Virus record (IMG/VR): IMGVR_UViG_3300031548_000001
Coordinates: 31,021 to 95,020 of that record
Length of the DNA stretch: 64,000 bases
Reading direction: 5' to 3' (one strand)
From: a virus
In this document: positions 1 to 64,000 of the stretch, in pieces
How the letters are laid out: every line of letters begins with the position of its first letter
Position numbering within the stretch: position 1 is the first letter of the stretch
Position numbers and translations under genes: made by a program
The notes under the pieces: model-generated
The model's input: the letters and a program-made list of their open reading frames with translations, nothing else
Database searches by the model: none
Told to the model about the DNA's origin: nothing

Positions 1-1401
1 GCGCTGGAAAATGGATGAATCAGCCCGCTTCAGATGCAGGTTCATCCCAACCGTAAGGGGATTGGTGCGCGTGGACAGAACGCAGAGCCGCGGTATCGAT
101 TCATCGAAGAGTGCGCGTGGTGGCTGGAAAAACTGGTAAACGCCCAAGGACTCCGGAGCAGCGAGGTCCGTGGAAGGTTCAGTCGCGGCGCCAGGCACGG
201 TCGAGACAACTGCCAGGGCTTTGTCGGCCTCGAACTCTATTGTCACGCGCTCGGAAGGCGGAGCATCCGTTGACCGTCCAATTACACGGGCGATGATGTT
301 TATCCCGAGTAGGTCATGGACGAATTTGAACACGGTCCCAACCGGGAGGCCCTCGGCGCGTGTTCCGCGCAACACAAGCTTTCCGGATAAATTTGGCTCT
401 CCGACTACGCGCAACAACTCCGCGGCAAGGCGCGTTGCCTGATCGATGCGCGTGACGTGCAGACGATTCATCGTCACTTGCCGTGGCTCGCCGACGACGT
501 TTCGGTTGTATGGGCTCTTTACGGTTACGCCTGAGTCCTTATATTGGTTGGCTGCGTCCTGAAACTTAACCGCCACCTCGTTGTAGGTTTCAGCCCATCC
601 CTTTGAATCGAGCGAAGGCTCCTCGATGAGGTCGTCAGCCGTGATGGTATTTGTGCTGTCGAACTCGGGTGGTGATTCACCACGCAGGAACCTTCCGGCC
701 GCGATCTTACCTGGGTTGGTCCAGCGAAACCACCCGTCGTAGTATTCACGCAATTCGTCGATCAGAGAACGGGCCGATTGCGGACGCTCAATGGCAGGCG
801 AGATGTATGTCTCTGCCCGGCGGATGTAGAGCTCATCTGCGCAGGCCTGCCACGTAGCCGAATCCAATCGACTGGTGTCCATGCCGAGACCGAAGACTGG
901 GTCTGTCAGTGCTTCGGCGAGCAGGGCCAACGGGTTTGCATGGCCATCTTCATCGAGGTTGGCGGCAGATCCCGTGATAATACTCTGCACCGGCTTGCGG
1001 CCTAAGATCACCTCGATGCTCGGCGCTGACACCTTTTCTCGACCAAACAGGAACCCCTTCAGGACCAAAACCGCTTGCCGGCGATAAGGCGGGTGCCCCT
1101 GTGGACCAAGAACGTCCTCCACGCCGCTCGAACCGCCGACAAGCGGTGTTCCTGCGACATCCGTGGCGAGTGTTTGATTGCTTGTCCCCCAATAGAAGAA
1201 TGCAACCCCGTATCCTTCCACCGTGATGGCTACAGGGTTTGGCTGGCCGGCACGAGTCAGTGGACCGGTCCAGGCAGTCTTACCATCAATGACGATCGCG
1301 TGGATGACATCCACAGGACCGTTGCAAACCACTCCGGCGATGTCTCCGTAGTAGTCGTTCGTCTTGCTCCCACCGCCGCCGCCTTTTGCTGATCCGCCCA
1401 T
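1..1401 (-). CDS. Tail tip / host-specificity (GTA baseplate-like) protein, 3' end runs off the window
   Basis: Open minus frame from ATG at 1401 (MGGSAKGGGGGSKTNDYYGDIAGVVCNGPVDVIHAI...HPPYRRQA...ANPLALLAEALTDPVFGLG) with no stop before base 1; follows NlpC/P60 and BR0599-like genes; absent from the ORF track because it has no stop. Confidence 0.8.
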   Translation of the reverse strand, partial: MGGSAKGGGGGSKTNDYYGDIAGVVCNGPVDVIHAIVIDGKTAWTGPLTRAGQPNPVAITVEGYGVAFFYWGTSNQTLATDVAGTPLVGGSSGVEDVLGPQGHPPYRRQAVLVLKGFLFGREKVSAPSIEVILGRKPVQSIITGSAANLDEDGHANPLALLAEALTDPVFGLGMDTSRLDSATWQACADELYIRRAETYISPAIERPQSARSLIDELREYYDGWFRWTNPGKIAAGRFLRGESPPEFDSTNTITADDLIEEPSLDSKGWAETYNEVAVKFQDAANQYKDSGVTVKSPYNRNVVGEPRQVTMNRLHVTRIDQATRLAAELLRVVGEPNLSGKLVLRGTRAEGLPVGTVFKFVHDLLGINIIARVIGRSTDAPPSERVTIEFEADKALAVVSTVPGAATEPSTDLAAPESLGVYQFFQPPRALFDESIPRLCVLSTRTNPLTVGMNLHLKRADSSIFQR

Positions 1402-1403
1402 GG

Positions 1404-1592
1404 TTACTTTTTACCCGGGCGAGATACCGGAGCCGGGCGCGTGAATTGGTTAATCGCTGGCATGATCCACCGCAGCGCCACCTTGTTCGTTCCGGCAAGA
1501 TACGGGATCACGGTAGCCTGCTGATTGGTAGCAAGCTCATCAGCTCCGATGTTCGCGGTTACCGGAGCAGGTGATATGGTGTTTTTTGCCAT
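1404..1592 (-). CDS. Small tail assembly protein
   Basis: 62-aa ORF packed between the NlpC/P60 and tail tip genes. Confidence 0.6.
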   Translation of the reverse strand: MAKNTISPAPVTANIGADELATNQQATVIPYLAGTNKVALRWIMPAINQFTRPAPVSRPGKK

Positions 1593-1595
1593 GGG

Positions 1596-2042
1596 TTATT
1601 TTTGGAGTGGCCGCCAGGTGGCGACGTGGCGCTTTTTCCAAGTTGGATCTTCGTAGGGGTTGATCATCACACCTACACCAGAGACGGCGTGGACGATCTG
1701 GAAATTGGGAAGGAGTATCGCGAGGTGATGGATTATCTTACCGATTCTGAAACCGAGGAGGTTGCCAACTTTCGGTGGCGCCGTCATGCGAGCGAAATTC
1801 GCGTTCGCGTCCAGTAATGGCTCAATAATTGATTGAGAGCTGAAGCGAGCGTGGCCGGGTGCACCGAACGGCACGTCAGGGATGACGAAGCCACATTCCT
1901 TGTAGATCTCGGTCACGAGGAAGTGGCAGGACACACCACCGCGAGGGCCGCGCTCATTGCTGTTCGCATGGAATGGCGTGCCCACCCACGATTTTGCCAC
2001 GCGCACAAGTTCCACCTCATTGAACTGGAAATCAGTGCTCAC
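1596..2042 (-). CDS. NlpC/P60-family tail tip peptidase
   Basis: W-x-GTPF, GVSC (catalytic Cys), HHLAI and HA motifs; tail-tip gene order. Confidence 0.85.
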   Translation of the reverse strand: MSTDFQFNEVELVRVAKSWVGTPFHANSNERGPRGGVSCHFLVTEIYKECGFVIPDVPFGAPGHARFSSQSIIEPLLDANANFARMTAPPKVGNLLGFRIGKIIHHLAILLPNFQIVHAVSGVGVMINPYEDPTWKKRHVATWRPLQK

Positions 2043-3127
2043 TTCTTACCTCCTCCAGCGTCGTTGCTGAGCTTAATGAGCGAGGGGTTTCCGGTCGGCA
2101 CGAACGGATGCGCTCCGAAGTTCAGATAGTTATTAAAGCGCTCGATACAGGTGGCCCGCTTGCCGTCACAACCCGGGTAGATTCTGACCGTGACACCCTC
2201 TGTGAACAATGGAGACGGATCTCGGCTCAACGTGACTTGAAGACTCGAAAGACTCACCGCCGTTGAGGCCAGAATCGCTATACGCTGAAGGCTCGAACCA
2301 GTTCCTGACTCGAGCCAGCCTCCCGCAAATGCATCCGCCGCGGTCAAGACGTCGCCGCCAGCCCGGGCCAATGTGTTCAGCGAATAGATGAAGGGCCAGC
2401 CAGCAGGTCCCACATCGACGAGAGTTGCCGTATGCACCCATGCCGCCGGGTCCAGGCCGCAACCCACGGTGAAGATGGAGTGATTGCAGCCAGGTTGGAG
2501 ATAGAACCGGGGAAACTTACGGTCGAACGCCGTGCCGGCCGAGATCGCACGCGCCGTGATGCGCTTACCCGGAACCTTGGCGGATCCCACTTCGCCCGAC
2601 CACGCGACTACGGCAAAACCCGCCTCGCTCGTTCCGATCACTTCCGCCCGGCGCACAGTAACAAAGAGCGGAACCTCAAGACGCAGTAATGCTGAATCGA
2701 GCAGTGCGATCACGTCGAGGCCATCGGCATCAATGGTGATTTCATCACGCTCCATCGCGACTCCCTGACGAATTTCACCGTGCGTGATGCGTTTCGCCGA
2801 GTATGTGTTTCCACCGTAGGTCAGGTCTCGCTCGTAGGACGTGTATCGCTCGACGACCGTGACCGAAGGATAGACCCGTGAAAACTCATAGAGCCATGCT
2901 CGATCAGCCAGCTTTCCGATTGTGGTGCCGACTGTCTCACCCTCAGGAACCTCCAATTCCGGCGGAAGCTCGCGGGCCTTGAAGCTTGCCGCGGCCAAGC
3001 CCGGACTGGTCCAAGAGATCTCGATCTCCGGTGTGTCGAATCGAGCGAGAAGGAGGGGGGCCAGCACGACTCTGCCGGCTGGCACGTCAGACGTCGGCGA
3101 AAAAGGAAGATAGGCCGGTGAAGACAT
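2039..3127 (-). CDS. Baseplate hub protein (DUF2163/BR0599-like)
   Basis: CNHSIFTVGC and GCDGKRATC..FNNYLNFGAHPFVP Cys motifs typical of BR0599/gpL-like proteins. Confidence 0.85.
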   Translation of the reverse strand: MSSPAYLPFSPTSDVPAGRVVLAPLLLARFDTPEIEISWTSPGLAAASFKARELPPELEVPEGETVGTTIGKLADRAWLYEFSRVYPSVTVVERYTSYERDLTYGGNTYSAKRITHGEIRQGVAMERDEITIDADGLDVIALLDSALLRLEVPLFVTVRRAEVIGTSEAGFAVVAWSGEVGSAKVPGKRITARAISAGTAFDRKFPRFYLQPGCNHSIFTVGCGLDPAAWVHTATLVDVGPAGWPFIYSLNTLARAGGDVLTAADAFAGGWLESGTGSSLQRIAILASTAVSLSSLQVTLSRDPSPLFTEGVTVRIYPGCDGKRATCIERFNNYLNFGAHPFVPTGNPSLIKLSNDAGGGKK

Positions 3128-3130
3128 GGT

Positions 3131-4186
3131 TTAGTCTGGGGAAGTGATGGAGACGCTTTCGTAGGGTGAACCGCCTTCAACCACCGTGACGTTGTCACCG
3201 AGTGTGAGGGTCGCCGACGTGCTGGTTTGACTCACAAGCTCGGCAATATTGACGAAGCCGGATACGAGCCTGCTGCCATTGAGAATGGCGAGGAATTCGC
3301 CGACGGTGAGCACCTCAGAGCCAGCCAAGGCCACTGCCATCTGATCCCCCGTTATATCGGACGGCAGCGTTACCATCTTCTCATTGCCAGCCACCCAGAA
3401 CGAAGCCCCGCCGCCATGCTCTTTGAAAAACGCCATCAGCTTTGATGCGCTCCAGCCCTCGGCAGTCTCTGCCCAAACGGTTTGGTTGATGGTGCGTGCA
3501 ACCTCGTTTTCGCGATCGATGACCGAGGCCTCACGACCAAAGCCAATCTCTTCGCGAGCCACGCGGACGGTCAGGCTCGTGCGCGGAGCATCCCAATCCG
3601 TGGGGAAGGGGAAGATCTTCGGCGCAGTTTCGTATCCAGATGGGGTAGGGCCATCGGGTGCGGTGTAGTCCGCCGGCGTGATAGCCCAGTCGGCTTTCGA
3701 GTTCTCAATCAGAAGAAAGTCGAAGTTCACCAGATCCGCGGTCACGTGCTGGGCCTCACGGTTTTCCAAGTAGCCCACAACGAGAGGAACGGTGATTGCA
3801 TCCGCTGCCGGCCACTCCGGCTCTATATCCTCAAAGATCTCGGATTCGGAACCGTCGGCCGCATAGACGTAATTGAGCCCGCCGGTGAACTCAGCGGACG
3901 CACGCTCTGACCACGCCTTTGCTGCTGGCCAGAATGGGACAGCCACGGGTTCATTCTTATGAGAGCGAAGCGCAGAAAGAAGCTGCCTGGCGTCCGCGCC
4001 TTGTGCCTGCACGCGCCCACTGATGCGCAGGCGAAGCGTGGAACCAAACTGTCGGCGTGCCTCACGGTCCGTGAGACCGCTCTCGACGTTGCCGATGAGT
4101 CGGGCACGAGCCCTGAACGGCACGGACCAGTCAATGGTGTCATCCAGCAAGTAGTATGGCAGTGAGTCGTATGTTATCGAACGCAT
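3131..4186 (-). CDS. Distal tail-like protein
   Basis: Directly after the tape measure gene; SGLTDREARR and GGGASFWV motifs resemble Dit-like proteins. Confidence 0.6.
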   Translation of the reverse strand: MRSITYDSLPYYLLDDTIDWSVPFRARARLIGNVESGLTDREARRQFGSTLRLRISGRVQAQGADARQLLSALRSHKNEPVAVPFWPAAKAWSERASAEFTGGLNYVYAADGSESEIFEDIEPEWPAADAITVPLVVGYLENREAQHVTADLVNFDFLLIENSKADWAITPADYTAPDGPTPSGYETAPKIFPFPTDWDAPRTSLTVRVAREEIGFGREASVIDRENEVARTINQTVWAETAEGWSASKLMAFFKEHGGGASFWVAGNEKMVTLPSDITGDQMAVALAGSEVLTVGEFLAILNGSRLVSGFVNIAELVSQTSTSATLTLGDNVTVVEGGSPYESVSITSPD

Positions 4187-4193
4187 GGTGCTA

Positions 4194-7100
4194 TCAGCCC
4201 AGACCGGTGATTTTGTGGATATTACGCTGCATCATGTTCACCAAATGGGTTTCGCCTTCTTGGCTATTTGCCCATTGCTGCGGGGTCATACCGGACGGAA
4301 TCATCCCGATAGTAATCTTGGCGCCGTCCACATGCACCGGGGACGCAGATGCTGCCGAAGTAACCGGCGACATGGACGCCGCGTTTTTCATCACCGGGAA
4401 CCCGCCGTTGCCAACTCGTAGGTTTTCGACGGCTTGCACGCCGCCCAAACGCCGCACATCGGCCTGAGAGAAAACCACCTCACCACGGTGAACCACGCCG
4501 GCGGGTTCATTCACGCCACCGGCCCCCGTGTAGCCGCCTTCGCTGAAACCACCTGAGAGTGATGCAATCAAAGCGAGGGCTGCGATACCGCCCGCGAGGG
4601 CAAGGCCCCACGAGCTGATGCCACTGGCCACAGCACCTGCAGTTTTAACAGGCAGTGCAGAAGCCTCGTTGGCGATGACATTGGCCGTCTCTTCTTTGTG
4701 CCAAGCAATACTTGCGAGGCCCATGGCAGCACGCTTCACGATCCACGTGGCGAACATGTCGGAGATGGCTCCTATGACGCTGTTGAGGATCGTGCTCCCG
4801 ATGTTTTGCAGCGCATCGCCCCATGTCATCGTCCCGTTGATCAGACCTTGGATGCTGGAGCTGAGTCCTTGGAACACTCCCTGAAATGAGGTTTCAACGC
4901 CGCGTGCGACGATGTCGGCCTCGGTGCCGAACCGATCAATGGTGTTGATTACGCCTGCCTGGACACCGTCACCAGCACCCAACGGCGTCGACTTTGTGAT
5001 TGTTAGGCTATTGGCGCTTCGTTCTGCGCGAAGGCGGTCGATATTGGCCTGACGTGCCGGATCTGGGCTTAGTTTTTCCGCCTCTTCCAGCAGTCGGATT
5101 CGTTTTGAGATCTCCTCATTTTGAGCCTTGAGAAGGGCAACGAGCAGACGGTTCTTCTCCTCACTCGTGAGAAGCCGGTCAGCGTTCACGAGAGCGATCT
5201 GCTCTTGGCTGGCAGCTATTTTCCGTGAAAGCGCCTGCTCTTCTTCGGCGGCAGCATTCTTTTTCCGCGTGTTGATCAGTTCAACCTCGTCCTGAATCTG
5301 ACGCTCGATGGCGGCCTCGTTTTCCTTATTCGCAGCCAGCTCTGCCTTTTTGATGTCAGCAATCTGGTTCTCCAACTCCATCTTCTGAATCGTGAGCTCG
5401 CGCTCGCGTTGAGAAAAAGCGATGAAGGCATCACGGATCTCTTGGGGCGTGGAAGCGCCCGCGGTATTAAACGGCTGGGCGATTTGGGAGTTAACACCAT
5501 TCAGCTTCCCCTGCAGGTAATCTAATTTGGCCTTAGAAGTAGGCAGGTTCTCTACGTAGAGTTTCTGGAACTTATTTTCGTTCGCCGACGTCGCTGCTTC
5601 CTTCGTTGCGAGTGCGACACGGCGAGCGATCTCAGACTTTTGCTTTTCGAGTTCCGCAGTCTGCTTCTTGAGCGTATCGAGGCGATCATCCTCGAGGAGG
5701 TTGTTCGCGACAATGGCAGCGCCACGGTCATCGATCAGCTTGATGATGGAGTTGAGCCGGTCGATCTGCTGCTTGGCGATACGTCCCTCTTCGGTGTCCG
5801 TCGTCGGGTTTCCACGGCGGTCACGATTCTTCGGGATTGCCGCATAGGCCTTCTCGGCCGCAGCAAGCTGAACCAGCGCCGCGCTACGGGCACGGGCAGC
5901 CTCCTCAGAGCTCCTCATTTCACCGGCCTGTTTAATCAAGCTCGCGTTGATCCGGCCGTTCGTGCCTTCCAACTCGAGCTGAGCATCACGCATCTCGCCG
6001 TAGGCTTCGATCGCTCCGGTGATACGCTGTCCGATGATAACCGTCGCCGCTGCCATGGCGCCCACCGTGGCTGTGAAGGCCGATGCCGCCACCACTGCCG
6101 CCGGCACAGTCGCCGCGAAGACTGCCAGGCCAGCAACAGAACCAGCGAGACCGGCGATGAACACGCCAAACGCCACGGCCTCGAGTGCCTTGCCCATGTC
6201 GCGAACGGCCTGCGGATTGTCGCGGGCGAAATCCGACATGTCTCGGATCAGTTCGGTGAGGCCCTTGATCGTGTCGGAGAACTCGTCCGCAAAACCCGCA
6301 TCGTTAATCGTGTTCTTCAGGTCGAACAGCGATTTATCGAGACGGTTCAATTCTGCCTGAAGCGTCTGTGCGGCTTGTGGAACAAGACCACCAAACTGCT
6401 TTTGCAGTTCGGCGCCCAGCTTAGGCAGCAGGTCACGAGAGAGGACTTGACCCTGCTCAAGCATCTTGCCGAGTTGCTGGGTGCTGACACCCATAGCCCT
6501 TGCCGAGAGCTCAAACGCACCGGGAAGACGCTCACCCAACTGACCGCGCAACTCTTCGGCCGCTACCGTGCCCTTCGATAGCATCTGGGAAAGTGCGCGA
6601 AACACACCTTCCATTTCGTCCGCCTTGAGACTCATCACCGCTCCGGCCTCGCTGAACTGGGTGAAGATCTCGCGAGTTTGATCAGCCGCCAAGCCAGACA
6701 CGCTCGCAGCGATCGAGAAAGAGGTGAAAGGCTTGAGAACGCCGTTCATGCTCAAGCCGAGGCGATCCGCCTCACCAGCCACGTAGCCGTAGGAATCGCC
6801 GGCAGCCTGGGCGGAACCCTGTGACGCAAGCAGGCCCATCTTTACGCGCTGCATCTCCAGTTCGGCATCAACCAGCGCTTGCCCCATGCGCACGGCGGCG
6901 AGCGTAACCGCCGATGACATGACTGCCTGCAGTCCAGTGAAGGCCAGTGCAGCCGAGTTGGCTGAAGACGCCTGATCCTTCTGGGCGTTCGTGTTCGTCT
7001 TGGCCGTGGTCGCCGCCTGTTGCTGAGCATCGGACAACTTAACGAGGCCAGTCGTCGCCGATGCCAGGTGTCCACGGAGTCGCTCCACCTCTGCCGACAG

Positions 7101-7481
7101 TCGCCGCTGTTCCGCCTGCAATCCGGCAATAGAGTTCTTCGATCCCTCGAACTGAAGCGCCATCTTGGCGTTTTCAGCAGCGAGCTTTGCCTGAGTTTGC
7201 GTCAGCGTCGCATTCTCCGCAGAAAGCTTCGTGACCGCAGCGGAGGCCGCAGTGGTCATCGTGCGTAGCTTGCTCAACTCCGCATTGAGCAACTGGAGGT
7301 CCTTCGAGTGCCCCTCCGTAGCCGCACGCAACGCAGCACCAAGTGCATCAGCCTCATTGGCTGACTTCTTCGCCGATTCTCCCATCAGCTTGAACTGAGA
7401 GAGGACGTTTTTCAGGACCTCGAGGTCGGCCTGAATACTCAGCAGCAGTTGAATCTTCTCTTGGTCCACGGTGACATGCAT
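4194..7481 (-). CDS. Tail tape measure protein
   Basis: 1095 aa, Ala-rich coiled coil, ALSQMLSKGTVAAEELRGQLGERLPGA tape-measure motif, C-terminal GGYTGAGG...AGVVHRGEVV; true start may be the GTG a few codons downstream. Confidence 0.92.
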   Translation of the reverse strand: MHVTVDQEKIQLLLSIQADLEVLKNVLSQFKLMGESAKKSANEADALGAALRAATEGHSKDLQLLNAELSKLRTMTTAASAAVTKLSAENATLTQTQAKLAAENAKMALQFEGSKNSIAGLQAEQRRLSAEVERLRGHLASATTGLVKLSDAQQQAATTAKTNTNAQKDQASSANSAALAFTGLQAVMSSAVTLAAVRMGQALVDAELEMQRVKMGLLASQGSAQAAGDSYGYVAGEADRLGLSMNGVLKPFTSFSIAASVSGLAADQTREIFTQFSEAGAVMSLKADEMEGVFRALSQMLSKGTVAAEELRGQLGERLPGAFELSARAMGVSTQQLGKMLEQGQVLSRDLLPKLGAELQKQFGGLVPQAAQTLQAELNRLDKSLFDLKNTINDAGFADEFSDTIKGLTELIRDMSDFARDNPQAVRDMGKALEAVAFGVFIAGLAGSVAGLAVFAATVPAAVVAASAFTATVGAMAAATVIIGQRITGAIEAYGEMRDAQLELEGTNGRINASLIKQAGEMRSSEEAARARSAALVQLAAAEKAYAAIPKNRDRRGNPTTDTEEGRIAKQQIDRLNSIIKLIDDRGAAIVANNLLEDDRLDTLKKQTAELEKQKSEIARRVALATKEAATSANENKFQKLYVENLPTSKAKLDYLQGKLNGVNSQIAQPFNTAGASTPQEIRDAFIAFSQRERELTIQKMELENQIADIKKAELAANKENEAAIERQIQDEVELINTRKKNAAAEEEQALSRKIAASQEQIALVNADRLLTSEEKNRLLVALLKAQNEEISKRIRLLEEAEKLSPDPARQANIDRLRAERSANSLTITKSTPLGAGDGVQAGVINTIDRFGTEADIVARGVETSFQGVFQGLSSSIQGLINGTMTWGDALQNIGSTILNSVIGAISDMFATWIVKRAAMGLASIAWHKEETANVIANEASALPVKTAGAVASGISSWGLALAGGIAALALIASLSGGFSEGGYTGAGGVNEPAGVVHRGEVVFSQADVRRLGGVQAVENLRVGNGGFPVMKNAASMSPVTSAASASPVHVDGAKITIGMIPSGMTPQQWANSQEGETHLVNMMQRNIHKITGLG

Positions 7482-7503
7482 GGCCCCTTGCGGGGCCGGT
7501 CAA
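7475..7503 (-). promoter_or_regulatory. Late-type promoter TTGACC-N17-TGCATG
   Basis: Same architecture at 9039-9067, 15938-15966, 21172-21200 and on + at 28140-28168. Confidence 0.55.
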
Positions 7504-7519
7504 ATTTTAGGCCGAAAAA

Positions 7520-7927
7520 TCAACCCGTCTTTGCGGGTCCCTTCTTGAATCGAGATTTTATCTCTCGGCTCTTTGGCTGCTTTTTCATCAGGCCACTGAT
7601 CGCGCTGAGCGCCTTGCTCGGTGATACGATCAGCGATAGCGCACGGAAGCAGCGGTTGTATGCGTCCTGGCCTTCCTTGCCGACCATGAGAGGAGCAACA
7701 GCGGAGTGCGTGCAATCGAGGTTCTGCAGCGCGAGAGCAGCATCCCGCCGGTTGCACGCATTGATGCCCAGCTGAATGACCGGAAGTGGCAACTCCACCA
7801 CCTCCAGCCAAGTGCCGAGGCCGCGGGCTACTGCGTCTGCGACGAGATCGCTGAAGCGATAGCTTTGCGAACGTTCGTCGTGATCTCCGCCACTCGGTTG
7901 AGCAGTTCCCGCTGACGTGCCAAAAAA
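7520..7927 (-). CDS. Tail assembly chaperone, frameshifted gpT-like extension
   Basis: The -1 frame is open from slippery T TTT TTG (7927-7921) into ORF 7520..7801. Confidence 0.75.
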   Translation of the reverse strand, partial: FFGTSAGTAQPSGGDHDERSQSYRFSDLVADAVARGLGTWLEVVELPLPVIQLGINACNRRDAALALQNLDCTHSAVAPLMVGKEGQDAYNRCFRALSLIVSPSKALSAISGLMKKQPKSREIKSRFKKGPAKTG

Positions 7928-8214
7928 GGTTCTAACCTCGGCTCGTTAAAAAGTCTTCCGAGGCGATCGATTTCGTAGCAGGCGTCATCCGACAGCGTAT
8001 CCACGAACGCGGCATCTTTGCCGGTCACGAATTGAATGAAGTCCGGCAGCGACGACACGACGTCGAGATACTTGCTGAGCTCACGAATAGGAACCAAACG
8101 GACTTTGACCTCAATGTCTTCGCCCTTGTGGTTCTTCACCGTTATGGTTTGGCCGAGGTTCATAAGAACGTCGGCAGGGATTGTGGCCTTATCGGCCTGT
8201 GCTTCGGGTTTCAT
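7828..8214 (-). CDS. Tail assembly chaperone (gpG-like)
   Basis: Between the tail tube and tape measure genes; contains a slippery heptamer. Confidence 0.8.
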   Translation of the reverse strand: MKPEAQADKATIPADVLMNLGQTITVKNHKGEDIEVKVRLVPIRELSKYLDVVSSLPDFIQFVTGKDAAFVDTLSDDACYEIDRLGRLFNEPRLEPFLARQRELLNRVAEITTNVRKAIASAISSQTQ

Positions 8215-8246
8215 TTCGGGTTCGGAATCGGGTTTGTTTCGGGTTC

Positions 8247-8276
8247 AAAAAAGCCCCGCCCATTTACAGGCGGGGC
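8247..8276 (-). terminator. Intrinsic terminator after the tail tube gene
   Basis: GCCCCGCC/GGCGGGGC hairpin + U6. Confidence 0.8.
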
Positions 8277-8297
8277 GAAAGAGTCGCAGTCCAAGAC

Positions 8298-8996
8298 TTA
8301 AGCCGTCGAGGCGTCGTGCTCGACGGTCACTTCCTCGTGAGCCTCGAACACAATGGTTGCCTTGGCGACTTCACTGTTCTTGAAGCCGATGCCACCATCG
8401 AGCTTGGCCGTGCAGGTGAAGAGGTTCGTGAGGATGGCGACCGTGTTGGCGGCATCATCCGGATCGGTGATGTAGAGCTGCACGCGGCCCTTCTTGAGAC
8501 CGGACAAACGGCCCGGGAAGATGTTATCGAGCCACTTCACTTCCTCGATTTCGAACTTGAAGGACTCGTCCTGGCCGACGAGCACCTCGCGGTCGGTGCG
8601 CATGACGCCATTCGCGTCGGGCACCTTGCGCTTCACCGTCTCCATCGCCTGTTCGTAGTTCACGGTCTTTCCGACGAAATCAGCAACAGGTGTGATGGTG
8701 GCAGTGCCATCAGCAGTGAAGAGGAGTGCGGTGCCACCGCTGGTCGCGGCGACTTGGAACGTGCCGGAAGCTGCACCGACGACGAACTTGAAGCCACTGG
8801 TGAGGCCGGTAAGGCCAGTGAGCACGGTAACCAAAAGCACTTGGCCATTGATAAAACCGTGGTCATTCTTGGTGAACAAATCGGTGGCGGCGGTGCCGGG
8901 GACTGCAACGAGCGCGGCGGCGTCGCCGATGAATCGTGCGTAGGACTTCTGGGCGACTACGGTCATAGTCGGATCAAAGGTGACGTCAGGTAGCAT
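8298..8996 (-). CDS. Major tail (tube) protein
   Basis: Position, 232 aa beta-rich, own promoter and downstream terminator. Confidence 0.7.
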   Translation of the reverse strand: MLPDVTFDPTMTVVAQKSYARFIGDAAALVAVPGTAATDLFTKNDHGFINGQVLLVTVLTGLTGLTSGFKFVVGAASGTFQVAATSGGTALLFTADGTATITPVADFVGKTVNYEQAMETVKRKVPDANGVMRTDREVLVGQDESFKFEIEEVKWLDNIFPGRLSGLKKGRVQLYITDPDDAANTVAILTNLFTCTAKLDGGIGFKNSEVAKATIVFEAHEEVTVEHDASTA

Positions 8997-9038
8997 GGTC
9001 GTATTGGGTTCGGGTTCGGGTCTCTATCGGTTGCGGAC

Positions 9039-9067
9039 CATGCACGCCGCCGTTTCCTGCTCGTCAA
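9039..9067 (-). promoter_or_regulatory. Late-type promoter TTGACG-N17-TGCATG
   Basis: Directly after a terminator, before the tail tube gene. Confidence 0.55.
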
Positions 9068-9077
9068 TTTTTTCGAC

Positions 9078-9113
9078 AAAAAAACTGGCAGGCTCCTTTA
9101 GGAACACTGCCAG
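9078..9113 (-). terminator. Intrinsic terminator after the lipoprotein gene
   Basis: CTGGCAG/CTGCCAG + U7. Confidence 0.7.
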
Positions 9114-9128
9114 CACCTGAAAAACCGC

Positions 9129-9542
9129 TCACTGAATATCCGTCCAGATACCCTCACGCGTGCTGTAAGCGATCATCTTGTTATCCCGAAAAAGGAACTT
9201 GTAGGGCGTGAATCCGACGTAGCCACCATAACTGTTTTTCGCGTTCACATTCACCGGAACGAACCAGCCTACCTTGTCGATACCACCACCGGCCAAAGGC
9301 GGCTTTGAGATGAAGCCACTGTAGGGCTTGTGGAAATCATATTGAGCAGAGTCAGGGTCCTTGAGTGTGTATTTCATGAAGCCGCGAATCGCTGGCTCAT
9401 ACGTCTCTTTGGCCGGTTCAACGCCGTATCCAATGGCGGCAGCCTGCTGCAACGCCTGGGCTTTGGGCACTTGGCAGCCAGTCAGCAGGCCAGCAGCAAC
9501 AACGACAGCGGACAAAAAAAAGGCTCGAAATAGATTTTTCAT
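9129..9542 (-). CDS. Lipoprotein moron (possible superinfection exclusion)
   Basis: Lipobox LLTGC; LKDPDSA...VNAKNSYGGYVG motif seen in phage lipoproteins. Confidence 0.7.
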   Translation of the reverse strand: MKNLFRAFFLSAVVVAAGLLTGCQVPKAQALQQAAAIGYGVEPAKETYEPAIRGFMKYTLKDPDSAQYDFHKPYSGFISKPPLAGGGIDKVGWFVPVNVNAKNSYGGYVGFTPYKFLFRDNKMIAYSTREGIWTDIQ

Positions 9543-9614
9543 CTACGTCGAGCCTTGAACTGGTTTCCTGCAATTGGCCAGCAGGAAGGGATCGGGCGAT
9601 TCCCAGACGTAGTA

Positions 9615-10220
9615 TCAGTGAACTTGAATTTCGCGCAGACCACCGGGCAAACCGAGTTTCCGGCGCGACTTCAACGCGAGCATCGCCCATTGCGTTGCCC
9701 ATTCAAGGTCACGCTCGGTGATGTCCACCCCTTCGAGGTAAGCCGACTCCCAGGCACCATAGCCGACGCTGTCGAAGTATAACGAAATCCGACCCAGTGG
9801 GCATCCTTGCCCGATGCTTACCGTGTGCGTGTGTTCGTCCTTGTCCTTAGGCGAGTGCCAGAGGTTGATCTCTCCGATCCAGCCGCCGCCGCCCCACGAA
9901 CCGTCACGCCGCCATTGCACGTAGGCGCAGGGGTATTTCGTGCCGTTACCGAAGTAGTGACGGATGGTAAGCCCGGCCGGCACGGTCTTGAGCGCCTTGT
10001 CGATCCACGAGGGCTGGAAGCGGAGGCGGCACCACTGGTAGTTCAGATACCAGGCGAGAGCCACGAGGTAGTGGAGAGGCCAAAGCACCAATACGTTTTC
10101 GTTGCGGCTGGCGTCGTAGTAGGCGCGAGCGTGATACCAGCGAGGCTTTAGTTCTATACAGAGGCGGGTGAGGAAGATCGCTTTGATGCGGTCGAGTCGT
10201 GTGGGTGGATTCGTTTTCAT
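9615..10220 (-). CDS. Hypothetical protein
   Basis: Start reassigned to ATG 10220 (MKTNPP), directly after a CCCGAA leader. Confidence 0.6.
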   Translation of the reverse strand: MKTNPPTRLDRIKAIFLTRLCIELKPRWYHARAYYDASRNENVLVLWPLHYLVALAWYLNYQWCRLRFQPSWIDKALKTVPAGLTIRHYFGNGTKYPCAYVQWRRDGSWGGGGWIGEINLWHSPKDKDEHTHTVSIGQGCPLGRISLYFDSVGYGAWESAYLEGVDITERDLEWATQWAMLALKSRRKLGLPGGLREIQVH

Positions 10221-10264
10221 ATCGTTTCGGGTTCGGGTTTCGTGATCCAGATTGACCACTAAAT

Positions 10265-10543
10265 TCAATTTGAGCAGCGGGCCCGGCGAATACGGCTCTT
10301 GCGAACCATGCGCTGACACTCGCGCATCATGCCCCAAATCTTCGGAGGGCGTGAGGTTCCCATAAGCATGTAATCACTCCGCCGACGACGACGGACCTCA
10401 AACGGAACGATAACCTGCGCAGGTGCTGTTGGCACCGGATTGGATGGCGCGTGCTGAGCCGCAGGCGCTGGCGCGTATGTGATCGCCTGCGCGGGAGCCG
10501 GCGCAACAGCTGAAGAGAATAGGGAAAGCAGTTCGATAATCAT
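10265..10543 (-). CDS. Hypothetical protein
   Basis: ATGA overlap with the upstream gene. Confidence 0.45.
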   Translation of the reverse strand: MIIELLSLFSSAVAPAPAQAITYAPAPAAQHAPSNPVPTAPAQVIVPFEVRRRRRSDYMLMGTSRPPKIWGMMRECQRMVRKSRIRRARCSN

Positions 10544-10869
10544 TGTGGCATGAGCGGCACGGTTTGGCCGGCGAGTGGGTGAGTGCAGTCGGCGAGAAAT
10601 TGGATTTGCCCGTCGCGCACGAATGAGTGGCAGCGCCGCGCCGGGATGTCGTCAGGGCCAGCGCCGCCGTAGGTCACTACGAGACTCGGCTCGAATGTAG
10701 GGCGAACCATATCGCCGTTCCATCGCCACTGAGCGCCGTTGCTCGCAGGCTTCGACGTCCACACGCCATGCTCGATCCGGCAGCCAGGGCAGAAGAACAC
10801 GACGTCGGGCATGTTGACGCGCTCACACGTGGGCGCGGCGATGCGGTGCAGGACGGGGGGCGTGCTCAT
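10540..10869 (-). CDS. DUF6527-like Cys/His protein
   Basis: FCPGC..H, W.WNGD..RPTF.PS, CHSFV.DG.IQFL.DCTH.LAG motifs. Confidence 0.75.
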   Translation of the reverse strand: MSTPPVLHRIAAPTCERVNMPDVVFFCPGCRIEHGVWTSKPASNGAQWRWNGDMVRPTFEPSLVVTYGGAGPDDIPARRCHSFVRDGQIQFLADCTHPLAGQTVPLMPQ

Positions 10870-11429
10870 TCGGTGTAGTCGGCGTTGGTGACGGGTGCGG
10901 AACGGCGGTTGGCTCGGCGGCCGTTTGCGATGCCGAAGATGATGTCGATCTCAGCAACGAAGCTCAGGTCGTTGATCTCCGACATGCGGCACTCCGTCGT
11001 GAACTGCTCGCTCAGTAGCTGAATCGGATGCCCTCCCTTAAGCAGCGGCGTTCCGTCTTTGCGGTGCAGCGTAAGCAAGGTGTCGGACTCGCCGGTGCTT
11101 GGGCTGATCTCGATCGCATCCATGACCTTTTCGACCCAGTTGTAGAGGCCGTCCTTTTGGGTGGGGTCCATCGATACCCAGCCATTCTTGCGGCTTGTCT
11201 TCACGAAAAGCGTGATTCGGCCATCCGTGCGACCGACGCTATCCTTGATGCCCAGTTCGGTCATTGTGACCTGCGGCAGGTCCTTTTCACCGTCGATTCG
11301 GTATTCACCGTTGGGCTTAACCTTCAGGCCATCGAGCAAGCCGTTTGGCTTGTCGTTACCCGCATCAACAGGCCGGGCTTGAAGCTCAAGGCGTGTCCAG
11401 ACTTCACGAAGTGCAGCTACGTAGATCAT
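10866..11429 (-). CDS. Tail terminator-like protein
   Basis: Position after the gp10-like neck gene. Confidence 0.55.
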   Translation of the reverse strand: MIYVAALREVWTRLELQARPVDAGNDKPNGLLDGLKVKPNGEYRIDGEKDLPQVTMTELGIKDSVGRTDGRITLFVKTSRKNGWVSMDPTQKDGLYNWVEKVMDAIEISPSTGESDTLLTLHRKDGTPLLKGGHPIQLLSEQFTTECRMSEINDLSFVAEIDIIFGIANGRRANRRSAPVTNADYTE

Positions 11430-11929
11430 TTGATGAGTTTCTCCAAAAAGGATTTCACTTGGTTTTTAAGAATCTCCATGGCTCGAGGCCTGAACTTTTC
11501 GACGATGTGCATGGCCTTGATACCGCGGACACGGCGGGCGAGGTAGTAGTCCCGGCCGAACTTGAGCGCCGCATTCCAGCCACCGATCGCAGCGCGAGAG
11601 TTGAGCGGCACGAAGAGGTATTTTTTCGACTTCGGATAGATGTAGCCGCCGTGGCTCGTAGCCGTGCCCGCATTGCCGGTGCCGTGCTCAAGCCAATTCA
11701 TCGCCTTCGAGTTGTTGAACACCAGGCGCTGGGCGATTCCGGTTTTCTCAACTTTCCACTCACGCCGAGTGATGCCTGTATATCGTTTTGGCGTCAGTTC
11801 GACGAGCTCGCGGTAAACCTTCCAGCCGGCGATTTCCACCGGTTGATCAAACGCCTCGTCACGGAGCGCATTGAGCATGACGCCGATCTTCTGTTCGGCG
11901 TCACCGGTGCTGAAATCGGTCGAGAACAT
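11426..11929 (-). CDS. HK97 gp10-like neck protein
   Basis: TP..TG..RR.W, LEHGT, IYPK motifs. Confidence 0.75.
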   Translation of the reverse strand: MFSTDFSTGDAEQKIGVMLNALRDEAFDQPVEIAGWKVYRELVELTPKRYTGITRREWKVEKTGIAQRLVFNNSKAMNWLEHGTGNAGTATSHGGYIYPKSKKYLFVPLNSRAAIGGWNAALKFGRDYYLARRVRGIKAMHIVEKFRPRAMEILKNQVKSFLEKLIK

Positions 11930-12561
11930 CAGATCACCTGCATGCGGTAGCGGTTGAGTGATCCGGTCAGGTCAGGCGGCAGATTACGCACTGTCGCCAC
12001 TTGGCGAGAGCCATCAGCCGCAACGAACTCGCGCTTCACCAAGCCGCTGCGGATCGCCGCCAACACACGGCAGACGGTGCCCACTTCCTGAGGCAGATCC
12101 GTGCACGGCACCGCCAAGGGCGTCGTGGTCGCTGGCGTGAAACCAAACACACCCGTGAGCTCGATACGTGGGGGCAAGGCAAACGTGCGATTGGATCCGA
12201 AATAGGCCTGCTGTTTCTGCCAGCGACCGATCCGGATGATCTTGGCTGTCGACCGCGGCACGCTGTTTTCAAACGTGTATTGATCGGTCGCCAGCTCCAC
12301 ACCGTCCACCGTGATCTTCGTGAGCGTCCGCACCGGCATCGGCAGATAGATTACGTTTTCCGCGCACCAGCCAGAAAGCACCGACAAAGGAGACGAAGCG
12401 TGATCATGAGCGAGGAAGTCGCGGCGGCAGTAGTCATCAATCCATCGGCTCGCCCAGTTGATCTCGCTCTGTAGATCTGCGACAGAGTCCGGAGTGTCGT
12501 TGCGGGTCTCGGTCTGCACCTCTTTGAGCGTGCAGTAGGGATTGAGGAGCGTGGTGCTCAT
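11929..12561 (-). CDS. Head-tail adaptor
   Basis: YCTL.EV, I..ASRWID.YC.R.F motifs. Confidence 0.8.
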   Translation of the reverse strand: MSTTLLNPYCTLKEVQTETRNDTPDSVADLQSEINWASRWIDDYCRRDFLAHDHASSPLSVLSGWCAENVIYLPMPVRTLTKITVDGVELATDQYTFENSVPRSTAKIIRIGRWQKQQAYFGSNRTFALPPRIELTGVFGFTPATTTPLAVPCTDLPQEVGTVCRVLAAIRSGLVKREFVAADGSRQVATVRNLPPDLTGSLNRYRMQVI

Positions 12562-12779
12562 GCGGTGTTGATGGTGATTGCGGATTTATTCTGCATCGCA
12601 GCGCGGCATGAGGGCAGGTGAGCTGCGCGATATTTCTTCATCTCTTCATCGAAATCGCGCACGACCGCGGCACGGCCCGCGCTGTTTGCGACGTTCAGGC
12701 GGCGGATAAGCAGGTCGCGTGTGGGGTTATCGAGAGGTGAGTCTTCGATCTGTTTTGCGAGTTTTTCTGGGCTGGACAT
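12558..12779 (-). CDS. Hypothetical protein
   Basis: MSSPEKL start after a CCCGAA leader; the longer ORF-track start would cross a terminator. Confidence 0.5.
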   Translation of the reverse strand: MSSPEKLAKQIEDSPLDNPTRDLLIRRLNVANSAGRAAVVRDFDEEMKKYRAAHLPSCRAAMQNKSAITINTA

Positions 12780-12825
12780 GGCTTCATTTCGTTTCGGGTT
12801 CGGGTGTGCTCGGACGCTGACAAAC

Positions 12826-12855
12826 AAAAAAGGGGCTCCTTGGTGTGGAGCCCCT
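12826..12855 (-). terminator. Intrinsic terminator
   Basis: AGGGGCTCC/GGAGCCCCT + U-run. Confidence 0.8.
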
Positions 12856-12864
12856 GCGTGAAAG

Positions 12865-13077
12865 TTATTCGTTGCCACCAGGGTTGGTGTCGTCGGCATC
12901 GGCTGGCACTTTATCGCCAGGCTTGGACGCCTTATCCTTGACCGGCTTGAACTGCTCGGGGGCGTGCTTTAACAAGCCTTCGCCCTGCTTTTCGGTGACC
13001 TCGATCACATCGCCATTTTTGACGATGCCGACGCCAGCCAGATTCTGCTCCTCTTTACCAACGTAACGGAATTTCAT
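12865..13077 (-). CDS. Small capsid-associated protein
   Basis: 70 aa downstream of MCP, GDVIEV motif, leader and terminator present. Confidence 0.6.
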   Translation of the reverse strand: MKFRYVGKEEQNLAGVGIVKNGDVIEVTEKQGEGLLKHAPEQFKPVKDKASKPGDKVPADADDTNPGGNE

Positions 13078-13173
13078 TTCAGGTTTTGTTTCGGGTTTCT
13101 GCGACTGCCAGTGAATCCGGCAGCACTCGTTCTGTATCCAAATTTCAAATATCGATTGAGCAGCCCTATAGTC

Positions 13174-13236
13174 AAGAGAAACCCGGCCCCCTTCAGGCCG
13201 GGTTTCATACCCTGAAATGAACTGATCTATCCCGAC
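13174..13236 (-). ncRNA. Candidate sRNA antisense to the phage CCCGAA/CCTGAA-ATGAA start motif
   Basis: TTGACG -35 at 13271-13266; predicted +1 at 13236; seed GAUCAGUUCAUUUCAGGGUAU; terminator hairpin GAAACCCGGCC/GGCCGGGUUUC-UCUU; no ORF. Confidence 0.6.
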
Positions 13237-13282
13237 GCGATTACGTGTTGAGGCAAAAACGAGTTCGTCAATCTATTCGCAC

Positions 13283-13316
13283 AAAAAAGGCCCGGACCAA
13301 TGACGGCCCGGGCCTT
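13283..13316 (-). terminator. Intrinsic terminator after MCP
   Basis: AAGGCCCGG/CCGGGCCTT + U-run. Confidence 0.8.
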
Positions 13317-13339
13317 CGAATCACTCAACTACCGGCTCT

Positions 13340-14920
13340 TTAGCTCGCGTAGTTGTAGCCGAGAACGGCCGCCTTGGTGTTGGCGAGCGACTCGATGGGC
13401 TTGAAGGCGCGGCGGAATGAACCAACCACGAACTTCTGCTGGAGGCTGATGTCCTTGTCCTGCTCGATCATGAAGCCGCGGCGGACGCCCATGATCCAAG
13501 CGGGCTTATAGACGATGAAGATCGAACCCTTGGTGGTGGTCACGCCGTCGTAAACACCGGAGGCGTTGAGGTCTTCACGGACGGCAGCCGAGGCGAGGAT
13601 GTCCATGCCGAAGAGGTTCGGCGCGAGACCGGTGAAGATGCGGGCCGTAGCCTTGTCGCCAGCCTTCTCGGCGGTGAGGGTTTCGGGCAGCATCACGAGG
13701 TCGTTGTAGGCATTGACGCCGGCAACGATCATCAGGTTCTTCGGGTTGAGGCCCCAACGCTTGAGCGCCTTGCGGAGCACGCCGATGTTGCTCGCGGACA
13801 AGCCGCCAGTGGCCAGCGAGATCTTCAGGTCAGCCTGAGCGAGAGCCAGCTTGCGGATACCGTCGAACAGCTTCGCTTGGTGGCGAGCCACGGCATGGAT
13901 GTCCGAGTCTTGGTGCGTCGCGGCGGTGTCACCGTTGATAACAGCGTTTTCGAGCGCTTCGGCGGCAGCCTCACCCAGCTGGGAGAGGATGTTCGGGAGA
14001 ATCGCGATGAGCGAATCTTCGTCGGCCTCGTAGCTGTATTTGACCTTGCCGATGAGCTTCTTCGCCTGGAGGACCAGGTCATCGGTGCCGGGATCGCTCT
14101 CGTCAGGGGTGCCACCCTCGGAACCGGTGTAGAACGTCGGACGGGAGGTGGACAGCGGGTAGGTGTAGTTGTCCGAAGGCATCTGGACCTCGTTCGCCGT
14201 AAGGGCGGCGGCGAGTTGGGACTCCAGATACATGCGGGCGAGGAGCGTGCTGGACAGGGTGGTGTTCATCCACTCGGCACCAGTGCTGGCTCCGGTCGTG
14301 GTGATCGCCTTCTGGGCGTTCACGCCACCAACGCGCAGACGGCCGACGATGCTCTTGACGCGTGCTTCGCCACGGCGCTCGGCATCCTTCAGGACGGAAT
14401 CCTGAATGCCTTCGTTGATGAAGTCGGCGCCCTTCGTCATGACGTTGAGCAGCTGCTTGGCGTCCACCGACAAGTTACCGGCGCGGTGAGCGATCGGGAA
14501 CTCGATGGAGGTGTCATCGTTGTCCTGATGCTGTATCTTGGAGTCCTTGCGGAAACCCTTCAGGGCCTCTGTGACGATGCCCTTGACGTCATCGGACGTG
14601 ATGGTGGCAGGCATGGCAGCTTTGACCTTCTGTGCGAGGGCATCGGCATCGAGGTTCTCGGGCTTGATGCCCTTGACGGCGTCGGCGACGATGGTCTTCA
14701 CCTGTGCTTCGGTGAGGGTGTTGCCGGCGGGGAGAGCGGCCTTAACGGCGTCCTCGACGGTCTTCTTGACGTCCTCGGCGCTCATGCCGTCGTCATCTTT
14801 GACGGCGTTGGCTTTGGCTTGGAGAGCGTTGAGCTCCTTGATTTCGTCGGCGGTGCGATCGGCGACGGCTTTGCTCATGAGTTCCATGAGGCGTTTAAGT
14901 TCTGCGGCGGTGAGTTTCAT
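13340..14920 (-). CDS. Major capsid protein (HK97 fold) with N-terminal scaffold region
   Basis: 526 aa; helical N-terminus; SEG..P.ES, L.AKKL, LENAVINGDT and FDGIRK motifs; after the protease gene. Confidence 0.92.
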   Translation of the reverse strand: MKLTAAELKRLMELMSKAVADRTADEIKELNALQAKANAVKDDDGMSAEDVKKTVEDAVKAALPAGNTLTEAQVKTIVADAVKGIKPENLDADALAQKVKAAMPATITSDDVKGIVTEALKGFRKDSKIQHQDNDDTSIEFPIAHRAGNLSVDAKQLLNVMTKGADFINEGIQDSVLKDAERRGEARVKSIVGRLRVGGVNAQKAITTTGASTGAEWMNTTLSSTLLARMYLESQLAAALTANEVQMPSDNYTYPLSTSRPTFYTGSEGGTPDESDPGTDDLVLQAKKLIGKVKYSYEADEDSLIAILPNILSQLGEAAAEALENAVINGDTAATHQDSDIHAVARHQAKLFDGIRKLALAQADLKISLATGGLSASNIGVLRKALKRWGLNPKNLMIVAGVNAYNDLVMLPETLTAEKAGDKATARIFTGLAPNLFGMDILASAAVREDLNASGVYDGVTTTKGSIFIVYKPAWIMGVRRGFMIEQDKDISLQQKFVVGSFRRAFKPIESLANTKAAVLGYNYAS

Positions 14921-15022
14921 TTTTGGTTCTTTCGTTTCGGAATCAGGTGGTGGTTTCGTATCGTTTCGTTTCGGGTTCTCCTGCTACTCCCCGTGGGGTT
15001 TGGTCGCAGAACACAAAGTGGG

Positions 15023-15931
15023 TCACTCGGTCTTGAGGCTCGTCTGGTTGCGCCAGAACTTCGCGAAGGCCTTCCGGCAGTCGGCCACGCCGAGGCTGCT
15101 GGTATAGGCGAGCGAGTCCGGGTTCATCGGCACAGGCGTGAGGCTGATCTCGTATAGCTCGGCTTCCTCGATGCCGTAGCCGTCGTCCTTGTAATACCAG
15201 ATGCCGCCAATGCTCAGGCCCTTCAGGTGGCCCTCCATGAGCTTGAAGCGAACATCGCGCAGGCCGGGCGCGTTCGAGATGGCGCCACGCACAGCCAAGC
15301 CTGACTTGTCGGTGCCGATCTTCTCCCACGAGCCGGCGAGGTGATCGACGGCGTTGCGGTGGTCGATCAGGATGACCGGGTTCTTCTTGAACGCGGCCAA
15401 AGTCTTGTCGAAGGCGCCCGGCAGCACGTAGTCGCCGCCGCGGTCGCGCTCGGTCGTTCCGACGAACGTGGAGGCATAGCCCTCGATGATGACGTCACGG
15501 TAATCGACGATGCGCGTGGCCTTGTCGTCGCCAGGCACAGGCTCGGTGACGGCCACGGCCTTCTTGTCGCCATCGGTCGCGAGCTTAATCTCTGCGCCGA
15601 TCTCGAAGTTGCGCACGCGCTTCGCCTGCATGAGCGCCTTGGTGACTTCGAGGTCCGTGGCCTTCACGGTTATCTCGGTGTCGGTTACGAGCAGCACTCC
15701 CTCGCGGGATGGAACCGCCAGCTGAATGACGAGCGAGTCGCCCTCTACGCGAAGAGCCTTGCCGGCGACGCGCTCGCCCTCGGAGGCGAAGAACACAGCC
15801 TTACCGAGCAGCTCCTTGTGAGCATCAGTCTTAACGATTGCCGGAGCCGGGGGCGCGACTCGCTTCTGGCCTACGCGAAGAACTTTTGCGGGGGCGAGAG
15901 GAGTGCGTTTGACCTTGAGGATTGCCGGCAT
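15023..15931 (-). CDS. Prohead protease (HK97 type)
   Basis: EGYASTF, DRGGD.V.PGAF, LIDH, GLSIG, LYEISL..VP.N motifs. Confidence 0.92.
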   Translation of the reverse strand: MPAILKVKRTPLAPAKVLRVGQKRVAPPAPAIVKTDAHKELLGKAVFFASEGERVAGKALRVEGDSLVIQLAVPSREGVLLVTDTEITVKATDLEVTKALMQAKRVRNFEIGAEIKLATDGDKKAVAVTEPVPGDDKATRIVDYRDVIIEGYASTFVGTTERDRGGDYVLPGAFDKTLAAFKKNPVILIDHRNAVDHLAGSWEKIGTDKSGLAVRGAISNAPGLRDVRFKLMEGHLKGLSIGGIWYYKDDGYGIEEAELYEISLTPVPMNPDSLAYTSSLGVADCRKAFAKFWRNQTSLKTE

Positions 15932-15937
15932 GCATCT

Positions 15938-15966
15938 CGTGTCGAAATGCGGACGGGCTCTGTCAA
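15938..15966 (-). promoter_or_regulatory. Late-type promoter TTGACA-N17-GACACG
   Basis: After a terminator; ATG 6 nt downstream (leaderless). Confidence 0.55.
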
Positions 15967-15977
15967 ATTTGACGCAT

Positions 15978-16008
15978 AAAAAAAGCGCCGAAGTGTAATA
16001 TCGGCGCT
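15978..16008 (-). terminator. Intrinsic terminator after the fibre module
   Basis: AGCGCCGA/TCGGCGCT + U-run. Confidence 0.8.
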
Positions 16009-16034
16009 GATACCTAAGTAATCGGCTGAAGATT

Positions 16035-16481
16035 TTACTTCAGAATGTAGGTCTTCACGACGCGACCGATTATGTTTTTTTCGGTCACCCGGGTGCCGTC
16101 GTAGTGGGAATTGTGAAGACCGGTCGATATCCAGTCTTCGCCTTCGCGCTCGGCGATTTGGTGGAGGATGTTGATCGAGCCGGCGCGAAAGACCACGAGG
16201 TCGCCTTTGCGCAGCGCGGAATAAGCAGGCCTCTCCACCTGGACGTAAGCGACGATGCCGTCATCGTCTCCGCCCGGGATGTAGGGCTGCATCGAGCCGG
16301 TGCCCATGACTGCCACGAGATCATGACCCGTGAGGATGAGATGCTGAACTTCGTGCAAATCCACCTGCACGGTCTTCGGCAAGGCCGTGACTGCGTTGTG
16401 CTGGCGCTTGAGTTCACACATGGCGAGGAGTGAGAGGGCGAGGATGCAGGCGACGAGGGCGATGATGGCTGATGGTTTCAT
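16035..16481 (-). CDS. S26/S24-like signal peptidase, membrane anchored
   Basis: N-terminal TM helix (MKPSAIIALVACILALSLL), GTGSMQP catalytic Ser, KGDLVVF, ILHQI, IIGRV. Confidence 0.7.
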   Translation of the reverse strand: MKPSAIIALVACILALSLLAMCELKRQHNAVTALPKTVQVDLHEVQHLILTGHDLVAVMGTGSMQPYIPGGDDDGIVAYVQVERPAYSALRKGDLVVFRAGSINILHQIAEREGEDWISTGLHNSHYDGTRVTEKNIIGRVVKTYILK

Positions 16482-16500
16482 GGTGCGTGTAAGAATGGAA

Positions 16501-16941
16501 TTAAGACGGCCAACCTGCGGTAGGGAGATCGACCAAGGCGGGAGGATTGGCTTCGAGTGTGTTGCTGTGGGCGCGGATGGCTTTGATAACCGTCCATATC
16601 GCCTGATACGCGGCGTTCGCAGCTTGGGCCTCGGGAGGCCAGGCTGACACCGTGGTGCCGTTGTCGCGCACCAACTCGACGGTGTGCGCAATCATGTTCG
16701 CCTGCTTCCAGCTCGGCGCGAGGATCAGGATACGGCGCTGCGCTTCGGCCTTTATTTGGTCGGCGGTAGCGAGGATTGCAGGCGGGGTTGCGATATCCGC
16801 CTCGACGTTCTCCTCGCTCGGCTCGCCGTTCGCTTGAATGCCAATCGTGCGACCATCAGCGGTGACAATGGTGTAGCTGGCGATTTCGTGCGCAATGACT
16901 GTGCCCAAGCTGCAAGCGTAGGGCTCAATGGGTGTGCTCAT
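16501..16941 (-). CDS. Fibre assembly chaperone
   Basis: IKAEAQRRI...W.Q.N...W..I.AIR..SN.LE...W pattern; after the fibre gene. Confidence 0.7.
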   Translation of the reverse strand: MSTPIEPYACSLGTVIAHEIASYTIVTADGRTIGIQANGEPSEENVEADIATPPAILATADQIKAEAQRRILILAPSWKQANMIAHTVELVRDNGTTVSAWPPEAQAANAAYQAIWTVIKAIRAHSNTLEANPPALVDLPTAGWPS

Positions 16942-16945
16942 GGTT

Positions 16946-19900
16946 TTATGCGTTACCGACGCGATGGCCGGTGATGGTGTGAACGAGTTGATCGGTGCCG
17001 TTGCTGTTTGCCCAGAGGTCAACAGTGGCGTTGAAACGGGTGGCAAGGGTCACGTCGTTGAGTCCGGCGGCGGCGGTGATGCCGGAGGCGTATTGCGTGC
17101 CCGCGCTCGCATTGCCCAGGCTGACGGTTTTTGACGTGCCAAGATTGTTGATCACCCAGCTGTCGATGCGGTGGCGGTTGGTCTCAATGAACACGCTCCC
17201 GCCGAGCAGCTGCTGATTGCCGCTCGTCGCTGTCGATGTGACGATGCGCCAGTCGCGCTTCTGAGTGGTCGGCGTCATGCCGACCAATCGGGCGCAGTTG
17301 CCGCCGATGGTTGTCCAGTCGTCGATGACGGGGATTGGTTGAACACCGGGAAGGGAAATAGCGCCGACCCGATTGGCTTTCACATTCTTAAAATAGGCTT
17401 TGTCGCCGGTGCCCAATGTGCCGCCCGAGTTTGGGGCGACCGATAGGCGGAATTGTAGCCCGCCACCGATCCATGGAATCGTCAGGTCGTAGGAAGTCCA
17501 CGTGTCGGCGACAGGCTGAACCGCAAACCCAGTGAGCGCCGAATTATCGTTTCGGATACCAATATATACGCCCGTCGTGTTGGCCGAAGGCCGATAAACA
17601 TCAAACCGGAGTCGAATGTATGCGCCGTATTGAATGGATGAAGCGAATCCCCTGTTTGCGGCGGCGGAAGTTCCGCCACCGGTATTGAGCTCAAGGACGT
17701 TATCCACCCCACCGATACTATCGACGTTACCAACGACGGCACCGTTCGACGCGCTCCACGAATCAACTCCAGCCGAGAAGTCGGAATTAATTTCAAGGAC
17801 TTGGCTACCGCCGAACGCTACCCACGCCGGAGGCTTGCCCGTGGTCCGCCAGGCAGTTCGTTCGGCATCCGTGAGCGAAGCATTGATCCAACATCCGACG
17901 GGCGCGGGGCCAGCGGGCCAATTTAGGCCGATCACGTAGGTTGTGCAATTCAGGCTAGAGTCCAGCCAGTTGGGTGGGGTTCCAGTAACGGTCGGACCGG
18001 AAATTAATGTGGAAATATCTACATCATTAAAATACGCGGACGGGTTAGTTGTGCCGGTTGCAAACTTGAGCTCCAAGAAACCGCCGTTGGTCAGATAGCC
18101 GGATCGGAACCCGCTGATACTTACCGAGCGTCGATCTCCATTAACCGCGCCGACCGCTTCGATGCTCAAAAGCCCAGAGGTATTGATATAGACTTCCAAG
18201 CGGTGCGCAATTCCGTTGCCTCCGTCGCTACTGATTATCGCCAACCAGCAAGTCGCCGCTGGATTGGTTGCCATGGGAGGCACCCAAAGCCGGAGTGCTG
18301 CAACAGCTGCCCCAGCGACATTGCCGCGAGCGCCCGGTGTTTGCCGGATGGAACGGTTGCTCGTCGCTCCATCGGAGATGATCTGGTCGGAGCCAAGGCG
18401 CTGAGCGAAGATCGGTTCGGCATAAGCCTTTAGCGTGGTGGTGGTAACCCTACCCGTCGGGGCAATCGGCAGCATTCCTGTCAGCGTCGCGATATTCTGG
18501 CCGATGGATGTGACGTCGTCGATGTATGTGCTCTGAACACTCGGCAGGGAGAGGGCGCCACCCGAGAAAAGTTCGACGTCGTCGAGGTCGATTGAGTCCC
18601 CAATTGATCCGCCTGCGCCCGCCCAAGAAAACGTGAGCCAGCTACCGGAGGCGGCGGTAAGCTCGAACGTCAGTATGTATTGAACCCACGACCCAGTTGG
18701 GACGATGGTCTGTCCAGCGCTGGCTGCGCCAGCGCCGAATGGCTTGTTAAACGCGACAACGATCCCCGGTCCGGCGATGCCAGTTGTTGAGCGAATCCAA
18801 AACCTAACTTGCACCTTGCCGCCGATGAAATTGATAGTCGGATTTGCCATGCCTGTGAGGCTGCCATTGCGTCCGGCCGTCGTTGCGGATTGAGCGATTC
18901 GGATGAAAAAACTACCGGCACCCCCATCACGGGCTCCCGCCTCCGAAGTCACGGTAGCGGATGAGCCTTGGGTGTCTGTCGTGACATTAGCGTCGGTGCT
19001 ACCCAACGAGAATGCGCGGGCTGACGGCACCCCGGTTACGGTACTACCTCCGAATGAAACCCACGCGGGCGGCGTTCCGGTCGTGTCCCAATAGGTGCGT
19101 TCTGCATCACTCAAAGCGCCAAGAATCCAGCAACCGAGCGGGGCCGGGCCAGCGGGCCAGTTGTAGCCAGTCGTATGATACGTCGAAACAAGGGCAGTAT
19201 CTAGCCAAGCTGGCGGTGTGCCGTTGGTGCTGGCGGCAAAACCCGCGCTGATATCCACGCCATTCCATCGCACAACAGGGTTGGTTGTGCCTTGGACCAA
19301 ATACACCTCAAGGGTCCCGGTTTGGCCGGAGTAAATCGTCCGAAACGTGCTATGGTTAAACAGCCGGAGGTCTGTCGCCACACTTGCCCCGTCTGCACGG
19401 ATAGTAAGCGCATTGCCGCCAAATCGAATGTCGATGTGGTGCGCAAGAATCCCAGGCTCGGAGCCCGACGCACTCGCCAATCCCGCCACATACGCCGTGC
19501 CGGATGGGGCACTTGACGGCACCGTGATCCGCCCGCGCCACGTCGCCGCCGCCGCGCCCGCGAGCCAGCCACGCGTCCCCGAGAAGAACGGTCCTTGTAT
19601 CTGTGCCCGGTTGGCCGTCGTGCCGTCACTGTAGATATAACCCGTGTCGCGCACCCACGCGTTGAAGCGGTCGTCAATGAGCGTTTGATGTCCAGAGTAG
19701 TATCCCGGGAGCTGTGTCCACGAGCCGGAAACGCCGTTGTAGATCGCGGCGTCGCCGATTGCCCAGGTCTTGGACTGGGACGTGCCGGCGGACGTGATGC
19801 GGTAGTGATCGCCCGTCGCCGTCGAGGTCGCAGGCACCGATGCGCCGGCGAGACCACCCTTGAATGCCTGCGCGATCGCGTTGAGCGCGGTCGCCGCAGA

Positions 19901-20356
19901 CGCCGCAGCTTCATTCGCTTTGGTGGTTGCAGTCGCAGCTTGTGCGGTCGCGGTAGTCGCTTGAGTCGTGGCAGTCGTGGCAGATCCAGCCGCAGCCGTC
20001 GCCGACGCCGAAGCAGCGCTTGCTTGAGTTGTGGCGGTGGTGGCGGATGTTGCAGCAGAGGTCGCGCTGGTTGCAGCCGCCGTTTCGCTCGTCGCCGCGG
20101 CAGTGGCTGACGTGGCAGCCGCAGTGGCCTGAGTGGTCGCCGTTGTGGCGCTGGTTGCAGCAGCCGTAGCTGAGGTCGCAGCATTACTCGCTGAAGTTGC
20201 AGCTGCCGTCGCCGAACCGGCCGCAGCCGTGGCACTGCCCGCAGCTGCCGTTGCTGATGTTGCGGCAGCGGTAGCGCTGGCAGCTACGGCGGCTGTCAAA
20301 TCAGTTTGGATTTGAGCGATAGCACTTGCCTTGAGGAGTTCTACGGTGGTGGACAT
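16946..20356 (-). CDS. Fibre / receptor-binding protein with A/S/T stalk and a duplicated ~410-aa module
   Basis: SATAAAxS repeats; two copies of SDG..NR, NWPAGPAP.GCWI...L.DAERT.W.TTG.PPAWV.FGGS. Confidence 0.8.
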   Translation of the reverse strand: MSTTVELLKASAIAQIQTDLTAAVAASATAAATSATAAAGSATAAAGSATAAATSASNAATSATAAATSATTATTQATAAATSATAAATSETAAATSATSAATSATTATTQASAASASATAAAGSATTATTQATTATAQAATATTKANEAAASAATALNAIAQAFKGGLAGASVPATSTATGDHYRITSAGTSQSKTWAIGDAAIYNGVSGSWTQLPGYYSGHQTLIDDRFNAWVRDTGYIYSDGTTANRAQIQGPFFSGTRGWLAGAAAATWRGRITVPSSAPSGTAYVAGLASASGSEPGILAHHIDIRFGGNALTIRADGASVATDLRLFNHSTFRTIYSGQTGTLEVYLVQGTTNPVVRWNGVDISAGFAASTNGTPPAWLDTALVSTYHTTGYNWPAGPAPLGCWILGALSDAERTYWDTTGTPPAWVSFGGSTVTGVPSARAFSLGSTDANVTTDTQGSSATVTSEAGARDGGAGSFFIRIAQSATTAGRNGSLTGMANPTINFIGGKVQVRFWIRSTTGIAGPGIVVAFNKPFGAGAASAGQTIVPTGSWVQYILTFELTAASGSWLTFSWAGAGGSIGDSIDLDDVELFSGGALSLPSVQSTYIDDVTSIGQNIATLTGMLPIAPTGRVTTTTLKAYAEPIFAQRLGSDQIISDGATSNRSIRQTPGARGNVAGAAVAALRLWVPPMATNPAATCWLAIISSDGGNGIAHRLEVYINTSGLLSIEAVGAVNGDRRSVSISGFRSGYLTNGGFLELKFATGTTNPSAYFNDVDISTLISGPTVTGTPPNWLDSSLNCTTYVIGLNWPAGPAPVGCWINASLTDAERTAWRTTGKPPAWVAFGGSQVLEINSDFSAGVDSWSASNGAVVGNVDSIGGVDNVLELNTGGGTSAAANRGFASSIQYGAYIRLRFDVYRPSANTTGVYIGIRNDNSALTGFAVQPVADTWTSYDLTIPWIGGGLQFRLSVAPNSGGTLGTGDKAYFKNVKANRVGAISLPGVQPIPVIDDWTTIGGNCARLVGMTPTTQKRDWRIVTSTATSGNQQLLGGSVFIETNRHRIDSWVINNLGTSKTVSLGNASAGTQYASGITAAAGLNDVTLATRFNATVDLWANSNGTDQLVHTITGHRVGNA

Positions 20357-20359
20357 GGC

Positions 20360-21157
20360 TTAATTTGGGAAAGTGATGATCGAGGAAGGGTAGGGGCCGG
20401 AACCGTCTTCCACGGTGATGTTGTCGCCGGCGGCAAGGGTCGCGCTGGTGTCGTTTTGGCCAACCAGCACCATGATGTTTCCAGTCGCGGCGACGGCGGT
20501 GGCAGCAGCGGTTTCAGCAGCGGTCTTTGATGCAAGAGATGAAGCGGCACTGCTTGCCGAATCGGTTGCACTGGCATCCGAGGCGGTTGCCGATGTTGCG
20601 GCAGCTGATGCAGACGCCGCAGCAGCACTGGCAGACCCCGCCGCCGCAGTTGCCGACGTGGCCGCGGCAGCGGCTGACGTAGCCGCAGCCGTGGCGCTCG
20701 TTGCTGCAGCCGTAGCAGCCGATTCAGCCGCTGTCTTCGCTGTAATGATAGCCGCCAGCGCACTATCAGGTGAAATAGGCTCGGTGGTGTGAATCGGCAC
20801 CGACGCACCCGATTCACGAGTGATGTCCCGCTTCAGGATCATCTTTCCAAAAGCAAGCGTCTTACGTGCGCCCGTAGCCGAATTCACTGCCTGGATGTCG
20901 CAGACTATCGTTCCGGCCCGGGCCGACAACGTATCGTCGGGCACAACCGCGATGTTCGCGTAATACTTTCCGCCAGACTCCTCGGTCGTGATGCCTGCAC
21001 CGGTGGTCTTCTGGAAGATCGAATCCACATCGGCATCCTCAGCGTCAGCCTTCGCGGTGAACGTCAGGACGTGTCCGGAGGGGTTGAAAGCTACGCCTGC
21101 GATTGCTAGTGCAACCCTGTGCGTGGCGCTATCACCGATGAATTGTTCGAGATGCAT
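20360..21157 (-). CDS. BppU-like adaptor protein with Ala/Ser/Thr repeats
   Basis: GDS...FTAK...QKT..GIT...DT...DIQ...TL..G N-terminal pattern followed by AAxSA repeats. Confidence 0.65.
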   Translation of the reverse strand: MHLEQFIGDSATHRVALAIAGVAFNPSGHVLTFTAKADAEDADVDSIFQKTTGAGITTEESGGKYYANIAVVPDDTLSARAGTIVCDIQAVNSATGARKTLAFGKMILKRDITRESGASVPIHTTEPISPDSALAAIITAKTAAESAATAAATSATAAATSAAAAATSATAAAGSASAAAASASAAATSATASDASATDSASSAASSLASKTAAETAAATAVAATGNIMVLVGQNDTSATLAAGDNITVEDGSGPYPSSIITFPN

Positions 21158-21171
21158 GCTGGCTCGTCCGT

Positions 21172-21200
21172 CATGTCGGAACGGCCAGCGGTGCTGTCAA
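21172..21200 (-). promoter_or_regulatory. Late-type promoter TTGACA-N17-GACATG
   Basis: After a terminator, before the fibre module. Confidence 0.55.
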
Positions 21201-21211
21201 TTTTCAGGCAC

Positions 21212-21243
21212 AAAAAAGGCGTCACCCCGTGTGAGGCGACGCC
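21212..21243 (-). terminator. Intrinsic terminator
   Basis: GGCGTC/GACGCC stem + U6. Confidence 0.75.
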
Positions 21244-21258
21244 GTGGGCGAGGTGAAA

Positions 21259-21714
21259 TCAGAACTCCAAGCCACTATAAAACGGGTTGCCTGTGAGGAT
21301 AGAGAAAGCGGTGAGTTTGAGCCAAACGTCGTGGCGATGGTTCCAGTTATCAATCATCATCCACCTCATAACTTCATCACTTGTAGCATCATGTGAAATA
21401 TTAATGATTGTTGTTTTCTCGTCGAGCTTGGCCTTGAGTATATCCATTGTATCCAGAGCGCAAGCACAGCGCATCCAGATGAGATAACGGTGATGCTCGC
21501 ACGGGGCCGACGCGTTTTCGTTAAGCATCGCGTCTATGATGTCGGAACACTCGTTTCGGCACCGATTCTCCAGCAATTTTAGGCCGACGTATAGGTCGTG
21601 GGCGTTGCGTCCACGCCATTCAGCCGCCGGCACGAGGCCCAGCTCTTGCATGCGGTCTTGAATGCCGACGATGAGGCTGAAGGCAACTTTTAGCTTTTCT
21701 TCCATGGTGCTCAC
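21259..21714 (-). CDS. Hypothetical protein
   Basis: ORF with ATGA/GTGA-type coupling, lower GC. Confidence 0.5.
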   Translation of the reverse strand: MSTMEEKLKVAFSLIVGIQDRMQELGLVPAAEWRGRNAHDLYVGLKLLENRCRNECSDIIDAMLNENASAPCEHHRYLIWMRCACALDTMDILKAKLDEKTTIINISHDATSDEVMRWMMIDNWNHRHDVWLKLTAFSILTGNPFYSGLEF

Positions 21715-22028
21715 GTCACCGGCGATTCGTCCGTCGGCATCGGCACAAAGAGGCCCTCGAATACATGCGTCAGGGGACGGCCCTTGGTGTTGTCATCGAC
21801 GATGCGATTCAGATGTCCGCCGGTCAGTGGGATCGCGTATTTCACGGTGCCACCGCCTTGTAGTGGGATCTCACATTCAGCCATCACGAAGGGCTGGTGC
21901 GCCTCAGTCGGCCCATCGGTTAATTTCAATGTCGCAGAGACAGCGACAGGAAAGCCGTTGTGAATGAAGGATACCGCGATGGCTTTAGAAGCAAGGGCTC
22001 GAATCTTTTCGTGTGGCATATCAGCCAC
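21711..22028 (-). CDS. Hypothetical protein
   Basis: ORF in the small-gene operon. Confidence 0.45.
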   Translation of the reverse strand: MADMPHEKIRALASKAIAVSFIHNGFPVAVSATLKLTDGPTEAHQPFVMAECEIPLQGGGTVKYAIPLTGGHLNRIVDDNTKGRPLTHVFEGLFVPMPTDESPVT

Positions 22029-22067
22029 TTAGCCAACGGCACCGCGCTCTTTCAAGCGAATTGCCCG

Positions 22068-22502
22068 TCAGTTGAAAGCCGCATCGTCGCCCGGCGTGTT
22101 GGGCATCGTCCGAGGCATGACCGACAGGTCCACTTTGGCGCCAAAATCCATGTAGAGGTTCCAAGCACGCCGCCCGTGCGGCTTGATGCATGCTCCGTCC
22201 GCATCATGAGGTTCTCTGCCAGGGCGGGCATTCTCCGCATCGACGATCTGCTTCACGAAATCAGGGTTATCCGGGAACTGGCGGCGTGTGATGCCCTCGT
22301 AGTCGCAGGCCCCGATGTGTTTCATGAGCGCGTCCTTCAACTCGATAGGGCCCACCGCTTCGTCAGTCCATGGGATCGCCACAAGGTCGAGGTCAGACGT
22401 AACCGTGCCGTGCATGGCGAGCGCGTAACCGTGTTTGCGGGCGACGACGCAAAGTCCGTGGTAGAGGCAGGCGTAGAAGGGAGCGCGTGTCGGGTCTTTC
22501 AC
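22068..22502 (-). CDS. Putative minimal nucleotidyltransferase-like phage protein
   Basis: GYALAMHGTVTSDLDLVAIPW (G-T..DxD) and KPHGR.AW motifs. Confidence 0.5.
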   Translation of the reverse strand: MKDPTRAPFYACLYHGLCVVARKHGYALAMHGTVTSDLDLVAIPWTDEAVGPIELKDALMKHIGACDYEGITRRQFPDNPDFVKQIVDAENARPGREPHDADGACIKPHGRRAWNLYMDFGAKVDLSVMPRTMPNTPGDDAAFN

Positions 22503-22591
22503 TCAACGTCCTCCGGTGGGTGCATCGGGCCGGTGTCTTTCCAAACGATCACAAGCACTGCAATTATGGCGATGATAGCGACAGTCTTCAT
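22499..22591 (-). CDS. 30-aa single-TM peptide
   Basis: MKTVAIIAIIAVLVIVWK...; preceded by leader AGATACCCGAAACGAA. Confidence 0.55.
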   Translation of the reverse strand: MKTVAIIAIIAVLVIVWKDTGPMHPPEDVE

Positions 22592-22658
22592 TTCGTTTCG
22601 GGTATCTGCCCCCACGAATGACGCAGCGTCGATGTCGTCAAACTCTACGCATGAAAAA

Positions 22659-22868
22659 GGTGAGAGCGGGAGGATTTGAACCTCCGAAGGCTGTAGTCCG
22701 ATTCCCATTCTGGAATCATTCTCCTTTGCGTGAGCGGCGGGACGCTTTTACCACGCAAATTAGCGGAGAATTTTGGCCAGCCCTATGACCCGCATCCTGC
22801 TATTATCTGGTCACTGCATTCGACCTATACGTTTCGTTGCCTACCGCGTATGCCTGTGCCACGCTCTC
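22659..22868 (-). ncRNA. Giant tRNA-like RNA (~210 nt)
   Basis: Acceptor stem GAGAGCG/CGCUCUC + A-C-C; T arm GGAGG-UUCAAAU-CCUCC; D stem GCA/UGC; anticodon stem GUGACC/GGUCAU; variable stem GGGCUG/CAGCCU enclosing nested helices; TTGACC -35 upstream; U-run downstream. Confidence 0.75.
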
Positions 22869-22914
22869 AGGAATTGGGTGGAGCAAATTGACGGATTGGT
22901 CAATTACACACCAA

Positions 22915-23040
22915 GAAAAAGGCCTCCGCAGAACGTAGGCCCAGCTCATCCCGCCATGGGTGGGTGAAAAACAAAAACCCGAGATTCATCATCAGCAGTG
23001 CATGAGCACCACCAACGCTAGGAATGGCCCCGGGACAGTG
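22915..23040 (-). ncRNA. Candidate hairpin sRNA
   Basis: TTGACC at 23073-23068; long GU-rich hairpin 23034-22978; terminator 22941-22915; no ORF. Confidence 0.45.
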
Positions 23041-23085
23041 CTTCAAACATGGTTATGCATGATACTAGGTCAACCATTACATGCG

Positions 23086-24009
23086 TCACTCTTCGCCGAC
23101 GAACTTCTCCGGCACGATACAGCCTGTATGTGATGGGTGGAAACGCAGCTTATCCACGTCATAGACCGGCACATTCTTGATGTTGCACGTCGATTCCCCG
23201 CGATACTGCGGTGACCGGGCCTCGCGTGCCTGGCAGCCAATGACGCTTACCGTCAGCACCGTCGACGACTCGACGAGCGCCTGCTTCGTGCCTTCGTCCA
23301 CCGCGTTTCCGATCTCCGTGCGTGCGATCGTCGGGATGCGTGCGGCTTCAATCTCCGGGATCTTCTCACGAATCGTGCGCACCGCCTCGGCGACGGTCTG
23401 CTTTTCCTCCAGCGCCTGCTCGAGCACGTTGGCAAGCTGGGTGCGCGTCGTGTCGTTGATGCTGGTGACCTCGCGGGCAAGGTTCTGGGACCGGCGAAGG
23501 ATCGAAACGGACCGATCCGGGGCCAACTCCTCACCGATGAAAAGTGATGTGCGCTCATAGGCACGGGCTGCGATGCTTTGGACGATTGGCGTGTAAGCCG
23601 CGATGAGTTCGGCATCGGCCGCTGCACCAAACGCTTCAATGAGCGCCGTGCGCCACACCTGTTCGGTCGCGTTGAGCGTCACCGTTTCCTCGAAATCTTT
23701 CGTCTGCCATGCCGATGCCGACCGCGTGAGCGAGACCGACACACGCACCTGTGCCATGACTGAGTCGCAAAACTTGTTTATGCGGGCGTCGAAGAACTCC
23801 GAAAGGAACGCGGCCAGACGACGCTGGCCATCGACCATCAGCAGGCGGCGCGTGCGCACCATGTCGCGGTGGATCTTGGCGATTTGGGCCGTTGCCGCCT
23901 TGCCGCCGGCGCCGGTCGCGACATGCGACGTCCGGTAGCAGGCGAGCATCTTCGTCGCAGACTTTGGCCGGTAGCAGCCGCAATCAGGCTCATCGAATAC
24001 GAGAGCCAT
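23086..24009 (-). CDS. Minor head / MuF-like head morphogenesis protein
   Basis: INDTTR..L, IARTE...A...G and HP...GC motifs; after the portal gene. Confidence 0.8.
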   Translation of the reverse strand: MALVFDEPDCGCYRPKSATKMLACYRTSHVATGAGGKAATAQIAKIHRDMVRTRRLLMVDGQRRLAAFLSEFFDARINKFCDSVMAQVRVSVSLTRSASAWQTKDFEETVTLNATEQVWRTALIEAFGAAADAELIAAYTPIVQSIAARAYERTSLFIGEELAPDRSVSILRRSQNLAREVTSINDTTRTQLANVLEQALEEKQTVAEAVRTIREKIPEIEAARIPTIARTEIGNAVDEGTKQALVESSTVLTVSVIGCQAREARSPQYRGESTCNIKNVPVYDVDKLRFHPSHTGCIVPEKFVGEE

Positions 24010-24014
24010 GGCGA

Positions 24015-25415
24015 TCAGGCCGCCTCCGGCTCTTCCTTCGGCTTGCGCTCAGGCACGGAGTCATCCGTCGGCACTTCAGCCAGGCCGGCCATCTCCAGCG
24101 GGATGTAATCCTTCTTGATCATGTATTGATCGAGCATCGGGTTGTTCTCGCGGGCGAGGCCACCGAGTTCGCGCAGCTGATTGCCGGTCAGGCCGCCGCG
24201 GTCGAACAGCGGACCGTAGTCCTTCATGACCTGCTCGACATCGATCAGGCCGGTGAGGGGGAAGTCCAGCTTCAGGTTCTCGTGGAACGCAGGGATCAGG
24301 CCATGCGGCGAATTGAGCTTGTCGGTTATGAGATTCACCATCGGCAGGCACTTATGCTTGCGGTGATTCATTTCCTCGACACGGGCCGTTGCAAAGTTCG
24401 CGGATCCGAAGCCGGCGACGGATAGCGGCACGCCGTGGTTCAGGAAAATGTGCTCGATGTTCACCTTCTCCTTTTCCATCTCCTGCATTTCGGCCGCAGT
24501 GATACCCATCTGGAGCAGCGACCACTTACCGTTCATCCATGCGATCTTGCCGGCGTTTTTCACGCCGCCGTAGTTCTGCTGGAACGCAGCCTTTGTCTTC
24601 TGCCAATCCTCATCGGAGCCATCCCACTCCTCGCGAACAAGGATACCCGACGGAACAGCGCCGTTTGCCATGAAGCGCGTCTTGTAGAGCGACCGGTTGA
24701 TGAAGTCCTCGTAGAGGGACTCGCCTTGCTCGATGGAGCCTAGGCCCCAGAGCGGGTTATTGGCGTGCGGGCGCTTGAAGTGGATGATCTCGTCTGGCGT
24801 GAAATTGATTTCGGTTCCGTTCACCGAGTAGGTGTATTTCGCCACCTTGGCATTGCGATCTGGCGTGATCTGCATGCACCGCGGATTCAACCAGTAGATA
24901 TTGTTCGGCTGACCCAAGCCGTTCATCTCGTCCTTAAACCAGAATCCGCTGCCAGTGAACTCCAAGTGGGCCACGAGCAGATACAGCATCTCCGAAATGG
25001 TATCGTGGGGGTTAGGATTGGCCAGCAGGCGCACGAGCTCGGGATCTGCCTTGATCGCCTTCTTCTTCTTTTTGGCCTCGGCGTCACGGTGGGCCAGCTT
25101 CATGTCGGTCGAGATGACGACATTGGCCGTGATGTCCACGGCGCGAGCCGCTGCCCAGACGCGCTTGGTTCCAGCATCCAAGAAAGAGGAGTATCCAGAA
25201 AACTGATGCGTGCGGATGCCAGGCACGACGTCGGCGAAGCCGCCACCGCTGAACAGGTCTATACCGTCTTCATCAGCATTGATGCCGGAGAGGCGCTTCT
25301 GGTCGTTGCTACGCAGGGCCAGAGTGAGGTCGCTTCGGCTCTTGATGACCGCGGCGGCCTTGGCTGTGGGTGTTCCGTAGATGCGTGGCGTCATGTGGTC
25401 CGATAGTTTTACCAA
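24015..25415 (-). CDS. Portal protein (HK97 family)
   Basis: LLANPNP, EIIHFK, WGLG, F.NGA.PSGIL, G..NAGK, I....GVP motifs. Confidence 0.92.
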   Translation of the reverse strand: MVKLSDHMTPRIYGTPTAKAAAVIKSRSDLTLALRSNDQKRLSGINADEDGIDLFSGGGFADVVPGIRTHQFSGYSSFLDAGTKRVWAAARAVDITANVVISTDMKLAHRDAEAKKKKKAIKADPELVRLLANPNPHDTISEMLYLLVAHLEFTGSGFWFKDEMNGLGQPNNIYWLNPRCMQITPDRNAKVAKYTYSVNGTEINFTPDEIIHFKRPHANNPLWGLGSIEQGESLYEDFINRSLYKTRFMANGAVPSGILVREEWDGSDEDWQKTKAAFQQNYGGVKNAGKIAWMNGKWSLLQMGITAAEMQEMEKEKVNIEHIFLNHGVPLSVAGFGSANFATARVEEMNHRKHKCLPMVNLITDKLNSPHGLIPAFHENLKLDFPLTGLIDVEQVMKDYGPLFDRGGLTGNQLRELGGLARENNPMLDQYMIKKDYIPLEMAGLAEVPTDDSVPERKPKEEPEAA

Positions 25416-25467
25416 TGGAGACGAAGGGCTACTCGTCCAGAAATGGGTGTGAAAAAGTTGCGCATGG

Positions 25468-26922
25468 TCATGCGAGGAGCAGGCGATGCTGGCCTGCGAG
25501 CATTTCCCAGAGCACAGTCACAGCGTCGATTTGGTCGTCATGTGCGCCGTCCGGGAACTGCTCAAGCTCATCAAGGAAGTCTTGATTCCACTCACCTTCG
25601 ACCATGAAGAATTTACCGCCGTCGATCTTGGCTATCCACGGCAGCGCACGGACGAGCTTGTCCGATGTCGGCGTGTAGCTGGTGACAATGACGCGGCCCT
25701 TGTAGTGCGTTCGGATGTCCGTTGCTGCCACTTCCCAGGCACCGACGGCCTCGATACCTACTCGTTTACCGATCGCCTCGCGCTCGATGTATTTGAAGAG
25801 CGTCGCCTTTTGCTCAGGCCACAAGCGCCTCGCTCGGTCCATGTGCACGAGGTAAAAGTTTCCATCCTTGTCCATGCACCCGTAGGCACCGGCTGAGTAG
25901 TCGCTCAGGTTCGTCTTGGATACAGCCAAGTCCCAGCCGCGCACCATCTCGCGTCCGGTCGGCACCTTTGAGCGAGGTATTGTGACGATCTTCTTGATGT
26001 CGGTGATCGCGCCGCCCGGCGGGTTGGGCCTCTGCTGGTAGAGCGCGTTCCACTCGTAGCTTCCGATCTGTATTTTTTGAGCACCGAGCCACTTTTCATC
26101 GCGAACCTCGGGCCAGAGGGCTTGGCCTATCTTGCGCCCCATCTCGTCCGTGTCTGGGTTCTCGCACAACGCTTCGAGGCTGAGCACCTCGAAGTTCACG
26201 TCATCGAAACCGGCCTCCTTTAACGCGGCGACACGCTTGGGATCTTGGAGACGGCCAGCCAAGTCATCTTTGTGCCAGCGCGTCTGGATCACGATGACGA
26301 TGCCGTCGGGAGCCAAACGGGTCATGGCGGTGGACGTGAACCACTCCCACACCTTATCGCGTTGCGTCTGTGAATTCGCCTCGGCGCGATCCTTATGCGG
26401 GTCGTCGATCAGCAGGATGTCGGCAGGCATACCTGTGCCGCCACCCACCGACGTTGCGAAGTAGTGCCCACCCAAGCGTGTCTGCCAGTAGTCCTCGCGG
26501 TTGACGCGTGGATTGATGAGCTCAGGGAAGAACTGCTTGTAGCGTTCGCTCTGGACGAGGACGCGAGCCTCACGCGAAAAGCCAGTCGAGAGCGTGGCCG
26601 TGTGCCCGGCCTGCATGATACGCAGTGTCGGGAACACCGTGAGCGCCCACGCCGCGAAAATGATCGATGCCAGGCGCGACTTACCGTGCTGCGGTGGCAC
26701 GTTGATGATGAGCCGGCGAATGCCTCGACTGAGGCACTTCATTAGCTTGCGGGCGAGCAGACGGTGAAACTTCGCCGCTACCCATCCGGGATAAAACGCC
26801 TCGCCAAAGGTAGCCAGCGACTTCAAGCACGCCGCACGCGTGACCTTGGCCAGCCCCTTCAGTGGCAGCGGTTCAAGTTGGGTCCGGCGTGCTGGTAGCT
26901 TCGGCTGGACGGTCTTTGTCAT
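25468..26922 (-). CDS. Terminase large subunit
   Basis: Walker A PPQHGKS, IDDP, TRWH.DD, WDLA, FP.G.HDDQ.DA. Confidence 0.95.
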   Translation of the reverse strand: MTKTVQPKLPARRTQLEPLPLKGLAKVTRAACLKSLATFGEAFYPGWVAAKFHRLLARKLMKCLSRGIRRLIINVPPQHGKSRLASIIFAAWALTVFPTLRIMQAGHTATLSTGFSREARVLVQSERYKQFFPELINPRVNREDYWQTRLGGHYFATSVGGGTGMPADILLIDDPHKDRAEANSQTQRDKVWEWFTSTAMTRLAPDGIVIVIQTRWHKDDLAGRLQDPKRVAALKEAGFDDVNFEVLSLEALCENPDTDEMGRKIGQALWPEVRDEKWLGAQKIQIGSYEWNALYQQRPNPPGGAITDIKKIVTIPRSKVPTGREMVRGWDLAVSKTNLSDYSAGAYGCMDKDGNFYLVHMDRARRLWPEQKATLFKYIEREAIGKRVGIEAVGAWEVAATDIRTHYKGRVIVTSYTPTSDKLVRALPWIAKIDGGKFFMVEGEWNQDFLDELEQFPDGAHDDQIDAVTVLWEMLAGQHRLLLA

Positions 26923-27577
26923 TCTGCTTTTCGGCCTGTTCGTCTTCGATCATTCGCTCGTAGTGGCGTCGCAGGATCGCGTCTTGGTCTTCGTCGTTGA
27001 GCGCGATGTTTGCCGTGACGAGCGGTCCACCGTCGGCGCCGGTCAGCTCGGTCTTGGTCGGAGCAGCCAAGCCCAGCAGCTTCACACGCCGGTCATGCAC
27101 ATCGAGAATCTTGGCGATGAACGCCGGATCACCCGCGCTGGTTGTCTGCACCGCGGACTTGGTCTCGGTGCCGCCACCGTCCGAAGCAGCCGCGCCTTCG
27201 CCTTTCTTCGCCGCAGCCGCTTTCTTCGTGAGTGTCGTGCGCGAGGTGGCCTGCTTCGATTTGTCCCAAGCGTCCCAAGCCTCCGACTCCACCACATCGA
27301 GCTTACGCAGCTCCTTCTCTTTCTCTGCACCGACCATGGCCAATGACTCTTGGCGCCATGCCTCCTTCAGCTTCTTCAGGTCAGCACCGACCTGGGCGTG
27401 GCTGATCGTGTAGGGACGCTCTTTGGCCAGCAGTTCCGCGATCTGACGCAGCGTCTTACCCCGCAGGGCATGACGCTCAATGAAAAGCATGTCGGCCGCC
27501 TTCTGGGTGGACGTGCGCTTGTTCGCCGTGGGCGGCTTCGGTGCCGTCGGCGTGGGTGACTGTGGCGTCTCGCTCAT
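26873..27577 (-). CDS. Terminase small subunit
   Basis: HTH (GKTLRQIAE), RVKLLGL and ELTGADGGPL; overlaps TerL. Confidence 0.8.
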   Translation of the reverse strand: MSETPQSPTPTAPKPPTANKRTSTQKAADMLFIERHALRGKTLRQIAELLAKERPYTISHAQVGADLKKLKEAWRQESLAMVGAEKEKELRKLDVVESEAWDAWDKSKQATSRTTLTKKAAAAKKGEGAAASDGGGTETKSAVQTTSAGDPAFIAKILDVHDRRVKLLGLAAPTKTELTGADGGPLVTANIALNDEDQDAILRRHYERMIEDEQAEKQNDKDRPAEATSTPDPT

Positions 27578-27858
27578 CAGGCCTGAGCGACAGGGGCAAC
27601 CTTCGGCACGAAACCAAGCTCGATGGCCTCTTCAGGCGAAAGCTTAGCGGCTACCGATTTACGCAACTCAGCTTGCTTGATGATAAGCTCAAGTTTGTCG
27701 GACAGATCTCCAGTAAAATAGATGTTCTCAATGACCATATGAGCGCACGGCCTGCGTTCTTTGGTCGGATCGGTTGCCTGCACTTCAGCATCAAACTGTT
27801 TACAGAGTTCAAACAGACGCGCTGACGCTTCGAGAATACTGGCCTTCGTTTCTTTCAT
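27577..27858 (-). CDS. Hypothetical protein
   Basis: CCCGAA leader; coupled to TerS. Confidence 0.6.
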   Translation of the reverse strand: MKETKASILEASARLFELCKQFDAEVQATDPTKERRPCAHMVIENIYFTGDLSDKLELIIKQAELRKSVAAKLSPEEAIELGFVPKVAPVAQA

Positions 27859-28139
27859 ATCGTTTCGGGTTCGGGTTTCGGATCAATGCTCAGAGGCAAT
27901 GCTGCCGCCGCGCTTCAGACGTGTTGGTGTGGGCGCGTTCAGTATCCTGTCAAAACCTACGTGCTTTTTTGTTTTGCCCGCTGGGCATTACAGCGCCGGG
28001 GGAGGCTCACGGCGGCCCGACTTGGCTTCTGTGCCGTGGCCCAGTCTCAATAAGCTGGTCTCGACCCGCGTTTCCCGACACTTTGAGCTGCCTTATTGAG
28101 ACTGACAGCTCTTTAATGCGCAGGCTTTGCGGTGGGCGC

Positions 28140-28168
28140 TTGACCATGTGGGGGCATGAACGCACACG
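28140..28168 (+). promoter_or_regulatory. Promoter TTGACC-N17-CACACG for the PEP-CTERM gene
   Basis: ATG 7 nt after the -10 element. Confidence 0.5.
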
Positions 28169-28175
28169 TAATAGC

Positions 28176-28892
28176 ATGAAACTCAGGACGATTGCATGGG
28201 CGGCGATGCTTGGTTGCGTCCAATGCCATGCCGCAATCACGAACCTTTTCAGCCTGGGCTTCGATAATCCGGCTGAACCATGGGCCAACTCTGGCACAGT
28301 GTCGTTCACGAACACGGTGGGTAGCCCGGCTGACGGTGTGCTGGATGGCAGTAGCTACGCCTATGGCACCGACTTTGAAGGGACGCTGAGTGGCAACTAT
28401 GGCGTGCAGCTGTGGATCAAGAACCCGGGACTGGTGGGTGAGGGGGAAGACGTCGTGGTGATCTCGATTGGGAATCCTGACACGGATGGCATCTCGCTAC
28501 GATACAACCCCGCAGAGGGCGGATACTTTTCGGCTGTTGGCAATGGCATGGGCGGCGGCGGCGTCTTCAGTGCCGAGCATAGCTTGAGCGAGTGGACGCA
28601 CGTCGGGCTGGTCTATGCTGGCAGCTTCTTCATCTACATCGACGGCGTGCTGGCCGGGACGGTATCCGCTCCGGTGATTGATCCGACGTCGGAATGGTAT
28701 CTGTTCACGAGCGGCGCGACGGCTACCAAGCTGTCAGGCACTGTGGCCGGGATTAATGCCTTCGTCTTTGAGCAGGATGGCTTCGTGGCTGAGGAGGATC
28801 TGGCAATCTTCGCGATACCTGAGCCAGCGTCATGGGCTGGGCTGGCGGGCTTCGCCGTGCTTGGCGTGGCTGTGTGGCGTCGGCGGCGCTGA
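28176..28892 (+). CDS. PEP-CTERM surface protein with LamG-like domain
   Basis: Signal peptide MKLRTIAWAAMLG...; WTHVGLV...YIDG LamG motif; C-terminal IPEPASWAGLAGFAVLGVAVWRRRR. Confidence 0.9.
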   Translation: MKLRTIAWAAMLGCVQCHAAITNLFSLGFDNPAEPWANSGTVSFTNTVGSPADGVLDGSSYAYGTDFEGTLSGNYGVQLWIKNPGLVGEGEDVVVISIGNPDTDGISLRYNPAEGGYFSAVGNGMGGGGVFSAEHSLSEWTHVGLVYAGSFFIYIDGVLAGTVSAPVIDPTSEWYLFTSGATATKLSGTVAGINAFVFEQDGFVAEEDLAIFAIPEPASWAGLAGFAVLGVAVWRRRR

Positions 28893-28957
28893 GGGCGCTG
28901 GCTCGGCGCCGGTAAGTGCTGCTTGCCGATATGGTCGCGCCGTGCGAATAGTGTCCG

Positions 28958-29377
28958 GTGAAGGTCACAGCCATTTACCGCCACCATCCCACGGCCTCGC
29001 TTTCTGTGCCGCTGGCTGGTTCTTGCGTGGCCGCCGGCTTCCCAAGCCCAGCTGACGACTACGCGGAGCAGCCACTAGACCTGTCGGCTTACCTAGTGAA
29101 AAATCCCGCGGCCACGATGCTGGTGCGGGCGAGGGGAGCGTCGATGCGAGACGCCGGTATAAATGACGGGGATCTGCTCGTTGTTGATCGGTCCGTTGAA
29201 GCCACAGATGGTCGCGTCGTCATTGCTGTGGTTGACGGAGAATTCACGGTGAAGCGTCTGCGGCGGCGCGGGGGCAATGTTTGGCTCGCAGCCGCCAACG
29301 AAAAATTCAAGGACATCCCGGTATCAGGTGACGACATGATCTGGGGCGTCGTGGTGCACTCGATCCATTCTCTCTGA
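28958..29377 (+). CDS. umuD: UmuD-like S24 autopeptidase
   Basis: VAAGFPSPADDY cleavage site, GASM catalytic Ser, FTVKRL catalytic Lys. Confidence 0.92.
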   Translation: MKVTAIYRHHPTASLSVPLAGSCVAAGFPSPADDYAEQPLDLSAYLVKNPAATMLVRARGASMRDAGINDGDLLVVDRSVEATDGRVVIAVVDGEFTVKRLRRRGGNVWLAAANEKFKDIPVSGDDMIWGVVVHSIHSL

Positions 29378-30078
29378 TGTGCGGGCGTTACACCATCAAG
29401 GACGTGAAGGCCGCAGCGATCGCTTACGGCGTTGCCGCTTCGGTGCTCGAGTCTATTGGTCCGCGATTCAACGTGGCGCCGTCACAGATGTTGCCGGTCA
29501 TTCGTCCAGAAGGTGACGGCGTTACCGGAGAACTCATGAAGTGGGGCCTCGTTCCTTTCTGGGACAAGTCCGAGAAGCCTAAGATCGCGCCCATCAATGC
29601 CAGGGTGGAGGATGTGTTGAGCAAGCCGGCGTTCCGCCAGTCAGTGCAGAAGCGTCGGTGTTTGGTGGTAGCCGATGGGTTTTTTGAGTGGCAGAAGCTG
29701 GATGAGCACACAAAGGTTCCATTCCATATCCAACTGCGCGGCGGTCACCCGTTTTCATTCGCTGGGATCTATGAGGCTGCGACGGACCTTCGACCGGCCT
29801 CCTTCGCCATCCTAACCACCGGGCCGAATTCTCTTACGGCTCGGATTCACAATCGGATGCCCTTGATTCTCTCTCCGACGGCCGAAAAGCGTTGGCTTGC
29901 TCCGGGATCTATCAGCGCGTCTGACATCGACGCATTCGCCACTCCACTGCCGTCAGAGGAGATGGAAGCATTCCCAGTCTCTCGCCTCGTGAACAACACC
30001 CGCAACGATGCGCCCGGGTGTGTCGAGCTAGTTCCCATTGAGCAGGCTGGGGAAGACGGTGGGCAAAACAGCAGATGA
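29377..30078 (+). CDS. SOS response-associated peptidase (SRAP)
   Basis: MCGRY N-terminus, NVAPSQ, WGLVP, INAR, RRCLV.ADGFFEW, HNRMP. Confidence 0.95.
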   Translation: MCGRYTIKDVKAAAIAYGVAASVLESIGPRFNVAPSQMLPVIRPEGDGVTGELMKWGLVPFWDKSEKPKIAPINARVEDVLSKPAFRQSVQKRRCLVVADGFFEWQKLDEHTKVPFHIQLRGGHPFSFAGIYEAATDLRPASFAILTTGPNSLTARIHNRMPLILSPTAEKRWLAPGSISASDIDAFATPLPSEEMEAFPVSRLVNNTRNDAPGCVELVPIEQAGEDGGQNSR

Positions 30079-30081
30079 GCC

Positions 30082-31350
30082 ATGTTCGCCCTTATCGACT
30101 GCAACAACTTCTACGCATCGTGTGAGCGGGTTTTTCGGCCGTCGCTGAACGGGAAGCCAGTCGTCGTCCTGAGCAACAACGATGGATGTGTGATCGCCCG
30201 GAGCAACGAGGCGAAAGCCCTCGGGATCGAGATGGGCGATGCATGGCACCTGAACCGAGCGAAGTTCGAGGCGTGGGGCGTAGCCGTTTTCTCTTCCAAC
30301 TATGCGCTCTACGGTGACATGTCCCGGCGCGTGAAGGCGACCCTTGGACTGTTCGCTCAGGAGCTTGAGGCATATTCGATCGACGAATGCTTTCTTCGCT
30401 TCGGTCGCGGCGGCGACTGGGTGGACTTGGGGCAACAGATAAAGAAGACGGTGCGCCAGCACACCGGCATTCCTGTGAGCTGCGGCTTTGCTCCTACAAA
30501 GGTGCTGGCGAAATTGGCCAACCGCACCGCCAAGAAACGCCCTGAGCACGGCGGCGTGTTTGTGGCTCCGGATGTCGGTGCTGAGCGTGATCAGTGGCTT
30601 GCCAGCTTCGAGGTTCGGGACGTGTGGGGTGTTGGTCGCCAGCTGTCGGGCCGACTTTTGGCGGCCGGCGTGCGGACGGCATTGGACCTCTCACGCATGG
30701 CTGATGACGTTGCCAGGCGGATGATGAGCGTGGTCGGGGCCCGCATCGTTGCTGAGCTACGAGGGGATTCCTGTCTGGCGATCGAGGAAGTGGCACCACC
30801 AAAGAAGGGTATGTGCAGCGCGAAAAGCTTCGGCGTGGCACTGACCGAGTTGGAGGAGTTGCGCGAGCCTGTCGCCGCTTACGTGTCTCGATTGGCCGAA
30901 AAGCTGCGCGGAGAGGGTAGCGTGTGCGGTCACCTGCGAGTCTTCCTTGAGACGAACCCGTTTTCGCCCGGCGATCCTCAATATTACCCGTCGGCTGGCC
31001 GTGACCTGCTCACAGCCACCAACTTCACACCTACGCTTTGTGAGGTGGCCGGCAGCCTGCTCGAACGAATCTACCGCCCCGGGTATCGCTACAAGAAGGT
31101 GGGCGTGATGGCGCTGGAAATAGGGCCCGCCGGTGAGGCGCAGCTCGGATTTGATGCTCCATCACCGGATGAATTGGATCGTCGGAGTCGCCTGATGGCG
31201 GCGATGGATCGGGTAAACAGGCAGTTTGGCCGAGGTTCCGTGTCAGTCGGATCTGCAGGCGGACGAGCACCAAGCTGGCGGATGCGGCAGGCGTTATGCA
31301 GTCCGGCTTACACGACAAGGTGGGCGGATCTGCCCGTTGTGGAAATGTAG
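30082..31350 (+). CDS. umuC: Y-family DNA polymerase UmuC
   Basis: [31 protein letters not shown]...SP.YTT.W. Confidence 0.95.
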
Positions 31351-31352
31351 GG

Positions 31353-31604
31353 TTAATCAGCCGATATTGTTCCGCCCACCATATCAGCTGCACTGATTCG
31401 GCCGGCTTCACACCGCTCATTGAGTTGGCCCTGAGTGATAGTCGCAGCCACGAGATTGGATGCTTCTGTCGTTGCACCCGGACCTGGTGGTGGAGGGACG
31501 ATTCCAGCGACTATGCCTTCTGCCATCTTTGTGACGTCATTCATGCTCTGGCATCCTTGGGTAGGAGTGGTTTGCCAGTGCGCTTTTCGTATTCCTGTGA
31601 TCAT
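31353..31604 (-). CDS. Hypothetical protein
   Basis: ATGA overlap at 31601-31604. Confidence 0.35.
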   Translation of the reverse strand: MITGIRKAHWQTTPTQGCQSMNDVTKMAEGIVAGIVPPPPGPGATTEASNLVAATITQGQLNERCEAGRISAADMVGGTISAD

Positions 31605-31960
31605 GGCGTGGGTGGATTGCGCGTTGCAGCTGGCGTGGCATTGGTGGCGGCATCGGTGGCAGACGTGGCGGCTGGGGTAGCCGACTGAGCCGCTGGAGTA
31701 TTGTCTGAGCTGAGCAATTCGACTCGGGCCATAGCCCATGAACGCGCCTTGTGATCGACACCGAGAAATCCAGTGCGATATAACCAACGACGAATGGGAC
31801 GTTTTTTGTAAAATTCGTCTATGGCTGCCCACATTCTTTCACCAAAAAAGATAGCATCACTCATGTCGCTAGATTCGATACGTGCAGTTGTGATTGAGCG
31901 GTCCTGAATAATCCCAGTCGTGATTTGGGTATTTGGTATCTTTGCTGATTGGTGCTTCAT
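31601..31960 (-). CDS. Hypothetical protein
   Basis: Coupled ORF. Confidence 0.45.
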   Translation of the reverse strand: MKHQSAKIPNTQITTGIIQDRSITTARIESSDMSDAIFFGERMWAAIDEFYKKRPIRRWLYRTGFLGVDHKARSWAMARVELLSSDNTPAAQSATPAATSATDAATNATPAATRNPPTP

Positions 31961-32160
31961 GACTTTGGTGGCTCTTGGTCGAGCCGGCGAATCTCGTGCT
32001 TGTCGCAGGTGTCCTTGAACTTTTGAGCTGCTGCGCCTACCGCTGAGATGGATTGGGCCATCGTCTCAAAGTGCATCCGCAGTCTGAGTGACATGCACAG
32101 CAGTCGCGTGTTCACGCGGCGCAGCGCTCGCTCTTCTTCCGGTGAGTGGTATTCAGGCAT
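31957..32160 (-). CDS. Hypothetical protein
   Basis: Coupled ORF. Confidence 0.45.
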   Translation of the reverse strand: MPEYHSPEEERALRRVNTRLLCMSLRLRMHFETMAQSISAVGAAAQKFKDTCDKHEIRRLDQEPPKS

Positions 32161-32413
32161 GACTTAAATTATCCATAGGAGGCTTATCGTTCGGGGTTTC
32201 TATTTCATCCCACTCGGCCAGTTCGCTGCTGCAGTTTTCATCGAATACAAGCGGATGGCCCCGATGCTCGAAGAGGAATGCGTTCAGCGCCTCCATCGTG
32301 TGCGGCTGGCCATAGTATAATGTCGTGCTTTCATGTCCGCTCGCATTGCTGGCTTGTGCTATCCAGAGGTGCTTACGGCACTGCCGGCATCCGATTGAGT
32401 ATGTTCGGCTCAT
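32153..32413 (-). CDS. Small Zn-binding protein
   Basis: MSRTYSIGCRQC...FL.EH.GH. Confidence 0.55.
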   Translation of the reverse strand: MSRTYSIGCRQCRKHLWIAQASNASGHESTTLYYGQPHTMEALNAFLFEHRGHPLVFDENCSSELAEWDEIETPNDKPPMDNLSHA

Positions 32414-32418
32414 TTGGG

Positions 32419-32853
32419 CTAAGATAGGAGCGCACGAATTTTGGCCAATCGTTCTTTTCCGAACGTCGCGCCTTTGGATGTTTCCCACCATCCATTATCG
32501 GCACTCGCTTCCTCCTTATCTATGCCTTCGAGAATAGCTTCGATTCGCTCAAGCGCTTCTTTCTTTGGGATCATATCTCCGGTTTTCAATTTGGGATTTT
32601 CACCCGGCAACGGTGGCAACTCCTGCCACGCGATCACCTCAAGGTTCTCCAAGTTTCCGGTATCGTATCGGTATTCCTGTTTCTGCCAGTATTCGCTTTC
32701 GACCTCTGAAGTAGCACCCCAGCCCGGGACGTATTCCGTTTCGATGCAGTAACGCTTAATAACCCACTGCGGCTTAGCGGGCCTATCCTTTTCGTAGCCC
32801 GCCCATTCATAGACGCAGGCAAGATAAAGACCGGGTTTTTTCGGGTTTTTCAT
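32419..32853 (-). CDS. Hypothetical protein (DUF551-like)
   Basis: P...G.YL and VIAWQELP motifs. Confidence 0.5.
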   Translation of the reverse strand: MKNPKKPGLYLACVYEWAGYEKDRPAKPQWVIKRYCIETEYVPGWGATSEVESEYWQKQEYRYDTGNLENLEVIAWQELPPLPGENPKLKTGDMIPKKEALERIEAILEGIDKEEASADNGWWETSKGATFGKERLAKIRALLS

Positions 32854-32912
32854 TCTGGTGCTAGTTACTGGTTGACGGTAAATTCCGCCGCGCAGGTAGG
32901 TGTGTAGCGAAT

Positions 32913-33212
32913 TCAGTTCCACTTATCGAGGTGATCGTAATTCGGCATCGGCAGCCATCCTATCGGAGTCATCCAGTCTATCTGCTCCTGAGTGACTGAG
33001 TGCCGGTATGACCACCAGCCAACTGCCTCCGGATCATTACTCCCACTGTTATGTTCCTCACCCCCATTGTTCCACCAACAAAGACGAACAACCGGAACCG
33101 AGGCCGAGTCAAAAAGCACGAGTATGTAACCATCACTGTGCTTTGGCGCGGTTTCTATAGGGTGCCATTTTGCAATATCTGGAGAGAGATATGTCGGGTC
33201 AGACGATGCCAT
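32913..33212 (-). CDS. DUF551-like protein
   Basis: WHPIETAPK...P.GW.P.P. Confidence 0.6.
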   Translation of the reverse strand: MASSDPTYLSPDIAKWHPIETAPKHSDGYILVLFDSASVPVVRLCWWNNGGEEHNSGSNDPEAVGWWSYRHSVTQEQIDWMTPIGWLPMPNYDHLDKWN

Positions 33213-33216
33213 GAGT

Positions 33217-34398
33217 TTATCCTTTGAGACGATAGTTTGCACCGCACAGGTAGTCCAGACGGCGTTCAGAGACGATGAATCGACGGTCGAGGCGTAGGGC
33301 TGCCTCAGCTACTTTTCCGCTGCCGCCAAAGAAATCAGCCACCAGGTCGTCGGGTTCAGTGGTCAGGCTGATAAAGAACTCGGCGAGCTTGATCGGCATC
33401 ATCGCCGGGTGCGCCTCCATCCGGTTGGCCGCGCAGAACGCCCGGTAGCCTGCGTCACGGTCGGGCGTCAGCGTGTGGACGTTCGATGGTATGGCGCCGC
33501 CGGCGTCACGGGTGAACCGCTGGCCGCGGGTTTTGATCTTCGATGGCGTGTGCGTCTCGACGAACTGGCCGCCGCCGGTGATAAGGGAGCGGTGCCGCGG
33601 CGTGTATGGATTGAGCACGCGCAGGTTGCTGCACTTCGTCTTGCCGGTCGCGCTCAGCAGATACACCTGCTCGATCGCATTGAAGCAGTGGGTGCGCGAC
33701 TGGGTGACGTGCGACGACGTGCGCGGCTTGGTCGGTGACACCCAGATGTGTTCGTCAACGAGGTGCCAGCCAAGCCGGTCCGTAAGCGCGGTGAGCAGGC
33801 GATGCTGATACGGGTTCCGGCACGGCTGACCCGGGAGAAATGCCGGACCGAGGTTCAGGACGAATGTGCCGTCGGCCGTCAGCTTGGGGCGGATTGCCTG
33901 GATGTGGTCGATCAGCGTGTTCAGGTAGTTCGCAGGTCCCCATTCCGGCATGCCCTTATCGTAGTCGCGTTCACGGACCAGCGGGTAGGGCGGCGACGTG
34001 ATCACGCTCGTGACCGTGCCATCCTCGATGTAATTGAGGGCACTCTTCGCCTCCGACCACAGCAGGCAACCCTCCGGTGACGCATACACGGTGATGACGA
34101 CGCCGGCCTTCGCTACGAGGTCAGTCTTCGATCCGTCCTCGGTGAGCTTCCACAGACCGCGCACGTCCGGGGAGATGAGCTCGGCGAGGACAGCGTTCTG
34201 GCGGGTCCAGCGGACGCGGCGGTCGAACAGGTTGACTCGCTGCCCGTCGGCCATGGTCGCAGTGGCGCCGCGGGTCTCCCGTGGCAGGCCGATGCAATCG
34301 GCGACGGCTTCGCAGGCGTCCTTGGCGGTCATCGGGCCCGCCGTCCGCAGCAGGTTGATGAGCGGCAGCAGGAGTTGGCCTTGGGTGGGGAGGGTCAT
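33217..34398 (-). CDS. Mrr_N winged helix fused to a beta-class N4C/N6A DNA methyltransferase
   Basis: LP....LLLPL, RVRW...L....RGLW.LT..G; then TSPPY, HPA.MP, DFFGGSG. Confidence 0.85.
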   Translation of the reverse strand: MTLPTQGQLLLPLINLLRTAGPMTAKDACEAVADCIGLPRETRGATATMADGQRVNLFDRRVRWTRQNAVLAELISPDVRGLWKLTEDGSKTDLVAKAGVVITVYASPEGCLLWSEAKSALNYIEDGTVTSVITSPPYPLVRERDYDKGMPEWGPANYLNTLIDHIQAIRPKLTADGTFVLNLGPAFLPGQPCRNPYQHRLLTALTDRLGWHLVDEHIWVSPTKPRTSSHVTQSRTHCFNAIEQVYLLSATGKTKCSNLRVLNPYTPRHRSLITGGGQFVETHTPSKIKTRGQRFTRDAGGAIPSNVHTLTPDRDAGYRAFCAANRMEAHPAMMPIKLAEFFISLTTEPDDLVADFFGGSGKVAEAALRLDRRFIVSERRLDYLCGANYRLKG

Positions 34399-34412
34399 AA
34401 TAACCTCTAGTG

Positions 34413-35054
34413 CTATCCCCAATACGCGCAGGGGTTTTCAAAGTCGGGGTAGTTGCTTCTCAAGTAGTCGAAACACGCCCGGCGGGCTTCATCTTGTTTT
34501 TCTTGGCGCCGCCCAGCCTCCGTCCTGTCGCCACCCCAGTCTGGGCACTCCAAGCCGCTGACCTTGAAGTCGACTTCGCCACACTCGTCTTTAACACTGA
34601 ACGTTTGAAGCGGTTCCGCGTAGTCGTTCGTCACGCTAAAGCGTGGCGTGAGATAAGCGTGAGCGCGACGGTCGTAGAAGGCAGCCTTGTAGAAGATAAT
34701 GCCTCGCACCCGGCCTTTATCGTCCACGATTTCGCTCCCCATGCTGTGGTCGGTAGGACGCTTCTTCCACCCGGTCGGGAATTTGGCCTCCACGAAGATT
34801 TCATCGACGATCTTTCCAAATTGGAAGCCGAGCCCTTCCCACGGCTTCCTAACATCCTCGATGCTGGTGTTGCGTCGCTGGCCGAGTTCGAGCGGCAGCG
34901 TTTCGCGCTCTGCCTGTTCAAGCTGACCGGCTTTCTCTTGGGCTTCGATTCCTCCAGGCGTGATCGCCGCCATGAAGTTTTTGATGTTGCCGTCTTGCGC
35001 GGCTCGCAGGGCGGCCGGTGTCATTATGCGTTCGTTGTCTTGGATGATTCTCAT
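34413..35054 (-). CDS. Conserved phage hypothetical protein
   Basis: PGGIEAQEK.GQ, P.GW....TDH, R..IFYKAAFYDR. Confidence 0.65.
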   Translation of the reverse strand: MRIIQDNERIMTPAALRAAQDGNIKNFMAAITPGGIEAQEKAGQLEQAERETLPLELGQRRNTSIEDVRKPWEGLGFQFGKIVDEIFVEAKFPTGWKKRPTDHSMGSEIVDDKGRVRGIIFYKAAFYDRRAHAYLTPRFSVTNDYAEPLQTFSVKDECGEVDFKVSGLECPDWGGDRTEAGRRQEKQDEARRACFDYLRSNYPDFENPCAYWG

Positions 35055-35088
35055 CGGGAAAATTGGATGCTATCAAGCAGGTGAGTTT

Positions 35089-36219
35089 TCATTGGACGGT
35101 CTTTTTATCGGCCCCGTTGAACAGCCCGAGGCAGATGGCGCCGGCCTGGGTCAGCACCATGATCACGACGAGGAGCCACACGTGCTTCGCTCGCGGTTTC
35201 AAATCGAGGTAGTCAAATTTGTGCCAGCCGACCGGCTTGTAGTGTGCACGAACGATGCGATCGATGTCTGACAGAATGGCGTCCGTGACTGGCTTGGTTA
35301 TCAGCAGCGTCTCAAGTTCACGCTTCACCCGGGCCTGCTCGGTCCACCCGAAAACGTAGCTCCAGCCGTCGCCATAAGTCAGGACGAGGTCGTTTTTCTT
35401 TCCACCTACCCACTTCGCCTCAAGCTTTCGCGCCTCTGCCGGAGACGGCATCCGGGCGATGATCAGGTTAACCATTTTATGGGGTCCAAGCCGACCCATC
35501 ATCTGATCCCATTTGTAGGTATCGATGGGCGAGGCAAACACCCGGTTGCTGCGCCATGAGTCTGCCGCGCCGGGATAATCAGGAAGCCGATTCGCTTCCT
35601 CCGGAGTCAGCGGAGCGTAGCTGAACACGGACGGAGAGGCTTTGACTCGGTTCTCGAACGCAACGCCCTTGATGACCGGCTCGACGTAACGGGATGTGTT
35701 CTGCACGAAGTAGTCGTTGGGATCGCCGCCCACATGCGTGGAGCCCGTCTTCATCGTGGAGCGATCGCCACGCCTCGACTGAACCTGAGCGCCAAGCTTT
35801 CTGACGAGCTCGTCGTATTTGGCGCGGCTGATCGACAGCGAGAGGTCGATGTTCGAGAATGCCGTCCAGCGGTCCGGGTGTGTGGCGTGGCGCGTCTCGT
35901 AGTGACTGAACACGCGGCGTGTGTGGGTCCGTCGGTTCTTGCCGACGCCCGTTCTGTAGGTCTCGGTGCGATAGATCGCCTCCTTGTAGCGCTCGCGCCA
36001 TTCGGGCCGATACTCCACGCGAGTGATCTCTCCGCTCCACACCTCCTCATCGGCGGTCATGCCGGCCGCTACGGACCAGTGCATAATTCCGGCCACGATG
36101 AAGGCGACGGCTGAATTGAGGGCCCACTCCCAAACCGTATAGCGGCGGTCGAACCACCAGAGCAGTCCGCCGACAACCAGCGGAATCAGGGCCAAGAAAT
36201 AGAAGGCGGCAAAGGTCAT
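35089..36219 (-). CDS. Membrane protein with TPM-like domain
   Basis: Two N-terminal and one C-terminal TM helices; LEAKWVGGKKNDLVL. Confidence 0.65.
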   Translation of the reverse strand: MTFAAFYFLALIPLVVGGLLWWFDRRYTVWEWALNSAVAFIVAGIMHWSVAAGMTADEEVWSGEITRVEYRPEWRERYKEAIYRTETYRTGVGKNRRTHTRRVFSHYETRHATHPDRWTAFSNIDLSLSISRAKYDELVRKLGAQVQSRRGDRSTMKTGSTHVGGDPNDYFVQNTSRYVEPVIKGVAFENRVKASPSVFSYAPLTPEEANRLPDYPGAADSWRSNRVFASPIDTYKWDQMMGRLGPHKMVNLIIARMPSPAEARKLEAKWVGGKKNDLVLTYGDGWSYVFGWTEQARVKRELETLLITKPVTDAILSDIDRIVRAHYKPVGWHKFDYLDLKPRAKHVWLLVVIMVLTQAGAICLGLFNGADKKTVQ

Positions 36220-36785
36220 TTCTTTGGGAATAGGTCGAGGGCTTCGTCGCGGCCGGTTTCAAACGCCCGGGCAGTATCGGCGGTGGTGATGACGATGGGC
36301 TTTATCCGCTCGAAGTTGCCGAATACCTTCAGCACGAGCCCGGACGGTTGGGTATCGAGGTTGGTGTTGTAGGCGCGGGAGATGTCCACGAGTTCCTTTT
36401 GCCGCTCGGTCCAGCTATCACGGGTGGCGGAGATGATATTCTGCAGGTTCTTGAACGTGGTCTGGTCAACGTTCGGGATGGACTCCTGAACCCATCGCAT
36501 GATGGCACCGTTGCTTTCCGGCGTGCGGGCCGCGGCATAGCCATTGAAGAGCTGCGCCAGGCTCTCCATCTGCGCGGTGCTGACGCGGGCAGCTTCGGGC
36601 AGTTTGGACTTCAGGTTGCTCAGGTCAGCGCGGTTGGCTTCCACCTTGGAGGAATACAAATTCCAGAGGCGTTGTTGCGTGTTATAGGTGCTGAGGCAGT
36701 AAACGCCAGAAACGACCGCGAAGATCGTGACGATGGAGACAAGGGCGACAGCGCCGCCGATGATTAGTTTGGTTTGGTTTTTCAT
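36216..36785 (-). CDS. LemA-like membrane protein
   Basis: N-terminal TM, YN....L, I...R......Q....D....YN.....P. Confidence 0.65.
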   Translation of the reverse strand: MKNQTKLIIGGAVALVSIVTIFAVVSGVYCLSTYNTQQRLWNLYSSKVEANRADLSNLKSKLPEAARVSTAQMESLAQLFNGYAAARTPESNGAIMRWVQESIPNVDQTTFKNLQNIISATRDSWTERQKELVDISRAYNTNLDTQPSGLVLKVFGNFERIKPIVITTADTARAFETGRDEALDLFPKK

Positions 36786-36819
36786 GGGTGAAAATTCGGT
36801 TGTGTGAGCAGTGGTCTGT

Positions 36820-37479
36820 TCAGTCCTCGATGGGCAGACCCTTGACGATGCGATCCCAGGCAGCTTCGGCGGATTCCAGAAGCCCGCACCGGAGCTCCAG
36901 CCGCACGACGTCAAACTCGGCGTCGGTCGTCCCGATCACGAATTTAGGGAACGTCTTGAACGGCGTCTCGATGAGGTAGCGGAAGCGGTCACCGGCACGC
37001 TCGAGTCGAACCACGCGCTTGATGTCATCCTCCTGCTCCATCTTGGCGCGGAGCTCGGCCATGATCAGGTCACAGTCGAGATATGCATTCAGCAGCTTAG
37101 CGTCGTAGAAGATCAAACAATCCTCTTTCTGGCCCTCTTTGACGAAGAACTTGAAGCCCATGAATTCATGTTCGCCAGGCTTCGGCTTGGTCTGACGCTT
37201 GATCTCATCCAGAAGCACCTGTGACTTCACGGTGATGCCGGCGACCACAGGTTGCTTCAAATCCTCCATGATCCGAAGCAGCTTCTCAGAGTCGAAGTTG
37301 GACGAATCTTCCGGCAGGCTTGGCGTGTTCGTCGCCATTCCATTAATCACGAATTTAGCCATGGTCAGGCTGTCGATATGGTCGCGAAGTCGAAGGCTAA
37401 GATCCTTGGAGACCTCGGGGTCAACCGATCCTTCGTCGGCAATGACGGAGAAACTTTTCTTGAGTGTTATCGGGTTCAT
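36820..37479 (-). CDS. Hypothetical protein
   Basis: CCCGAA leader. Confidence 0.6.
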   Translation of the reverse strand: MNPITLKKSFSVIADEGSVDPEVSKDLSLRLRDHIDSLTMAKFVINGMATNTPSLPEDSSNFDSEKLLRIMEDLKQPVVAGITVKSQVLLDEIKRQTKPKPGEHEFMGFKFFVKEGQKEDCLIFYDAKLLNAYLDCDLIMAELRAKMEQEDDIKRVVRLERAGDRFRYLIETPFKTFPKFVIGTTDAEFDVVRLELRCGLLESAEAAWDRIVKGLPIED

Positions 37480-37500
37480 TTCGTTTCGGGTTTCGGGTGT

Positions 37501-37629
37501 CTATCGCAGGTTTTCAGGTCTGAAGCCGCCTGCCGGTCTTCGGTCCTCAGCCCAGTTGTAGAGCTTGTAACCGATGTGCCAAAGCAAGCGCATCCATGCG
37601 CAATAGAGGTGAGGGAGGTGACGTTTCAT
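37501..37629 (-). CDS. 42-aa hypothetical protein (below ORF-track cutoff)
   Basis: MKRHLPHLYCAWMRLLWHIGYKLYNWAEDRRPAGGFRPENLR fills the gap exactly. Confidence 0.5.
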   Translation of the reverse strand: MKRHLPHLYCAWMRLLWHIGYKLYNWAEDRRPAGGFRPENLR

Positions 37630-37634
37630 CGCCT

Positions 37635-38285
37635 TTATCCCGTCACAAGCATGGCCGGATTAAGCACGCCTCCGGAATCGTTGGCCCGTTTGCCCTCGTC
37701 GCCAATCTGGGTATGGAGGTTGTGCCAGAGCCGTAAGGCTTCACCGTGAATCCAGACTGCCGCCAGAATGCTCACCGCGCAGCCATACATGAAGCCGGTT
37801 ATCCCCTCCTCGTCGGCGAGGTGAGAGCATTCTTCGGCAATGTCGGCAATCCGTTCGCCCTTGGCCATTCGGGATTCCATCATTCTGGCCCAGCGTTCGG
37901 CGTAGGTAATCACCGCGCCGCCGTAGCCATCGCGGTTCGCATCACACGACTTCTTCCAGCCCTCGGCATCGCGCAGCGTCATTTGGGTCGGAGCACCCGC
38001 AAGGATCGCATCAACCTTCGCCTTGCGCTCGCGCTCTTTCCGCTCGGACTCTTCCTGGCGTGCCTTGTATTCGGGCGAGGCGATATATGCCTCATGACGG
38101 CGAGTGGATTCGTCGGAGTAGTATTTTACGAGAGCGGCGGGAACGGAGTCCGGAGTTGCGGTCAGCACTATCCCGTTAAAGTCGAACTCGACCTTGCATT
38201 TCCCCTTAATCGCGATCGCGACCGCCTCTTTGCAGGCATCGGAGATGTGAGTGCCTGGCATGGATTCGTATTGTTCTGTTTTCAT
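37635..38285 (-). CDS. Conserved phage hypothetical protein
   Basis: MKTEQYESMPG...GITGFMYGCAVSIL...W.HGE.LR.WHN. Confidence 0.65.
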   Translation of the reverse strand: MKTEQYESMPGTHISDACKEAVAIAIKGKCKVEFDFNGIVLTATPDSVPAALVKYYSDESTRRHEAYIASPEYKARQEESERKERERKAKVDAILAGAPTQMTLRDAEGWKKSCDANRDGYGGAVITYAERWARMMESRMAKGERIADIAEECSHLADEEGITGFMYGCAVSILAAVWIHGEALRLWHNLHTQIGDEGKRANDSGGVLNPAMLVTG

Positions 38286-38296
38286 AGGTAAAAATT

Positions 38297-39010
38297 TCAG
38301 GTCTCCAAATCCGCATCGGGATACGCACCCTCGATGAGCCAGCCGGCGAACTCGCCGAAGCGGAAGATCTCCACGGCGCAACGGGGCAGCTCGCTCGGGG
38401 CGATGGGACGCTGCGCACCGGCCAGCGAAAGCTCCTTGGCTATGATCTCCCGCGAGTCCACGCCGGCGGACACCTTGCCAGCCAACGTCAGCCGCTGCAT
38501 CGCTACCGCGGCATACCCGGCGACAGGCTGGCACTTGTCGAACACCACGATGGCGCCGCCGGGCTTCAGCTTTGAGCGCAGCTTCCGCAGCAGATCCCGG
38601 CGCAGGTCAGGTGCGAGGAACATCAGCACGAGGAAGCACACGCCGAAGTCGAACGGCTTGTAGTTGTAGCCGCACGCATCAGTGACAGAGAGCTTGCCCG
38701 GGCCGGAATACTTCGCGGCCATTTCCTTCGATGGCTCGATGCCGACGAACAGGGCCTTACGTGAGGCGAGCGTGTCGGCGATCGCCCGGCCCACGTTGCC
38801 GGTGGACGCGCCGATGTCATAGACGAGTCCGCCCTGCGGGATGTAGTGGCGGGCGAAATGTGCGACGACGCCGGTGGCTAGGTCATACCATGGCAGCTGC
38901 TCGCGGACGTGACGATCAAAGGCCTCGGCTATGGCGAGGTTTTTAAAGGTCCAGTCGCGAGGGATAGCCAGAGGCGCGTGAGGTCGGTGTTCGGGTTCAG
39001 TTCCTGACAT
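38297..39010 (-). CDS. CmoA-like class I SAM-dependent enzyme
   Basis: DWTF...A..FD..V..QLPWY, VYDIGASTG, LKPGG....DK, K...G....EI..K..L. Confidence 0.8.
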   Translation of the reverse strand: MSGTEPEHRPHAPLAIPRDWTFKNLAIAEAFDRHVREQLPWYDLATGVVAHFARHYIPQGGLVYDIGASTGNVGRAIADTLASRKALFVGIEPSKEMAAKYSGPGKLSVTDACGYNYKPFDFGVCFLVLMFLAPDLRRDLLRKLRSKLKPGGAIVVFDKCQPVAGYAAVAMQRLTLAGKVSAGVDSREIIAKELSLAGAQRPIAPSELPRCAVEIFRFGEFAGWLIEGAYPDADLET

Positions 39011-39423
39011 GGGAGTGAAGGGATGTTGAATTTGGCATACATCGTCCGCGTGCGCGGATTCGATTCGATGCCGAGGAAGGGTGTGGGAGCGCCGAAGCCT
39101 TCGCCGTCGGTGCTGAACTCGGGCAGCAAGTGCTCACGCAGGATCCGCTGCTTGGCCATTGGCGGCGGTTCGCCGTGGGTGTTTCCGTAATATCGTTCAG
39201 CGGCCCAGCCGGTAGCCTTGCGAATGGCGATCTCCGACGCCTCGTGATAAAGCGATGGGCGAGCGGTGAGGATGAAGACGCGGTAGGGCTTCACTAAATC
39301 AACAAGCCACTGCCGGTAGGTGTGGAGCTTGATGCGTTCACTGAACGGCGTCTTAGGGAAGTCGTCGCAGTTCTCGACCAACGTGTAGTTGAGATCGAGC
39401 AATATGATGGGCCGTTCATTCAT
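38929..39423 (-). CDS. HAD-fold phosphatase-like protein
   Basis: LLDLNYTL, LTARP, K, IESN motifs. Confidence 0.7.
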   Translation of the reverse strand: MNERPIILLDLNYTLVENCDDFPKTPFSERIKLHTYRQWLVDLVKPYRVFILTARPSLYHEASEIAIRKATGWAAERYYGNTHGEPPPMAKQRILREHLLPEFSTDGEGFGAPTPFLGIESNPRTRTMYAKFNIPSLPCQELNPNTDLTRLWLSLATGPLKTSP

Positions 39424-39442
39424 TTCGGATTCGTTTCGGGTG

Positions 39443-39487
39443 TCTAACAGTGGGCGAGCGTGTCGCCTGAATTTTAAAAGTAAAGAG
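39443..39487 (-). promoter_or_regulatory. Early-type promoter CTCTTTACT...GTTAGA
   Basis: CTCTTTACWTTWA motif also at ~48165, ~52563 and ~58845, each 29-30 nt before GT(C/T)AG. Confidence 0.6.
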
Positions 39488-39489
39488 GA

Positions 39490-40989
39490 TTAAACCTCAG
39501 TGAGCGAAATTTTCAGCCGCTTTTCAAATGCAGCGATCGCCTGCTCAGATCGGCCCATCGTCGTATTGTCTGGATACGGCAACTCAAACTCGAACTCCAG
39601 CGCCTCGCGCAGCCGCTTCTTGTTGAGCACAGGCCCACGGCAGATGGCAGCGATGCAGTCGTCGTGTTCGGTCGCCTCGACAGCCTCGAAGACCGGCTTG
39701 AAGATGTCGTAAAACTCCTCGGGCGTGTGATACTTTTGAACCTTCGGCTTCTCTTGGAAGTCACCGAGCACAGTGCCAGGCTCGTAGTTGAGCTGGAACG
39801 TGCATGCGGCCGACGACCGGTGATCGAGATACTTCGCCTTCGATCCGATGAACGATGAGTGGTTACGGCCGCTGGCCCACGCATAGAGGATCGTGCGCGG
39901 CCCGGCCAACGCCGAACATATGGTCGCGATCTTCTTCCGGTCATCCATGAACGGCACCGAGTTCAGCACGGACGAGATGAAGATACTGGAGTAGGGCACA
40001 CCGGCGGCGACGTCGCGAAGGAACGCGTCCACCACCCGGAGCGACTCTGCCTTGTCGATCTCTTCGCCTGCACCGCAGCGATACGGCTCAAAGGCGGACA
40101 CGCGCACGCCCATTGAGCGCAGGATATTCGTCTCGTGCATGTGGCCTGCGCCGAAGTCCACGATGGATCCGCCAAACTTCTTAATCCACGCCTGCGAGTG
40201 TGGTTTGTAATCGGGGCTAAATTCCTTGGTGCCGCCGAGGCCCAGCGCGAAGATGAAGCCGCGCCCGAGGTCACGACGCACACGCCGACTCCGGCGAAAC
40301 GAGTTGTGGCGAAGGAGAGTCGCATACTTGTCGTGGATGGAAAAGTCCATCGACAGAAGGTTGAGACAGGCAGAGGCGAGCGCGGCCTCCTCGGCGGTGA
40401 CGTGGACGAACAGAGCGGTCTCGATCTTCTTTTCTGCGAGCAGTTGAAGCCGGCCGATGCCGTTGATGACCTTCATGTCCGGCCCGACGACGATGGGCAT
40501 GATGATTCCGTAGCCGTAAAGAGAGCCGGCGACATTGCGGGCGTATTCGATCCACCGGCCTTCGTTGGCGACCAGGTAAGGTGCGATCGCTTCCATCTTG
40601 GCTTCGAGGCACGGATAGTGGTTCGTGCGGTCCGGCATGTTCTCGGCGAGCTTCTTGGGGTTCGCCTTCATCAGCTCTGCTTTCAGGTCCGACGTGACCG
40701 AGTCGATGTCCATGTCATTCGTCGACCGGTTGAACAGGATGTTGATGGCCTTGCGGGTGCCGTCGTCCATGTTCGCCGTGCGCACACACGGGACATGGGT
40801 GTAGCCAATACCGCGGGCTACGTGGGTTCGTTGGTGGCCCGAGAGTAGTTCGCCGGCTTCGGTGCCGAACACCGGCAGCAACCAGCCGAGCTTGCGGATG
40901 CTCAGCTGCACGAGCTCCAGTCGCTCTGGATCGACCTTGCGAGGATTGTAGGACGCCGGGATGAGGAGTTCGATGGATTCCAATTTCAT
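39490..40989 (-). CDS. Double ParB-like domain fused to a SAM methyltransferase
   Basis: YNPR..SGHQR; second PIVV...INGIGR; IVDFGAG; SSVLNSVP. Confidence 0.8.
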   Translation of the reverse strand: MKLESIELLIPASYNPRKVDPERLELVQLSIRKLGWLLPVFGTEAGELLSGHQRTHVARGIGYTHVPCVRTANMDDGTRKAINILFNRSTNDMDIDSVTSDLKAELMKANPKKLAENMPDRTNHYPCLEAKMEAIAPYLVANEGRWIEYARNVAGSLYGYGIIMPIVVGPDMKVINGIGRLQLLAEKKIETALFVHVTAEEAALASACLNLLSMDFSIHDKYATLLRHNSFRRSRRVRRDLGRGFIFALGLGGTKEFSPDYKPHSQAWIKKFGGSIVDFGAGHMHETNILRSMGVRVSAFEPYRCGAGEEIDKAESLRVVDAFLRDVAAGVPYSSIFISSVLNSVPFMDDRKKIATICSALAGPRTILYAWASGRNHSSFIGSKAKYLDHRSSAACTFQLNYEPGTVLGDFQEKPKVQKYHTPEEFYDIFKPVFEAVEATEHDDCIAAICRGPVLNKKRLREALEFEFELPYPDNTTMGRSEQAIAAFEKRLKISLTEV

Positions 40990-41624
40990 AGGCCGAGGCG
41001 GCGCTTCACGTCCGCAAAGATGAGGTTTTCGTCGTTGTTGAACTTGGCGTAGATTTCCGCCTGCCACTCGTTCGCCCGGGGCGCCGGGACATCCAGCTTG
41101 TATTTACCAAGGACGAGGCGCTCGACGGTCACGTCCGTGGATCCGTCATCCTCGTTGTTCACGGCTTCCTGAGCCACGGTGCCTGGATTGGCTTCGTTGA
41201 CCTTCTTGCGGAGGTCCTGAAAAGCGGCCTCCGTGAAACCCATAGAGTTGATCTCGACGCCGGCCTTCGTCGCCTGATCGAGCAGCGTGTTGAGCGCGGC
41301 GATGTCGATCTCAGCCATGTCCGCGATGACGTTGTCTGCGATCATGTCGGACCACTCTTCAGCCTCCGATGCGTAGTCCTGATACTCAACCGGGACCTCG
41401 ATCAATGCCAGGCGCTTGGCTGCCTCATAGCGGCCATGGCCCTTGACGATGAATCCTGATTGGTTGCTGACGACGATGGGGCTGCGCCAGCCATTGGCCT
41501 CGATCACCCGGGCAAGCAGCTCGATCTGGTCGAGTGGGTGTCGGTTCGGGTTGCGCGGGTTCTCGATCAGCTCGGAGACCGGAACGAGTTTGGAATGCAC
41601 GCAGAAAATGGGAATGGTGCTCAT
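40986..41624 (-). CDS. ParB/Srx-like protein
   Basis: NPRNPN.H, GW..PIVV, GHGR, ADN. Confidence 0.85.
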   Translation of the reverse strand: MSTIPIFCVHSKLVPVSELIENPRNPNRHPLDQIELLARVIEANGWRSPIVVSNQSGFIVKGHGRYEAAKRLALIEVPVEYQDYASEAEEWSDMIADNVIADMAEIDIAALNTLLDQATKAGVEINSMGFTEAAFQDLRKKVNEANPGTVAQEAVNNEDDGSTDVTVERLVLGKYKLDVPAPRANEWQAEIYAKFNNDENLIFADVKRRLGL

Positions 41625-42259
41625 AGACGGATACCAAGACGGCGGGCAATTTCGTTTGAGATATTGGTTTTGTTGAAGCCGACGGCCTTGCGGATGTCTT
41701 CCTGCCAGCTGAGGTAGGCTTCACGAGGCACGGGGAAACGGATGTTCCCGAATTTGAACGTCGTGTCGGCGAGCTTATCGACCGTTGCCGCGCCCTGAGA
41801 GTTGACACCATCAGTCACCTGTCCGGCGGCAGCGATGTCTATCGCCATTTGGTCAGCCCGCTCGACCGTGAAGCCAGCGAGCATAGTATCAAAGCCAGGG
41901 TCGGTGCGAAGCTCTTCCAGTAGGCCACTCATGGCGAACTGGTCAGCCTCGGAGAGTTCGGCAATGCGGTTGTCCGCCACAAGGTCGGCGATCTCCGCTT
42001 CCGTGCTGGCGTAGTCCTGCAGGTCGATGGGGACTTCTGTGAGGCCAGCGAAGGCTGCGGCGGCGAGACGTCCGTGTCCCTTGATGACGAAGCCAGAGAG
42101 CTTGGAAACCACGATGGGGTTACGCCAGCCAGCCTCGGTGATGATCTTGGCGAGGAGGGCAATCTGCGCCTCCGGGTGTCGGTTTGGATTCTGTGGATGA
42201 GGCTGGACGCGCTCAATCGGCCATACCTCCGTGTGGAGGCACTTAATGGGTGCTTTCAT
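41621..42259 (-). CDS. ParB/Srx-like protein (paralog)
   Basis: HP.NPN.H, GWRNPIVV, GHGR, ADNRIAE. Confidence 0.85.
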   Translation of the reverse strand: MKAPIKCLHTEVWPIERVQPHPQNPNRHPEAQIALLAKIITEAGWRNPIVVSKLSGFVIKGHGRLAAAAFAGLTEVPIDLQDYASTEAEIADLVADNRIAELSEADQFAMSGLLEELRTDPGFDTMLAGFTVERADQMAIDIAAAGQVTDGVNSQGAATVDKLADTTFKFGNIRFPVPREAYLSWQEDIRKAVGFNKTNISNEIARRLGIRL

Positions 42260-42383
42260 TTCGTGTTCAGATTCGGGTTCGAGTTTCGGACAATGCGGCT
42301 TTTAGTCCGCACTGGGAGAGACGACTTTACAGAAGAAACCTGTCAAGATTGCTCACGCGATATACGAACGCGTGTTGGCACAA

Positions 42384-42695
42384 TCACTTGTTGGGCCGAA
42401 GAGAAACAGGGTAGCCGTGGCCTTTTCCGCATTTACGGCAGACGCCGAAAACTGTCCCGCTTCCGCAGTCTATCGGCAGCGAGTCCCGATGAGCGATCAG
42501 CCAGTCGTAGTGTGGTGGCAGCTCGTCGTGCGGGATGGCGGCTTCCATGCGGTCGATGAGGTGCTGAGCCATTTCGCGTGTGTTGATTTTGTTTCGCGCC
42601 TCTGAGGTGGCAACGAAGTCGAAAACCACGGAGCCCAACAAATCGCTACTGACAAGACGCCTATTGTCCGGCGTCGGGAATTGGTTGGTGTTCAT
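42384..42695 (-). CDS. Hypothetical protein in an attC-like cassette
   Basis: Start codon lies inside an attC-like palindrome; C-terminal CxxC. Confidence 0.5.
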   Translation of the reverse strand: MNTNQFPTPDNRRLVSSDLLGSVVFDFVATSEARNKINTREMAQHLIDRMEAAIPHDELPPHYDWLIAHRDSLPIDCGSGTVFGVCRKCGKGHGYPVSLRPNK

Positions 42696-42753
42696 TTATT
42701 GAGTGGGTTTCGTGGGTTGGTTCTCGGCGTCTGTCAGACCTTGGGCGTTCTAG
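42633..42753 (-). mobile_element. attC-like recombination site
   Basis: CTAGAAC...CTGACAGACGCC-loop-GGCGTCTTGTCAG...GTTGGGC, with a single extrahelical base. Confidence 0.5.
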
Positions 42754-42767
42754 CTTGCTACCGCAGA

Positions 42768-43112
42768 CTAGGTGTTCGACCTCGGAATTTCGCGAGCCAT
42801 GTCCGCGGCGGCTTTCGACGCGCCAGTGATCCAGTCTCTCGCGACTTCCGGCCTAGTGTGCTTTGCGAGCTCGCAGAGCGGGCAGTAGTCGCCCGTGAGC
42901 AAGTAGAGGCCGCCACATTGAATGGCGCGTCCGGTGATCATGTTGTGAGCCGCCATGAGCGGATCGTAGCGTTCGAGGGTTTTCTCGACACCTTTCAGTT
43001 CGTCCACGACTTGGCTCATCGCCTCTTCGCCGGACGTGGCCACGAGATCCCAAACGCCGTGCGACTTTATCGCTTGGCGTAGTTCATTCCAGTGAGGTTG
43101 ACAGAATTTCAT
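42768..43112 (-). CDS. Hypothetical protein
   Basis: MKFCQPHW...CPLC; flanked by 9-bp inverted repeats. Confidence 0.6.
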   Translation of the reverse strand: MKFCQPHWNELRQAIKSHGVWDLVATSGEEAMSQVVDELKGVEKTLERYDPLMAAHNMITGRAIQCGGLYLLTGDYCPLCELAKHTRPEVARDWITGASKAAADMAREIPRSNT

Positions 43113-43133
43113 GCGTTAAGGTCGAACCAGTTT

Positions 43134-43670
43134 TCACACGAGCTTTAGGTTTGCCGCCCGCCAGATGACCACATCCACCGTAGCGATGCGGTCGCCAGTA
43201 GCCTGGGCGAGTCGGGCACAGAGGGCGTGAGTGCCTTCAGTGCCGGCGATGCGCACTAGATGACGGTCTGGTTTGGCACAGTCGTGGCCGTAGTTTTTCG
43301 CGAGGTGATACTTCGTGATTCCGCCAATCCATGGGAGAGTCTGAATCCACGTCAGCTTGTCCGCAGCCGCATGGTATTCCTTCAGCAACCGCCCGCGATT
43401 CGCCCACACGTAATCGATGGCGGCAGCCTTTCCCTCGTGGCCGAACACGTCGGAGGCGCTGCCGCCGTTGAGGACAGCGGGGCGGACCCAGCCCCAGATT
43501 CCGCGGGCGATCTGCTCCTTCATACCGGAGTTCAGGACGACCCACGCGAACTCAGCCCAGAAGTCCACCGAGCACACAACCGGCTTGATGGACTCCGACC
43601 ACGCGATCTCGTGATCGTAGCCGTTGGCGGCAAGGAACGCCCGCAACTCAAGGTAGTGGGTAGTTGTCAC
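43134..43670 (-). CDS. HhH-GPD DNA glycosylase-like protein
   Basis: LPWIGGITKYHLAKN HhH motif and KPDRH conserved Asp. Confidence 0.6.
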   Translation of the reverse strand: MTTTHYLELRAFLAANGYDHEIAWSESIKPVVCSVDFWAEFAWVVLNSGMKEQIARGIWGWVRPAVLNGGSASDVFGHEGKAAAIDYVWANRGRLLKEYHAAADKLTWIQTLPWIGGITKYHLAKNYGHDCAKPDRHLVRIAGTEGTHALCARLAQATGDRIATVDVVIWRAANLKLV

Positions 43671-44044
43671 GACTTTGGTCTCCGGTTGGCGGGTAGTGAC
43701 TCATTCCAGAATAACAGCGGTGAACCAAATGCCGTGACGACCTCGGCGACGCAGGTGCTGCCATTGAAGTAGCGCCTCGTCCATTCGTCGTGGTAGATTT
43801 GAACGACAGCAGGAAATCGTCGCTTGATCATAAAATCAGGATCGCCGCAGGTCTCGCCACCTACCAGCAGCCAAACGCGAGGGATTTTCATCGCGTTTTT
43901 GCGAAGCTTGCCCTGAAGGCGCAACGTGATGCGACTGTCATAACCTTTCACGCGGAGAGTCGTGCGATCGACCAGTTCAGCGGTGCGCTTCAGAAGCCTG
44001 ATGAGCCACTGGCACAGGGCATGGAGCAATGAGAGCGTTCTCAT
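43667..44044 (-). CDS. Hypothetical protein
   Basis: Coupled ORF. Confidence 0.4.
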   Translation of the reverse strand: MRTLSLLHALCQWLIRLLKRTAELVDRTTLRVKGYDSRITLRLQGKLRKNAMKIPRVWLLVGGETCGDPDFMIKRRFPAVVQIYHDEWTRRYFNGSTCVAEVVTAFGSPLLFWNESLPANRRPKS

Positions 44045-46131
44045 AGGGCCTGGGTCCGGACGTGCTCGATTGGCTGGTCTTCAGCTTGCGTGCGCCAGTC
44101 AGGCCACTGGCGGGTCTGGTTGCGGGCGAATTTCTCGCCGAGGGTCTTGGCCACCACCTCGGGTGTGCCGCCGTTACGCATGGCGCCGTCGAAGGCCAGC
44201 AGCACGACGTCGATCCACTCCACGAGGTCGCTTGGGTTTGCCTCGATCTCGGCGAGCTCCTTTCGGATGTGCGCCAACACGCCGGCGGTATTCTGACCCG
44301 GGCCGAACGTTGCCAGAGAGAACTCACGCTGAGCGGTGAGGTGGGCGATCAGATCGAAGAAAGGGGCAATGGCCTTATTCCCTCCGTAGGTTGCGAGATC
44401 ATGCCCCAGTTGGTGGGCCTCGGCATCGCTGAGACGAGAGCCGGGCTTGCCGTTCGCCTGGTCAATAATGTCGAGCGTGTTCAGGTAGGCCATACGCACG
44501 ATGAAGCGCAGGCGGGCGAGCTCCTTGAACTGATCCATGACATGTATCACCGCCGGCTCATTCTTGTCCCGATCGGCGACCAACTTCATGGCGGCCTCGG
44601 CCGGACCGGAGTTGACGCCCTGCTTGGCGGCGTCCCATGCGTTGCAAGCCGCCTGACCTTCGGCGGTGATGTCGGCACACTCGCGCAACGCATCCCCAGC
44701 CGAGAAAAGGGCGGCGATGTGGGCCTTGGCAAGTTGCTCCCGAGAGTAGGTCACGAGGCCCGGGTCTTCCATCGCCAAGGCACCCGCGAGTGCACGCTCG
44801 GCATCTGCCATAGCTTTACTGAAATGAGGCTTTGCCTCCGCCTGCACGCCCGATTGAGCACGGGCGACGTCGTAGCGGGCGATAGCTGCTTGGGTGTCGT
44901 CCTTGCTCAAGATTAAGCCGTGCGCATAGACCGACAATTGATCCCGCATCGCGTCCGCCGCCTCCTGCAACGTGCGCAGGCAGGCCTTGTCCATTTCGCG
45001 CATCTTGCGTTCGGCTTCAATTGCAGCACGGGCAGCGTCGTTGAAGCTCTGGAACTTCACAGACTCGGCCTCGGCCGTCGCGAGCTGGGCGCGGAGGGCG
45101 TCGCGTTCATTTTCGACTCCTTTGTAGAGGCCCGGCCACGAGGCAAGTTCAGCCCGCAGCCGTTTCAGCTCAGCGTCTTTGGCCACCGCACTTGCCCGTT
45201 CTTCCATGATGATGCGGTCACAGGACTTTCGGCCTTCAATCGCTGCCTTAAGTTCATCCTCCAAGTCTGAGATGCGTCTCAACTGAGCGTTGTAGCGTGA
45301 GAGCGAATCAACGTCGATGTGTGCCGCGAACGATTCGAGGTAGGCGAGACGTTCGAGCTTGGCCTTCAAGTCTTCGCCCAAACCGGCGGGCGTCTTGGCG
45401 AGGGCTTCAACCATACGCTCTTGGAGCGTGTTTAAATTCAGGTTGTCCGTTTCACGCTTGGTTGAATCCAGCACGAACTGCAGCGCCTTGTCCTTCTCCG
45501 TAACCAGCGCCAATCCGACATTCCGCTCATCGAGCACGCGCTTCACCGCGTCGGACAGGCTCTCGTGGATCGTCTTGCCGAGCGGCAGAGCAGCAATCTT
45601 CTGGGCTTCCTCGTTGCACCGAACGGCAAACTGGATTTCGCCGCGCTCCACACGGGTAGCGAAGGCCACGGCCCTTCTCTCACTTTCGAGTAGGCGATCA
45701 AACTCCTTGGTGATGCGATCCGGAATCGCGGCGAGGGTCTCTCCGATGCGGCGGTCAACCTCACGGTCGGGCTCGCTTAACTCTTCCCATGGTTTCAACC
45801 ACGAGGGCTTCGGGTTGGGCTGTTCCTTCGCCCATCCAATCCACACAGCACGGACAAGCTTTCCGAGTTCTTCACGGTTGGGTGAACGCGGGGCCACGAA
45901 ATCGAACAACCTAGGCGGAAAGACCGGCGGCATCGCTACATTGCAATGCGTGCGATGCGTGGGCCATTCCTCCACCGGCTTCAGCCGCATATCAGACCCC
46001 TTATCGTTCCAGTTTTTGCGCCAGCGAATGTGGCCACCGGCGTGAAGGGAGTAGGTGATCAGGCCAATCAGGCAGATGATAACAAGAGCCAGCGCCCATG
46101 CGCCGGCGGGTGTGATGAGTGCGATGTTCAT
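44041..46131 (-). CDS. Coiled-coil protein with C-terminal DUF550 (MazG-like dNTP pyrophosphohydrolase) domain
   Basis: FS.ATFGPG...GV..HI.KEL.E...P.DL.EW.D...LA.DG...N..R.WPDW; start after a CCTGAA leader. Confidence 0.75.
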   Translation of the reverse strand: MNIALITPAGAWALALVIICLIGLITYSLHAGGHIRWRKNWNDKGSDMRLKPVEEWPTHRTHCNVAMPPVFPPRLFDFVAPRSPNREELGKLVRAVWIGWAKEQPNPKPSWLKPWEELSEPDREVDRRIGETLAAIPDRITKEFDRLLESERRAVAFATRVERGEIQFAVRCNEEAQKIAALPLGKTIHESLSDAVKRVLDERNVGLALVTEKDKALQFVLDSTKRETDNLNLNTLQERMVEALAKTPAGLGEDLKAKLERLAYLESFAAHIDVDSLSRYNAQLRRISDLEDELKAAIEGRKSCDRIIMEERASAVAKDAELKRLRAELASWPGLYKGVENERDALRAQLATAEAESVKFQSFNDAARAAIEAERKMREMDKACLRTLQEAADAMRDQLSVYAHGLILSKDDTQAAIARYDVARAQSGVQAEAKPHFSKAMADAERALAGALAMEDPGLVTYSREQLAKAHIAALFSAGDALRECADITAEGQAACNAWDAAKQGVNSGPAEAAMKLVADRDKNEPAVIHVMDQFKELARLRFIVRMAYLNTLDIIDQANGKPGSRLSDAEAHQLGHDLATYGGNKAIAPFFDLIAHLTAQREFSLATFGPGQNTAGVLAHIRKELAEIEANPSDLVEWIDVVLLAFDGAMRNGGTPEVVAKTLGEKFARNQTRQWPDWRTQAEDQPIEHVRTQAL

Positions 46132-46361
46132 TTCAGGTATTCGAGTTCGGGTTGGTTGACGGAAAGTAATTGGATGTCGGCGGCGATTCTCCCGCAGCGC
46201 TGGCATGGATCAGTGGTCTCGGCACATCCGTTGTGCCCGCACGGTTCGCCAGGCTTCAGGAAGCGGCGGACCGGCGCAGTTGCCACACGATGCCGAGCCC
46301 CGACCAGCGCCTCGCGCCAGTCGGCATCGGTGATCGTGCGGAACTCGCCTCGCTTCATCAT
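46128..46361 (-). CDS. Small Cys-containing protein
   Basis: C.H.GC....C..C. Confidence 0.4.
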   Translation of the reverse strand: MMKRGEFRTITDADWREALVGARHRVATAPVRRFLKPGEPCGHNGCAETTDPCQRCGRIAADIQLLSVNQPELEYLK

Positions 46362-46849
46362 GGGCGTGGAACTGGATAGAACCGAACCAACGGAGTGTTG
46401 GCCGCGACATAGAGCGGGTGGCGCGGGCTGCCGTCGCCGTTTGTGCCGAGGCAGAAAAGCGGGATGCCATCGAGCAGTTTAACCACATCCCAATACCGGT
46501 CTCTGTGGTAGCCATCAGCACCCCACGCGCAGATTACGAGAGAGCTGATCTTCGCGAGCGTCTGCAGCACCTCGTCGTTCTCCGGTCCGACGGGATCTGG
46601 CACCGCCATCATGTTCTTCGGCTGAGTATCACGCCACGCGAACAGGTTGGTCATGGCGAACGAGTGGCCGTCCTCCCGCCGGGTGAACACACGGATGCGG
46701 CGCAGCGTGGGATCGAGCTGGTTCTCGTCTGCCGTGCTGGGGTTGAGCCCAATCCACATGATGAACTTCGATCCGATCTGGATCTCGTCCACCTGATGGA
46801 TGAGCGAGTAACGATACTGCCTGCACGGGGAGAATTTGCACTTGTTCAT
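46358..46849 (-). CDS. DUF1643 protein
   Basis: YRY.L, LNPSTAD...DPT, NLFA.R.T.P, AWG, PRHPLY. Confidence 0.9.
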   Translation of the reverse strand: MNKCKFSPCRQYRYSLIHQVDEIQIGSKFIMWIGLNPSTADENQLDPTLRRIRVFTRREDGHSFAMTNLFAWRDTQPKNMMAVPDPVGPENDEVLQTLAKISSLVICAWGADGYHRDRYWDVVKLLDGIPLFCLGTNGDGSPRHPLYVAANTPLVRFYPVPRP

Positions 46850-47109
46850 GATGGATTGCCGGGACCGTCGGCAGGTTCGATCGCTGCGAGTTCTGTGTTC
46901 ACCTTGGCGAGGGCGGCCTCGAGCTTGACCTTGCGGCACTCAAGCGTGCGGCGACGGTCTGAAGGGTGATGGCGGAAGCAGTAGCCATCGCGCCGCGGTT
47001 TGAATGGGCACGGGTGATCCGTGGTCCCAGGAAATTGCCGCTCGTGAAACCACTTGTTCTGAATGCGGGCCTTGCAGCCACCTCCGGTGATTGGGTAGTC
47101 GCGTCTCAT
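46846..47109 (-). CDS. Hypothetical protein
   Basis: C...C......GYC..H motif. Confidence 0.5.
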   Translation of the reverse strand: MRRDYPITGGGCKARIQNKWFHERQFPGTTDHPCPFKPRRDGYCFRHHPSDRRRTLECRKVKLEAALAKVNTELAAIEPADGPGNPS

Positions 47110-47459
47110 TTTTTGGAAATCACCTTCACCTCAACAGTGAGCAGTCCGGCCTTCAGCGGACCGAGCCGCCGGAACGCCGTCTTGCTGAGATCGACCACGC
47201 GGTTCAGATCGTTGCGCGGTCCGCGATCTGTCACAGTCACCACCACTTCACGGATGCCATGACGAATACGCAGCTTTGTGCCGAGCGGCCAACGGTTGCT
47301 GGCACAGGTCAAGGCCGACTGGGTGAAGCGCTCACCGTTGGCCATCACGCGGCCCTCGTGGCGATCGTGGTAGAACGAGGCGATCCCCACCACCGGCCGA
47401 GCCCGCAGGCTGACCGAGGTGAGGAGCAAGAGAACTGCGAGGATTAGGATGTATTTCAT
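47106..47459 (-). CDS. RlpA-like (DPBB) lytic transglycosylase with signal peptide
   Basis: GIASFY, ANGE.F...LT.A, P.GT, V.DRGP, DLS..AF. Confidence 0.9.
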   Translation of the reverse strand: MKYILILAVLLLLTSVSLRARPVVGIASFYHDRHEGRVMANGERFTQSALTCASNRWPLGTKLRIRHGIREVVVTVTDRGPRNDLNRVVDLSKTAFRRLGPLKAGLLTVEVKVISKK

Positions 47460-47484
47460 TTCGGGTATCTAGCCGGGGTTGGGT

Positions 47485-47781
47485 TCAGTCGTATGACTCT
47501 CGGTCACGCAGCCACGAATCGATGTCGTGGGCGCGGCCTTCGTATTGAAACACGCCATCCTTAAAGATGCGCTTGCAGCCGAATTGGCCGGGCTCGGTCG
47601 TGAAGCCGAGGGCGGCGAGCTTTTGATTCGTCGTCAGATCAGCGGCTTCGACGGCAAGCTGATCAACCGGTGACTCGTAAATAATGATAGTCCCAAGGCC
47701 TTCTCGGGAGTAGTGATCAGCCAGCACGCCGGCGGATAGATCGCCGGAGGACTCGCGAGCGCGTAGAGCTGCGAGGCTCAA
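47485..47781 (-). CDS. Hypothetical protein
   Basis: Coupled ORF. Confidence 0.4.
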   Translation of the reverse strand: MSLAALRARESSGDLSAGVLADHYSREGLGTIIIYESPVDQLAVEAADLTTNQKLAALGFTTEPGQFGCKRIFKDGVFQYEGRAHDIDSWLRDRESYD

Positions 47782-48095
47782 TCTGCGGCCTCCAGCTTGG
47801 CCTGCTCTTTGGCCATGAACTCCTGTGCCTCCGCGAGCTTCTGCTTGGCCAACTCGATTCCGGTGAGCGGGCGCTTGGCGATGTGTTTTGCGACGGCTTC
47901 GGCGGGCGTTGGCGCGTAAACGGAAACGTAATCACTACCAAACGTTTCGTAGGTGGTGAATTTTCGCCCTTCAGAGTGGGCGAGCATGCCCATATTGAAA
48001 CCGGCAATTTTGGAAAGCTCGGCAAAGTATGCGGTCACCTGTTCGTGGGTGATGCCGGCGATAACGTCAGGGATGACGGGAATATTTGTGCTCAT
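47778..48095 (-). CDS. Hypothetical protein
   Basis: Own promoter and leader. Confidence 0.55.
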   Translation of the reverse strand: MSTNIPVIPDVIAGITHEQVTAYFAELSKIAGFNMGMLAHSEGRKFTTYETFGSDYVSVYAPTPAEAVAKHIAKRPLTGIELAKQKLAEAQEFMAKEQAKLEAAD

Positions 48096-48129
48096 GATCG
48101 GATTCGTTTCGGGTTCGGGTATCTGACAG

Positions 48130-48173
48130 CTAACGACTACAAAGAAGGCATATCGCTTAATAAAAGTAAAGAG
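48130..48173 (-). promoter_or_regulatory. Early-type promoter CTCTTTACT
   Basis: 30 nt to GTTAG, then the GTCAGATACCCGAA leader. Confidence 0.55.
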
Positions 48174-48179
48174 GTTATT

Positions 48180-49874
48180 TCAGGCTAGAACAATTTTCTC
48201 CGGCTCTTTCGTAGGGATCGCGATCTTTCGAGACTTCAAGTAATCAATCGCCAGCTGCTTCACGCGCTGCGGGTCGGTCTCCACGATGTCAGGATTCGAT
48301 TCAACGCCTTCGTCCACGATGCCGACTGCCTGGGCGCTCTTGAGCCCGAGCACACTCGACATAGTCGGATCACTGCCGATGGGGGCCACAGGGAAGAACA
48401 CCTGCACCGATGCCTTCTGGCCGTCGCGAGCTAGACGCCCCACGAGCTGGTGGTGAATAGCTGGGCTCCAATCGAGTTCACCGAACACGAGCACTGAGCA
48501 CACGTCCTGCAGGCCGTTCATACCATCGCCGGACCGCAGGCTGATGACCATGAGATCCGTCCGGCCATCGATGAAGTCGCGCTTCGCCTTTTCCTTCTGC
48601 GTAGGGGATTCGTGGCCCGTGAAGAAGACGGGCTTCAGATCACGCAAACGATCCGCCCACACGTCATAGACGGCGCGGTGCCACCCGGCCAGCAGCACCT
48701 TCTCACCGGAGTCGATGAGCATGCGGACGAGTTCGGCAACGAACGGAGCTTTTGCCAGGCCGGTGGTCTGACGCATCTCCAAGTCGAACTTGCGGGCCGC
48801 TTGGCCGCGTTGCTCGAAGGTGCCGGTGAGGATCAGCCGTGCCAACTCATCGGCGGCGGACAGCCCTTTCTCGAACACGTTGCGGTCAAACTCCACGTCT
48901 TGAACGTAGCGGAGGATTGGCGGCAACTCGCGGCCCACGTCCTTGCGAGTCCGTCGAAGCATGAGCTTCTCGTTGCGCAGGAAGGCTCCGAGGGCCTCGG
49001 GCTGCTTTACTGTGAGCTTCCCGTAAATGTATTCGCCCCACTCGCGGGTGAACTCCTCTTTCGAGCCGAGGGCGTCCGGCGCGAGCAGGTTCATCACGTT
49101 CCAGACTTCGCCGCCGTAGTTGCACACCGGCGTTGCCGAGAGACCGAGCCGGAACGGCACCGTGCCATTGAGCATCTTCGCGGCTTTGTATTTCTGCGAT
49201 TCCTCAATGCGCAACTCTTGGATCTCGTCGTAGATCACGGAGCCGATCTTGCCGGCGAAGTAGCCCCACCACGCGTCGAGCTTCGAATACGAAATAACGT
49301 AAACGTCGGCGATGGGCAGCTTGTAGGGCTTCCGGCTCTTTATGATGTGGACCCACGCGCCCGGGATAAAGCGTTTGATCTCGTCCTCCCACTGCTTCGG
49401 CAGATGCGCCTTCACGACGATCAGCGCCGGGAGCGTGCGCTTATCCGTCAACGTGGCGATCGCCGAGACGGTCTTTCCGAGGCCGACCTCGTCGGCAAGC
49501 AGCAGGTGACCCTGCTTGAGGTAGAGTGAAGCCGCCAATGCCTGATACTCGCGGGGTGGGAATGCCAGGCTGAAGGAACTTGGCGAGCCCGGTGCCGACA
49601 TGATGGCGTCGAGTTCCGTCTGCTTCTGGCGATGGCCCGCCGCCGCAGTCGCGAGGTGTCGTGCGTCCACCGGCTCCAGTGTCATCGGGAATCGCACCAG
49701 CATCCATTCGAGGTCGTTGGCCACCTCGGGAGTGGCTACGATGCGCATCTCCGTCGCCACCTTCTGGTCGATGCGCGGGAAGATCCGCTTTAGGCGCATC
49801 GTGACGTCCGGCGTGGTGGTGATGACCCAGTGGCGCCGGACGGTGTCGAAACTGACTTTACCGTAGTTGCGCAT
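48180..49874 (-). CDS. SNF2-family helicase/ATPase
   Basis: LADEVGLGKT, DEIQ, LSATP, G.NGLQ, ELDW.P...Q..GR..R.GQ. Confidence 0.9.
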   Translation of the reverse strand: MRNYGKVSFDTVRRHWVITTTPDVTMRLKRIFPRIDQKVATEMRIVATPEVANDLEWMLVRFPMTLEPVDARHLATAAAGHRQKQTELDAIMSAPGSPSSFSLAFPPREYQALAASLYLKQGHLLLADEVGLGKTVSAIATLTDKRTLPALIVVKAHLPKQWEDEIKRFIPGAWVHIIKSRKPYKLPIADVYVISYSKLDAWWGYFAGKIGSVIYDEIQELRIEESQKYKAAKMLNGTVPFRLGLSATPVCNYGGEVWNVMNLLAPDALGSKEEFTREWGEYIYGKLTVKQPEALGAFLRNEKLMLRRTRKDVGRELPPILRYVQDVEFDRNVFEKGLSAADELARLILTGTFEQRGQAARKFDLEMRQTTGLAKAPFVAELVRMLIDSGEKVLLAGWHRAVYDVWADRLRDLKPVFFTGHESPTQKEKAKRDFIDGRTDLMVISLRSGDGMNGLQDVCSVLVFGELDWSPAIHHQLVGRLARDGQKASVQVFFPVAPIGSDPTMSSVLGLKSAQAVGIVDEGVESNPDIVETDPQRVKQLAIDYLKSRKIAIPTKEPEKIVLA

Positions 49875-49878
49875 GTTA

Positions 49879-51516
49879 TCAGGCCGCCGGCGCGGAGAGC
49901 ATTGGGAGCGAGTGGAGGCCAAGCTTGAGCGCGGTCCCGAAGTAGGCCGCAGCTTTCTTTTCGCCGAGTTCCTCAGCAGCTTCTTTTCCTGACTTGATCC
50001 ACCCACGCATGCGGCCGACTTCGACGTTGAGCGCGAGCGCGAAATCTTGGTTTAACCGGATGTGTAGATTCCCATTCTGGAATGCTCGAACATCGAAGAT
50101 GACCTTGGGCAATCCCTGTATGGTGCACATGAACTCGTGCCTTTCACCCGGGGACCAACAATTCTGTCGCCCTTGGTAGGTGAGGCGGTCGTCAGCGGTG
50201 TCGCAGTTGAAACCAAGGCAATGCGCGACGGTCAGGATGTCGCCAAGGAAGTCGGCTGCGGACTCAACGAGTTCGTGCCCACTAGAAAATTTGAGGCGGA
50301 TGCCACCAACACGTGCGAGCACGATTCGATATTCGAGCGCGATATGCGACGGCGTCTCTTCATTGTAACGCCACCGGTCGTAGGTGAAAACCCGGGCGTT
50401 GGACTTGTAGTTACGGACGTTGGCCTTATCGACCATCGTGTCGAAGGTTTCGAGGATCTGCTCGTCCAAGTAGGTGTTGGCGTTCTTAAGCACCCAGACG
50501 AGGATGGCCGCGATGTTGTCCACGGTGAAATCCACGTGGGCGCTTTTATTGAGGCGGTTCAGGATGGCGTTGCGCTTCTTCGTGGTCAGCCGGTTCGTGA
50601 TACTCTTCATGTGCCAGAAGAGCTCCTGCCAATAGGTGTTGCGCAGGCCGGCGAGACGGGACTTCAGGCATGCCGCGATCCGAACGGGAGAGACGTCGAA
50701 TTCCTTCAGGAGTTGGACGTCGAGTTGTTTCACCACGTCGTAGTTACGGCGGATGTTATCAAGCTCCTGATCGTAGAGGTTCACGAGTCGTTGGGGAAGG
50801 TCAGCACCCACCACTAGGCTCGTGAACTTGGCGGCTCGCTGCTCGGCATCACGTTCCGCTGCGGCCTCGGGAGATTCAGTGTCACCCCGCCACTTCGCCT
50901 TCAGTTCGGCAAACTCCTGCTCAAAGAAGCGATCGAAGGCATCGTCCGTCTCATCGGACATTTCGATTCGGATCAGGTGAACCTTGGCGCGGGCGGCCCG
51001 GTCCTCCGCATCGTAGAAATCAAATCGTCCGATGATCTCAAAAGCCGCCTCGCGGAACTTCAACGAGTCGGCGAGCTCCACCGATTTTTCCCAACGCTCC
51101 GGGATGACCAAGTAAACAAGCCGAGAGGATGATTCACGGATGATCTTCCGTGCCCAGGCCTCAAACTCGGAGTAGGGCGGGTTGCAGAACGTGACTTCGA
51201 CCTTCTTGTTCACTAAGCTCTGCTCGTGGAAGTCCGTGCCGACGATGAAAACGTCGTCCGGCAAACAGTCGCGCAGTATCGGGCTCTTTTCGATGGCGTA
51301 GAACTCGGAGAACTTCGCCTCCTTAAAGGCCTCCAAGACCTTCCCAGCGCCGGAGCCGATGTCCAAGACGGAGCCCAGATCGTGATACAATCGCCACTTC
51401 AACGTGCGCAGGTGGCTGATGTCGGCCATCATCTTCTCAATGATCTGCCGAGTGGTCGGGTAAAACTCAAAGTCCTGGCCGGACTCTTTCAGGTCGTTCA
51501 GTAGCGTAAGATTCAT
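49879..51516 (-). CDS. DNA adenine methyltransferase (DUF4942-like)
   Basis: FEFYPT, LDIGSGAG, NPPYSEF; C-terminal F.NGN.H. Confidence 0.85.
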   Translation of the reverse strand: MNLTLLNDLKESGQDFEFYPTTRQIIEKMMADISHLRTLKWRLYHDLGSVLDIGSGAGKVLEAFKEAKFSEFYAIEKSPILRDCLPDDVFIVGTDFHEQSLVNKKVEVTFCNPPYSEFEAWARKIIRESSSRLVYLVIPERWEKSVELADSLKFREAAFEIIGRFDFYDAEDRAARAKVHLIRIEMSDETDDAFDRFFEQEFAELKAKWRGDTESPEAAAERDAEQRAAKFTSLVVGADLPQRLVNLYDQELDNIRRNYDVVKQLDVQLLKEFDVSPVRIAACLKSRLAGLRNTYWQELFWHMKSITNRLTTKKRNAILNRLNKSAHVDFTVDNIAAILVWVLKNANTYLDEQILETFDTMVDKANVRNYKSNARVFTYDRWRYNEETPSHIALEYRIVLARVGGIRLKFSSGHELVESAADFLGDILTVAHCLGFNCDTADDRLTYQGRQNCWSPGERHEFMCTIQGLPKVIFDVRAFQNGNLHIRLNQDFALALNVEVGRMRGWIKSGKEAAEELGEKKAAAYFGTALKLGLHSLPMLSAPAA

Positions 51517-51554
51517 TTCGGGTTCGGATTCGGGTGTCTGACAAAAAACTAAAT

Positions 51555-51746
51555 TTACTTATCTGGTTTATCTGGTCCGTCAGTTTTCCACCAATCAGCG
51601 TCGTTAGATCTTAAATGCTTTTTGATAGCATCGCCGATCTTCACAAAGAATCGGCCAATCTCGATGAACGCGTAGGCTATCGATAATAACGCGATCACCA
51701 GTGCGATGACTTTGATCTGGTCAAGATTCACAGCACGAGCCTCCAC
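51555..51746 (-). CDS. Small membrane protein
   Basis: Single TM helix. Confidence 0.4.
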   Translation of the reverse strand: MEARAVNLDQIKVIALVIALLSIAYAFIEIGRFFVKIGDAIKKHLRSNDADWWKTDGPDKPDK

Positions 51747-52129
51747 AGCTCGATCACGAAGACCGGCTTCTCGCGGAATGTCGCCGGTATCTGTCCATCA
51801 CAGCGCATCGCGACGATGACTGCGCAGGCGGTGTCCGGGTGATCAAGGTAGCGCCCGCACTGCTGGAGCACAGCGATTCCGGCCGCGCCCTTCTTGGCTT
51901 CGATGAAGATGCCAGGCGTCACCAAGAAATCCAAACGATCGCGCTCGTTGAGGCGGTGCTCATGTTTGAACTCGCGCTTCATGGCCATGAGCGCCTCGGC
52001 GATGGCGATATGAATGCCGGACTCGGTCTGGACCGCACTGCGCTGACTGCGCAGCACGGCACCCAAAGCCGACTTCAACTCGGCCACGAACTTAGTGTAT
52101 TGCTGAGCCATGGTCAGCGGCGAAGCCAA
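51728..52129 (-). CDS. PD-(D/E)xK nuclease-like protein
   Basis: E..I, EHRL...R.DFL, IEAK, Q..RY. Confidence 0.65.
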   Translation of the reverse strand: MASPLTMAQQYTKFVAELKSALGAVLRSQRSAVQTESGIHIAIAEALMAMKREFKHEHRLNERDRLDFLVTPGIFIEAKKGAAGIAVLQQCGRYLDHPDTACAVIVAMRCDGQIPATFREKPVFVIELWRLVL

Positions 52130-52506
52130 GAAATCAGCAGGACCACAAAGGCACCCAGAAGCGAACCGAGCACAATCTGGCCGAAAACTCTGCGGTCGCC
52201 AGCCTGCGTCTCCGGCTTCGTCTTTGGAAAAGGCGACTCAGCCATCAGGGCTACGGGCGGGTGACCGTTCATCATCAGATAAAGCCAAAGTCGGCCGGTG
52301 AATAAAAACCGAAGGCGATCGCGAAAGGGGAATTCCCAGCACGATACGGTGTGTGTGCTACAACGGAAGCACGGCAAGTCTCGGCATTGCTCTTCCGTGA
52401 GGTTTTCAGGCCGCTTGTAGGTGAAGTTTTTTTCAGGAAACACCACCGCTTTGGCATCCAGCTTCTTCGGGACAAGGGCCGCTATCAATTTTTTGATCAG
52501 TTTCAT
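52114..52506 (-). CDS. Hypothetical protein
   Basis: C..LP....SCW.....R...LF.G..W...HPP; start at the leader ATG. Confidence 0.6.
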   Translation of the reverse strand: MKLIKKLIAALVPKKLDAKAVVFPEKNFTYKRPENLTEEQCRDLPCFRCSTHTVSCWEFPFRDRLRFLFTGRLWLYLMMNGHPPVALMAESPFPKTKPETQAGDRRVFGQIVLGSLLGAFVVLLISWLRR

Positions 52507-52527
52507 TTCAGGTTCGGGTTTCGGGTC

Positions 52528-52571
52528 TCTGACGGATGGGAGAATCTCCCTAGGTTGATTAAAGTAAAGAG
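52528..52571 (-). promoter_or_regulatory. Early-type promoter CTCTTTACT
   Basis: 29 nt to GTCAGA. Confidence 0.6.
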
Positions 52572-52593
52572 GAATCGAATTACGAAAGGGCAC

Positions 52594-52622
52594 AAAAAAA
52601 GCGCCTGCCGAAGCAGACGCTT
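52594..52622 (-). terminator. Intrinsic terminator after the KH gene
   Basis: GCGTCTGC-TTCG-GCAGGCGC + U7. Confidence 0.8.
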
Positions 52623-52643
52623 AGAGTAATGGGCTGTTAAGAC

Positions 52644-53240
52644 TTACTCTTTTTTCGAGAGCACAACACGAATCAACCGGCCATGGTTTTTGCCGATGCC
52701 ATCGAACAAATTTTTGATGGATCCGATCACGATACCGTCTTCGCCATAGTCAAAACGGCTCGGAGCACCTGTGATCTTATCTAAATTGTCCTCGTTCACG
52801 CGAACCTCGAAAATCGTCGTGTTTCCGATGTCGGTGCGGATGACCTTTGCGGAGTCAGGGCGATCCATGAACATCTCCACGGTCTTTTTCAGGAGGGCTT
52901 CGACCGGGGCCATATCCTTCGGCTGACTGAAAGACAGCGCCTTGGCGCCGCCAGTGACGTTCCGCGGGCCGCTCTCGTCTATACTGATATGGCTCTCTCG
53001 GTTGATCTGTTTCGCCAGGTTGCCAATGATCGCTTCCAGCGCCCGGAAATGCTTACCTTTGGCACCGATCACACGAGGAATGTCGTCCGGTGCGGTCTTT
53101 ATGATAAAAGCCACGAGCGGGCCATGGACAGATTGTGTGATTGAGACCTCCTTTGGTTTAACGACAACGCCCCGAACAAGGGAGAGGAGCATGTCGTTCA
53201 AATATGCAATAAGGTGATCGGTTTCGTGTATCGCGTTCAT
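52644..53240 (-). CDS. Tandem KH-domain (KhpA-like) RNA-binding protein
   Basis: Repeat 1: LV..VV.KP.EV.I...D..RVIGAKGKHFRAL..I (GxxG loop); repeat 2: D.P....V....N...ITG...G..IGSIK.L..GIG....R. Confidence 0.8.
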   Translation of the reverse strand: MNAIHETDHLIAYLNDMLLSLVRGVVVKPKEVSITQSVHGPLVAFIIKTAPDDIPRVIGAKGKHFRALEAIIGNLAKQINRESHISIDESGPRNVTGGAKALSFSQPKDMAPVEALLKKTVEMFMDRPDSAKVIRTDIGNTTIFEVRVNEDNLDKITGAPSRFDYGEDGIVIGSIKNLFDGIGKNHGRLIRVVLSKKE

Positions 53241-53266
53241 TTCGGTTTCGCTTTCAGTTAAAACGG

Positions 53267-53307
53267 TCTGACGACAAATCGCTAAACTGCTTGCGAATGC
53301 ATGTCAA
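53267..53307 (-). promoter_or_regulatory. Promoter TTGACA for the KH gene
   Basis: 29 nt to GTCAGA. Confidence 0.55.
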
Positions 53308-53352
53308 ACCATAGGCTTTCCCGTAGTTTTCATACGGGAAAGCACGGTGATT

Positions 53353-53856
53353 TTAACCGCTCTTGAGGTTGAATGTAACCTGACGCAAATCTTCCTGCGT
53401 CTCGGCGCTCTCGGAGTATTTACGAGCGAAACCCATTTTCACTTTCGTGCTCATGAGGTTCAGGTTCGTGTGGTCGATTTCCACTTTGAAGGAGATACCG
53501 ACCTTCGCAGCCTTCTCGCCGTCGGTGCCACCAGCGGCCTCGGCCGTGCGGCAGATTTCCTTCCAGCGGTTGGCCAGCTGCAAGGCGACTTGGGAAACCA
53601 CGAAGTCGGTGGTCGCGAGAAAGTTTTTCAACTCGGTCTCGGAGCATCCGGTGATCGTGGAAGCGACGGAGTCGACGCACTGCTGCACTTCACCATTGAG
53701 GCGAGGCGGCGCGACCGGTTCGTTGCTCGATTCTTGTTCACCGGCTGGCTGCTCGCCAGCGGGAAACTGTTCAACGACGGCGCCCGTGGGTTGGCCTTCG
53801 TGCTGCTGTTCGGTGCCGTGGTCTTCCGCCGCGGCAGCTGACGTTCTCTTTTTCAT
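53353..53856 (-). CDS. Hypothetical protein
   Basis: CCCGAA leader. Confidence 0.55.
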   Translation of the reverse strand: MKKRTSAAAAEDHGTEQQHEGQPTGAVVEQFPAGEQPAGEQESSNEPVAPPRLNGEVQQCVDSVASTITGCSETELKNFLATTDFVVSQVALQLANRWKEICRTAEAAGGTDGEKAAKVGISFKVEIDHTNLNLMSTKVKMGFARKYSESAETQEDLRQVTFNLKSG

Positions 53857-53890
53857 ATTCGGATTCGTTTCGGGTTATCAGTTCGGGTTT

Positions 53891-55657
53891 CTAACGGGTA
53901 AGGAACTTCCTCACCAAATTCTGCAGGAGCGCGGACTTTGTCACTTCCTCGCCATCGGTTGTCGAGCTTACGATCTTTGCTTTTTCGGACACGATCGCCC
54001 AGAGGTCGTCGTCGATTGTGCCAGGTGCGAGAAAGTAGTAAGCGTTGACGCAATCCTTCTGGCCGATGCGGTGCAGTCGGTCGATGGCCTGCTGGTGTTT
54101 CGTGTGGGTCCACATGAGTTCGGCGATGCCGATGTGCGAGCAGACACCTTGTAGACCATTGATGCCGAAACCGGCCGCGATGATCGAGCCTATGAACACG
54201 CGGCAGCGCTCATCCTTCGCGAACTTCTGGACCTCAGCGCCAACGTCTTTGCAGCCACCGAGCACGACGGCAGGACTCCATTTCTGCAGGCCCTTCACCA
54301 GAGCGGCCTGCACCTCCGGGTGATAGGCGTAGATGACAAACTTCTCGCCGGATTCGAGGAACGTGTCGATCCACTCGATGATCCACTCGACCTTGCCGCG
54401 ACCGGCGGCGGCCCGGAGCATTCCAATCTTGATCATCGCCATAGCCGAGGCCTGCCCATCTGTGAGCAGCGTGCCTTGATTCTGCATTACGACTGCTTTC
54501 GCGTCCTGCTCGATGCGGTCATACTCACCGCGATTGGTGAGTTCGCATTCGTAGATGGATTCGATCTTGTCCGGAAGCTCCTTGAGCACGTCCATCTTCT
54601 TACGACGGATGTAGCAAAGCTGGGTCAGTCGGCCATGCAGCTCCTTCGTGTTCGTGGCGCCGGTCATCTTCATGCCGAACTGGCCGCGCACGTATCCGCA
54701 GTAACGCACCATGAATTTATATTCGTTCTCGAAGTGGTGCATCAGGCCGAAGAAATTCAATGGTGCCAGCCACTCGGACGGATCATTCTCCACCGGGGTG
54801 CCGGACATGATGAAGCGCACCTTTGGATCACACAGTTGAGCGATCGCCGTTGCGGCCATCGACCGACGTGACTCTCTGCGCTTGATGAAGTGGCCTTCGT
54901 CGCAGGCGATACCGACCACCTTATTGAAGGTGGGGAAAAAGTATTTCTTCGTGTCCGCCGCAGCCTCCTTGCGCTCCTTGGCCTTCGGTGAGGCGAGCAT
55001 GAAGTTCACGTAGTTGTGCACCTCGGAGTAGCCCATGATCGTGATCTCGGCCAAGTCATTGGCTCGGACACTGGCCTTCCGGTGCGGAAGCCATTTGCGG
55101 CACTCAACCAGCCAGTTCTGCTTGAGCTTCACCGGGCACAGGATCAGCGCCGGGAATGCCTGGGACATCTCAAGCGCGGCCAGCGTTTGGAGTGACTTAC
55201 CAAGGCCCATGTCGTCGCCATTGTAGGCCCGCAGCTTATCGACCATGAAGCGGACGCCGACCTTCTGGTAATTCTTGAGCGCCTGCACCAGATGAGGGGC
55301 CGAGGGGATCTCGATTTCAACCTGCTCCTCGCTGGACGCCTGATCCTTCGCCGCGGCAGCCGCGATGCGCTTCATGTCCTCGCTCAACCGGGTGCGAGCG
55401 TCCTTGGTCGGGGTAATGCCCCAGCCGACGAGCTTGGTCAGGCACTTCGCCGCATCGTCGCCAGGCTGGATGTTCCACGAGTATCGGCGGGCGTCGTAAG
55501 ACTTCTGGCTGAGCTTCTTCACGAGCTCCACGCACATCAGGTATTCCTGACGTTCCTTCTGCATGTAACCGGCGTCGAAAGTCAGCGTGAACTCGCCGCC
55601 GACGAAGAAGAGAACACCCTTGCGGATGTTTTGTGAGACTTCGGCAGTCAGGCTCAT
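53891..55657 (-). CDS. SNF2/HARP-like helicase
   Basis: YQ..GV, DDMGLGKS, DEGH.IK, SGTP..N, Q..DR.HRIGQ. Confidence 0.9.
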   Translation of the reverse strand: MSLTAEVSQNIRKGVLFFVGGEFTLTFDAGYMQKERQEYLMCVELVKKLSQKSYDARRYSWNIQPGDDAAKCLTKLVGWGITPTKDARTRLSEDMKRIAAAAAKDQASSEEQVEIEIPSAPHLVQALKNYQKVGVRFMVDKLRAYNGDDMGLGKSLQTLAALEMSQAFPALILCPVKLKQNWLVECRKWLPHRKASVRANDLAEITIMGYSEVHNYVNFMLASPKAKERKEAAADTKKYFFPTFNKVVGIACDEGHFIKRRESRRSMAATAIAQLCDPKVRFIMSGTPVENDPSEWLAPLNFFGLMHHFENEYKFMVRYCGYVRGQFGMKMTGATNTKELHGRLTQLCYIRRKKMDVLKELPDKIESIYECELTNRGEYDRIEQDAKAVVMQNQGTLLTDGQASAMAMIKIGMLRAAAGRGKVEWIIEWIDTFLESGEKFVIYAYHPEVQAALVKGLQKWSPAVVLGGCKDVGAEVQKFAKDERCRVFIGSIIAAGFGINGLQGVCSHIGIAELMWTHTKHQQAIDRLHRIGQKDCVNAYYFLAPGTIDDDLWAIVSEKAKIVSSTTDGEEVTKSALLQNLVRKFLTR

Positions 55658-56115
55658 CCGGATACCTCCGATGACAGGATCTCTTGGCGAAACCACTTGC
55701 CTTGCTCTTTCCACACGAGGCGGAACTTGGCCCAATCGTGCTGACTGGCGGCGATCTTCAGGAACTCAAAACCACCCCGGAACGAGTGCGGACCCTTCAC
55801 TTCAACGAACAGATTCAAGTGAGGTATGTAAAAGTCTGGTTTATACCAGTCCCCATTTGAGATCCAAAGGCGGACCTTCTGCGCGATCACGACCTTGCCG
55901 GCAAACTCGACGCGCAGCATGTCCTGATACGCCAGCTCCAGCTTGTTCATCTTTTGCCGGGACTGGCGCACGCGGCGCTCGCTCGGCTTGGCCTCCACCT
56001 CTTTCGGGAGCATTGACGTGAGCGCCCGTGGTGCCCGCTGGGCAGCCAGCTGGGCCTGCACCTGCGGCATATACCTCGGGTGGATCTTGGAAAGGATGTC
56101 GTCTCGACGTGGCAT
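55654..56115 (-). CDS. DUF1064-like endonuclease
   Basis: NKLE..Y, YKPDF, EVKG. Confidence 0.75.
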   Translation of the reverse strand: MPRRDDILSKIHPRYMPQVQAQLAAQRAPRALTSMLPKEVEAKPSERRVRQSRQKMNKLELAYQDMLRVEFAGKVVIAQKVRLWISNGDWYKPDFYIPHLNLFVEVKGPHSFRGGFEFLKIAASQHDWAKFRLVWKEQGKWFRQEILSSEVSG

Positions 56116-56117
56116 GG

Positions 56118-56615
56118 TCAGCCGAAGAGACGGGTTTGAACTTCGACCGGAGCCGCCTTGATGCGCTTCTCGCGCTCTTGGAACGACTGGCTCTTCATGT
56201 TGAGCAGTTCGGTGAGGTGGCGGACCTGCTCCTTGAGCTGAACATTCTCCTCTGTCAGCGTCTTGAGCAATGCCCGGCGCGGGGCAGCATTGTTGGCCTC
56301 TGCCTCGGTGCAGATCGGGCGGGAGTTGGTCGCCTCGTAGAAGATTGTCGACCGGCGCGTGACCGGGCACGCCTGCTGGCCGATGCTCCGGATCAGGCCC
56401 ATGCGTTCAAGCGTGGCGAAGCGCGGGCTGATCGAATACTTTTCGAGGCCGACGATGCCGGTTTTTCGGACGATTGCCTGGTGAGCCATCGTCTGGTTCA
56501 TCGGGCCGGACTCGAGCACGACCTCCAACACCTCTTCGACGCGCCTGGAGATCAGGCCGTTTTCAACGCAGTAGGTGTAGGCCTCGCGGGATGTTTGGAA
56601 TTTTTCTGAGTTCAT
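56118..56615 (-). CDS. Winged-helix DNA-binding protein
   Basis: TS..AY, SI.PR...L...GLI. Confidence 0.6.
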   Translation of the reverse strand: MNSEKFQTSREAYTYCVENGLISRRVEEVLEVVLESGPMNQTMAHQAIVRKTGIVGLEKYSISPRFATLERMGLIRSIGQQACPVTRRSTIFYEATNSRPICTEAEANNAAPRRALLKTLTEENVQLKEQVRHLTELLNMKSQSFQEREKRIKAAPVEVQTRLFG

Positions 56616-56645
56616 TTCGGGTTCGGGTGTCTTTCTAAAATTGGG

Positions 56646-56966
56646 TTATCGCTTCCGCAGCGGACGGCCCCGCCGCCAGTGCTCGCGCTGGGGTTCATAC
56701 TTCACCGGCATCATGACTTTCGGCGGCTCGTAGTTGGTCGCGGCTTGAAGAATCATGGTTTCAATCGGGGGTTTTGGCGCCTCGGGGTCATCCATGATTA
56801 CGACGTCAGCCTTCAGTCCTTTGATGGCCTTTAGATCCTCGTGACGTTCGCCCTTTGTCTCGATTTTGATCACTTCATGACCGGCCGCGAGACAGGCGAC
56901 AGCGAGACGATGGGCAATCAAACTGCCGCCGATAATGCCGACCATCAGGTGTGTCTTTCTGTTCAT
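56646..56966 (-). CDS. Hypothetical protein
   Basis: Coupled ORF. Confidence 0.45.
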   Translation of the reverse strand: MNRKTHLMVGIIGGSLIAHRLAVACLAAGHEVIKIETKGERHEDLKAIKGLKADVVIMDDPEAPKPPIETMILQAATNYEPPKVMMPVKYEPQREHWRRGRPLRKR

Positions 56967-57322
56967 TCAGCGGCGCGGAGTGCGCGGACTTCTTCGGTTG
57001 AGACGTCGATGATCCAGCCGTTGGCGCGAGCCCAAGACATGTGCTCTTTGATGTAGTTGTGGTGATTCCGGCACAGGCTTGAGAAATACTTTTTGCAGTA
57101 GAGCAGGGGGCCGTTCCGTCCGGCCTTGTGGTGAAGATCAATCACATCGCCGCGAAGGATGCTGCGAGAGCACCTAGGCATTTCGCACCGTGGGTGCTCT
57201 CGCTGGTATTCCGCCTTCGCGACACGGTAGCGGGCATCGTCGTCGGCTTTCTTCGGACTGCGTGATTTGATTGGCTTGCCCGCCCTTTTCAGGGGAGTGC
57301 GCCGGAGCGGGGTTCGCTTCAC
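56963..57322 (-). CDS. HNH-like nuclease
   Basis: CE..C, DLHH..GR, LCR.HH..I. Confidence 0.7.
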   Translation of the reverse strand: MKRTPLRRTPLKRAGKPIKSRSPKKADDDARYRVAKAEYQREHPRCEMPRCSRSILRGDVIDLHHKAGRNGPLLYCKKYFSSLCRNHHNYIKEHMSWARANGWIIDVSTEEVRALRAAE

Positions 57323-58431
57323 GAGAGACGAATCGGCATGATGACCGACAGAAGGTCTCCAATGATGAGGACCATCGGTGAGATGGTGTCAGTGATCTTA
57401 AGCGTGACGTGCTCGTCGTTGGTGGCCTGCAACGCTTCGATCACGAAATACGGGTTGATCGCGAGTTCCGACTCGACGTTCTTCATGTTCTCGCACGCTA
57501 CGTCTTCGTTCGCATCACCATACTCGGGTGAAGACGCCGACAACGTGAGCGTCGTTCCTTTCAGAGCGAGCTTCACTGACTTGTTCTTGTCGGACAGCGA
57601 GAGTGACACGCGGCGGAATGCCTGGGCGAGATCATCACGCTTCAGCTTGATCGTGTTGTCCGCATAGCCAGCTGGGATAACCTGCTTGTAGTTCGGGTAG
57701 GCACCATCGACCACTTTGGAATACATCGTGATGTCGCCTTCTTCGCGATCGATCTCAAAGCTGACACAGCGACCAGCCAACGTGAGCGCGACGTTTTTAC
57801 CGGAGCCGAGCAGCGGCTCCAGTTTCGCTACGGAGCTGGCCGGCAAGATCAGGCTGGCCGTTGACTCGGACTCAGCCTTGACCGAGTTGAGATGCAACCG
57901 GCGACCGTCCGTGGCCACGAAGTTCATGGCATTCTTCTGCTGGGAAATAAACATGCCGTTCAGTATGTAGCGGGAAGCATCGTCCGACTGAGCGGGGCTG
58001 ACCGACTGGATGCGAGAAAGCAGCGATTCCTGCGAGAACTCGATGCGCTTCACTTCGCCACTGATCTCCGGTGCCGGCGGGAACTCACTCGCGGCGATCG
58101 CATGCAGCGAAAACTTGCTGGAGCCAGACTCGATCTTGATCTGGTTTTTGATCTTGGTGAGCGTGACATTTTCGCTGGGCAGGGCGCGAATGATCGAGGT
58201 GAAGATTGAGCTGCTCACGCACAGCTCGCCCGACTCTTCAACGGGCGCAGCCATCGAGGTTTCGATGCGCACATCGAGGTTGGTGCAGGCCATGCTCACG
58301 CGCTGGCGTTCCTTTGAGAAACTCAGCATGACGCAGGAGAGCACGGGAATGGTGGCCTTGCCGCCAGGGCCGGCACGAGTGACAATGGCAAGAGCGCTGG
58401 AAAACGCTCTGATGTTCAGGGATGCTTTCAT
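57319..58431 (-). CDS. dnaN: DNA polymerase III beta sliding clamp
   Basis: TIPVLS, TNLD, EFP, RYILNG, VATDGRRL, G.YPNY..VIP, N..F..EAL, VIMPIR. Confidence 0.93.
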   Translation of the reverse strand: MKASLNIRAFSSALAIVTRAGPGGKATIPVLSCVMLSFSKERQRVSMACTNLDVRIETSMAAPVEESGELCVSSSIFTSIIRALPSENVTLTKIKNQIKIESGSSKFSLHAIAASEFPPAPEISGEVKRIEFSQESLLSRIQSVSPAQSDDASRYILNGMFISQQKNAMNFVATDGRRLHLNSVKAESESTASLILPASSVAKLEPLLGSGKNVALTLAGRCVSFEIDREEGDITMYSKVVDGAYPNYKQVIPAGYADNTIKLKRDDLAQAFRRVSLSLSDKNKSVKLALKGTTLTLSASSPEYGDANEDVACENMKNVESELAINPYFVIEALQATNDEHVTLKITDTISPMVLIIGDLLSVIMPIRLS

Positions 58432-58475
58432 TTCAGGTATTATTTCGGGTTCGAGTATCTAACGAAAACGTGGGC

Positions 58476-58781
58476 CTACTCCTTTGGGAATAGGCGCTTC
58501 TTTAGGTGATATAGTAGGACTTGGTCGGCACGGCGGATGTGCTTACATTTCGCCTGGGCGCTGTGCGGCTTGATGACGCGCCGGGCGAGCAACGGCTGAA
58601 TGCGCATCTGGAAGTGCGGACAACTACACTCGCCGGAGAACTGCCATGATGTGAGGTCAACCGTGTGGTAAATGTTCGGGCCTTCGGAGCTTTGGAAGTG
58701 CCAGCGCGTCCAGTCATCGGAGATGACTTTGAGAATTCCGCATGCGGCTGCAGCACGCTCGTTCTCTGAGATTTCAGGCAT
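58476..58781 (-). CDS. SWIM zinc-finger protein
   Basis: Y.V.....CSCPHF...CKHI. Confidence 0.7.
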   Translation of the reverse strand: MPEISENERAAAACGILKVISDDWTRWHFQSSEGPNIYHTVDLTSWQFSGECSCPHFQMRIQPLLARRVIKPHSAQAKCKHIRRADQVLLYHLKKRLFPKE

Positions 58782-58809
58782 AAATTCATTTCGGATTCGG
58801 GTTCGGGTG

Positions 58810-58853
58810 TCTGACGTGGTTTAGAGACCACGAAGAATTATTAATGTAAAGAG
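58810..58853 (-). promoter_or_regulatory. Early-type promoter CTCTTTACA
   Basis: 29 nt to GTCAGA. Confidence 0.6.
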
Positions 58854-58860
58854 TTTATTT

Positions 58861-60789
58861 TCAGAAAGGCGCGTCTTCATCGATCGGTTCTTCGGTAGCG
58901 ACGAGTTCTGGCGCCTCCGGGATTGGCTCTCCGGCAATAAACGAGTGTCCTCTCAGGCGATGATGACCGAAATACTGCTTCGATTCCTTGATATACCAGA
59001 GGTCGATTGTCGGTTCATCACCATCGTCGTTCTTCTGCTTTCCGATAATCAGCTGGGTGTCGGGTTTCGCCCGGCGCTTGGCAGCGATCTTGGACTCCTC
59101 GTCCTTCATTTTGATCATCTGCTCGATCTCCTTTTCCTTTTTCTTGTTTCGGTAAACGAGCATGACGTTGTGCGCCTGGTCCGTGATTTCTCCAGACCCC
59201 TTTACGTCCATTTTATTCACGACCTCGTCTTCGCTCTTCAGCTTGCGCGGGTGTGCGATCAGAAAAACGTGAACGTCGCAGTCGCGGACAAAATCCGAGA
59301 TCGCGTTGAGCACGAGGCCCTGCGCATCAAAGTCGTCACCAGCGATGCCGAGCTTCATGAAGGAATCGATCACGAAGAATCGCACGCCATGCCGCCGGTA
59401 GGCATAGCGGAATGTCGCGAGCACGTCCCGCCAATCGACCTTGCCGACCTTGTCGTAGAACCAAAATCCGCCGGCGAACCAGTCCTTCGCCGATTCAACG
59501 ACGTGCCTCTCTGGCGTATTGGTGCCCAGTGCCTGGCGCACCATGAATTGGAGTGTCTGCGTTGTCGGCACCTCGAATGAGCCGATGCAGCTCGGGTATC
59601 CAAGCTTCCGCAGATGAATCAAGATGAACTCGATCAGCGTCGTCTTGCCGCTGGAGTTTATTCCCGTCACGAGCGTCCACTCGTTCCAACGGAGGTGGAA
59701 CGGGTAATTTCCGAAGGGTAGGGGTATGCCTTTTTTAGCATTGGCATCCTGCGTGAACATGCGATCGACGACTGCTTGCCAGAAGTCGCCAGCGTTACGA
59801 AGCGCCTCCGGGTCCATGGTCTTGGCCTCGTTGAAAGCCTTCACCAACTCCGCACCGCGGCCTGCCTGCTGAAGGGCGTTCGCGTCCTTCTCCGGCAGGT
59901 TGACGACGAAGCACACCTCGCGGCCCAGACGTTTGATGATAGACGCACACGCCTTCCGGCCCGCTTCGTCCATATCGAAGCTCAGATAGACGCGCTCGAA
60001 CCGCTGCAGGAACTCCCAGTCCAAATCAATCCACTCGTCATTCGGGTCGCGTCCATCCTTGCCTTCCCACTTGGCGCCGAACGGCACCGATGTGCAGCAC
60101 AGGCCGGGGATGCGCATCGACTTCCAGCTCATGGCGTCGATCTCGCCCTCCGAGATGAGCAGGTAGCGATCTGTAGGCTGCACCGTGTGTTTGCCGAACA
60201 AAACCTTGGGCGTGTCCTTCGATGTCCACGGAATCTTCTTCCCGTTCTCGTCGCGCTCTAGCTTCAGATATTTGATCATCTGAGCCGCGTGCTCGGGACC
60301 GTGCTCGGAGAGGAACGGGAACACGATCGCTTCGACGTCGGCCAACATCGAGATGCGGTAGAGTTCGAGGATTTCCCTCGGGATGCAGCGCTCGGCCGTC
60401 AGGTAGAACTCCACCTTGTTTGCGAGCCAGGTGATCCCCTTTTTAGAAGGCTTCGAGTAGGTCTTCTCGCGGGCGGCGCGGATCGAAGTCGAGTTGGTCA
60501 CGCCTTGGCCTTCGAGCCACTGACGCGCCTCAGCCAAGGCCATCTGGAAGGGCAGGCTCTTAGCCTGCACCCAGAGTTCGAGGAGGTTGGATCCGCCGAT
60601 GTCGCCAGAGAAGTCGCGCCAGATACCGGCCTTGTCGCCGCGGAGGACGACCTTCAGTGATTGACCAGCGCCTCCGCCGATGTCGCCGCACACCCATTCG
60701 CCGCCGGATATTTTTCCGCCAGGCAGCAGCAATGAGCACACATTTTCGGCGCGATCGGCCAAGGCCTTCTTCAGTTGTTGGAGTTCCAT
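58861..60789 (-). CDS. Primase-helicase (T7 gp4/Twinkle-like)
   Basis: TOPRIM EGEIDA, FDMDEAG, KDAN; Walker A GINSSGKT, IDS, AHPRK; start at ATG 60789 after the leader. Confidence 0.92.
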   Translation of the reverse strand: MELQQLKKALADRAENVCSLLLPGGKISGGEWVCGDIGGGAGQSLKVVLRGDKAGIWRDFSGDIGGSNLLELWVQAKSLPFQMALAEARQWLEGQGVTNSTSIRAAREKTYSKPSKKGITWLANKVEFYLTAERCIPREILELYRISMLADVEAIVFPFLSEHGPEHAAQMIKYLKLERDENGKKIPWTSKDTPKVLFGKHTVQPTDRYLLISEGEIDAMSWKSMRIPGLCCTSVPFGAKWEGKDGRDPNDEWIDLDWEFLQRFERVYLSFDMDEAGRKACASIIKRLGREVCFVVNLPEKDANALQQAGRGAELVKAFNEAKTMDPEALRNAGDFWQAVVDRMFTQDANAKKGIPLPFGNYPFHLRWNEWTLVTGINSSGKTTLIEFILIHLRKLGYPSCIGSFEVPTTQTLQFMVRQALGTNTPERHVVESAKDWFAGGFWFYDKVGKVDWRDVLATFRYAYRRHGVRFFVIDSFMKLGIAGDDFDAQGLVLNAISDFVRDCDVHVFLIAHPRKLKSEDEVVNKMDVKGSGEITDQAHNVMLVYRNKKKEKEIEQMIKMKDEESKIAAKRRAKPDTQLIIGKQKNDDGDEPTIDLWYIKESKQYFGHHRLRGHSFIAGEPIPEAPELVATEEPIDEDAPF

Positions 60790-60824
60790 TTCAGTTCGGG
60801 TTCGTTTCGGGTTTGGGTGTCTGA

Positions 60825-61010
60825 TCAGCAGAGCGAGCGTATGCGGCCTATCTCTATCGCCGCGGCAAGAGGTAGGCCGGGCTTTCCTTTCGAGTTGAAG
60901 GTGGTCGCGGCGCCTATGCCGACGAGACCGCAACGCCGGGCGTGCCGATAGGAGAAGCGTGAGAGGAACACGTGCAGATGCACGCGGATGATCATGAGTT
61001 GTTTTTTCAT
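60825..61010 (-). CDS. Hypothetical protein
   Basis: Variant leader GCCAGAGACCTGAACCC...CAGAAATGAA. Confidence 0.45.
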   Translation of the reverse strand: MKKQLMIIRVHLHVFLSRFSYRHARRCGLVGIGAATTFNSKGKPGLPLAAAIEIGRIRSLC

Positions 61011-61064
61011 TTCTGGTTGGTTTTTGGGTTCAGGTCTCTGGCAAATAGAGGTGGGCTGCTTCTG

Positions 61065-61445
61065 CTACCAATCTATGTCGATGGTGTATTCTCCCGCATC
61101 GAGCAGGCCCTTCGCGTGCAGGTCGTTCGCCACCATTTGCACGTCGGGGTAGAAGTTACGGTCCCACCACAGCGACAGACAGTAGTCTTCCTGCCGTCCG
61201 GGCAGCTTTTGCTTTGGGTCTCTCGCGAGCCATGCCGCAAAGCTCACGCCGCGTTCGGAATGGTTCACGACTTCGGGCACGGACCCGCGCTCGTAGTCAT
61301 CAGCCGGAGCAGGCACACGCAGGCGGAAGACTCCGCGAGGCTTGCACCCGTCCTGCTGCTGAAATGAGTATTCTCGCCCATAGGTTTTCTTCTCGAGCGC
61401 ATCCCATTCGGATACGTCGATCACTTGTTCTGTTCGTATTTTCAT
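61065..61445 (-). CDS. Hypothetical protein
   Basis: 126-aa ORF with phage-like codon usage. Confidence 0.6.
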   Translation of the reverse strand: MKIRTEQVIDVSEWDALEKKTYGREYSFQQQDGCKPRGVFRLRVPAPADDYERGSVPEVVNHSERGVSFAAWLARDPKQKLPGRQEDYCLSLWWDRNFYPDVQMVANDLHAKGLLDAGEYTIDIDW

Positions 61446-61464
61446 TGGTGATTAGGAGGTTGGA

Positions 61465-62862
61465 TCAACCTTTGTAGTCGATGACCACGGGCATGCCGTT
61501 TGGGTGGGTGTCGCAGACCTTGTAGCGCGGCTCGCCCTCGTAGATCTCGGCGAGGTTCACCTCGAACGGCGTCGAGCCCCCCGGGGCCATTACCTTCGTC
61601 ATCTTCGGCGCTGTAGCCTTGGCTTGAACTTCCAGCACGAACGCCATCGCATCGGTGGAGTAGCCGCCATCCATGATCACGTCAGCGCGGCACTCGTTCT
61701 TCGCATTGCGGCCAAAAATCCAGCCCCACGAGTAGGGCTTGCCGTCCTGACCCTTGTGACCATTGCGGGCCATCAAGTAGTCGGAGGCGCGGACCTTTTG
61801 GGCCAGCAGCTCGAAGCAGCCGACCGTCTTGTTGTGCTTCCGCCAAAAGTTCTTCATCGCCACGTCGCGCCTGTCCCCCTTCGTGGGCATCTTCACCTCC
61901 GGCACGATCCGCGCCAGTGCGCCCATCACCTGCCGCCATGGAAAGTCTTTCCCCTTCGGGTCATCTTCTGACACGAGCGCGAGGTCGGCGGGGGGAACCC
62001 TGCTGGCGGTCTCTGACGCACGCGCCTGTCGTTCCTCTTCCATCGCCGCAAGGTCGCCAGCATCAATGCCAGTCTCCTCACCATCACAAACGCCGACGGC
62101 TTCAGCCGGCGGGTTTAATCCTTTAGGATTAAACGTAGTATCTGCCTCTGCTTCTGCCTCTGCTTGTGTTGACGTAGTTGACAGATTCGTAGTTGTAGCC
62201 GGAAGCAACGCATTGGACTTCGTAAGTTGATCAATCAATGCGAGGACTTCGGGTGTCTTCCTGAACCAGTCTCCCTGTATGCGATGAACCGAAATGCATT
62301 CCTTTACAGCGACTACCTTACTTTCATTCCCTTCTATTATGGCCAGAATCTCAGCGTTCGCGTGTGCTTTCTTCGTTTCACTTAGGCGAGCCCAAGGATT
62401 AACACTGAAGCCAATTTTTACGCATCCGTTCGCAGCTACGAAAAACAAGTAGCCGTCTCGTAGTTTTGTCGTAGTTGGCTTCGTAGCTACGCTCGTAGCG
62501 ACCTTGGCGCGGTGCTCAGCCTGCTTCACGCGGAGGTATTCACGCCGAGCCTCGGTGTCCTGCTTGTCTCGATATTTCGCGTAATTGGTCAGCGCCCAGC
62601 CCCCGTCGATTTTGTATATGCGTCGGCCATCGTTCTCCGGTGACCTGGAGAACTGATCGGGCGATTCGAGGGTGGCGATCGCATCAATCGTTTCCTGCAT
62701 GCTCAGGCGGGCACGGTCGGCCAGGCCCGGGATTGATGCCTCGATGACGCCGTCTTTGTCCGCCATCGCCAGCAGGGTGATGAACAGGATGCGCGTGGGG
62801 TTCGCCTCGCGCCAGATCGTCGAGTCGAGGATGCTGGAATGCAGCTTGGTGAATCCGCTCAC
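61465..62862 (-). CDS. Replication initiator-like protein with an inserted T5orf172/GIY-YIG domain
   Basis: FTKL.SSIL.STIW...L.AMAD..G, PD..SRS...GRRI..GGW...NY..YR; internal YL.F....VKIG.S.NP..R...GDWF; GTGA overlap with the upstream gene. Confidence 0.7.
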   Translation of the reverse strand: MSGFTKLHSSILDSTIWREANPTRILFITLLAMADKDGVIEASIPGLADRARLSMQETIDAIATLESPDQFSRSPENDGRRIYKIDGGWALTNYAKYRDKQDTEARREYLRVKQAEHRAKVATSVATKPTTTKLRDGYLFFVAANGCVKIGFSVNPWARLSETKKAHANAEILAIIEGNESKVVAVKECISVHRIQGDWFRKTPEVLALIDQLTKSNALLPATTTNLSTTSTQAEAEAEADTTFNPKGLNPPAEAVGVCDGEETGIDAGDLAAMEEERQARASETASRVPPADLALVSEDDPKGKDFPWRQVMGALARIVPEVKMPTKGDRRDVAMKNFWRKHNKTVGCFELLAQKVRASDYLMARNGHKGQDGKPYSWGWIFGRNAKNECRADVIMDGGYSTDAMAFVLEVQAKATAPKMTKVMAPGGSTPFEVNLAEIYEGEPRYKVCDTHPNGMPVVIDYKG

Positions 62863-63404
62863 AGGGATGCCTCCAGCTTCGGGATTAAATCTTTCACATC
62901 TTCGATGTGTTGAGCCGTAAGCCTGAACCACTCGCCACGGACACGTAGGTCTGCAAAGTGCAGGTGAAGCATTTCTTCAACACGCGAGTCTGTTTTCTGC
63001 ACGAAAATCAATTCGATCTCAGGCTCCTCTGATTGAAGCGTTTTCTCGCGAAACTCTGGATGGTCCGAGATGCCGATTTTCACGTAACCATTACGAGCGT
63101 TACGCATCATGTATAATTTGGTGCGACGAAAGTTAGGAGCTTTTGTCGGAATAACGGAACTGACGCTTACCATTTCCGATTCCTGCTCCAGCCGGTTGTT
63201 CTGGTTGTAGCTTAATACGGCATCATCGCTCAAAGAGAGTGTGTTTTTAGCTGCCTGAAGGAACGTCTCTACGATTTCCCGTGACGGGACGTAGTAGAGG
63301 CCGTCAAACAGGAAGAAATTCCCATTATCGTCTTTTTCAGCGCGGAGAAAAACGGGACGTGGTTTTCTGTGAATTGTAATTCCAACTGTGCTTTTGTCGC
63401 TCAT
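62859..63404 (-). CDS. T5orf172/GIY-YIG domain protein
   Basis: LY.M.N...YVKIG.S..P..R..LQ, E..LH..F...R.RGEWF. Confidence 0.85.
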   Translation of the reverse strand: MSDKSTVGITIHRKPRPVFLRAEKDDNGNFFLFDGLYYVPSREIVETFLQAAKNTLSLSDDAVLSYNQNNRLEQESEMVSVSSVIPTKAPNFRRTKLYMMRNARNGYVKIGISDHPEFREKTLQSEEPEIELIFVQKTDSRVEEMLHLHFADLRVRGEWFRLTAQHIEDVKDLIPKLEASL

Positions 63405-63424
63405 TTCGGGTTCGGGTATCGGGT

Positions 63425-63712
63425 TTATCGGATCTCTTGCACGTGGTCTTCGGTGACGAAGGCCTGAACGGCGCGACCGCTCGCGCCGATGATGGTCACT
63501 TTGTATTCGGGGATGAGTCCCCGCTTAGTGAAGCCCAACCACTGCTGGTCGATGACCTCGCCGCGCTCTGTGGTCACCTTGCCGCCTTTTCGGCGCAGGT
63601 CGAAGGTGACGAACATGCCGACAAACTTGAAAGGGTAGGGCTCTTTGCCGGGCACAATCTGAGAAGGTTCCGCCGTCCCAGTTGGCTGCGTCATTTCGTT
63701 TCGGGTGTTCAT
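63425..63712 (-). CDS. Hypothetical protein
   Basis: Preceded by stacked leader motifs. Confidence 0.55.
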   Translation of the reverse strand: MNTRNEMTQPTGTAEPSQIVPGKEPYPFKFVGMFVTFDLRRKGGKVTTERGEVIDQQWLGFTKRGLIPEYKVTIIGASGRAVQAFVTEDHVQEIR

Positions 63713-63900
63713 TTCGGGTTCGTTTCGGGTAGGACAAGACTTCGGATTCGGTTCGGTTCATTTCATTTCGGGTTCGGGTGCCGGAACGGCGGAAGGGGGT
63801 GGCAGACGTAGCAACGCCTGCGCAAATGCGATCCAAAGACGAACCATGCCTGTTCACCGGGCTATGTTTGAGACCGCTAGGGTCCACCAATTTGGACAAG

Positions 63901-63932
63901 AAAAGCCTCGGTTTAACCACCGGGGCTTTTTT
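63901..63932. terminator. Bidirectional terminator
   Basis: AAAAGCCTCGG...CCGGGGCTTTTTT. Confidence 0.7.
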
Positions 63933-64000
63933 GTGCCCATCGCCTAGGCAGGGTGGGTAGCAGCCGAGGTAACGAGGCTGTGGAAGTTCTTATGCCTCAA

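Follow-up and report, generated by a model that had tools for sequence, protein, structure and literature searches.

About one third of the genes in a 95,020-bp phage record and in its relatives start behind a short tandem array of CCCGAA-type units. The record as a whole has about 40 such leaders. In the window (the 64,000-nt stretch of the record that was analysed), where the initial annotation had claimed about 25 minus-strand starts of this kind, 24 were verified by coordinates, far beyond chance. What would such an array do in front of a start codon? The reading we favour, with a probability of roughly one half, is that the arrays are a Shine–Dalgarno (SD)-independent, single-stranded ribosome landing (standby) leader of phage mRNAs. 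We infer that host RNA polymerase probably starts transcripts at the G of a GTYAG box, so that the transcript would consist of one to nine CCCGAA-like units running directly into ATG-AA. On likely host ribosomes that work without SD pairing, the leader would be a landing site that keeps the start codon fully exposed, resulting in efficient initiation of these mRNAs. If true, the phage would have a private, structure-free way of loading ribosomes that ignore SD sequences. The strict sequence of the unit suggests that something reads the units specifically, and a conserved phage tandem-KH protein may be an additional reader of the leader.

Anatomy and conservation of the leader

CCCGAA is the foremost unit, followed by ACGAA and TCCGAA, and a leader holds one to nine of them. 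The units are C/A-rich, with U nearly absent and a single invariant G in each (leader composition A 41, C 36, G 16, U 8%); their core YGAA is near-invariant and the period is 5–7 nt. The 42 arrays of at least two units have two (19 arrays), three (16), four (six) or five units (one), and single-unit leaders are also present. A box, GTYAG-A-n-A, lies 1–12 nt before the array, and the distance from array to ATG is mostly 0. In genome-wide calling, 21 of 31 leaders have their final unit directly against the ATG, and the assigned start is ATG in 29; the remaining two have an ATG within the array. The leader sites of the window are the following:

63713–63731, minus: three-unit array abutting ATG 63712
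63405–63425, minus: array abutting ATG 63404, directly after the stop codon of the upstream frame
60790–60826, minus: box and four-unit leader abutting ATG 60789 (primase/helicase)
58782–58815, minus: GTCAG box and leader with its own out-of-frame ATG 58789, real ATG 58781; CTTTAC element at 58846–58851
58432–58463, minus: GTTAG box and leader abutting ATG 58431 (DNA polymerase III beta clamp)
56616–56639, minus: box and two-unit leader abutting ATG 56615
53857–53895, minus: GTTAG box over the stop codon of the upstream helicase gene, five-unit leader, ATG 53856
53241–53277, minus: GTCAG box and diverged leader of the tandem-KH gene, ATG 53240; TTGACA 29 nt before the box
52507–52533, minus: GTCAG box and three-unit leader abutting ATG 52506; CTTTAC 30 nt before the box
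51517–51542, minus: GTCAG box and three-unit leader abutting ATG 51516
48096–48127, minus: GTCAG box and four-unit leader, ATG 48095; CTTTAC element upstream
47460–47472, minus: box and one unit abutting ATG 47459
46132–46153, minus: three-unit leader abutting ATG 46131; upstream frame ends in an overlapping ATGA
42260–42290, minus: five-unit leader abutting ATG 42259 (ParB-like protein)
39424–39448, minus: GTTAG box and three-unit leader abutting ATG 39423; CTTTAC 31 nt before the box
37480–37504, minus: box and three-unit leader abutting ATG 37479
27859–27888, minus: five-unit leader abutting ATG 27858 (first gene of the packaging block)
22592–22609, minus: box and two-unit leader abutting ATG 22591; TTGAC element upstream
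14921–14977, minus: 57-nt leader with ACGAA-type units, major capsid gene, ATG 14920
13078–13100, minus: box and leader abutting ATG 13077
12780–12821, minus: GTCAG box and four-unit leader with out-of-frame ATG 12787, real ATG 12779
10221–10246, minus: four-unit leader abutting ATG 10220
8997–9027, minus: box and leader, then a 12-nt spacer, ATG 8996
8215–8251, minus: leader right after a terminator-like T run, abutting ATG 8214

Structural genes (the capsid gene and its neighbours, 8214–14920) and replication genes are preceded alike. Since the leader at 60789 abuts that ATG, the true primase/helicase start lies 48 codons inside the longest ORF. Before the orthologue of the major capsid gene, the related phage contig G004 has a similarly long leader. 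The initial annotation described these starts well: the example at 51516 reads exactly as it was quoted, 18 of the 24 window starts have the ATG-AA said to open most of the genes, and the two out-of-frame ATGs both lie 8 nt before the real one. The first, at 12787, opens a 30-codon out-of-frame ORF ahead of the real start at 12779, and the second, at 58789, precedes 58781, whose frame is the one with homologues in relatives. An out-of-frame ATG inside two leaders would be odd if the leader merely maximised initiation at the first ATG.

The enrichment by strand and position for which the annotation proposed to test CCCGAA is strong. The hexamer occurs 67 times on the minus strand of the window versus five times on the plus strand (113 versus nine in the whole record), and 60 of the 113 coding-strand copies lie within 45 nt before called starts, at 13.3/kb versus 0.59/kb elsewhere (23-fold, binomial p=1.7e-48). 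The combination AGAnA+CCCGAA is matched 13 times, always on the minus strand (0.11 expected from shuffles), and CCGAA+ATGAA nine times (0.21 expected). The plus-strand insert (27774–31350) is free of the motif, as had been noticed.

Arrays are also present on G004 and a second related phage contig, C51 (35–70% amino acid identity), and on five further metagenome fragments. At 10–12 of 14 orthologous starts G004 and C51 have kept the array, compared with 5% at random positions, while the number and order of units vary among relatives. This retention at orthologous starts of diverged relatives, with differing unit counts, points to a leader under selection. Or are the leaders neutral passengers, a promoter–leader cassette spread and homogenised by recombination, like the mobile promoter cassettes of T4-type phages, whose repeat has no specific role? 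Slippage or recombination would produce the observed differences in repeat number between orthologues, but the unit is kept in relatives with proteins 33–60% identical, a distance at which randomisation of neutral intergenic DNA is expected, and arrays exist without the promoter part; we find this explanation very unlikely.

Promoter elements and the probable transcription start

Between TT[GT]AC and GTYAG the commonest distance is 30 nt (13 sites, with four more at 31 and two at 29), and the other strand has no such peak. This fixed spacing puts the G of the box at the canonical +1, so the box is probably a transcription start, and the array would then be the entire 5'UTR. The initial annotation had not read the GTCAGA-type opener in this way. 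The predicted start lies 13–42 nt before the ATG; with such 5' ends the mRNAs would not be leaderless, as the ATG would not be at or near the 5' end. At least 25 boxes have no recognisable promoter upstream, so that RNA processing may have produced part of the 5' ends, or the box may have another role.

Arrays are found behind both CTTTAC-type and TTGAC-type elements, and some have no conserved upstream element and lie directly after or over upstream stop codons, or inside upstream frames. The claim that leaders are strictly operon-first has to be given up for this reason, as in a few cases (e.g. at 46131) the upstream ORF reaches the array or runs over it. Such independence of promoter type favours a role in RNA or translation over one as part of a promoter. 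Could box and repeats nevertheless work as DNA, either as a phage promoter part (initiator plus initially transcribed region) or as sites for a phage transcription factor, the closeness to ATG reflecting very short leaders? We consider this unlikely. The fixed 30-nt spacing does link the box to promoter-like elements, about 40 copies per 95 kb is a plausible promoter density, and neither a phage RNA polymerase nor a sigma factor was found in the phage, so that host polymerase must be steered somehow. However, unit number (1–9), period (5–7) and box-to-array distance (1–12 nt) all vary whereas the array-to-ATG distance is mostly 0, some arrays lack a promoter-like element or lie inside upstream ORFs, and a 6-bp direct-repeat period is out of step with helical phasing.

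Initiation and candidate readers of the units

Is the leader replacing the SD, as initially proposed? There is indeed no SD at the motif starts, where the anti-SD duplex has a mean of −0.6 kcal/mol and 0 reach −6, but the SD is missing at all genes. Phage starts show no SD enrichment over in-gene decoys (anti-SD duplex −3.5 vs −4.5), nor do those in 240 kb of Lacunisphaera, the genome used as host proxy (−4.1 vs −4.5), while the same script detects the SD in the E. coli positive control (−6.4 vs −3.9). With phage and proxy both lacking SD, the leader is no SD replacement at special genes. The Lacunisphaera 16S retains its CCUCC tail. Pairing of the leader with the whole 16S (−17.0 kcal/mol) is no better than that of shuffled leaders (mean −19.1). 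What sets the motif starts apart is their lack of structure: the minimum free energy (MFE) of the −30 to +30 region is −3.2 kcal/mol, whereas other starts have −10.9 and random positions −15.1 (p=9e-19 for motif starts against the latter). The leader is thus predicted to be unstructured and lies 5' of the start, as expected of a single-stranded standby tail.

The host is probably a member of the Verrucomicrobia, which we infer from a related contig in the bin of an Opitutus MAG, a PEP-CTERM protein, a UmuC with 60% identity to its counterpart in a Verrucomicrobiota genome, and the common lack of SD. Leaders of the proxy are C/A/T-rich without enrichment of CGAA (0.94-fold), and two units plus ATG are rare in three Verrucomicrobiota genomes taken as candidate hosts, at 2–7 occurrences per ~5 Mb with the phage contig set aside. 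Strand specificity, abutment to the ATG, promoter independence, low structure, conservation and rarity in candidate hosts lend indirect support to the phage-specific translation enhancer suggested at the outset.

Lack of structure alone leaves the near-invariant YGAA core and the 5–7 nt period unexplained. Which protein might read them? The candidate is encoded here:

52644–53240, minus: tandem type-II KH protein, 198 aa, candidate reader of the arrays (PF13083, E=7.5e-12)

Its KH_KhpA-B Pfam score is 45.4 bits (cut-off 32.1), and its AlphaFold model (pLDDT 88.7) has two type-II KH folds, the first matching the KhpB KH domain (Z 10.4, rmsd 2.2 Å, 77 residues) and the second a NusA KH domain (Z 7.5, rmsd 2.2 Å, 67 residues). 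The GxxG glycines, G59 and G62, do not vary among 30 homologues. By Pfam, GxxG loop and modelled fold, the protein belongs to the KhpA/KhpB type. It is present in 8/8 array-bearing contigs examined (its own, G004, C51 and the five metagenome fragments), all of one lineage. Homologues, 45 among 5.8 billion proteins, reach down to 33% identity in the metagenome fragments, and the same-strand bias of CCCGAA is seen in all. The arrays could then be binding sites of this protein, one KH domain per unit, through which it would switch translation on, hold it down or set its timing, or make the mRNAs more stable. Domain score, modelled folds, invariant glycines, presence in every array-bearing contig, scarcity of homologues and the consensus TTGACA element at its own gene all speak for such a reader, and a conserved unit in a modal number of 2–3 would suit a two-domain protein. 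Yet common descent confounds the co-occurrence, as all contigs are one lineage, and single-unit leaders exist, so this remains a tentative reading on the unlikely side. If true, the phage would possess a post-transcriptional code of its own, one compatible with the landing site.

The initial idea of a binding array for an oligomeric RNA-binding protein survives as far as the RNA-binding protein is concerned, through this candidate, and loses its analogy with TRAP. TRAP-type membership is rejected, the arrays having mostly 2–3 units and a period of 5–7 nt. TRAP (PF02081), CsrA and bS21 genes were not found in the virus record, with the PF02081 control positive in B. subtilis.

Leader and start might also be the shared target of a candidate phage small RNA (~13170–13232, minus strand), in which a single-stranded segment complementary to unit plus ATGAA would shut off many genes together. 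On the minus strand of the genome the antisense 10-mer occurs only in this ORF-free unit, which is flanked by a TTGAC element and a strong hairpin (MFE −29.1 kcal/mol, z = −3.8). A precedent is found in enterobacteria, where the sRNA GcvB silences ACA motifs that enhance translation (Yang et al. 2014, PMC3879156). These motifs resemble the leader in being C/A-rich, just upstream of the start region and maskable by an antisense sRNA, but they are located 5' of a normal SD, unlike the SD-free leader. The link to an sRNA is weak here and the explanation highly improbable: one such 10-mer has a chance of ~0.2 in 95 kb, the equivalent unit of G004 has the hairpin without the complementary segment, and pairing with the commonest CCCGAA leaders needs one bulged base.

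Comparison with known systems

TRAP and HutP of Bacillus recognise triplet-repeat RNA arrays; TRAP needs 9–11 repeats with 2–3 nt spacers and regulates one or a few operons via attenuation or SD occlusion. The phage array shares with these systems the purine-rich triplets (here GAA), the short spacers and the position in the leader, and differs from TRAP in its typical 2–3 units and in serving about 40 genes.

Bacteroidia, which initiate translation independently of the SD (Baez et al. 2019, PMC6847099; Jha et al. 2021, PMC7797042), and the Verrucomicrobia listed as SD-scarce with a conserved CCUCC (PMC10783764) resemble the situation here, with the SD unused and the anti-SD conserved. In SD-blind Flavobacterium, structure and upstream bases tune initiation (PMC6847099), as low structure and upstream bases would in the leader. 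These bacteria have diffuse genome-wide nucleotide preferences (e.g. A at −3), whereas the leader is a discrete repeated motif with G at −3.

In E. coli, single-stranded 5' tails of CA repeats give a strong increase in initiation that is greatest at 16–18 nt, near the length of these 5'UTRs (Sterk, Romilly and Wagner 2018, PMC5934652). Like the leader, they are C/A-rich, unstructured repeats without added SD pairing; unlike it, they are engineered and act beside an SD, while the arrays are natural, genome-wide and SD-free. A standby tail would also predict loose composition, in contrast to the conserved G-containing hexamer. Among eukaryotic viruses, the CAA-rich omega leader of TMV is likewise unstructured and raises initiation without SD pairing.

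The closest precedent is the start-associated sequences (SAS) of Cluster K mycobacteriophages (Pope et al. 2011, PMC3203893), for which, as for the leader, a translational role is presumed. Both are short asymmetric motifs that recur many times, always in the same orientation and within a few bases upstream of start codons, with a strong preference for ATG and mostly at genes that follow an intergenic gap. Subclusters share the SAS, which host genomes almost entirely lack; the leader is conserved among relatives and, in the candidate host genomes, rare. SAS are, however, a single 13-bp motif with an AGGAG SD core, confined to the non-structural half of the genome, while the leader is a variable-number tandem array without SD complementarity, found in structural and replication modules. 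Unlike SAS, the leader abuts the ATG and begins at a probable transcription start.

Tandem units ahead of phage start codons

The virus record, whose last 64 kb form the window, is linear, 95,020 bp long and about 85% complete (CheckV), has a GC content of 58% and carries tailed phage genes (tape-measure protein, major capsid protein, large terminase, primase/helicase and helicases). According to a crude purpose-made gene caller, about 100 of 106 called genes lie on the minus strand. CCCGAA is also biased to this strand, with 67 minus-strand and 5 plus-strand copies in the window; the full record has 113 and 9, respectively. Codon usage accounts for part of this bias, so the comparison was made between positions on the coding strand alone. 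There, 60 of the 113 copies lie within 45 nt upstream of called starts, and the density is 13.3 per kb in the 45 nt before starts against 0.59 per kb elsewhere (p=1.7e-48). Joined motifs are similarly in excess of expectation: AGAnA followed by CCCGAA has 13 matches (0.11 expected) and CCGAA followed by ATGAA has nine (0.21 expected).

The initial annotation described GAA-periodic leaders at about 25 starts, most of them beginning ATG-AA; base-by-base inspection verified 24 leaders in the window, and 18 of these 24 starts have AA after the ATG. Genome-wide, a qualifying array (at least two units, ending no more than 12 nt from the start) precedes 31 of 100 minus-strand genes, and the total reaches about 40 leaders once single-unit cases are added. 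The final unit directly abuts the ATG in 21 of the 31; the assigned start is ATG in 29, and the remaining two have an ATG within the array. Units recur with a period of 5-7 nt (CCCGAA 23 times, ACGAA 17, TCCGAA 7) and number two or three in most arrays, with a span of 1 to 9; the leader of the major capsid gene is 57 nt long. As had also been reported, CCCGAA leaders are absent from the plus-strand insert. Two other regions of the layout deserve mention.

27774-31350 (+): the insert and sole plus-strand block; LamG-like/PEP-CTERM protein, UmuD (S24 peptidase), SRAP and UmuC, amounting to an SOS-mutagenesis cassette together with a host-envelope-type protein; probably host-derived
38297-42259 (-): three clustered ParB-like proteins, one of 525 aa matching a methyltransferase-linked family, and a SAM-methyltransferase-fold protein
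Beyond the window: C5 methylase, PAPS-reductase-domain protein and DUF5131, which together with the ParB-like cluster and methyltransferase fold suggest heavy investment in DNA modification

How widespread are these leaders? An exact search with the 18-mer made of two units and ATGAA found IMG/VR 3300039210_000244 (G004, 84 kb) with its near-duplicates, and a 38-kb contig in an Opitutus MAG bin (C51). Among 185,579 species genomes the 18-mer gave 21 matches, where our own rough estimate is ~17 by chance, and the Opitutus-MAG contig is the one true relative among them. Both contigs are syntenic with the phage (protein identity 35-70%) and have CCCGAA strand biases of 18:115 (G004) and 5:68 (C51). 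Orthologous starts keep their arrays, with units differing in number and order; the genes concerned include those for the capsid, the clamp, the primase and the KH protein discussed below, as well as the gene starting at 51516. In G004, 10 of 14 array-bearing genes are positive (12 of 14 with two window-edge misses corrected) against 5% of random positions. That the arrays are a neutral cassette is disfavoured, as they are conserved at 33-60% protein identity. Three-unit runs occur at no fewer than 120 loci in IMG/VR, mostly coding for Pro-Glu repeats, and none of the other viral loci listed (at least 120) has several start-adjacent arrays. A TerL-based search returned relatives at 30-33% only, without CCCGAA bias; a Megablast run with 24 kb matched no deposited phage, and a literature search for CCCGAA and phage gave nothing relevant among the top ten of 58 matches.

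The leaders also bear on start-codon assignment. Those at 60789, 52506, 46131, 22591, 12779 and 10220 mark starts that lie 25-48 codons within the longest ORFs; several genes of these phages are therefore probably made too long by automatic annotation, and start calls are correctable via the motif. At 12787 and 58789 the motif's own ATG does lie 8 nt upstream of, and out of frame with, the likely real start, as initially described. The second of these is kept in all three phages, where it may act as a conserved decoy or belong to a small overlapping ORF.

58782-58815 (-): leader of a 101-aa gene, with the out-of-frame ATG
G004 ~78770-78810 and C51 ~34020-34070: counterparts of this ATG, which precedes the real start by 8-10 nt across the three phages
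63755-63785 (-): extra array near the record end, running into ATG-AAA-TGA (a one-codon mini-ORF) and followed by further units and then the array of the 63712 gene

Shine-Dalgarno pairing and the probable host

The best anti-Shine-Dalgarno (anti-SD) duplex was computed over each gene's first candidate starts and over in-gene decoy start codons.

Anti-SD duplex energies (kcal/mol)
Phage: starts -3.5; decoys -4.5
G004: starts -3.6; decoys -4.55
Lacunisphaera (Opitutaceae MAG), 240 kb: starts -4.1; decoys -4.5
E. coli control: starts -6.4; decoys -3.9

The leader had been proposed to replace the SD at operon-first genes. The absence of an SD at motif starts stands; its replacement there does not, as starts show no SD enrichment in the phage, in G004 or in the 240 kb of Lacunisphaera. 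The CCUCC tail is retained in Lacunisphaera 16S, and Akkermansia and the verrucomicrobial strain IMCC26134 are SD-scarce with CCUCC conserved (PMC10783764). Judging from sequence comparisons, the host is probably a member of the Verrucomicrobia. This assignment draws on five lines, each weak: the Opitutus-binned relative, the PEP-CTERM protein, the UmuC match (60% identity to UmuC of a Verrucomicrobiota genome), GC content and the common lack of SD. The capsid protein has no prophage relatives in 401 Verrucomicrobiota genomes, a result that is uninformative on the host.

Is the array simply a generic host leader? For the proxies available this was rejected: two units followed by ATG occur 2-7 times per ~5 Mb outside the phage contig in three Verrucomicrobiota genomes, near control level, and Lacunisphaera starts are preceded by no excess of CGAA (0.94-fold). 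Lacunisphaera leaders are C/A/T-rich and depleted of SD 4-mers. With host leaders poor in G and CGAA not enriched, the phage leader suits the host preference yet adds a phage-specific periodic YGAA.

Landing site, promoter and antisense readings

Motif starts are nearly free of structure, with a mean MFE (-30..+30) of -3.2 kcal/mol compared with -10.9 at other starts and -15.1 at random positions. In SD-blind Flavobacterium, structure and upstream bases tune initiation (PMC6847099), and 5' tails of single-stranded CA repeats are ribosome standby sites in E. coli, with a maximal effect at 16-18 nt (PMC5934652). Based on this structure profile and these precedents, the most likely function predicted for the array is that of a landing site: the leader would form a short, single-stranded, SD-free 5'UTR on which ribosomes settle with the AUG exposed. 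Direct pairing to 16S was rejected for the host proxy, the best leader:16S duplex (-17.0 kcal/mol) being weaker than the shuffled-leader mean (-19.1); UUCGG sites in 16S resemble tetraloop hairpins. The conserved sequence of the units is not covered by the landing-site reading and points to a specific reader.

Arrays are often preceded by a box with the consensus (G)T-Y-A-G-A-n-A, and a subset of sites carries upstream a T-rich stretch followed by CTTTAC(A/T)TT, or TTGAC(A/G). In the phage and its two relatives, TT[GT]AC lies 30 nt from GTYAG at 13 sites, 31 nt at four more and 29 nt at another two, and the opposite strand shows no peak. Standard sigma-70 geometry comprises a 17-bp spacer, the -10 hexamer and 6-7 nt, which combined with the 30-nt spacing would put the G of GTYAG at +1. 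Transcription thus probably starts at the box, at the head of the array. The -10 region is T-rich, without likeness to TATAAT. Upstream conservation is missing at forty-five additional box-like sites, about half of which are real leaders. Could box and repeats act together on DNA, as part of the promoter? This is disfavoured, since unit number and box distance both vary and some arrays lack a promoter. The box-to-array distance ranges over 1-12 nt and the array-to-ATG distance is nearly constant at 0, indicating that the array is anchored to the start codon and not to the promoter. Several arrays start at or over the upstream stop codon, or within the upstream frame with an ATGA overlap. Searches of the phage detected neither an RNA polymerase nor a sigma factor of its own; sigma-70 region 2 was not found, nor was a T7-type polymerase in a search that had no positive control. 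The idea that the box arose through MazF-type ACA cleavage was rejected by eye, ACA being present in the AGACA variant only. A second promoter-like class occurs in the structural module, and its genes may give very short or leaderless mRNAs.

7481, 15931 and 21157 (-): T run, then AAATTTGAC, 16-40 nt before the ATG, without CCCGAA leader

An antisense small RNA directed at the leaders is a further candidate.

13170-13232 (-), approximate: ORF-free unit flanked by the capsid-gene terminator and the following gene, with a TTGAC element and a segment complementary to unit+ATGAA

It holds the sole minus-strand copy of the complementary 10-mer and folds into a strong hairpin (-29.1 kcal/mol, z -3.8). 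However, the equivalent G004 unit has the hairpin and lacks the complementary segment, and chance occurrence of the 10-mer is plausible. Rfam and tRNA (ARAGORN) scans of the whole window, including 22659-22905 (-), found nothing.

A candidate reader and comparison with known systems

What would read the units? The suggested analogy to the spaced triplets bound by TRAP fails on repeat number (mostly two or three units), and TRAP protein was not found in the phage; nor were CsrA and bS21. The best candidate is a 198-aa protein with putative array binding.

52644-53240 (-): tandem-KH protein (P0003), Pfam KH_KhpA-B match, E=7.5e-12

Its AlphaFold model (pLDDT 88.7) has two alpha-beta-beta-alpha-alpha-beta KH domains, the first resembling the KhpB KH domain (Z 10.4, rmsd 2.2 A over 77 residues) and the second that of NusA (Z 7.5, rmsd 2.2 A over 67 residues). 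The GxxG glycines are invariant, and RNA binding by KhpA requires its KH motif (bioRxiv 10.64898/2026.10.12.757534). A search with the protein found five more metagenome fragments (33-71% identity), all five with same-strand arrays; it is present in 8 of 8 array-bearing contigs examined, a co-occurrence confounded by shared ancestry, and has only 45 homologues in a large protein set. The exact protein is on two contigs of a large protein collection, the longer of which (294,103 bp, three times the record length) is possibly a prophage or an assembly join from which the host could be identified.

Together, the leaders and the putative array-binding protein could make up a phage-private translation-initiation system, to which we give a little under one chance in five. 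The protein would recognise the units on phage mRNAs and deliver these to SD-blind host ribosomes, or withhold them. If so, phage messages would outcompete those of the host, or be timed, by a sequence code that the host does not use.

To our knowledge, start-codon choice without SD pairing has been studied almost only in Bacteroidia. The arrays offer an explicit, repeated and easily mutable signal ahead of about 40 genes, probably in a verrucomicrobial host, and a natural test set (1-9 units, several unit variants, out-of-frame decoy ATGs) for the use of single-stranded landing sites by SD-blind ribosomes and for mRNA marking by a phage protein. Among known systems, the start-associated sequence of Cluster K mycobacteriophages (PMC3203893) comes closest, sharing with the array its copy number, orientation, preference for ATG and intergenic context. 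The mycobacteriophage element is nearly absent from host genomes, and the array is rare in the three Verrucomicrobiota genomes taken as host proxies. The Cluster K element is a single 13-mer that contains AGGAG and serves non-structural genes only (PMC3203893), whereas the array is tandem, variable and SD-free, lies directly against the ATG, is present in every module and begins at a probable transcription start. It is an SD-free counterpart to the mycobacteriophage sequences, and its existence argues that such start motifs are more than strong ribosome-binding sites.

Follow-up and report, generated by a model that had tools for sequence, protein, structure and literature searches.

The c4 antisense RNA of phages P1 and P7 (immI) and the related CI RNA of P4 are small phage RNAs encoded upstream of the genes that they repress. 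The c4 RNA is cut from an operon transcript, serves immunity, and matches its target at two short sites in one operon. In phage lambda, the late promoter pR' is followed within ~60-200 nt by the terminator tR', ahead of the structural genes, and this arrangement yields a short abundant RNA (6S RNA); pR' is the single late promoter and serves antitermination by Q. The sar RNA of P22 and the OOP RNA of lambda are ~70-77 nt long, have their own promoter and terminator, and lower phage gene expression by base pairing; both are transcribed opposite their single target, with full complementarity (PMC12197685). A different kind of signal has been described in the Cluster K mycobacteriophages, in which phage-specific repeats (SAS and ESAS) lie beside start codons where the gaps between genes are larger (Pope et al. 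2011, PMC3203893). The SAS is an invariant 13-mer that includes AGGAG and lies 3-7 bp ahead of the start; nearly all copies have one orientation, the sequence is absent from the host, and about half of the copies are preceded by an inverted repeat (PMC3203893). The reader of the SAS, RNA or protein, is unknown, and each genome has one unexplained inverted copy (PMC3203893), for which no RNA has been proposed or shown.

The DNA analyzed here (the window, 64,000 nucleotides) comprises bases 31021-95020 of a 95,020-base IMG/VR virus record that is linear and ~85% complete. Nearly all genes of this genome are on the minus strand. The window contains the genes for an HK97-type major capsid protein (13340-14920) and a prohead protease (15023-15931). 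Against GenBank phages we found no DNA match and only a capsid hit at 27% identity; judged by this comparison, the genome appears to have no close cultured phage. Nearer relatives of the capsid are known as proteins (P0002, 73% identical, and P0024, 78% identical). Because capsid relatives sit in MAGs labelled Opitutus sp. and Opitutia and in one Opitutaceae MAG, the phage host is probably a member of the Opitutia (Verrucomicrobiota). The comparison set consisted of five lineages with capsids 58-61% identical to that of the window: L005, L006, L156, L157/L158 (genome G003) and L226 (genome G001). The comparative test of the seed described below used G003 (84 kb) and G001 (three contigs, 82 kb), both of which are near-complete. 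A metagenome scan for relatives yielded the partial contig L003 and one distant contig.

We identified ~45 leader-type gene starts in the genome of the window, 46 in G003 and 29 in G001. Each leader consists of successive (C)CCGAA, ACGAA or CCTGAA units and runs directly up to ATG(A); the leaders lack a Shine-Dalgarno sequence and differ in flavour phage by phage. The window contains the motif C[CT]GAAATGAA 14 times (0.52 expected), 13 of these at minus-strand gene starts and one on the plus strand at 13212-13221. Over the whole 95-kb genome GAAATGAA is found 31 times on the minus strand and once on the plus strand, and CCCGAA 113 times on the gene strand vs 9 times on the opposite strand. A hairpin-initiator-leader layout recurs at leader-type genes. 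The two-unit leader pattern has 30 matches in the 5.3-Mb Opitutus MAG G001, mostly on three phage-like contigs, and in a second Opitutia MAG its count is at control level. The leader signal is phage-private and is not a host signal. The closest published analogue is the Cluster K SAS, which is likewise a start-adjacent, one-orientation phage signal, absent from the host and often with an inverted repeat before it (PMC3203893). Unlike the SAS, the leaders in the window are variable (C)CCGAA-type runs that contain no Shine-Dalgarno sequence and directly abut ATGAA.

The single opposite-orientation copy of the motif lies in a short region between the terminator of the capsid operon and the next gene. 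An earlier note had described this region as a self-contained minus-strand unit running from a promoter to a hairpin, and all of the sequence features it named were borne out on the minus strand (Table 1). The box TTGACG at 13271-13266 is followed after 29 nt by GUCGGGAUAGAUCAGUUCAUUUCAGGGUAU, which begins at 13236. The hairpin arms GAAACCCGGCC (13206-13196) and GGCCGGGUUUC (13188-13178) pair over 11 bp with 100% complementarity, with UCUU next. In the predicted MFE fold of the RNA (-29.4 kcal/mol, z = -3.1) the hairpin is strong and the 5' 30 nt are unpaired. The 11-bp hairpin with UUUCUCUU is absent from the list of a strict terminator scan, no Rfam family reaches its gathering score for the unit (the weak matches are to terminator hairpins only), and there is no recognisable -10 region for the TTGACG promoter, where the sequence varies among lineages.

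Table 1. Features at the unit and its surroundings, in window coordinates.
Feature	Position	Strand	Basis or remark
Terminator of the capsid protease-capsid operon	13283-13314	-	GGCCCGGGCC...GTCCGGGCC then T6 run; inverted repeat I3
Late-class promoter	13266-13281	-	A/T-rich stretch and -35-like TTGACG at 13271-13266
Predicted ~63-nt RNA	13174-13236	-	5' end placed by 29-nt spacing
Unpaired 5' stretch, candidate inverted copy of the leader/start module	13207-13236	-	Predicted fold and antisense leader-likeness
11-nt core UUCAUUUCAGG	13211-13221	-	Mirror of CCUGAAAUGAA
G+C-rich 11-bp hairpin then U-rich UUUCUCUU, terminator-like end	13178-13206	-	Inverted repeat I2
Sigma-70-like site TTGACT-16-GATATT directly after the hairpin	13148-13175	-	Consensus scan, 9/12 matches
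Small hairpin CTGCCGG...CTGGCAG just ahead of the neighbour's GCAGAAACCCGAA leader	13105-13123	-	Sequence
Neighbour start region CAAAACCUGAAAUGAAAUUCCG, best predicted seed partner	13067-13088	-	Inverted repeat
Adjacent gene, 70 aa	12865-13077	-	Weak DUF7210 match, Pfam E = 0.0022, below cut-off
Adjacent gene's own terminator	12831-12855	-	Terminator scan
Opposite-strand reading: sigma-70-like TTCAAA-17-TATAGT, hairpin, ATACCCTGAA-ATG-AAC-TGA	13144-13225	+	Consensus scan, sequence

The promoter of the unit has counterparts elsewhere in the genome. The structural region holds five copies of a module made up of a T-run, an A-rich stretch and TTGAC[GA], the boxes other than that of the unit being at 21200, 15966, 9067 and -1958 (outside the window). 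The claim that the 29-nt spacing recurs was confirmed at 53307 (TTGACA-29-GTCAGA), 15966 (TTGACA-29-ATG) and 9067 (TTGACG-29-leader). The 15966 box is exactly 29 nt ahead of the protease gene ATG at 15931, the 9067 box 29 nt ahead of a GATAGAGACCCGAA leader, and the -1958 box 30 nt ahead of an ATG. G003 (at 49744) and L003 have a TTGAC[GA] spacing pattern that matches the late promoters of the window. Judged by these positions, the boxes form a late promoter class with transcripts that would be leaderless or leader-first. Since the TTGAC box of this class sits 28-30 nt before leaderless ATGs, an RNA 5' end near 13236 is credible for the unit. Only the unit at 13271 has a promoter-proximal hairpin; the other four late promoters are without one. 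It is very plausible that the unit is a self-contained promoter-to-hairpin transcription unit, and the sigma-70-like site at 13148-13175 may be the neighbouring gene's own promoter.

The unit differs in some respect from each of the phage RNAs described above. As at lambda pR'-tR', a late promoter is followed by a close terminator-like hairpin (its tail ends ~63 nt past the predicted start), with structural genes next; unlike pR', the promoter here is one of at least five, and the only one with a hairpin. The sar and OOP RNAs lie opposite their target, whereas the predicted RNA shares its strand with the putative targets, which lie 0.1 to 45 kb from it, and mirrors them over only 11-17 nt, as a trans-encoded sRNA would. 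The likeness to c4 is that the unit is encoded just upstream of its putative target in the same orientation, would pair with the ribosome-binding or start region, and could act on its own transcript; in the window, the complementarity to the next downstream start in the same orientation is 14/16 over 16 nt. Unlike c4, the unit has its own late-class promoter and terminator-like hairpin and mirrors a start motif that is found genome-wide. We found no match to the Rfam C4 family and no processing signal in the unit.

The region had also been described as having no ORF, which is not strictly accurate: a 44-codon frame runs on the minus strand from an ATG at 13208 to 13074. It belongs to no family, has no leader in front, and has no counterpart in the relatives (the L005 unit, for example, is without an ATG). 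We rejected it as a gene because the lack of a family and of a counterpart in relatives makes it probably spurious. Read on the plus strand, the region has the standard 5'-UTR arrangement of the phage, ending in a 2-codon frame. An opposite-strand hairpin, leader-like word and ATG are also found in L005, L006, L226 and L156, in which the frames are short and unconserved. The simplest history would be that an inverted copy of a 5'-UTR module was set behind a late promoter, which could be one route by which an antisense RNA originates.

We compared the predicted 5' end of the RNA with the gene starts of the genome. As proposed in the earlier note, the seed is the reverse complement of the leader/start consensus: the core UUCAUUUCAGG mirrors CCUGAAAUGAA and is perfectly complementary to the starts at 13077, 46131, 52506 and 58431. 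The duplexes that had been listed were reproduced, that at 52506 with 17 bp and one bulge, and those at 58431, 46131, 47459 and 13077 with the pairing claimed. That the seed is the sole copy in the opposite orientation is correct for the exact motif, which is found only at 13212-13221, and does not extend to a near-copy that lies inside a gene at 4876-4890. An antisense copy of the motif somewhere in 64 kb has an expectation of ~0.26 per strand, a chance of roughly one in four; the single antisense copy is not rare, and it is its place that is unusual. Under a third-order Markov model of the leaders, no antisense window in the 95-kb genome ranks above the first 24 nt past the predicted start in leader-likeness (empirical P = 0.0005, against a null of mostly coding DNA that may flatter G-rich non-coding hairpin regions). 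In addition, UUCAUUUCAGG is the sole gene-strand 11-mer genome-wide with a complement that is a leader 11-mer common to at least 3 starts. An ATG-anchored weight matrix of the starts placed the unit 5th in an antisense scan of G000 and did not make it prominent in G003 or G001; this matrix was too diluted by the variable leaders and was therefore replaced by the k-mer and Markov tests.

A contiguous helix of at least 8 bp that touches the AUG is predicted at 23 of the 45 leader-type starts vs 2.0 in dinucleotide shuffles (P ~0.013), and the duplex energy over all 45 starts is z = -2.0 vs shuffles. Among the candidate targets in the replication region are dnaN (58431) and the genes for a KH protein, an RlpA-like protein and a dATP/dGTP pyrophosphohydrolase-domain protein. 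When the 11-nt core was fixed and its flanks were shuffled, the best targets were equally good; the long duplexes are thus no better than chance given the core, and only the 11-nt core is non-random. The RNA would thus present an accessible seed that is complementary to targets beyond chance, with the signal confined to that core. The 8-bp cores on the other starts are probably weak because they are A/U-rich. Loose duplex energy was rejected as a start-specific signal: in a transcriptome-wide scan many coding sites were as low, and 52506 ranked ~11th.

By sequence, the best partner of the seed is the start of the adjacent gene. A 16-nt inverted repeat (13073-13088 / 13206-13221), its arms 117 nt apart, is complementary at 14/16 positions (88%), and a second inverted repeat of 9 nt joins the 3' arm of the hairpin with the leader of the neighbour gene. 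The duplex of the whole RNA with the 13077 start has a predicted energy of -29.7 vs -17.8 +/- 3.0 kcal/mol in shuffles. The MFE fold of a 197-nt read-through RNA brings its 5' end onto the 13077 AUG through an 11+6 bp closing helix, and the pairing probability of the 5' end with the 13077 start is higher than in 60/60 shuffles. The neighbour has its own hairpin-initiator-leader module, sigma-70-like site and terminator, and may therefore be a separate message that the small RNA would meet in trans. Its FKY/RYVG N-terminus is common to the syntenic genes of L005, L006, L157, L226 and L156. Pairing of the unit with the neighbour start is not significant in any of these five lineages. Their MFE folds do draw helices between the 5' end and the next leader; since shuffled 5' ends do as well, we rejected these helices as comparative support for cis pairing as a conserved feature.

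The strongest evidence that the unit is a transcription unit comes from comparison. It is found at the corresponding place in all five related lineages, as a capsid terminator, an A/T-rich stretch, (T)TGACG, ~28-30 nt and a structured segment that ends in a G+C-rich hairpin, with the small FKY/RYVG gene downstream. TTGACG, the A/T-rich upstream element and the distance from the capsid terminator are invariant in the six lineages (alignment A2), and a T-run stands at a fixed distance ahead of TTGACG in all six. The hairpin is kept across the relatives though its sequences differ; in L157 and L226 it is trailed by a good U-tract, which L005, L006 and L156 lack. Across the six lineages, conservation covers the promoter and the hairpin and does not extend to the 5' sequence. 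In relatives with a capsid identity of 55% or less, the unit is absent.

The seed does not follow this pattern. The earlier note had proposed the RNA as a candidate master regulator of starts, had pointed to seed-leader co-variation in related phages as a check, and had named relatives with the leaders but without the seed as counting against the idea. G003 and G001 are relatives of that kind: both keep the leaders and the unit, yet have no start-codon seed, conserved or co-varying. Helices of at least 8 bp on the AUG are predicted at 0/46 starts in G003 and 1/29 in G001, which is chance level, and there is no excess duplex energy in the two genomes (z = -0.7 and -0.3). Nor did the top antisense windows of the two genomes reveal another anti-leader unit elsewhere, as they fall in coding DNA or ordinary upstream regions. 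L005 has an anti-leader 11-mer of its own, the mirror of CCCGAACCUGA, 2 nt from the predicted 5' end, and it is the sole such word in the contig. Antisense leader-likeness of the unit gave P = 0.012-0.024 in G003, 0.031-0.037 in G001 and 0.036-0.064 in L005, and was not significant in L006 and L156. The signal in the relatives is marginal: the Fisher combined P without the window is 0.005-0.007, a soft value given that coding DNA makes up most of the null. Pattern scans of IMG/VR for TTGACG-N-GATCAGGTTCG, GATCAGGTTCGRGGTSGC and GATCAGTTCATTTCAGG gave chance matches only, besides L005 and L006.

The unit is very probably real. As the best single reading we propose, with somewhat more doubt than confidence, that a late small RNA or leader transcript would mask the 13077 start and the three starts with an identical CCUGAAAUGAA (46131, 52506 and 58431/dnaN). 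The analysis establishes the sequence features, the conservation of promoter and hairpin, and the statistically odd placement of the seed; transcription, the 5' and 3' ends of the RNA and any effect on translation are read here from the DNA, and the steps would be as follows. The late-class promoter would start an RNA near 13236, and most transcripts would end at the hairpin and U-rich tract to give a ~60-nt RNA, with 30 unpaired 5' nt that would be the leader-plus-AUG module of the phage itself in inverted form. For the seed, the nearest source and also the nearest partner would be the 13077 start region, whose AUG and final leader unit the anti-start RNA would cover. Masking would take place in trans, or else in cis, on transcripts that continue past the hairpin and form the 11+6 bp closing helix. 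Via the 11-nt core the RNA would also reach 46131, 52506 and 58431/dnaN; the remaining GAAAUGAA starts would offer 8-10 A/U-rich bp, probably too weak without a helper.

A broader action, in which a late ~63-nt RNA would cover in trans the AUGs of about two dozen mostly early and replication genes as a late or lysogeny shut-off, is improbable. The predicted helices at about half of the leader-type starts and the clustering of targets in the replication region are consistent with it, and so is the late class of the promoter, in that two late operons are leaderless and would therefore be immune to such an RNA. The leaders are moreover phage-specific, which calls for a phage-specific reader or regulator. 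However, the two near-complete relatives keep the leaders and the unit without the seed, most cores reach only 8-10 A/U-rich bp, energies over the 45 starts are only ~2 sd better than shuffles, equally low energies occur at many non-start sites of the transcriptome, and random flanks do as well as those of the core. Some late genes (13077 and 8214) would also be targeted, and no Hfq-like helper was identified. We likewise regard it as improbable that the late RNA would be the off-switch of the whole phage-private start system (~45 genes), from which the leaderless late operons would escape and for which the KH-domain protein might be a reader or helper. The conservation of promoter and hairpin rather than 5' sequence fits with a promoter-proximal terminator, resembling lambda pR'-tR' with its 6S by-product, or a structured leader, either of which would have no antisense role and would attenuate or insulate the head-completion genes, or act as a stabilising 5' stem-loop, the mirror motif being a neutral leftover. 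Around the hairpin, the intergenic region is pieced together from leader words of either orientation (repeats D2, D4, I1 and I4), and for that reason the seed might have arisen by a neutral inverted duplication at this place; one antisense 10-mer per 64 kb is, as calculated above, not rare, and in the three lineages without a U-tract read-through into the next gene is likely. We give this possibility real weight and still judge it unlikely, because the seed lies exactly within the 30 nt predicted to be transcribed and unpaired (P ~5e-4) and L005 independently has an anti-leader 11-mer at the corresponding place. The neighbour, with a canonical module and sigma-70-like site of its own, need not depend on the unit's promoter, and the other four late promoters do without such a hairpin.

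The absence of a recognisable -10, of an Rfam match and of the seed in relatives would be expected if nothing here were functional, that is, if TTGACG were inactive or the region a spacer between two terminated operons with a mirror motif due to chance. This is decidedly improbable, given that the box, the A/T element and the spacing are invariant in six lineages with capsids only 58-61% identical to that of the window, that the hairpin is maintained with different sequences, and that the seed is placed as it is (P ~5e-4). It is very improbable that the plus strand is the functional one, with a leader-type start (ATACCCUGAA leader and AUG) on a transcript with a 2-codon frame, antisense to the late promoter and the capsid terminator. 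The sigma-70-like TTCAAA-17-TATAGT at 13144-13172 would serve such a transcript, the hairpin, leader word and ATG form an ordinary leader-type layout in the window, L005, L006, L226 and L156, and the Cluster K mycobacteriophages also have one inverted start-associated sequence (PMC3203893). Against this, the promoter match is at consensus level only (2 found vs 0.6 expected), the frames of 2 to 48 codons are not conserved, transcription of the genome runs almost entirely from the minus strand, and the conserved TTGACG promoter faces the opposite way. A plus-strand transcript of this kind would interfere with late transcription or pair with the minus-strand RNA.

The phage group to which this genome belongs, with hosts in the Verrucomicrobiota, is not known to have any studied members. 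Should the RNA be produced and form the predicted pairs, it would join two poorly understood subjects, phage-private start signals and the small RNAs with which phages act on genes of their own. Driven by a late promoter, a mirror RNA would switch a whole class of phage messages by simple means, and it would give a direct handle on testing what the leaders do. In the more modest reading, a local anti-start RNA would tune the small gene after the capsid gene, a form of post-transcriptional control.

Many of the leader-type genes, in which runs of (C)CCGAA-type units abut the ATG without a Shine-Dalgarno sequence, share a common 5' layout: CTCTTTAC(T/A)TT(T)AA is followed by a short hairpin of variable sequence and then by GT[CT]AGA[CG]ACCCGAA. 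The hairpin potential is retained even though the sequence differs from gene to gene, a pattern more suggestive of a stem-loop at the mRNA's 5' end than of an operator bound by a protein. Judged from sequence matches, the repeat leaders are private to the phage: a 5.3-Mb Opitutus MAG contains 30 two-unit leader matches, most of them on the phage-like contigs G001:C51, C71 and C100, and matches in a second Opitutia MAG are at control level. The flavour of the leader beside the ATG differs lineage by lineage among the phages.

Promoters of the late class present a terminator T-run, an A-rich stretch and TTGAC[GA], in that order, a pattern also found in the related lineages G003 and L005 and in L003, a truncated contig of a relative. 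No recognisable −10 element accompanies these late-class promoters. One box lies exactly 29 nt upstream of the prohead protease ATG, implying that this late mRNA would be leaderless; another lies 29 nt upstream of a GATAGAGACCCGAA leader. In L005, the palindrome GTGTTCGC[G/C]TGAACAC occurs twice, on either side of the counterpart of the minus-strand RNA unit that follows the capsid gene, with one copy inside that unit's promoter spacer; both resemble operator sites. The window showed no counterpart of these palindromes.

Features of the window and of related contigs
Feature	Position	Strand
Leader-type genes with the common layout (examples)	58815, 52533, 39448	−
TTGAC[GA] box, prohead protease gene (ATG at 15931)	15961-15966	
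TTGAC[GA] box	21195-21200	
TTGAC[GA] box, GATAGAGACCCGAA leader	9062-9067	
TTGAC[GA] box, RNA unit	13266-13271	−
70-aa gene, including terminator	12831-13077	−
Terminator of 70-aa gene	12831-12855	−
KH-domain gene	52644-53240	−
ACTCCCTGAAATGAG	4876-4890	+
1095-codon gene	4194-7481	
L005 palindromes	1481-1496, 1598-1613	
L237 (G001:C100) inverted leader copy	10569-10585	

The gene next after the RNA unit encodes a 70-aa product with a weak DUF7210 match and an FKY/RYVG N-terminus conserved among relatives. With a leader module and a terminator of its own, this gene is thus a one-gene unit directly 3' of the capsid gene, in a position typical for head decoration proteins.

The sole other opposite-orientation leader/start-like word in the window, ACTCCCTGAAATGAG, lies inside the 1095-codon gene. 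Contig L237 carries a 17-nt inverted copy of its own phage's leader, the mirror of CCGAACCGAATCACCCG, 36 nt into the leaderless prohead protease gene; by its sequence this is a second anti-leader case in a late transcript, at a different place from the RNA unit. Words complementary to common leader 11-mers seem depleted on the transcribed strand, although numbers are small (1 versus 3.0 expected in G000, the 95-kb genome, and 0 versus 3.8 in G003). Such depletion, small as the numbers are, would fit avoidance of self-pairing with the leaders.

One phage gene, equipped with its own promoter-like site, TTGACA-29-GTCAGA, and its own leader, encodes a KH domain of the KhpA/KhpB type (Pfam E = 7.5e-12). 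This KH-domain protein may serve as an RNA-binding reader for the C-rich leaders.

Follow-up and report, generated by a model that had tools for sequence, protein, structure and literature searches.

The sequence analysed here (the window) is a 64,000-nt stretch that corresponds to bases 31021-95020 of a 95-kb IMG/VR virus record derived from an uncultured prophage. In the head-gene region of this phage, the genes for a large terminase, a portal and a MuF-like head protein are separated by an intergenic gap from genes for a 30-amino acid (aa) hydrophobic peptide and a 144-aa protein, and the gap holds, on the minus strand, an RNA element shaped like a transfer RNA (tRNA) (Table 1). The peptide gene starts 68 nt past the RNA, and its stop codon overlaps the start of the 144-aa gene. 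The setting of the RNA is noncoding: positions 22680-23085 rank among the two longest stretches of the 95-kb genome in which neither strand contains an open reading frame (ORF) of at least 80 aa. Relatives of the flanking proteins were found in Opitutus and in Opitutaceae metagenome-assembled genomes, and hence the host of the phage is probably a verrucomicrobium of the Opitutaceae. A canonical tRNA-Ala gene, located at the very start of the record, probably represents the prophage integration site or the host boundary.

Table 1. Features of the RNA locus and related elements of the phage (window positions unless marked as genome positions)
Feature	Position	Strand	Remarks
Large terminase gene	25468-26922		head-gene region
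Portal gene	24015-25415		head-gene region
MuF-like head protein gene	23086-24009		head-gene region
Intergenic gap holding the RNA	~490 nt		between MuF-like gene and 30-aa peptide gene
Long hairpin CCCGGG...CUCGGG, then UUUUUGUUUUU	22966-23034	-	first of two hairpins, read as tandem terminators, after MuF-like gene
Terminator-like hairpin GGGCCU...AGGCC, then UUUUU	22916-22942	-	second of the two hairpins
TTGACC box	22898-22903	-	possible -35; 29 nt upstream of G1
Whole tRNA-shaped RNA, G1 to C75	22659-22868	-	210 nt; helices checked
Acceptor stem, 5' strand GAGAGCG	22862-22868	-	7 Watson-Crick pairs with 22668-22662
D arm, class II type	22816-22859	-	3-pair stem GCA/UGC, 22859-22857 with 22818-22816
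Hairpin inserted in D loop, AUACG/15-nt loop/CGUAU	22827-22851	-	22851-22847 with 22831-22827; 16/17 region
Anticodon-like arm	22785-22814	-	6-pair stem GUGACC/GGUCAU, 22814-22809 with 22790-22785; 18-nt loop
Expanded variable arm ("cargo")	22688-22783	-	~96-97 nt; closing stem GGGCUG/CAGCCU, 22783-22778 with 22693-22688
T arm GGAGG-UUCAAAU-CCUCC	22669-22685	-	blastn matches to annotated phage tRNA 3' ends
Acceptor stem, 3' strand CGCUCUC, A73, C74, C75	22659-22668	-	A73 at 22661, CC at 22660-22659
30-aa hydrophobic peptide gene	22499-22591	-	leader CCCGAAACGAA-ATG, usual for this phage
144-aa protein gene	22068-22502	-	fibre-like genes next
tRNA-Ala(GGC), canonical	genome 14-89, outside window	+	62.5 bits; G3:U70; encoded CCA
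Second tRNA-like gene, 97 nt	genome 15531-15627, outside window (15394 bases before its start)	-	33.5 bits; passes Rfam tRNA threshold

The RNA has the architecture of a class II tRNA that has been enlarged at three sites. A first-pass annotation of this DNA, made from the sequence alone, had described a tRNA-shaped RNA in which the D, anticodon and variable arms are all expanded, and all 10 helices of its cloverleaf were found at the minus-strand positions it had given, together with the three additions. The acceptor stem is preceded by U at position -1 (22869) and is followed directly by U8 and G9 on its 5' side, and a UUUUU run at 22658-22654 comes directly after C75, the terminal A of the CCA end not being encoded. 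The invariant tRNA core is kept in full except for U33: U8 after the acceptor strand, A14, G15, G18, G19 and A21 in the D arm, C48 before the T arm, and G53, U54, U55, C56, A58 and C61 in the T arm, where the consensus base A57 is also present. Approximately 27 extra nucleotides lie between G15 and G18, and the D loop contains the inserted hairpin plus AGGUCGAA. A26 separates the D stem from the anticodon-like stem, whose loop begins C-A-G-A-U-A-A and carries A at position 33; six pairs, 18 loop nucleotides and A33 thus replace the usual five pairs, seven nucleotides and U33, in agreement with the first-pass claim that no canonical anticodon loop is present. Because the anticodon stem closes such a loop, the RNA is predicted to be incapable of decoding. 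In the variable arm, the six pairs of the closing stem open into a junction from which two hairpins extend, one of 18 pairs (6 + 8 + 4) with two 5-nt bulges (GCUAA and GUAAA) and one of 6 pairs (GAUUCC/GGAAUC); UC then links the variable arm to the T arm. The additions to the D loop (at its 16/17 region), to the anticodon loop and to the variable arm all sit where the tRNA fold tolerates extra RNA.

Several signals surround the RNA. Both hairpins with U-runs past the stop codon of the MuF-like gene are read as tandem terminators, and the TTGACC box was found at exactly the distance before G1 that had been claimed for it. A consensus scan found no sigma-70 promoter, and no sigma-70 -10 element follows TTGACC; the other intergenic TTGAC(C/G) boxes of this phage likewise lack TATAAT-like boxes. 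Three TTGAC(C/G) boxes cluster in the gap that holds the RNA (at 23073, 22903 and 22641), the third of which, TTGACG, is located between the RNA and the 30-aa peptide gene. Since no good terminator was found after the RNA and before the peptide gene, transcription may continue into the next operon.

Standard tRNA searches recognize only part of this RNA. The Rfam tRNA model (RF00005) aligns to the T arm and acceptor only, with 15.7 bits (E = 3.5) versus a threshold of 29, and ARAGORN at default settings makes no call on the intact RNA. By blastn against 50,697 phage records, the 800-nt region and the RNA itself matched through the T arm only, the matches being to tRNAs. Evidence for tRNA descent was obtained from the other half of the molecule. 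A 33-mer query, in which the 5' part of the RNA was joined without the D-loop hairpin, was searched against the phage records and matched annotated tRNA-Tyr genes at 23 of 26 bases; the D-arm core TGGCA ... GGTCGAATGCA is identical in the RNA and in the tRNA-Tyr of Shigella phage Ag3, and the D arm of an Opitutaceae tRNA-Ser(GGA) is nearly identical to that of the RNA. By our estimate, a run of 11 nt identical to the D loop and stem of a canonical class II tRNA would occur by chance within a 190-nt interior with p ~5e-5, and a 7-nt acceptor complement within ~400 nt with p ~0.02. We also built a covariance model from this RNA alone (R1). The RNA itself scores 274.5 bits with R1, and end-to-end alignments of real tRNAs to the model give 21-35 bits. 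At the level of sequence similarity, these data show that the RNA was derived from a tRNA, beyond what chance would be expected to produce.

This descent was further examined by a collapse test, in which the D-loop hairpin and the ~96-97-nt variable domain were deleted in silico, with the variable arm cut back to its closing stem. ARAGORN at default settings called the collapsed RNA a tRNA, reading it as tRNA-Ile(GAU) with 13 extra loop nucleotides. In its drawing, the acceptor is clean, the D and anticodon stems have three and five pairs, respectively, the variable arm is long and a T arm is present. Of control sequences in which the acceptor and T arm were kept and the interior was shuffled, 14 of 300 were called tRNA. 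Since the deletions were of our own choosing, the test supports tRNA descent and is not proof of it. The readable collapsed form would also fit a precursor of a working tRNA, which would become able to decode once one or more intervening pieces had been cut out, and ARAGORN at an 80% threshold indeed reads the intact RNA as tRNA-Arg(ACG) with a 135-nt intron. However, in this Arg reading the D stem has two pairs and position 33 is A, and the same run made 281 other calls on the 95 kb, so that the low-threshold reading yields no convincing normal tRNA, whose restoration by splicing the first-pass annotation had named as evidence against its own interpretation. A precursor would also require three separate excisions. 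Group I introns have a conserved core and usually exceed 200 nt; the largest single insert here is ~96-135 nt, a length that would accommodate neither a group I nor a group II intron. Rfam, searched up to E = 10, gave no match to an intron or ribozyme, which agrees with the first-pass remark that the RNA seems too short for a group I intron, and we regard a spliced precursor as very improbable.

Folding energies give different pictures for different parts of the RNA. The fold constrained to the cloverleaf has -72.8 kcal/mol, versus -74.5 kcal/mol for the unconstrained minimum, in which the acceptor, T arm and complete variable domain are already formed. The variable-arm domain (-36.4 kcal/mol) has z = -3.6 by mononucleotide shuffles, and the whole RNA has z = -2.9 by mononucleotide shuffles and z = -1.7 by a dinucleotide shuffle. 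With z ~0, the D and anticodon-like part alone is no more stable than mononucleotide-shuffled sequence, and the support for that part is therefore sequence homology and not energy.

Known classes of RNA with tRNA-like ends were considered as well. In transfer-messenger RNA (tmRNA), as in this RNA, the two ends form an acceptor stem beside a T arm around a long structured interior, and YrlA, the Y RNA of bacteria and mycobacteriophages, is likewise a non-decoding mimic of the tRNA elbow. A divergent tmRNA is contradicted by the third acceptor pair, which is G3:C70 and not G3:U70, by the presence of a real D stem, and by the absence of any ARAGORN or Rfam tmRNA call; reading of the sequence gave only short, un-tag-like frames, none of which ends in a hydrophobic tail. 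The first-pass annotation had already pointed to the missing G3:U70 pair and tag ORF. In YrlA, whose gene lies by rsr, the 5' and 3' ends form the Ro-binding stem, whereas here they pair as an acceptor stem, and no match to a TROVE/Ro (rsr) gene was found in the 95-kb phage record. No Rfam family, YrlA included, reaches its gathering score on this RNA, a check that had been proposed earlier. Assignment to a divergent tmRNA or bacterial Y RNA thus appears scarcely credible. In a search for antisense targets, no complement of the two long loops was found elsewhere in the phage genome.

The search for relatives covered ~130 related viral loci or records, 151 Opitutaceae genomes and pattern scans of IMG/VR, with the MuF-like-anchored loci being drawn from IMG/VR, metagenome and genome collections. 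When R1 was run on 98 sources, a further 27 viral records, six additional loci and the 151 Opitutaceae genomes, no homologue was detected; the matches were ordinary tRNAs and one 146-nt false match. Scans of IMG/VR with an exact 27-mer, a 16-mer and two architecture patterns produced zero or random matches only. Among the sources searched, the RNA is thus an orphan. The closest MuF-like relative examined as DNA (G001, IMGVR_UViG_3300039210_000244) is 49-50% identical and lacks the gap that holds the RNA: its MuF-like gene ends at 54642 and its homologue of the 144-aa gene starts at 54636. In the closest contig anchored on the 144-aa protein and examined as DNA, the protein is 73% identical and a coding gene adjoins it with no gap; the protein database has closer relatives of both proteins (72-78% identical for the MuF-like protein and 80-91% for the 144-aa protein). 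Because the flanking genes abut in the closest relatives examined as DNA, the RNA arrived as an insertion, and together with the two upstream hairpins and the 30-aa peptide gene it forms a lineage-specific insertion.

Two observations were made on related records in the course of this search. The large terminase of G001 (~60253-62232) matches in two pieces ~570 bases apart, which suggests an intron, an intein or a frameshift. A second record (IMGVR_UViG_3300044611_002115) contains a 203-nt candidate at 45569-45774 on the plus strand, which scores 18.7 bits with the Rfam tRNA model and 15.1 bits with R1, and which has a 7-pair acceptor, a GCUC/GAGU D stem, a GGAGG-UUCGACU-CCUCC T arm and a long interior. 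This candidate was rejected as an analogue on account of its weak scores. It is spanned by a 302-aa ORF and may be a chance occurrence; by our estimate, chance alone would produce approximately two such long-range T-arm/acceptor pairs in the amount of DNA scanned.

Absence from every relative examined is also what would be expected of a decaying or scrambled, nonfunctional tRNA gene, that is, a pseudogene, a recombination scar or an old att remnant with palindromic insertions. Such an origin would also account for the destroyed anticodon loop and for the failure of standard tRNA finders to make a call; temperate phages often carry tRNA fragments, and the present record begins with tRNA-Ala. 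Decay, however, should also strike the acceptor, the T arm and the tertiary bases, all of which are intact with zero mismatch, and the three additions lie at structurally permissive sites, each with clean helices. The RNA is distant from the tRNA-Ala end of the record, and its 3' end matched no tRNA in 401 Verrucomicrobiota genomes, so that a remnant of a tRNA of the sampled hosts was rejected. We consider a nonfunctional remnant unlikely, although it deserves to be taken seriously.

The phage carries a second tRNA-like gene, in which the acceptor, D and T arms are intact, U73 and CCA are encoded, and the anticodon loop is replaced by a 28-nt loop with a small hairpin of its own. This 97-nt gene lies 9 nt past the stop codon of an ORF resembling a cytosine methyltransferase and 7 nt before the leader of the next gene. 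The phage thus has at least two tRNA bodies with rebuilt anticodon loops, which weighs against a pure accident and lends some support to a processing role. In its simplest form, such a role would make the 210-nt RNA a cis-acting processing signal, or tRNA punctuation: as the leader of the downstream operon, which comprises the genes for the 30-aa peptide, the 144-aa protein and the fibre proteins, it would be cut by RNase P and 3' enzymes to set the 5' end or stability of the mRNA, and the excised RNA would have no role. Plant mitochondrial t-elements, which are tRNA-shaped and are not aminoacylated for decoding, act in this way by recruiting RNase P or RNase Z to define RNA ends (PMC1920247). 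The second gene, wedged between its neighbors without a promoter of its own, favors a processing signal, as do the two terminator-like hairpins upstream of the RNA and the lack of a convincing terminator after it, an arrangement in which the downstream genes would need the promoter region at the RNA. A processing signal, however, requires only the minihelix of acceptor and T arm and leaves the three large additions, among them the 96-nt domain with its low z score, unexplained; and the third box, TTGACG, could drive the operon alone. A purely cis-acting signal is therefore rather unlikely in our judgment.

We favor, with modest confidence, the interpretation that the element is a tRNA-derived, stable, non-decoding structured RNA that is matured by tRNA-processing enzymes and whose added domains or chassis carry its function. 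The chassis would be that of a class II tRNA, comprising the acceptor, the T arm, a D arm of the Ser/Tyr type and the bases that build the elbow. Transcription would begin at a start of its own just upstream, past the two terminators that would close the terminase-portal-MuF transcript, and might read through into the downstream operon; the location after two terminator-like hairpins and the presence of TTGACC where a start at G1 would place it are counted in favor of this interpretation. Because the acceptor/T-arm half is intact and is accompanied by U at -1 and A73-C-C, putative processing by RNase P and the CCA-adding enzyme, which the first-pass annotation had also envisaged, appears reasonable. 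By analogy with known tRNA processing, from which we infer the transcription, processing and stability of the RNA as well as any target, the tRNA half would be recognized by RNase P at the 5' end and then by 3' trimming enzymes and the CCA-adding enzyme, to yield a stable RNA with defined ends. Placed beside G18/G19, the inserted hairpin could distort the elbow through which RNase P recognizes its substrate. Decoding would be prevented by the large A33 loop and the 96-nt variable domain, and the effector would be either the cargo domain or the chassis itself, competing for a tRNA-binding host or defense protein. The candidate functions named in the first-pass annotation were a decoy for anticodon nucleases, tRNA-targeting toxins or RelA, and a scaffold RNA.

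The 144-aa protein encoded two genes downstream of the RNA was examined as a possible partner. Its predicted fold has a pLDDT of 90, and Foldseek matches to the model were weak but uniform, all being nucleotidyltransferases of the polymerase-beta type (E 0.01-0.05, TM 0.3-0.4). In this widespread family, which comprises 243 homologues, the motif H-G ... D-L-D is invariant and another Asp, the third, is kept at position 125; no Pfam family was matched. A homologue of the 144-aa gene adjoins a coding gene in both of the relatives whose upstream side was read, and no tRNA-like element was found within 2.5 kb at six loci with such homologues. Obligate pairing of the RNA with the 144-aa gene was thus rejected, and a functional pairing of the two is not supported, although one in this particular phage is conceivable. 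A more elaborate version of the favored interpretation would see the class II chassis as a natural delivery scaffold: matured, CCA-tailed and maybe charged, the RNA would use its cargo or acceptor end to engage a host tRNA-directed enzyme or defense protein, perhaps together with the conserved minimal nucleotidyltransferase. Seryl- and leucyl-tRNA synthetases do not read the anticodon, and charging of the RNA is conceivable for that reason. Taken as a whole, we consider the delivery-scaffold version doubtful; if true, phages would possess a novel kind of RNA effector whose body is that of a tRNA.

Comparison with known systems helps to place this RNA. The tRNA-Ser and tRNA-Tyr of bacteria and phages, which belong to class II, resemble it in several respects: the acceptor has seven pairs, U8 is present, and the D stem has three pairs and an AG...GGUCGAA loop; the variable arm is a stem-loop, separated from the T arm by one or two bases; the T loop matches the consensus, and the discriminator is a purine. 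The RNA differs from them in its length (210 versus 85-90 nt), its ~27 additional D-loop nucleotides, its 18-nt loop with A33 instead of a 7-nt loop, its branched 96-nt variable arm instead of one of ~15 nt, and scores below tRNA thresholds. Examples of phage RNAs that have the shape of a tRNA but no anticodon date back to the "species 1 and 2" RNAs of T4; to our knowledge, the function of such RNAs, including T4 rnaC and rnaD, has not been established. The closest natural precedents are rnaC (139 nt) and rnaD (119 nt), which are likewise phage-encoded and longer than a tRNA. In the T4 record, where both belong to the tRNA cluster, their annotation reads no more than "small, stable RNA"; at its end, rnaC has the T arm CCGGG-UUCGAAU-CCCGG. 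Of the traits of this loose class of phage RNAs, the present RNA shows phage encoding, a length beyond that of a tRNA and a tRNA-like 3' half, and accumulation as a stable processed RNA is predicted for it. The present RNA has no sequence similarity to either, is much larger, has a full class II chassis and stands alone in a head-gene region, whereas the T4 RNAs are members of a tRNA cluster.

Processing elements that resemble tRNAs form the other group of precedents. MascRNA and the tRNA-like RNAs of herpesviruses are not aminoacylated for decoding and recruit RNase P or RNase Z to form RNA ends; these RNAs and the t-elements mentioned above differ from the present RNA in being tRNA-sized or smaller, without cargo, and eukaryotic or organellar. 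Engineered "tRNA scaffolds", which serve to express recombinant RNA and in which a tRNA chassis carries a foreign structured RNA, are processed and stabilized as tRNAs in bacteria. They are man-made and hold their cargo in the anticodon arm, whereas the present RNA is natural and has its main cargo in the variable arm. The RNA is distinct from the natural precedents in its size, its full class II chassis and its additions at three sites. If expressed, it would be among the largest natural RNAs that keep a complete tRNA chassis, and would indicate that extra structure can be accommodated simultaneously at each of the three permissive sites of the tRNA fold. Recent studies show that phage tRNAs counter tRNA-cutting defenses (PMC10264068, PMC11464382 and PMC11555353), and hence a non-decoding chassis with cargo is a candidate for a new RNA tool for counter-defense or regulation. 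A single orphan sequence from an uncultured prophage limits the conclusions that can be drawn in this respect.

Two further features of the phage were noted. A 265-aa protein resembling a fibre adaptor ends in 39 residues that are 56% identical to the end of a protein encoded ~17 kb away (window positions 20360-20476 versus ~3134-3250). Genes throughout the phage are preceded by a common leader, (C)AGAnA-CCCGAA-(CCCGAAA)-CGAA-ATGA, for example at window positions 22602, 12798, 10231, 27869 and 37490. Its core, CCCGAAA, has 49 occurrences on the gene strand and five on the opposite one, nearly always directly preceding a start codon, and the leader may be an unusual signal for translation initiation or processing.

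Follow-up and report, generated by a model that had tools for sequence, protein, structure and literature searches.

Within the window, by which the whole analysed stretch of 64,000 nucleotides is meant (part of a 95-kb IMG/VR record, about 85% complete), a gene on the minus strand codes for a protein of 198 amino acids which, as judged from profile comparisons and a structural model, is composed of two type II KH domains in one chain. Together with its relatives it constitutes a small, unnamed and unannotated family present in phages and prophages. The function that we favor, at a probability of about 0.35, is that of a post-transcriptional RNA binder acting on the phage's own messages, with the repeat leaders found in front of many phage start codons as the best candidate target.

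The assignment to the KH fold is based on sequence as well as on structure prediction. Here, the Pfam profile PF13083 (KH_KhpA-B) matches the 198-aa protein over residues 16-84, and in two stretches, with 45.4 bits and an E-value of 7.5e-12, which is above the curated cut-off of 32.1 bits. The C-terminal half alone stays below this cut-off at 17.3 bits (E 0.0045) and is aligned to profile positions 2-70 of 73. When both halves are compared to each other by hhalign, they are matched with 94% probability and an E-value of 1.5e-7, and an insertion of 8 residues in the C-terminal half lies exactly at the position of the GxxG motif of the N-terminal half. The AF2 model (17 sequences; pLDDT 85.8, pTM 0.82) displays the order alpha-beta-beta-alpha-alpha-beta twice. 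In the N domain the elements are helix 7-25, strands 33-39 and 42-48, helices 51-58 and 60-78 and strand 82-87; the same order is repeated over residues 111-196, where two strands, 160-163 and 166-169, occupy the place at which the loop of the C domain is expected. The parts of the protein are arranged on the DNA as follows.

52980..53222, minus strand: N-terminal type II KH domain, KhpA/KhpB-like (residues 7-87; PF13083 and structural match)
53055..53066, minus strand: intact GxxG loop G59-A-K-G62, within IGAKG (residues 58-62)
52911..52979, minus strand: interdomain linker (residues 88-110), basic and partly of low confidence in the model
52653..52910, minus strand: diverged KH domain at the C terminus (residues 111-196); no other part of the protein is as conserved
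52737..52766, minus strand: beta-hairpin insertion replacing GxxG (residues 159-168), conserved, 8-10 residues

Thus, the features of the protein named in the original prediction are recovered: a KhpA-like KH fold, a duplication of this fold within one chain, an intact IGAKG loop in the first repeat and an insertion in the corresponding loop of the second, which the model shapes as a beta-hairpin. Within the close family, G59, G62, K63 and H64 of the first loop are invariant. The C domain has no GxxG; its glycines G158 and G169 are separated by the hairpin, in which F163 and D168 are invariant and Y165 is nearly so, the adjacent G169 being invariant as well. Also the stretch around the hairpin and the following helix are mostly invariant. 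Distant members of the family lack the hairpin insertion and carry GRRG or GRSG at this place; therefore, the ancestor would have possessed two canonical KH domains, of which the second was remodelled in the present branch. The linker is highly basic, residues 93-108 having a pI of 11.2 compared to a pI of 8.8 for the whole protein. A KhpA-like groove, this overall charge and the very basic linker allow the prediction that the protein is almost certainly a binder of single-stranded nucleic acids.

Among solved structures, the N domain is most similar to the KH domain of KhpB/EloR/Jag from T. thermophilus (PDB 9lrg; Z 10.6 using VIA-align, rmsd 2.1 over 77 residues), followed by Era (Z 9.3) and S3 (Z 9.2), so that the three span an rmsd of 2.1-3.4 over 77-85 residues. 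Only one domain is matched in these cases, and the phage protein contains no Jag-N, R3H, GTPase or S3 C-terminal domain. The DUF721 domain of DciA (7ykm) is found at rank 19 with a Z of 7.2, below KhpB and Era. Furthermore, the family profile matches the solved KhpA structure 7xqc with an E-value of 5.4e-5. A Foldseek search with the whole protein returned NusA chains at the top (E 9.8e-4, probability 0.95), and archaeal NusA2 was found as well.

In bacteria without Hfq, KhpA and KhpB are increasingly recognised as RNA binders with a global role. The GxxG loop and the type II KH topology are common to the N domain and KhpA (YlqC/UPF0109, PF13083), which is known from Streptococcus pneumoniae, Clostridioides difficile and others. 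However, KhpA consists of one domain of about 80 residues, whereas the phage protein has two in 198 residues, the second with a hairpin instead of GxxG. Cellular KhpA is an RNA binder that forms dimers, either with itself or with KhpB, and it works as a dimer of KH domains (PMC11261784); in the phage protein both domains are part of one chain. The phage gene is not located in the rpsP-khpA-trmD setting of KhpA, and no KhpB partner of the phage protein is known. Against the KhpA equivalogs NF002761, NF001748 and NF002201 the protein scores 46, 33.9 and 29.5 bits, the cut-offs being 106, 106 and 85. Given these scores, its size and its genomic context, the phage protein is not an orthologue of KhpA. 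With respect to architecture, archaeal NusA, which has two KH domains only, is the nearest example of a free two-KH protein: like NusA KH1-KH2, the phage protein carries two type II KH domains in tandem in one chain. Nevertheless, the archaeal NusA profile TIGR01952 is matched by the C domain only, with 17.8 bits (E 0.0032) versus a cut-off of 74.35.

The tandem-KH family comprises 17 clusters at 90% identity. At 50% identity, 77 representatives were collected (E <= 0.001), about 40 of which are full-length tandem proteins of roughly 200 residues. All members are metagenomic, and where a source names them at all, it is as 'YlqC' (JGI: 'predicted RNA-binding protein YlqC'). The 198-aa protein has no match in PHROGs; among GenBank phages, tblastn yielded no relative beyond one weak partial match, and megablast with 15 kb of the phage gave none. 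Locus scans using P0046 and P0056 as queries found nothing, and a scan for the SNF2 neighbour described below returned only the two contigs already known. The protein itself (P0001) is recorded identically on a second contig of 294,103 bp, which may represent an integrated copy in a host chromosome, and the protein P0005 is carried by a contig of 91 kb. Two further proteins resemble the tandem arrangement. In BFVD, A0A6J5PF67 of an uncultured Caudovirales phage is aligned over both domains (Foldseek E 1.1e-7, TM 0.55/0.62, 201 columns), and the nearest ESM Atlas cluster is a viral KH protein of 191 aa with 92 members, 96% of them viral, whose feature score of 0.84 is a lead only. Therefore, the two-KH architecture recurs in phages; both examples are uncharacterised and add range but no function.

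The host can be deduced from an integrated relative. In the Opitutaceae genome G026, a prophage of at least 50 kb (C18:414590-464852; loci L068-L071 and L066) lies inside a contig of 949 kb and has 28 proteins in common with the present phage in a largely kept order, including the SNF2 helicase, the 167-aa neighbour, the KH gene, SSB and the capsid protein. Because this collinear prophage resides in an Opitutaceae contig, the host belongs to the Opitutaceae (Verrucomicrobiota) and the phage type is able to integrate. A further KH relative is located on a contig binned with an Opitutus MAG (G001). Of 401 genomes of the order, 1 contains the tandem gene, and of 31 genomes of the family, 2 do so, in each case on phage-like DNA; among the genomes searched, the tandem form is restricted to phages and prophages and is never a cellular gene. 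A single-domain cellular KhpA is present in 240 of 401 Verrucomicrobiota genomes, which therefore offer plausible cellular ancestors for the N domain. In the 31 Opitutaceae genomes (G001, G007-G036), neither Hfq (0/31) nor ProQ (0/31) was found, and no cellular KhpA either, as both KhpA-type matches over the cut-off are the phage-borne tandem genes. Thus, Opitutaceae may be devoid of all three types of RNA chaperone searched for. The 16S rRNA of Opitutaceae has the usual anti-Shine-Dalgarno end.

In the window, the KH gene is surrounded by genes for a primase-helicase, a beta clamp, two SNF2 helicases and a methyltransferase. Two genes precede it.

53891..55735, minus strand: SNF2-family helicase, first in the conserved order
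53353..53856, minus strand: acidic protein of 167 aa, directly upstream of the KH gene

G006, G001 and the G026 prophage all show the order SNF2 helicase, 167-aa gene and KH gene, and the 167-aa protein stands beside the KH gene in each of them. Its model shows a disordered N-terminal stretch of 51 residues, two helices and a three-stranded sheet. Neither Pfam nor NCBIfam gave a match for it, the best structural hit has a Z of 4.2 and no fold is recognisable; the prediction of a complex with the KH protein yielded no verdict (score 0.00). In a more distant phage fragment, L057 (IMGVR_UViG_3300012200_000007, 3560-16370), a KH relative of 25% identity follows an SF2 helicase and a Toprim protein.

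Some other genes of the window are of interest in their own right. At 62859-63404 (minus strand) a protein of 181 aa is encoded that contains a domain of the MUG113/T5orf172 type (E 1.3e-13); this nuclease-like family is related to GIY-YIG and occurs commonly in phages. At 47106-47459 (minus strand) a protein of 117 aa with a DPBB_1 (RlpA-like lytic transglycosylase) domain (E 4.5e-16) is encoded among early genes, and the place of its homologue is kept in the G026 prophage. At 48180-51516 (minus strand) a DUF4942 methyltransferase-like gene overlaps the start of the second SNF2 helicase gene; these two may form a DNA-modification or anti-restriction pair.

The KH gene itself appears to be a transcription unit of its own, with the following elements in the order of the minus strand.

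53353, minus strand: stop of the upstream gene
53343-53315, minus strand: terminator-like hairpin of 11 pairs, 6 of them G-C, which ends the upstream 167-aa gene
53307-53302, minus strand: TTGACA, a -35-like box, also present in L058 and L061
53284-53279, minus strand: TAGCGA, a weak -10-like hexamer 17 nt past TTGACA
53272-53267, minus strand: GTCAGA, putative transcription start region, 29 nt past TTGACA and 6 nt past TAGCGA
53266-53241, minus strand: 5' leader of 26 nt with three GAA units (CTGAAA, GCGAAA, CCGAAA) abutting the ATG, without Shine-Dalgarno sequence
52644..53240, minus strand: tandem-KH coding sequence (P0001) as read from the open reading frame, ATG at 53240, TAA stop
52622..52590, minus strand: intrinsic-terminator-like hairpin (10 pairs, 52622-52599) with T-run, ending the KH unit

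This layout, the main elements of which had been noted on first reading, is not specific to the window. The hairpin at 53315..53343, which isolates the unit on its 5' side, has an equivalent at the same place in L058 and L002, and a terminator at the place of 52590..52622 is found 3' of the KH unit in the relatives. In those that were read (38-71% identity), the KH gene is flanked by terminators on both sides. Before the KH gene, L058 (71% identity) and L061 (38%) have TTGACA, 17 nt and TATCAA, and L061 displays the full arrangement of TTGACA, 29 nt and GTCAGA. As promoter layout and flanking terminators recur in this way, the KH gene is a conserved stand-alone unit. A consensus promoter scan made no call in front of the KH gene, since the -10 hexamer TAGCGA is poor. 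The conservation in the relatives suggests that the promoter would be functional and that transcription would start at GTCAGA. In 6 of 7 distinct relatives read, the KH gene is preceded by its own repeat leader, and the leader at 53241..53266 is a degenerate member of the ACCCGAA leader family that extends over the whole phage.

Within the 95-kb genome, ACCCGAA is present 81 times on the gene (minus) strand versus once on the plus strand. A typical leader reads (G)TCAGA-CA-CCCGAA-CCCGAA-ATG. At least two units are found at about 35 of 117 crude gene starts, compared to a Shine-Dalgarno-like sequence at only 10. Three examples of ACCCGAA/CCGAA repeats abutting start codons are given here.

51516-51542, minus strand: example leader
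52506-52533, minus strand: example leader
58781-58815, minus strand: example leader

Leaders are also found in front of internal genes located immediately behind a coding region. In the Opitutus MAG (5.3 Mb), 25 of 29 tandem motifs are located on three phage-like contigs. In G026, the leader variant ACCTGAACATG is concentrated in the prophage, which contains 5 of the 8 sites, and tandem units number 8/1 (plus/minus strand) in the prophage versus 0/1 in the flank. Because of this concentration on phage DNA in two Opitutaceae genomes, the leader is a signal private to the phage rather than one of the host. It cannot act by Shine-Dalgarno pairing, since it contains no Shine-Dalgarno sequence and the anti-Shine-Dalgarno end of the host is normal. 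On the same grounds, a host-wide ribosome signal was rejected as an explanation for the leaders. The promoter of a phage T7-type RNA polymerase was likewise set aside; no such polymerase was found, in a search whose control was blank.

All tandem-KH phages with readable context possess strand-specific repeat leaders without Shine-Dalgarno sequence at their start codons. The type of the leader varies: ACCCGAA in the present phage, G006, G001 and the fragments L058-L061, ACCTGAAC in G026 and AACAAAAC in L057, where the latter is present 19 times on one strand and not on the other. The L057 phage is devoid of ACCCGAA; its leader without Shine-Dalgarno sequence, AACAAAACAAAATG, is used by at least 8 genes, and AACAAAA is counted 19 times on the gene strand and 0 times on the other. 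It is suggestive that these three variants match three branches of the KH family. A scan of IMG/VR with a 16-mer of the leader returned 43 stretches, most of them with few motifs and judged to be chance, and few leader-rich contigs. The leader-rich fragments G002-G005 contain neither the KH gene nor the 167-aa neighbour; they do not cover the relevant region and are therefore uninformative on co-occurrence. Thus, the expected association of gene and leader is seen in every relative with readable context, yet these belong to one clade with conserved gene order, so that shared descent explains the association equally well and it does not count as independent evidence.

The original prediction had included a third component, an antisense small RNA encoded at 13.2 kb. 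Indeed, an ORF-free unit at about 13174-13271 (minus strand) follows the terminator of the capsid gene and consists of TTGACG, 29 nt, a G-rich start and a terminator. G001 and G006 carry a unit built alike in the corresponding position (L105:3100-3270; in L106 on the reverse strand, downstream of the capsid gene), and the small-RNA unit is probably real. Rfam has no family in the window. The antisense part fared less well: compared to shuffled sequences, the predicted pairing to leader and start regions reaches a z of about 2 in this phage and about 1 in G001 and is absent in G006, and the exact seed of the small RNA does not occur on the gene strand of G006. Based on such complementarity, an antisense action on the leaders is weakly supported.

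How could the KH protein act? KH domains bind about 4 nt of extended single-stranded RNA or DNA, and tandem domains extend the specificity (PMC11261784). In the mechanism that we propose, this phage-specific single-chain two-KH protein would be transcribed alone, within the region of early and replication genes and with a promoter of the host type. Its N domain would use the canonical GxxG groove and its C domain the conserved aromatic hairpin, and both jointly would hold about 8-12 nt of unstructured A/C-rich RNA. A/C-rich ligands are typical of KH domains, as in PCBP, Nova and NusA KH1-KH2. The target would be the C(C/T)GAA repeat leaders abutting about 35 start codons of the phage, that of the KH gene included, and binding may modulate translation or stability, similar to T4 RegA or KhpA/KhpB. 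We infer RNA rather than single-stranded DNA, the leaders as target and the direction of the effect. RNA and the phage's own leaders are favored because these leaders are phage-private, unstructured, A/C-rich and without Shine-Dalgarno sequence despite a normal host anti-Shine-Dalgarno end; both are further favored by the strong -35 box of the gene's own promoter and by the lack of Hfq, ProQ and KhpA in the host genomes searched. Against a role at the leaders stands the second domain, which has no canonical GxxG loop. Furthermore, unstructured A/C-rich leaders could work via the host ribosomal protein S1 alone, without a phage factor.

In phage T4, the protein RegA acts at the start regions of many early mRNAs and represses them. 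The likeness would be one of proposed action, a small phage protein on the start regions of several messages including its own; the fold of RegA is unrelated to that of the KH protein and no sequence similarity was found. In view of RegA, the earlier statement that a regulon of this kind is not recognised from described phages was too strong. Literature searches turned up no phage-encoded KhpA-like factor with a defined role. A more far-reaching version, which we consider quite unlikely, is that the protein is a dedicated reader of a phage-private translation signal (ACCCGAA, ACCTGAAC or AACAAAAC depending on the lineage). It would recruit or license host ribosomes on messages without Shine-Dalgarno sequence, or shut them off late, and the leader variant and the hairpin of the C domain would co-evolve.

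Other functions have to be weighed against binding of the phage's own leaders. A general RNA chaperone or a factor for the takeover of host RNA, of low specificity and without a tie to the leaders, would supply a KhpA-like activity or sequester host transcripts. The nearest sequence family, KhpA/KhpB, consists of broad RNA binders (PMC11261784), the 31 Opitutaceae genomes contain no Hfq, ProQ or cellular KhpA, and the KhpA genes of the phylum are at hand as plausible ancestors of the N domain; nevertheless, the best conserved part of the protein is the C domain with its invariant hairpin, which suggests a specific ligand or partner, and the tandem form is found solely on phage or prophage DNA. 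We consider such a general role unlikely. A mimic titrating the KhpA of the host is less likely, as the Opitutaceae searched have no cellular KhpA. 

Eukaryotic KH proteins bind C-rich single-stranded DNA, and in DciA and DnaA, KH-like domains function at the replicative helicase. The phage protein might accordingly be an accessory of the replication or recombination module that binds C-rich single-stranded DNA and aids a helicase or the primase, for which we also see a low probability. This role stays alive because helicase, primase and clamp genes are constant neighbours of the KH gene, even in L057: the gene lies among the primase-helicase, clamp, SNF2 and methyltransferase genes, its order with the SNF2 and 167-aa genes is kept in three relatives, the L057 relative follows an SF2 helicase and a Toprim protein, and the KH-like domain of DciA is among the structural matches. 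However, phage early regions mix replication and takeover genes, so that the neighbourhood is weak evidence; the KH gene stands apart from the helicase operon, with a putative promoter and terminators to itself, and sequence and fold appear nearest to the RNA-binding proteins KhpA, KhpB, Era and S3, not to DciA. The phage also already encodes a canonical SSB (PF00436, G000:7747-8061, E 3.5e-37). For this reason, and since the KH protein has no OB fold in the AF2 model, a substitute for SSB was rejected. Improbable as well is a NusA-like factor, which would bind with KH1-KH2 to the nascent leader near the transcription start and alter pausing or terminator read-through. NusA and archaeal NusA2 lead the Foldseek matches of the whole protein, the NCBIfam model nusA_arch weakly matches the C domain, the leaders begin at the inferred start, the genome is split into units by intrinsic terminators, and the SNF2 neighbour recalls RapA, which is an RNA-polymerase-associated protein. 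Yet TM-scores of 0.22-0.25 and an rmsd of about 12 A suggest that the packing of the domains differs from NusA, the nusA_arch score is far under its 74-bit cut-off, and a domain for binding RNA polymerase is absent. Leaders are also located before internal genes that follow a coding region, which fits better to translation.

Even if the link between protein and leaders fails, this is an unannotated phage family that needs a name. Binding of the phage's own leaders by the KH protein is attractive for further work, since a small protein that folds well and has a canonical KH groove as well as a remodelled one represents a clean experimental system, for which about 35 near-identical, phage-restricted leaders without Shine-Dalgarno sequence are available as candidate ligands in a host family seemingly without the usual RNA chaperones. 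If true, it would reveal how a phage labels its messages so that they are controlled separately after transcription, and would provide a sequence-specific bacterial KH-RNA pair.
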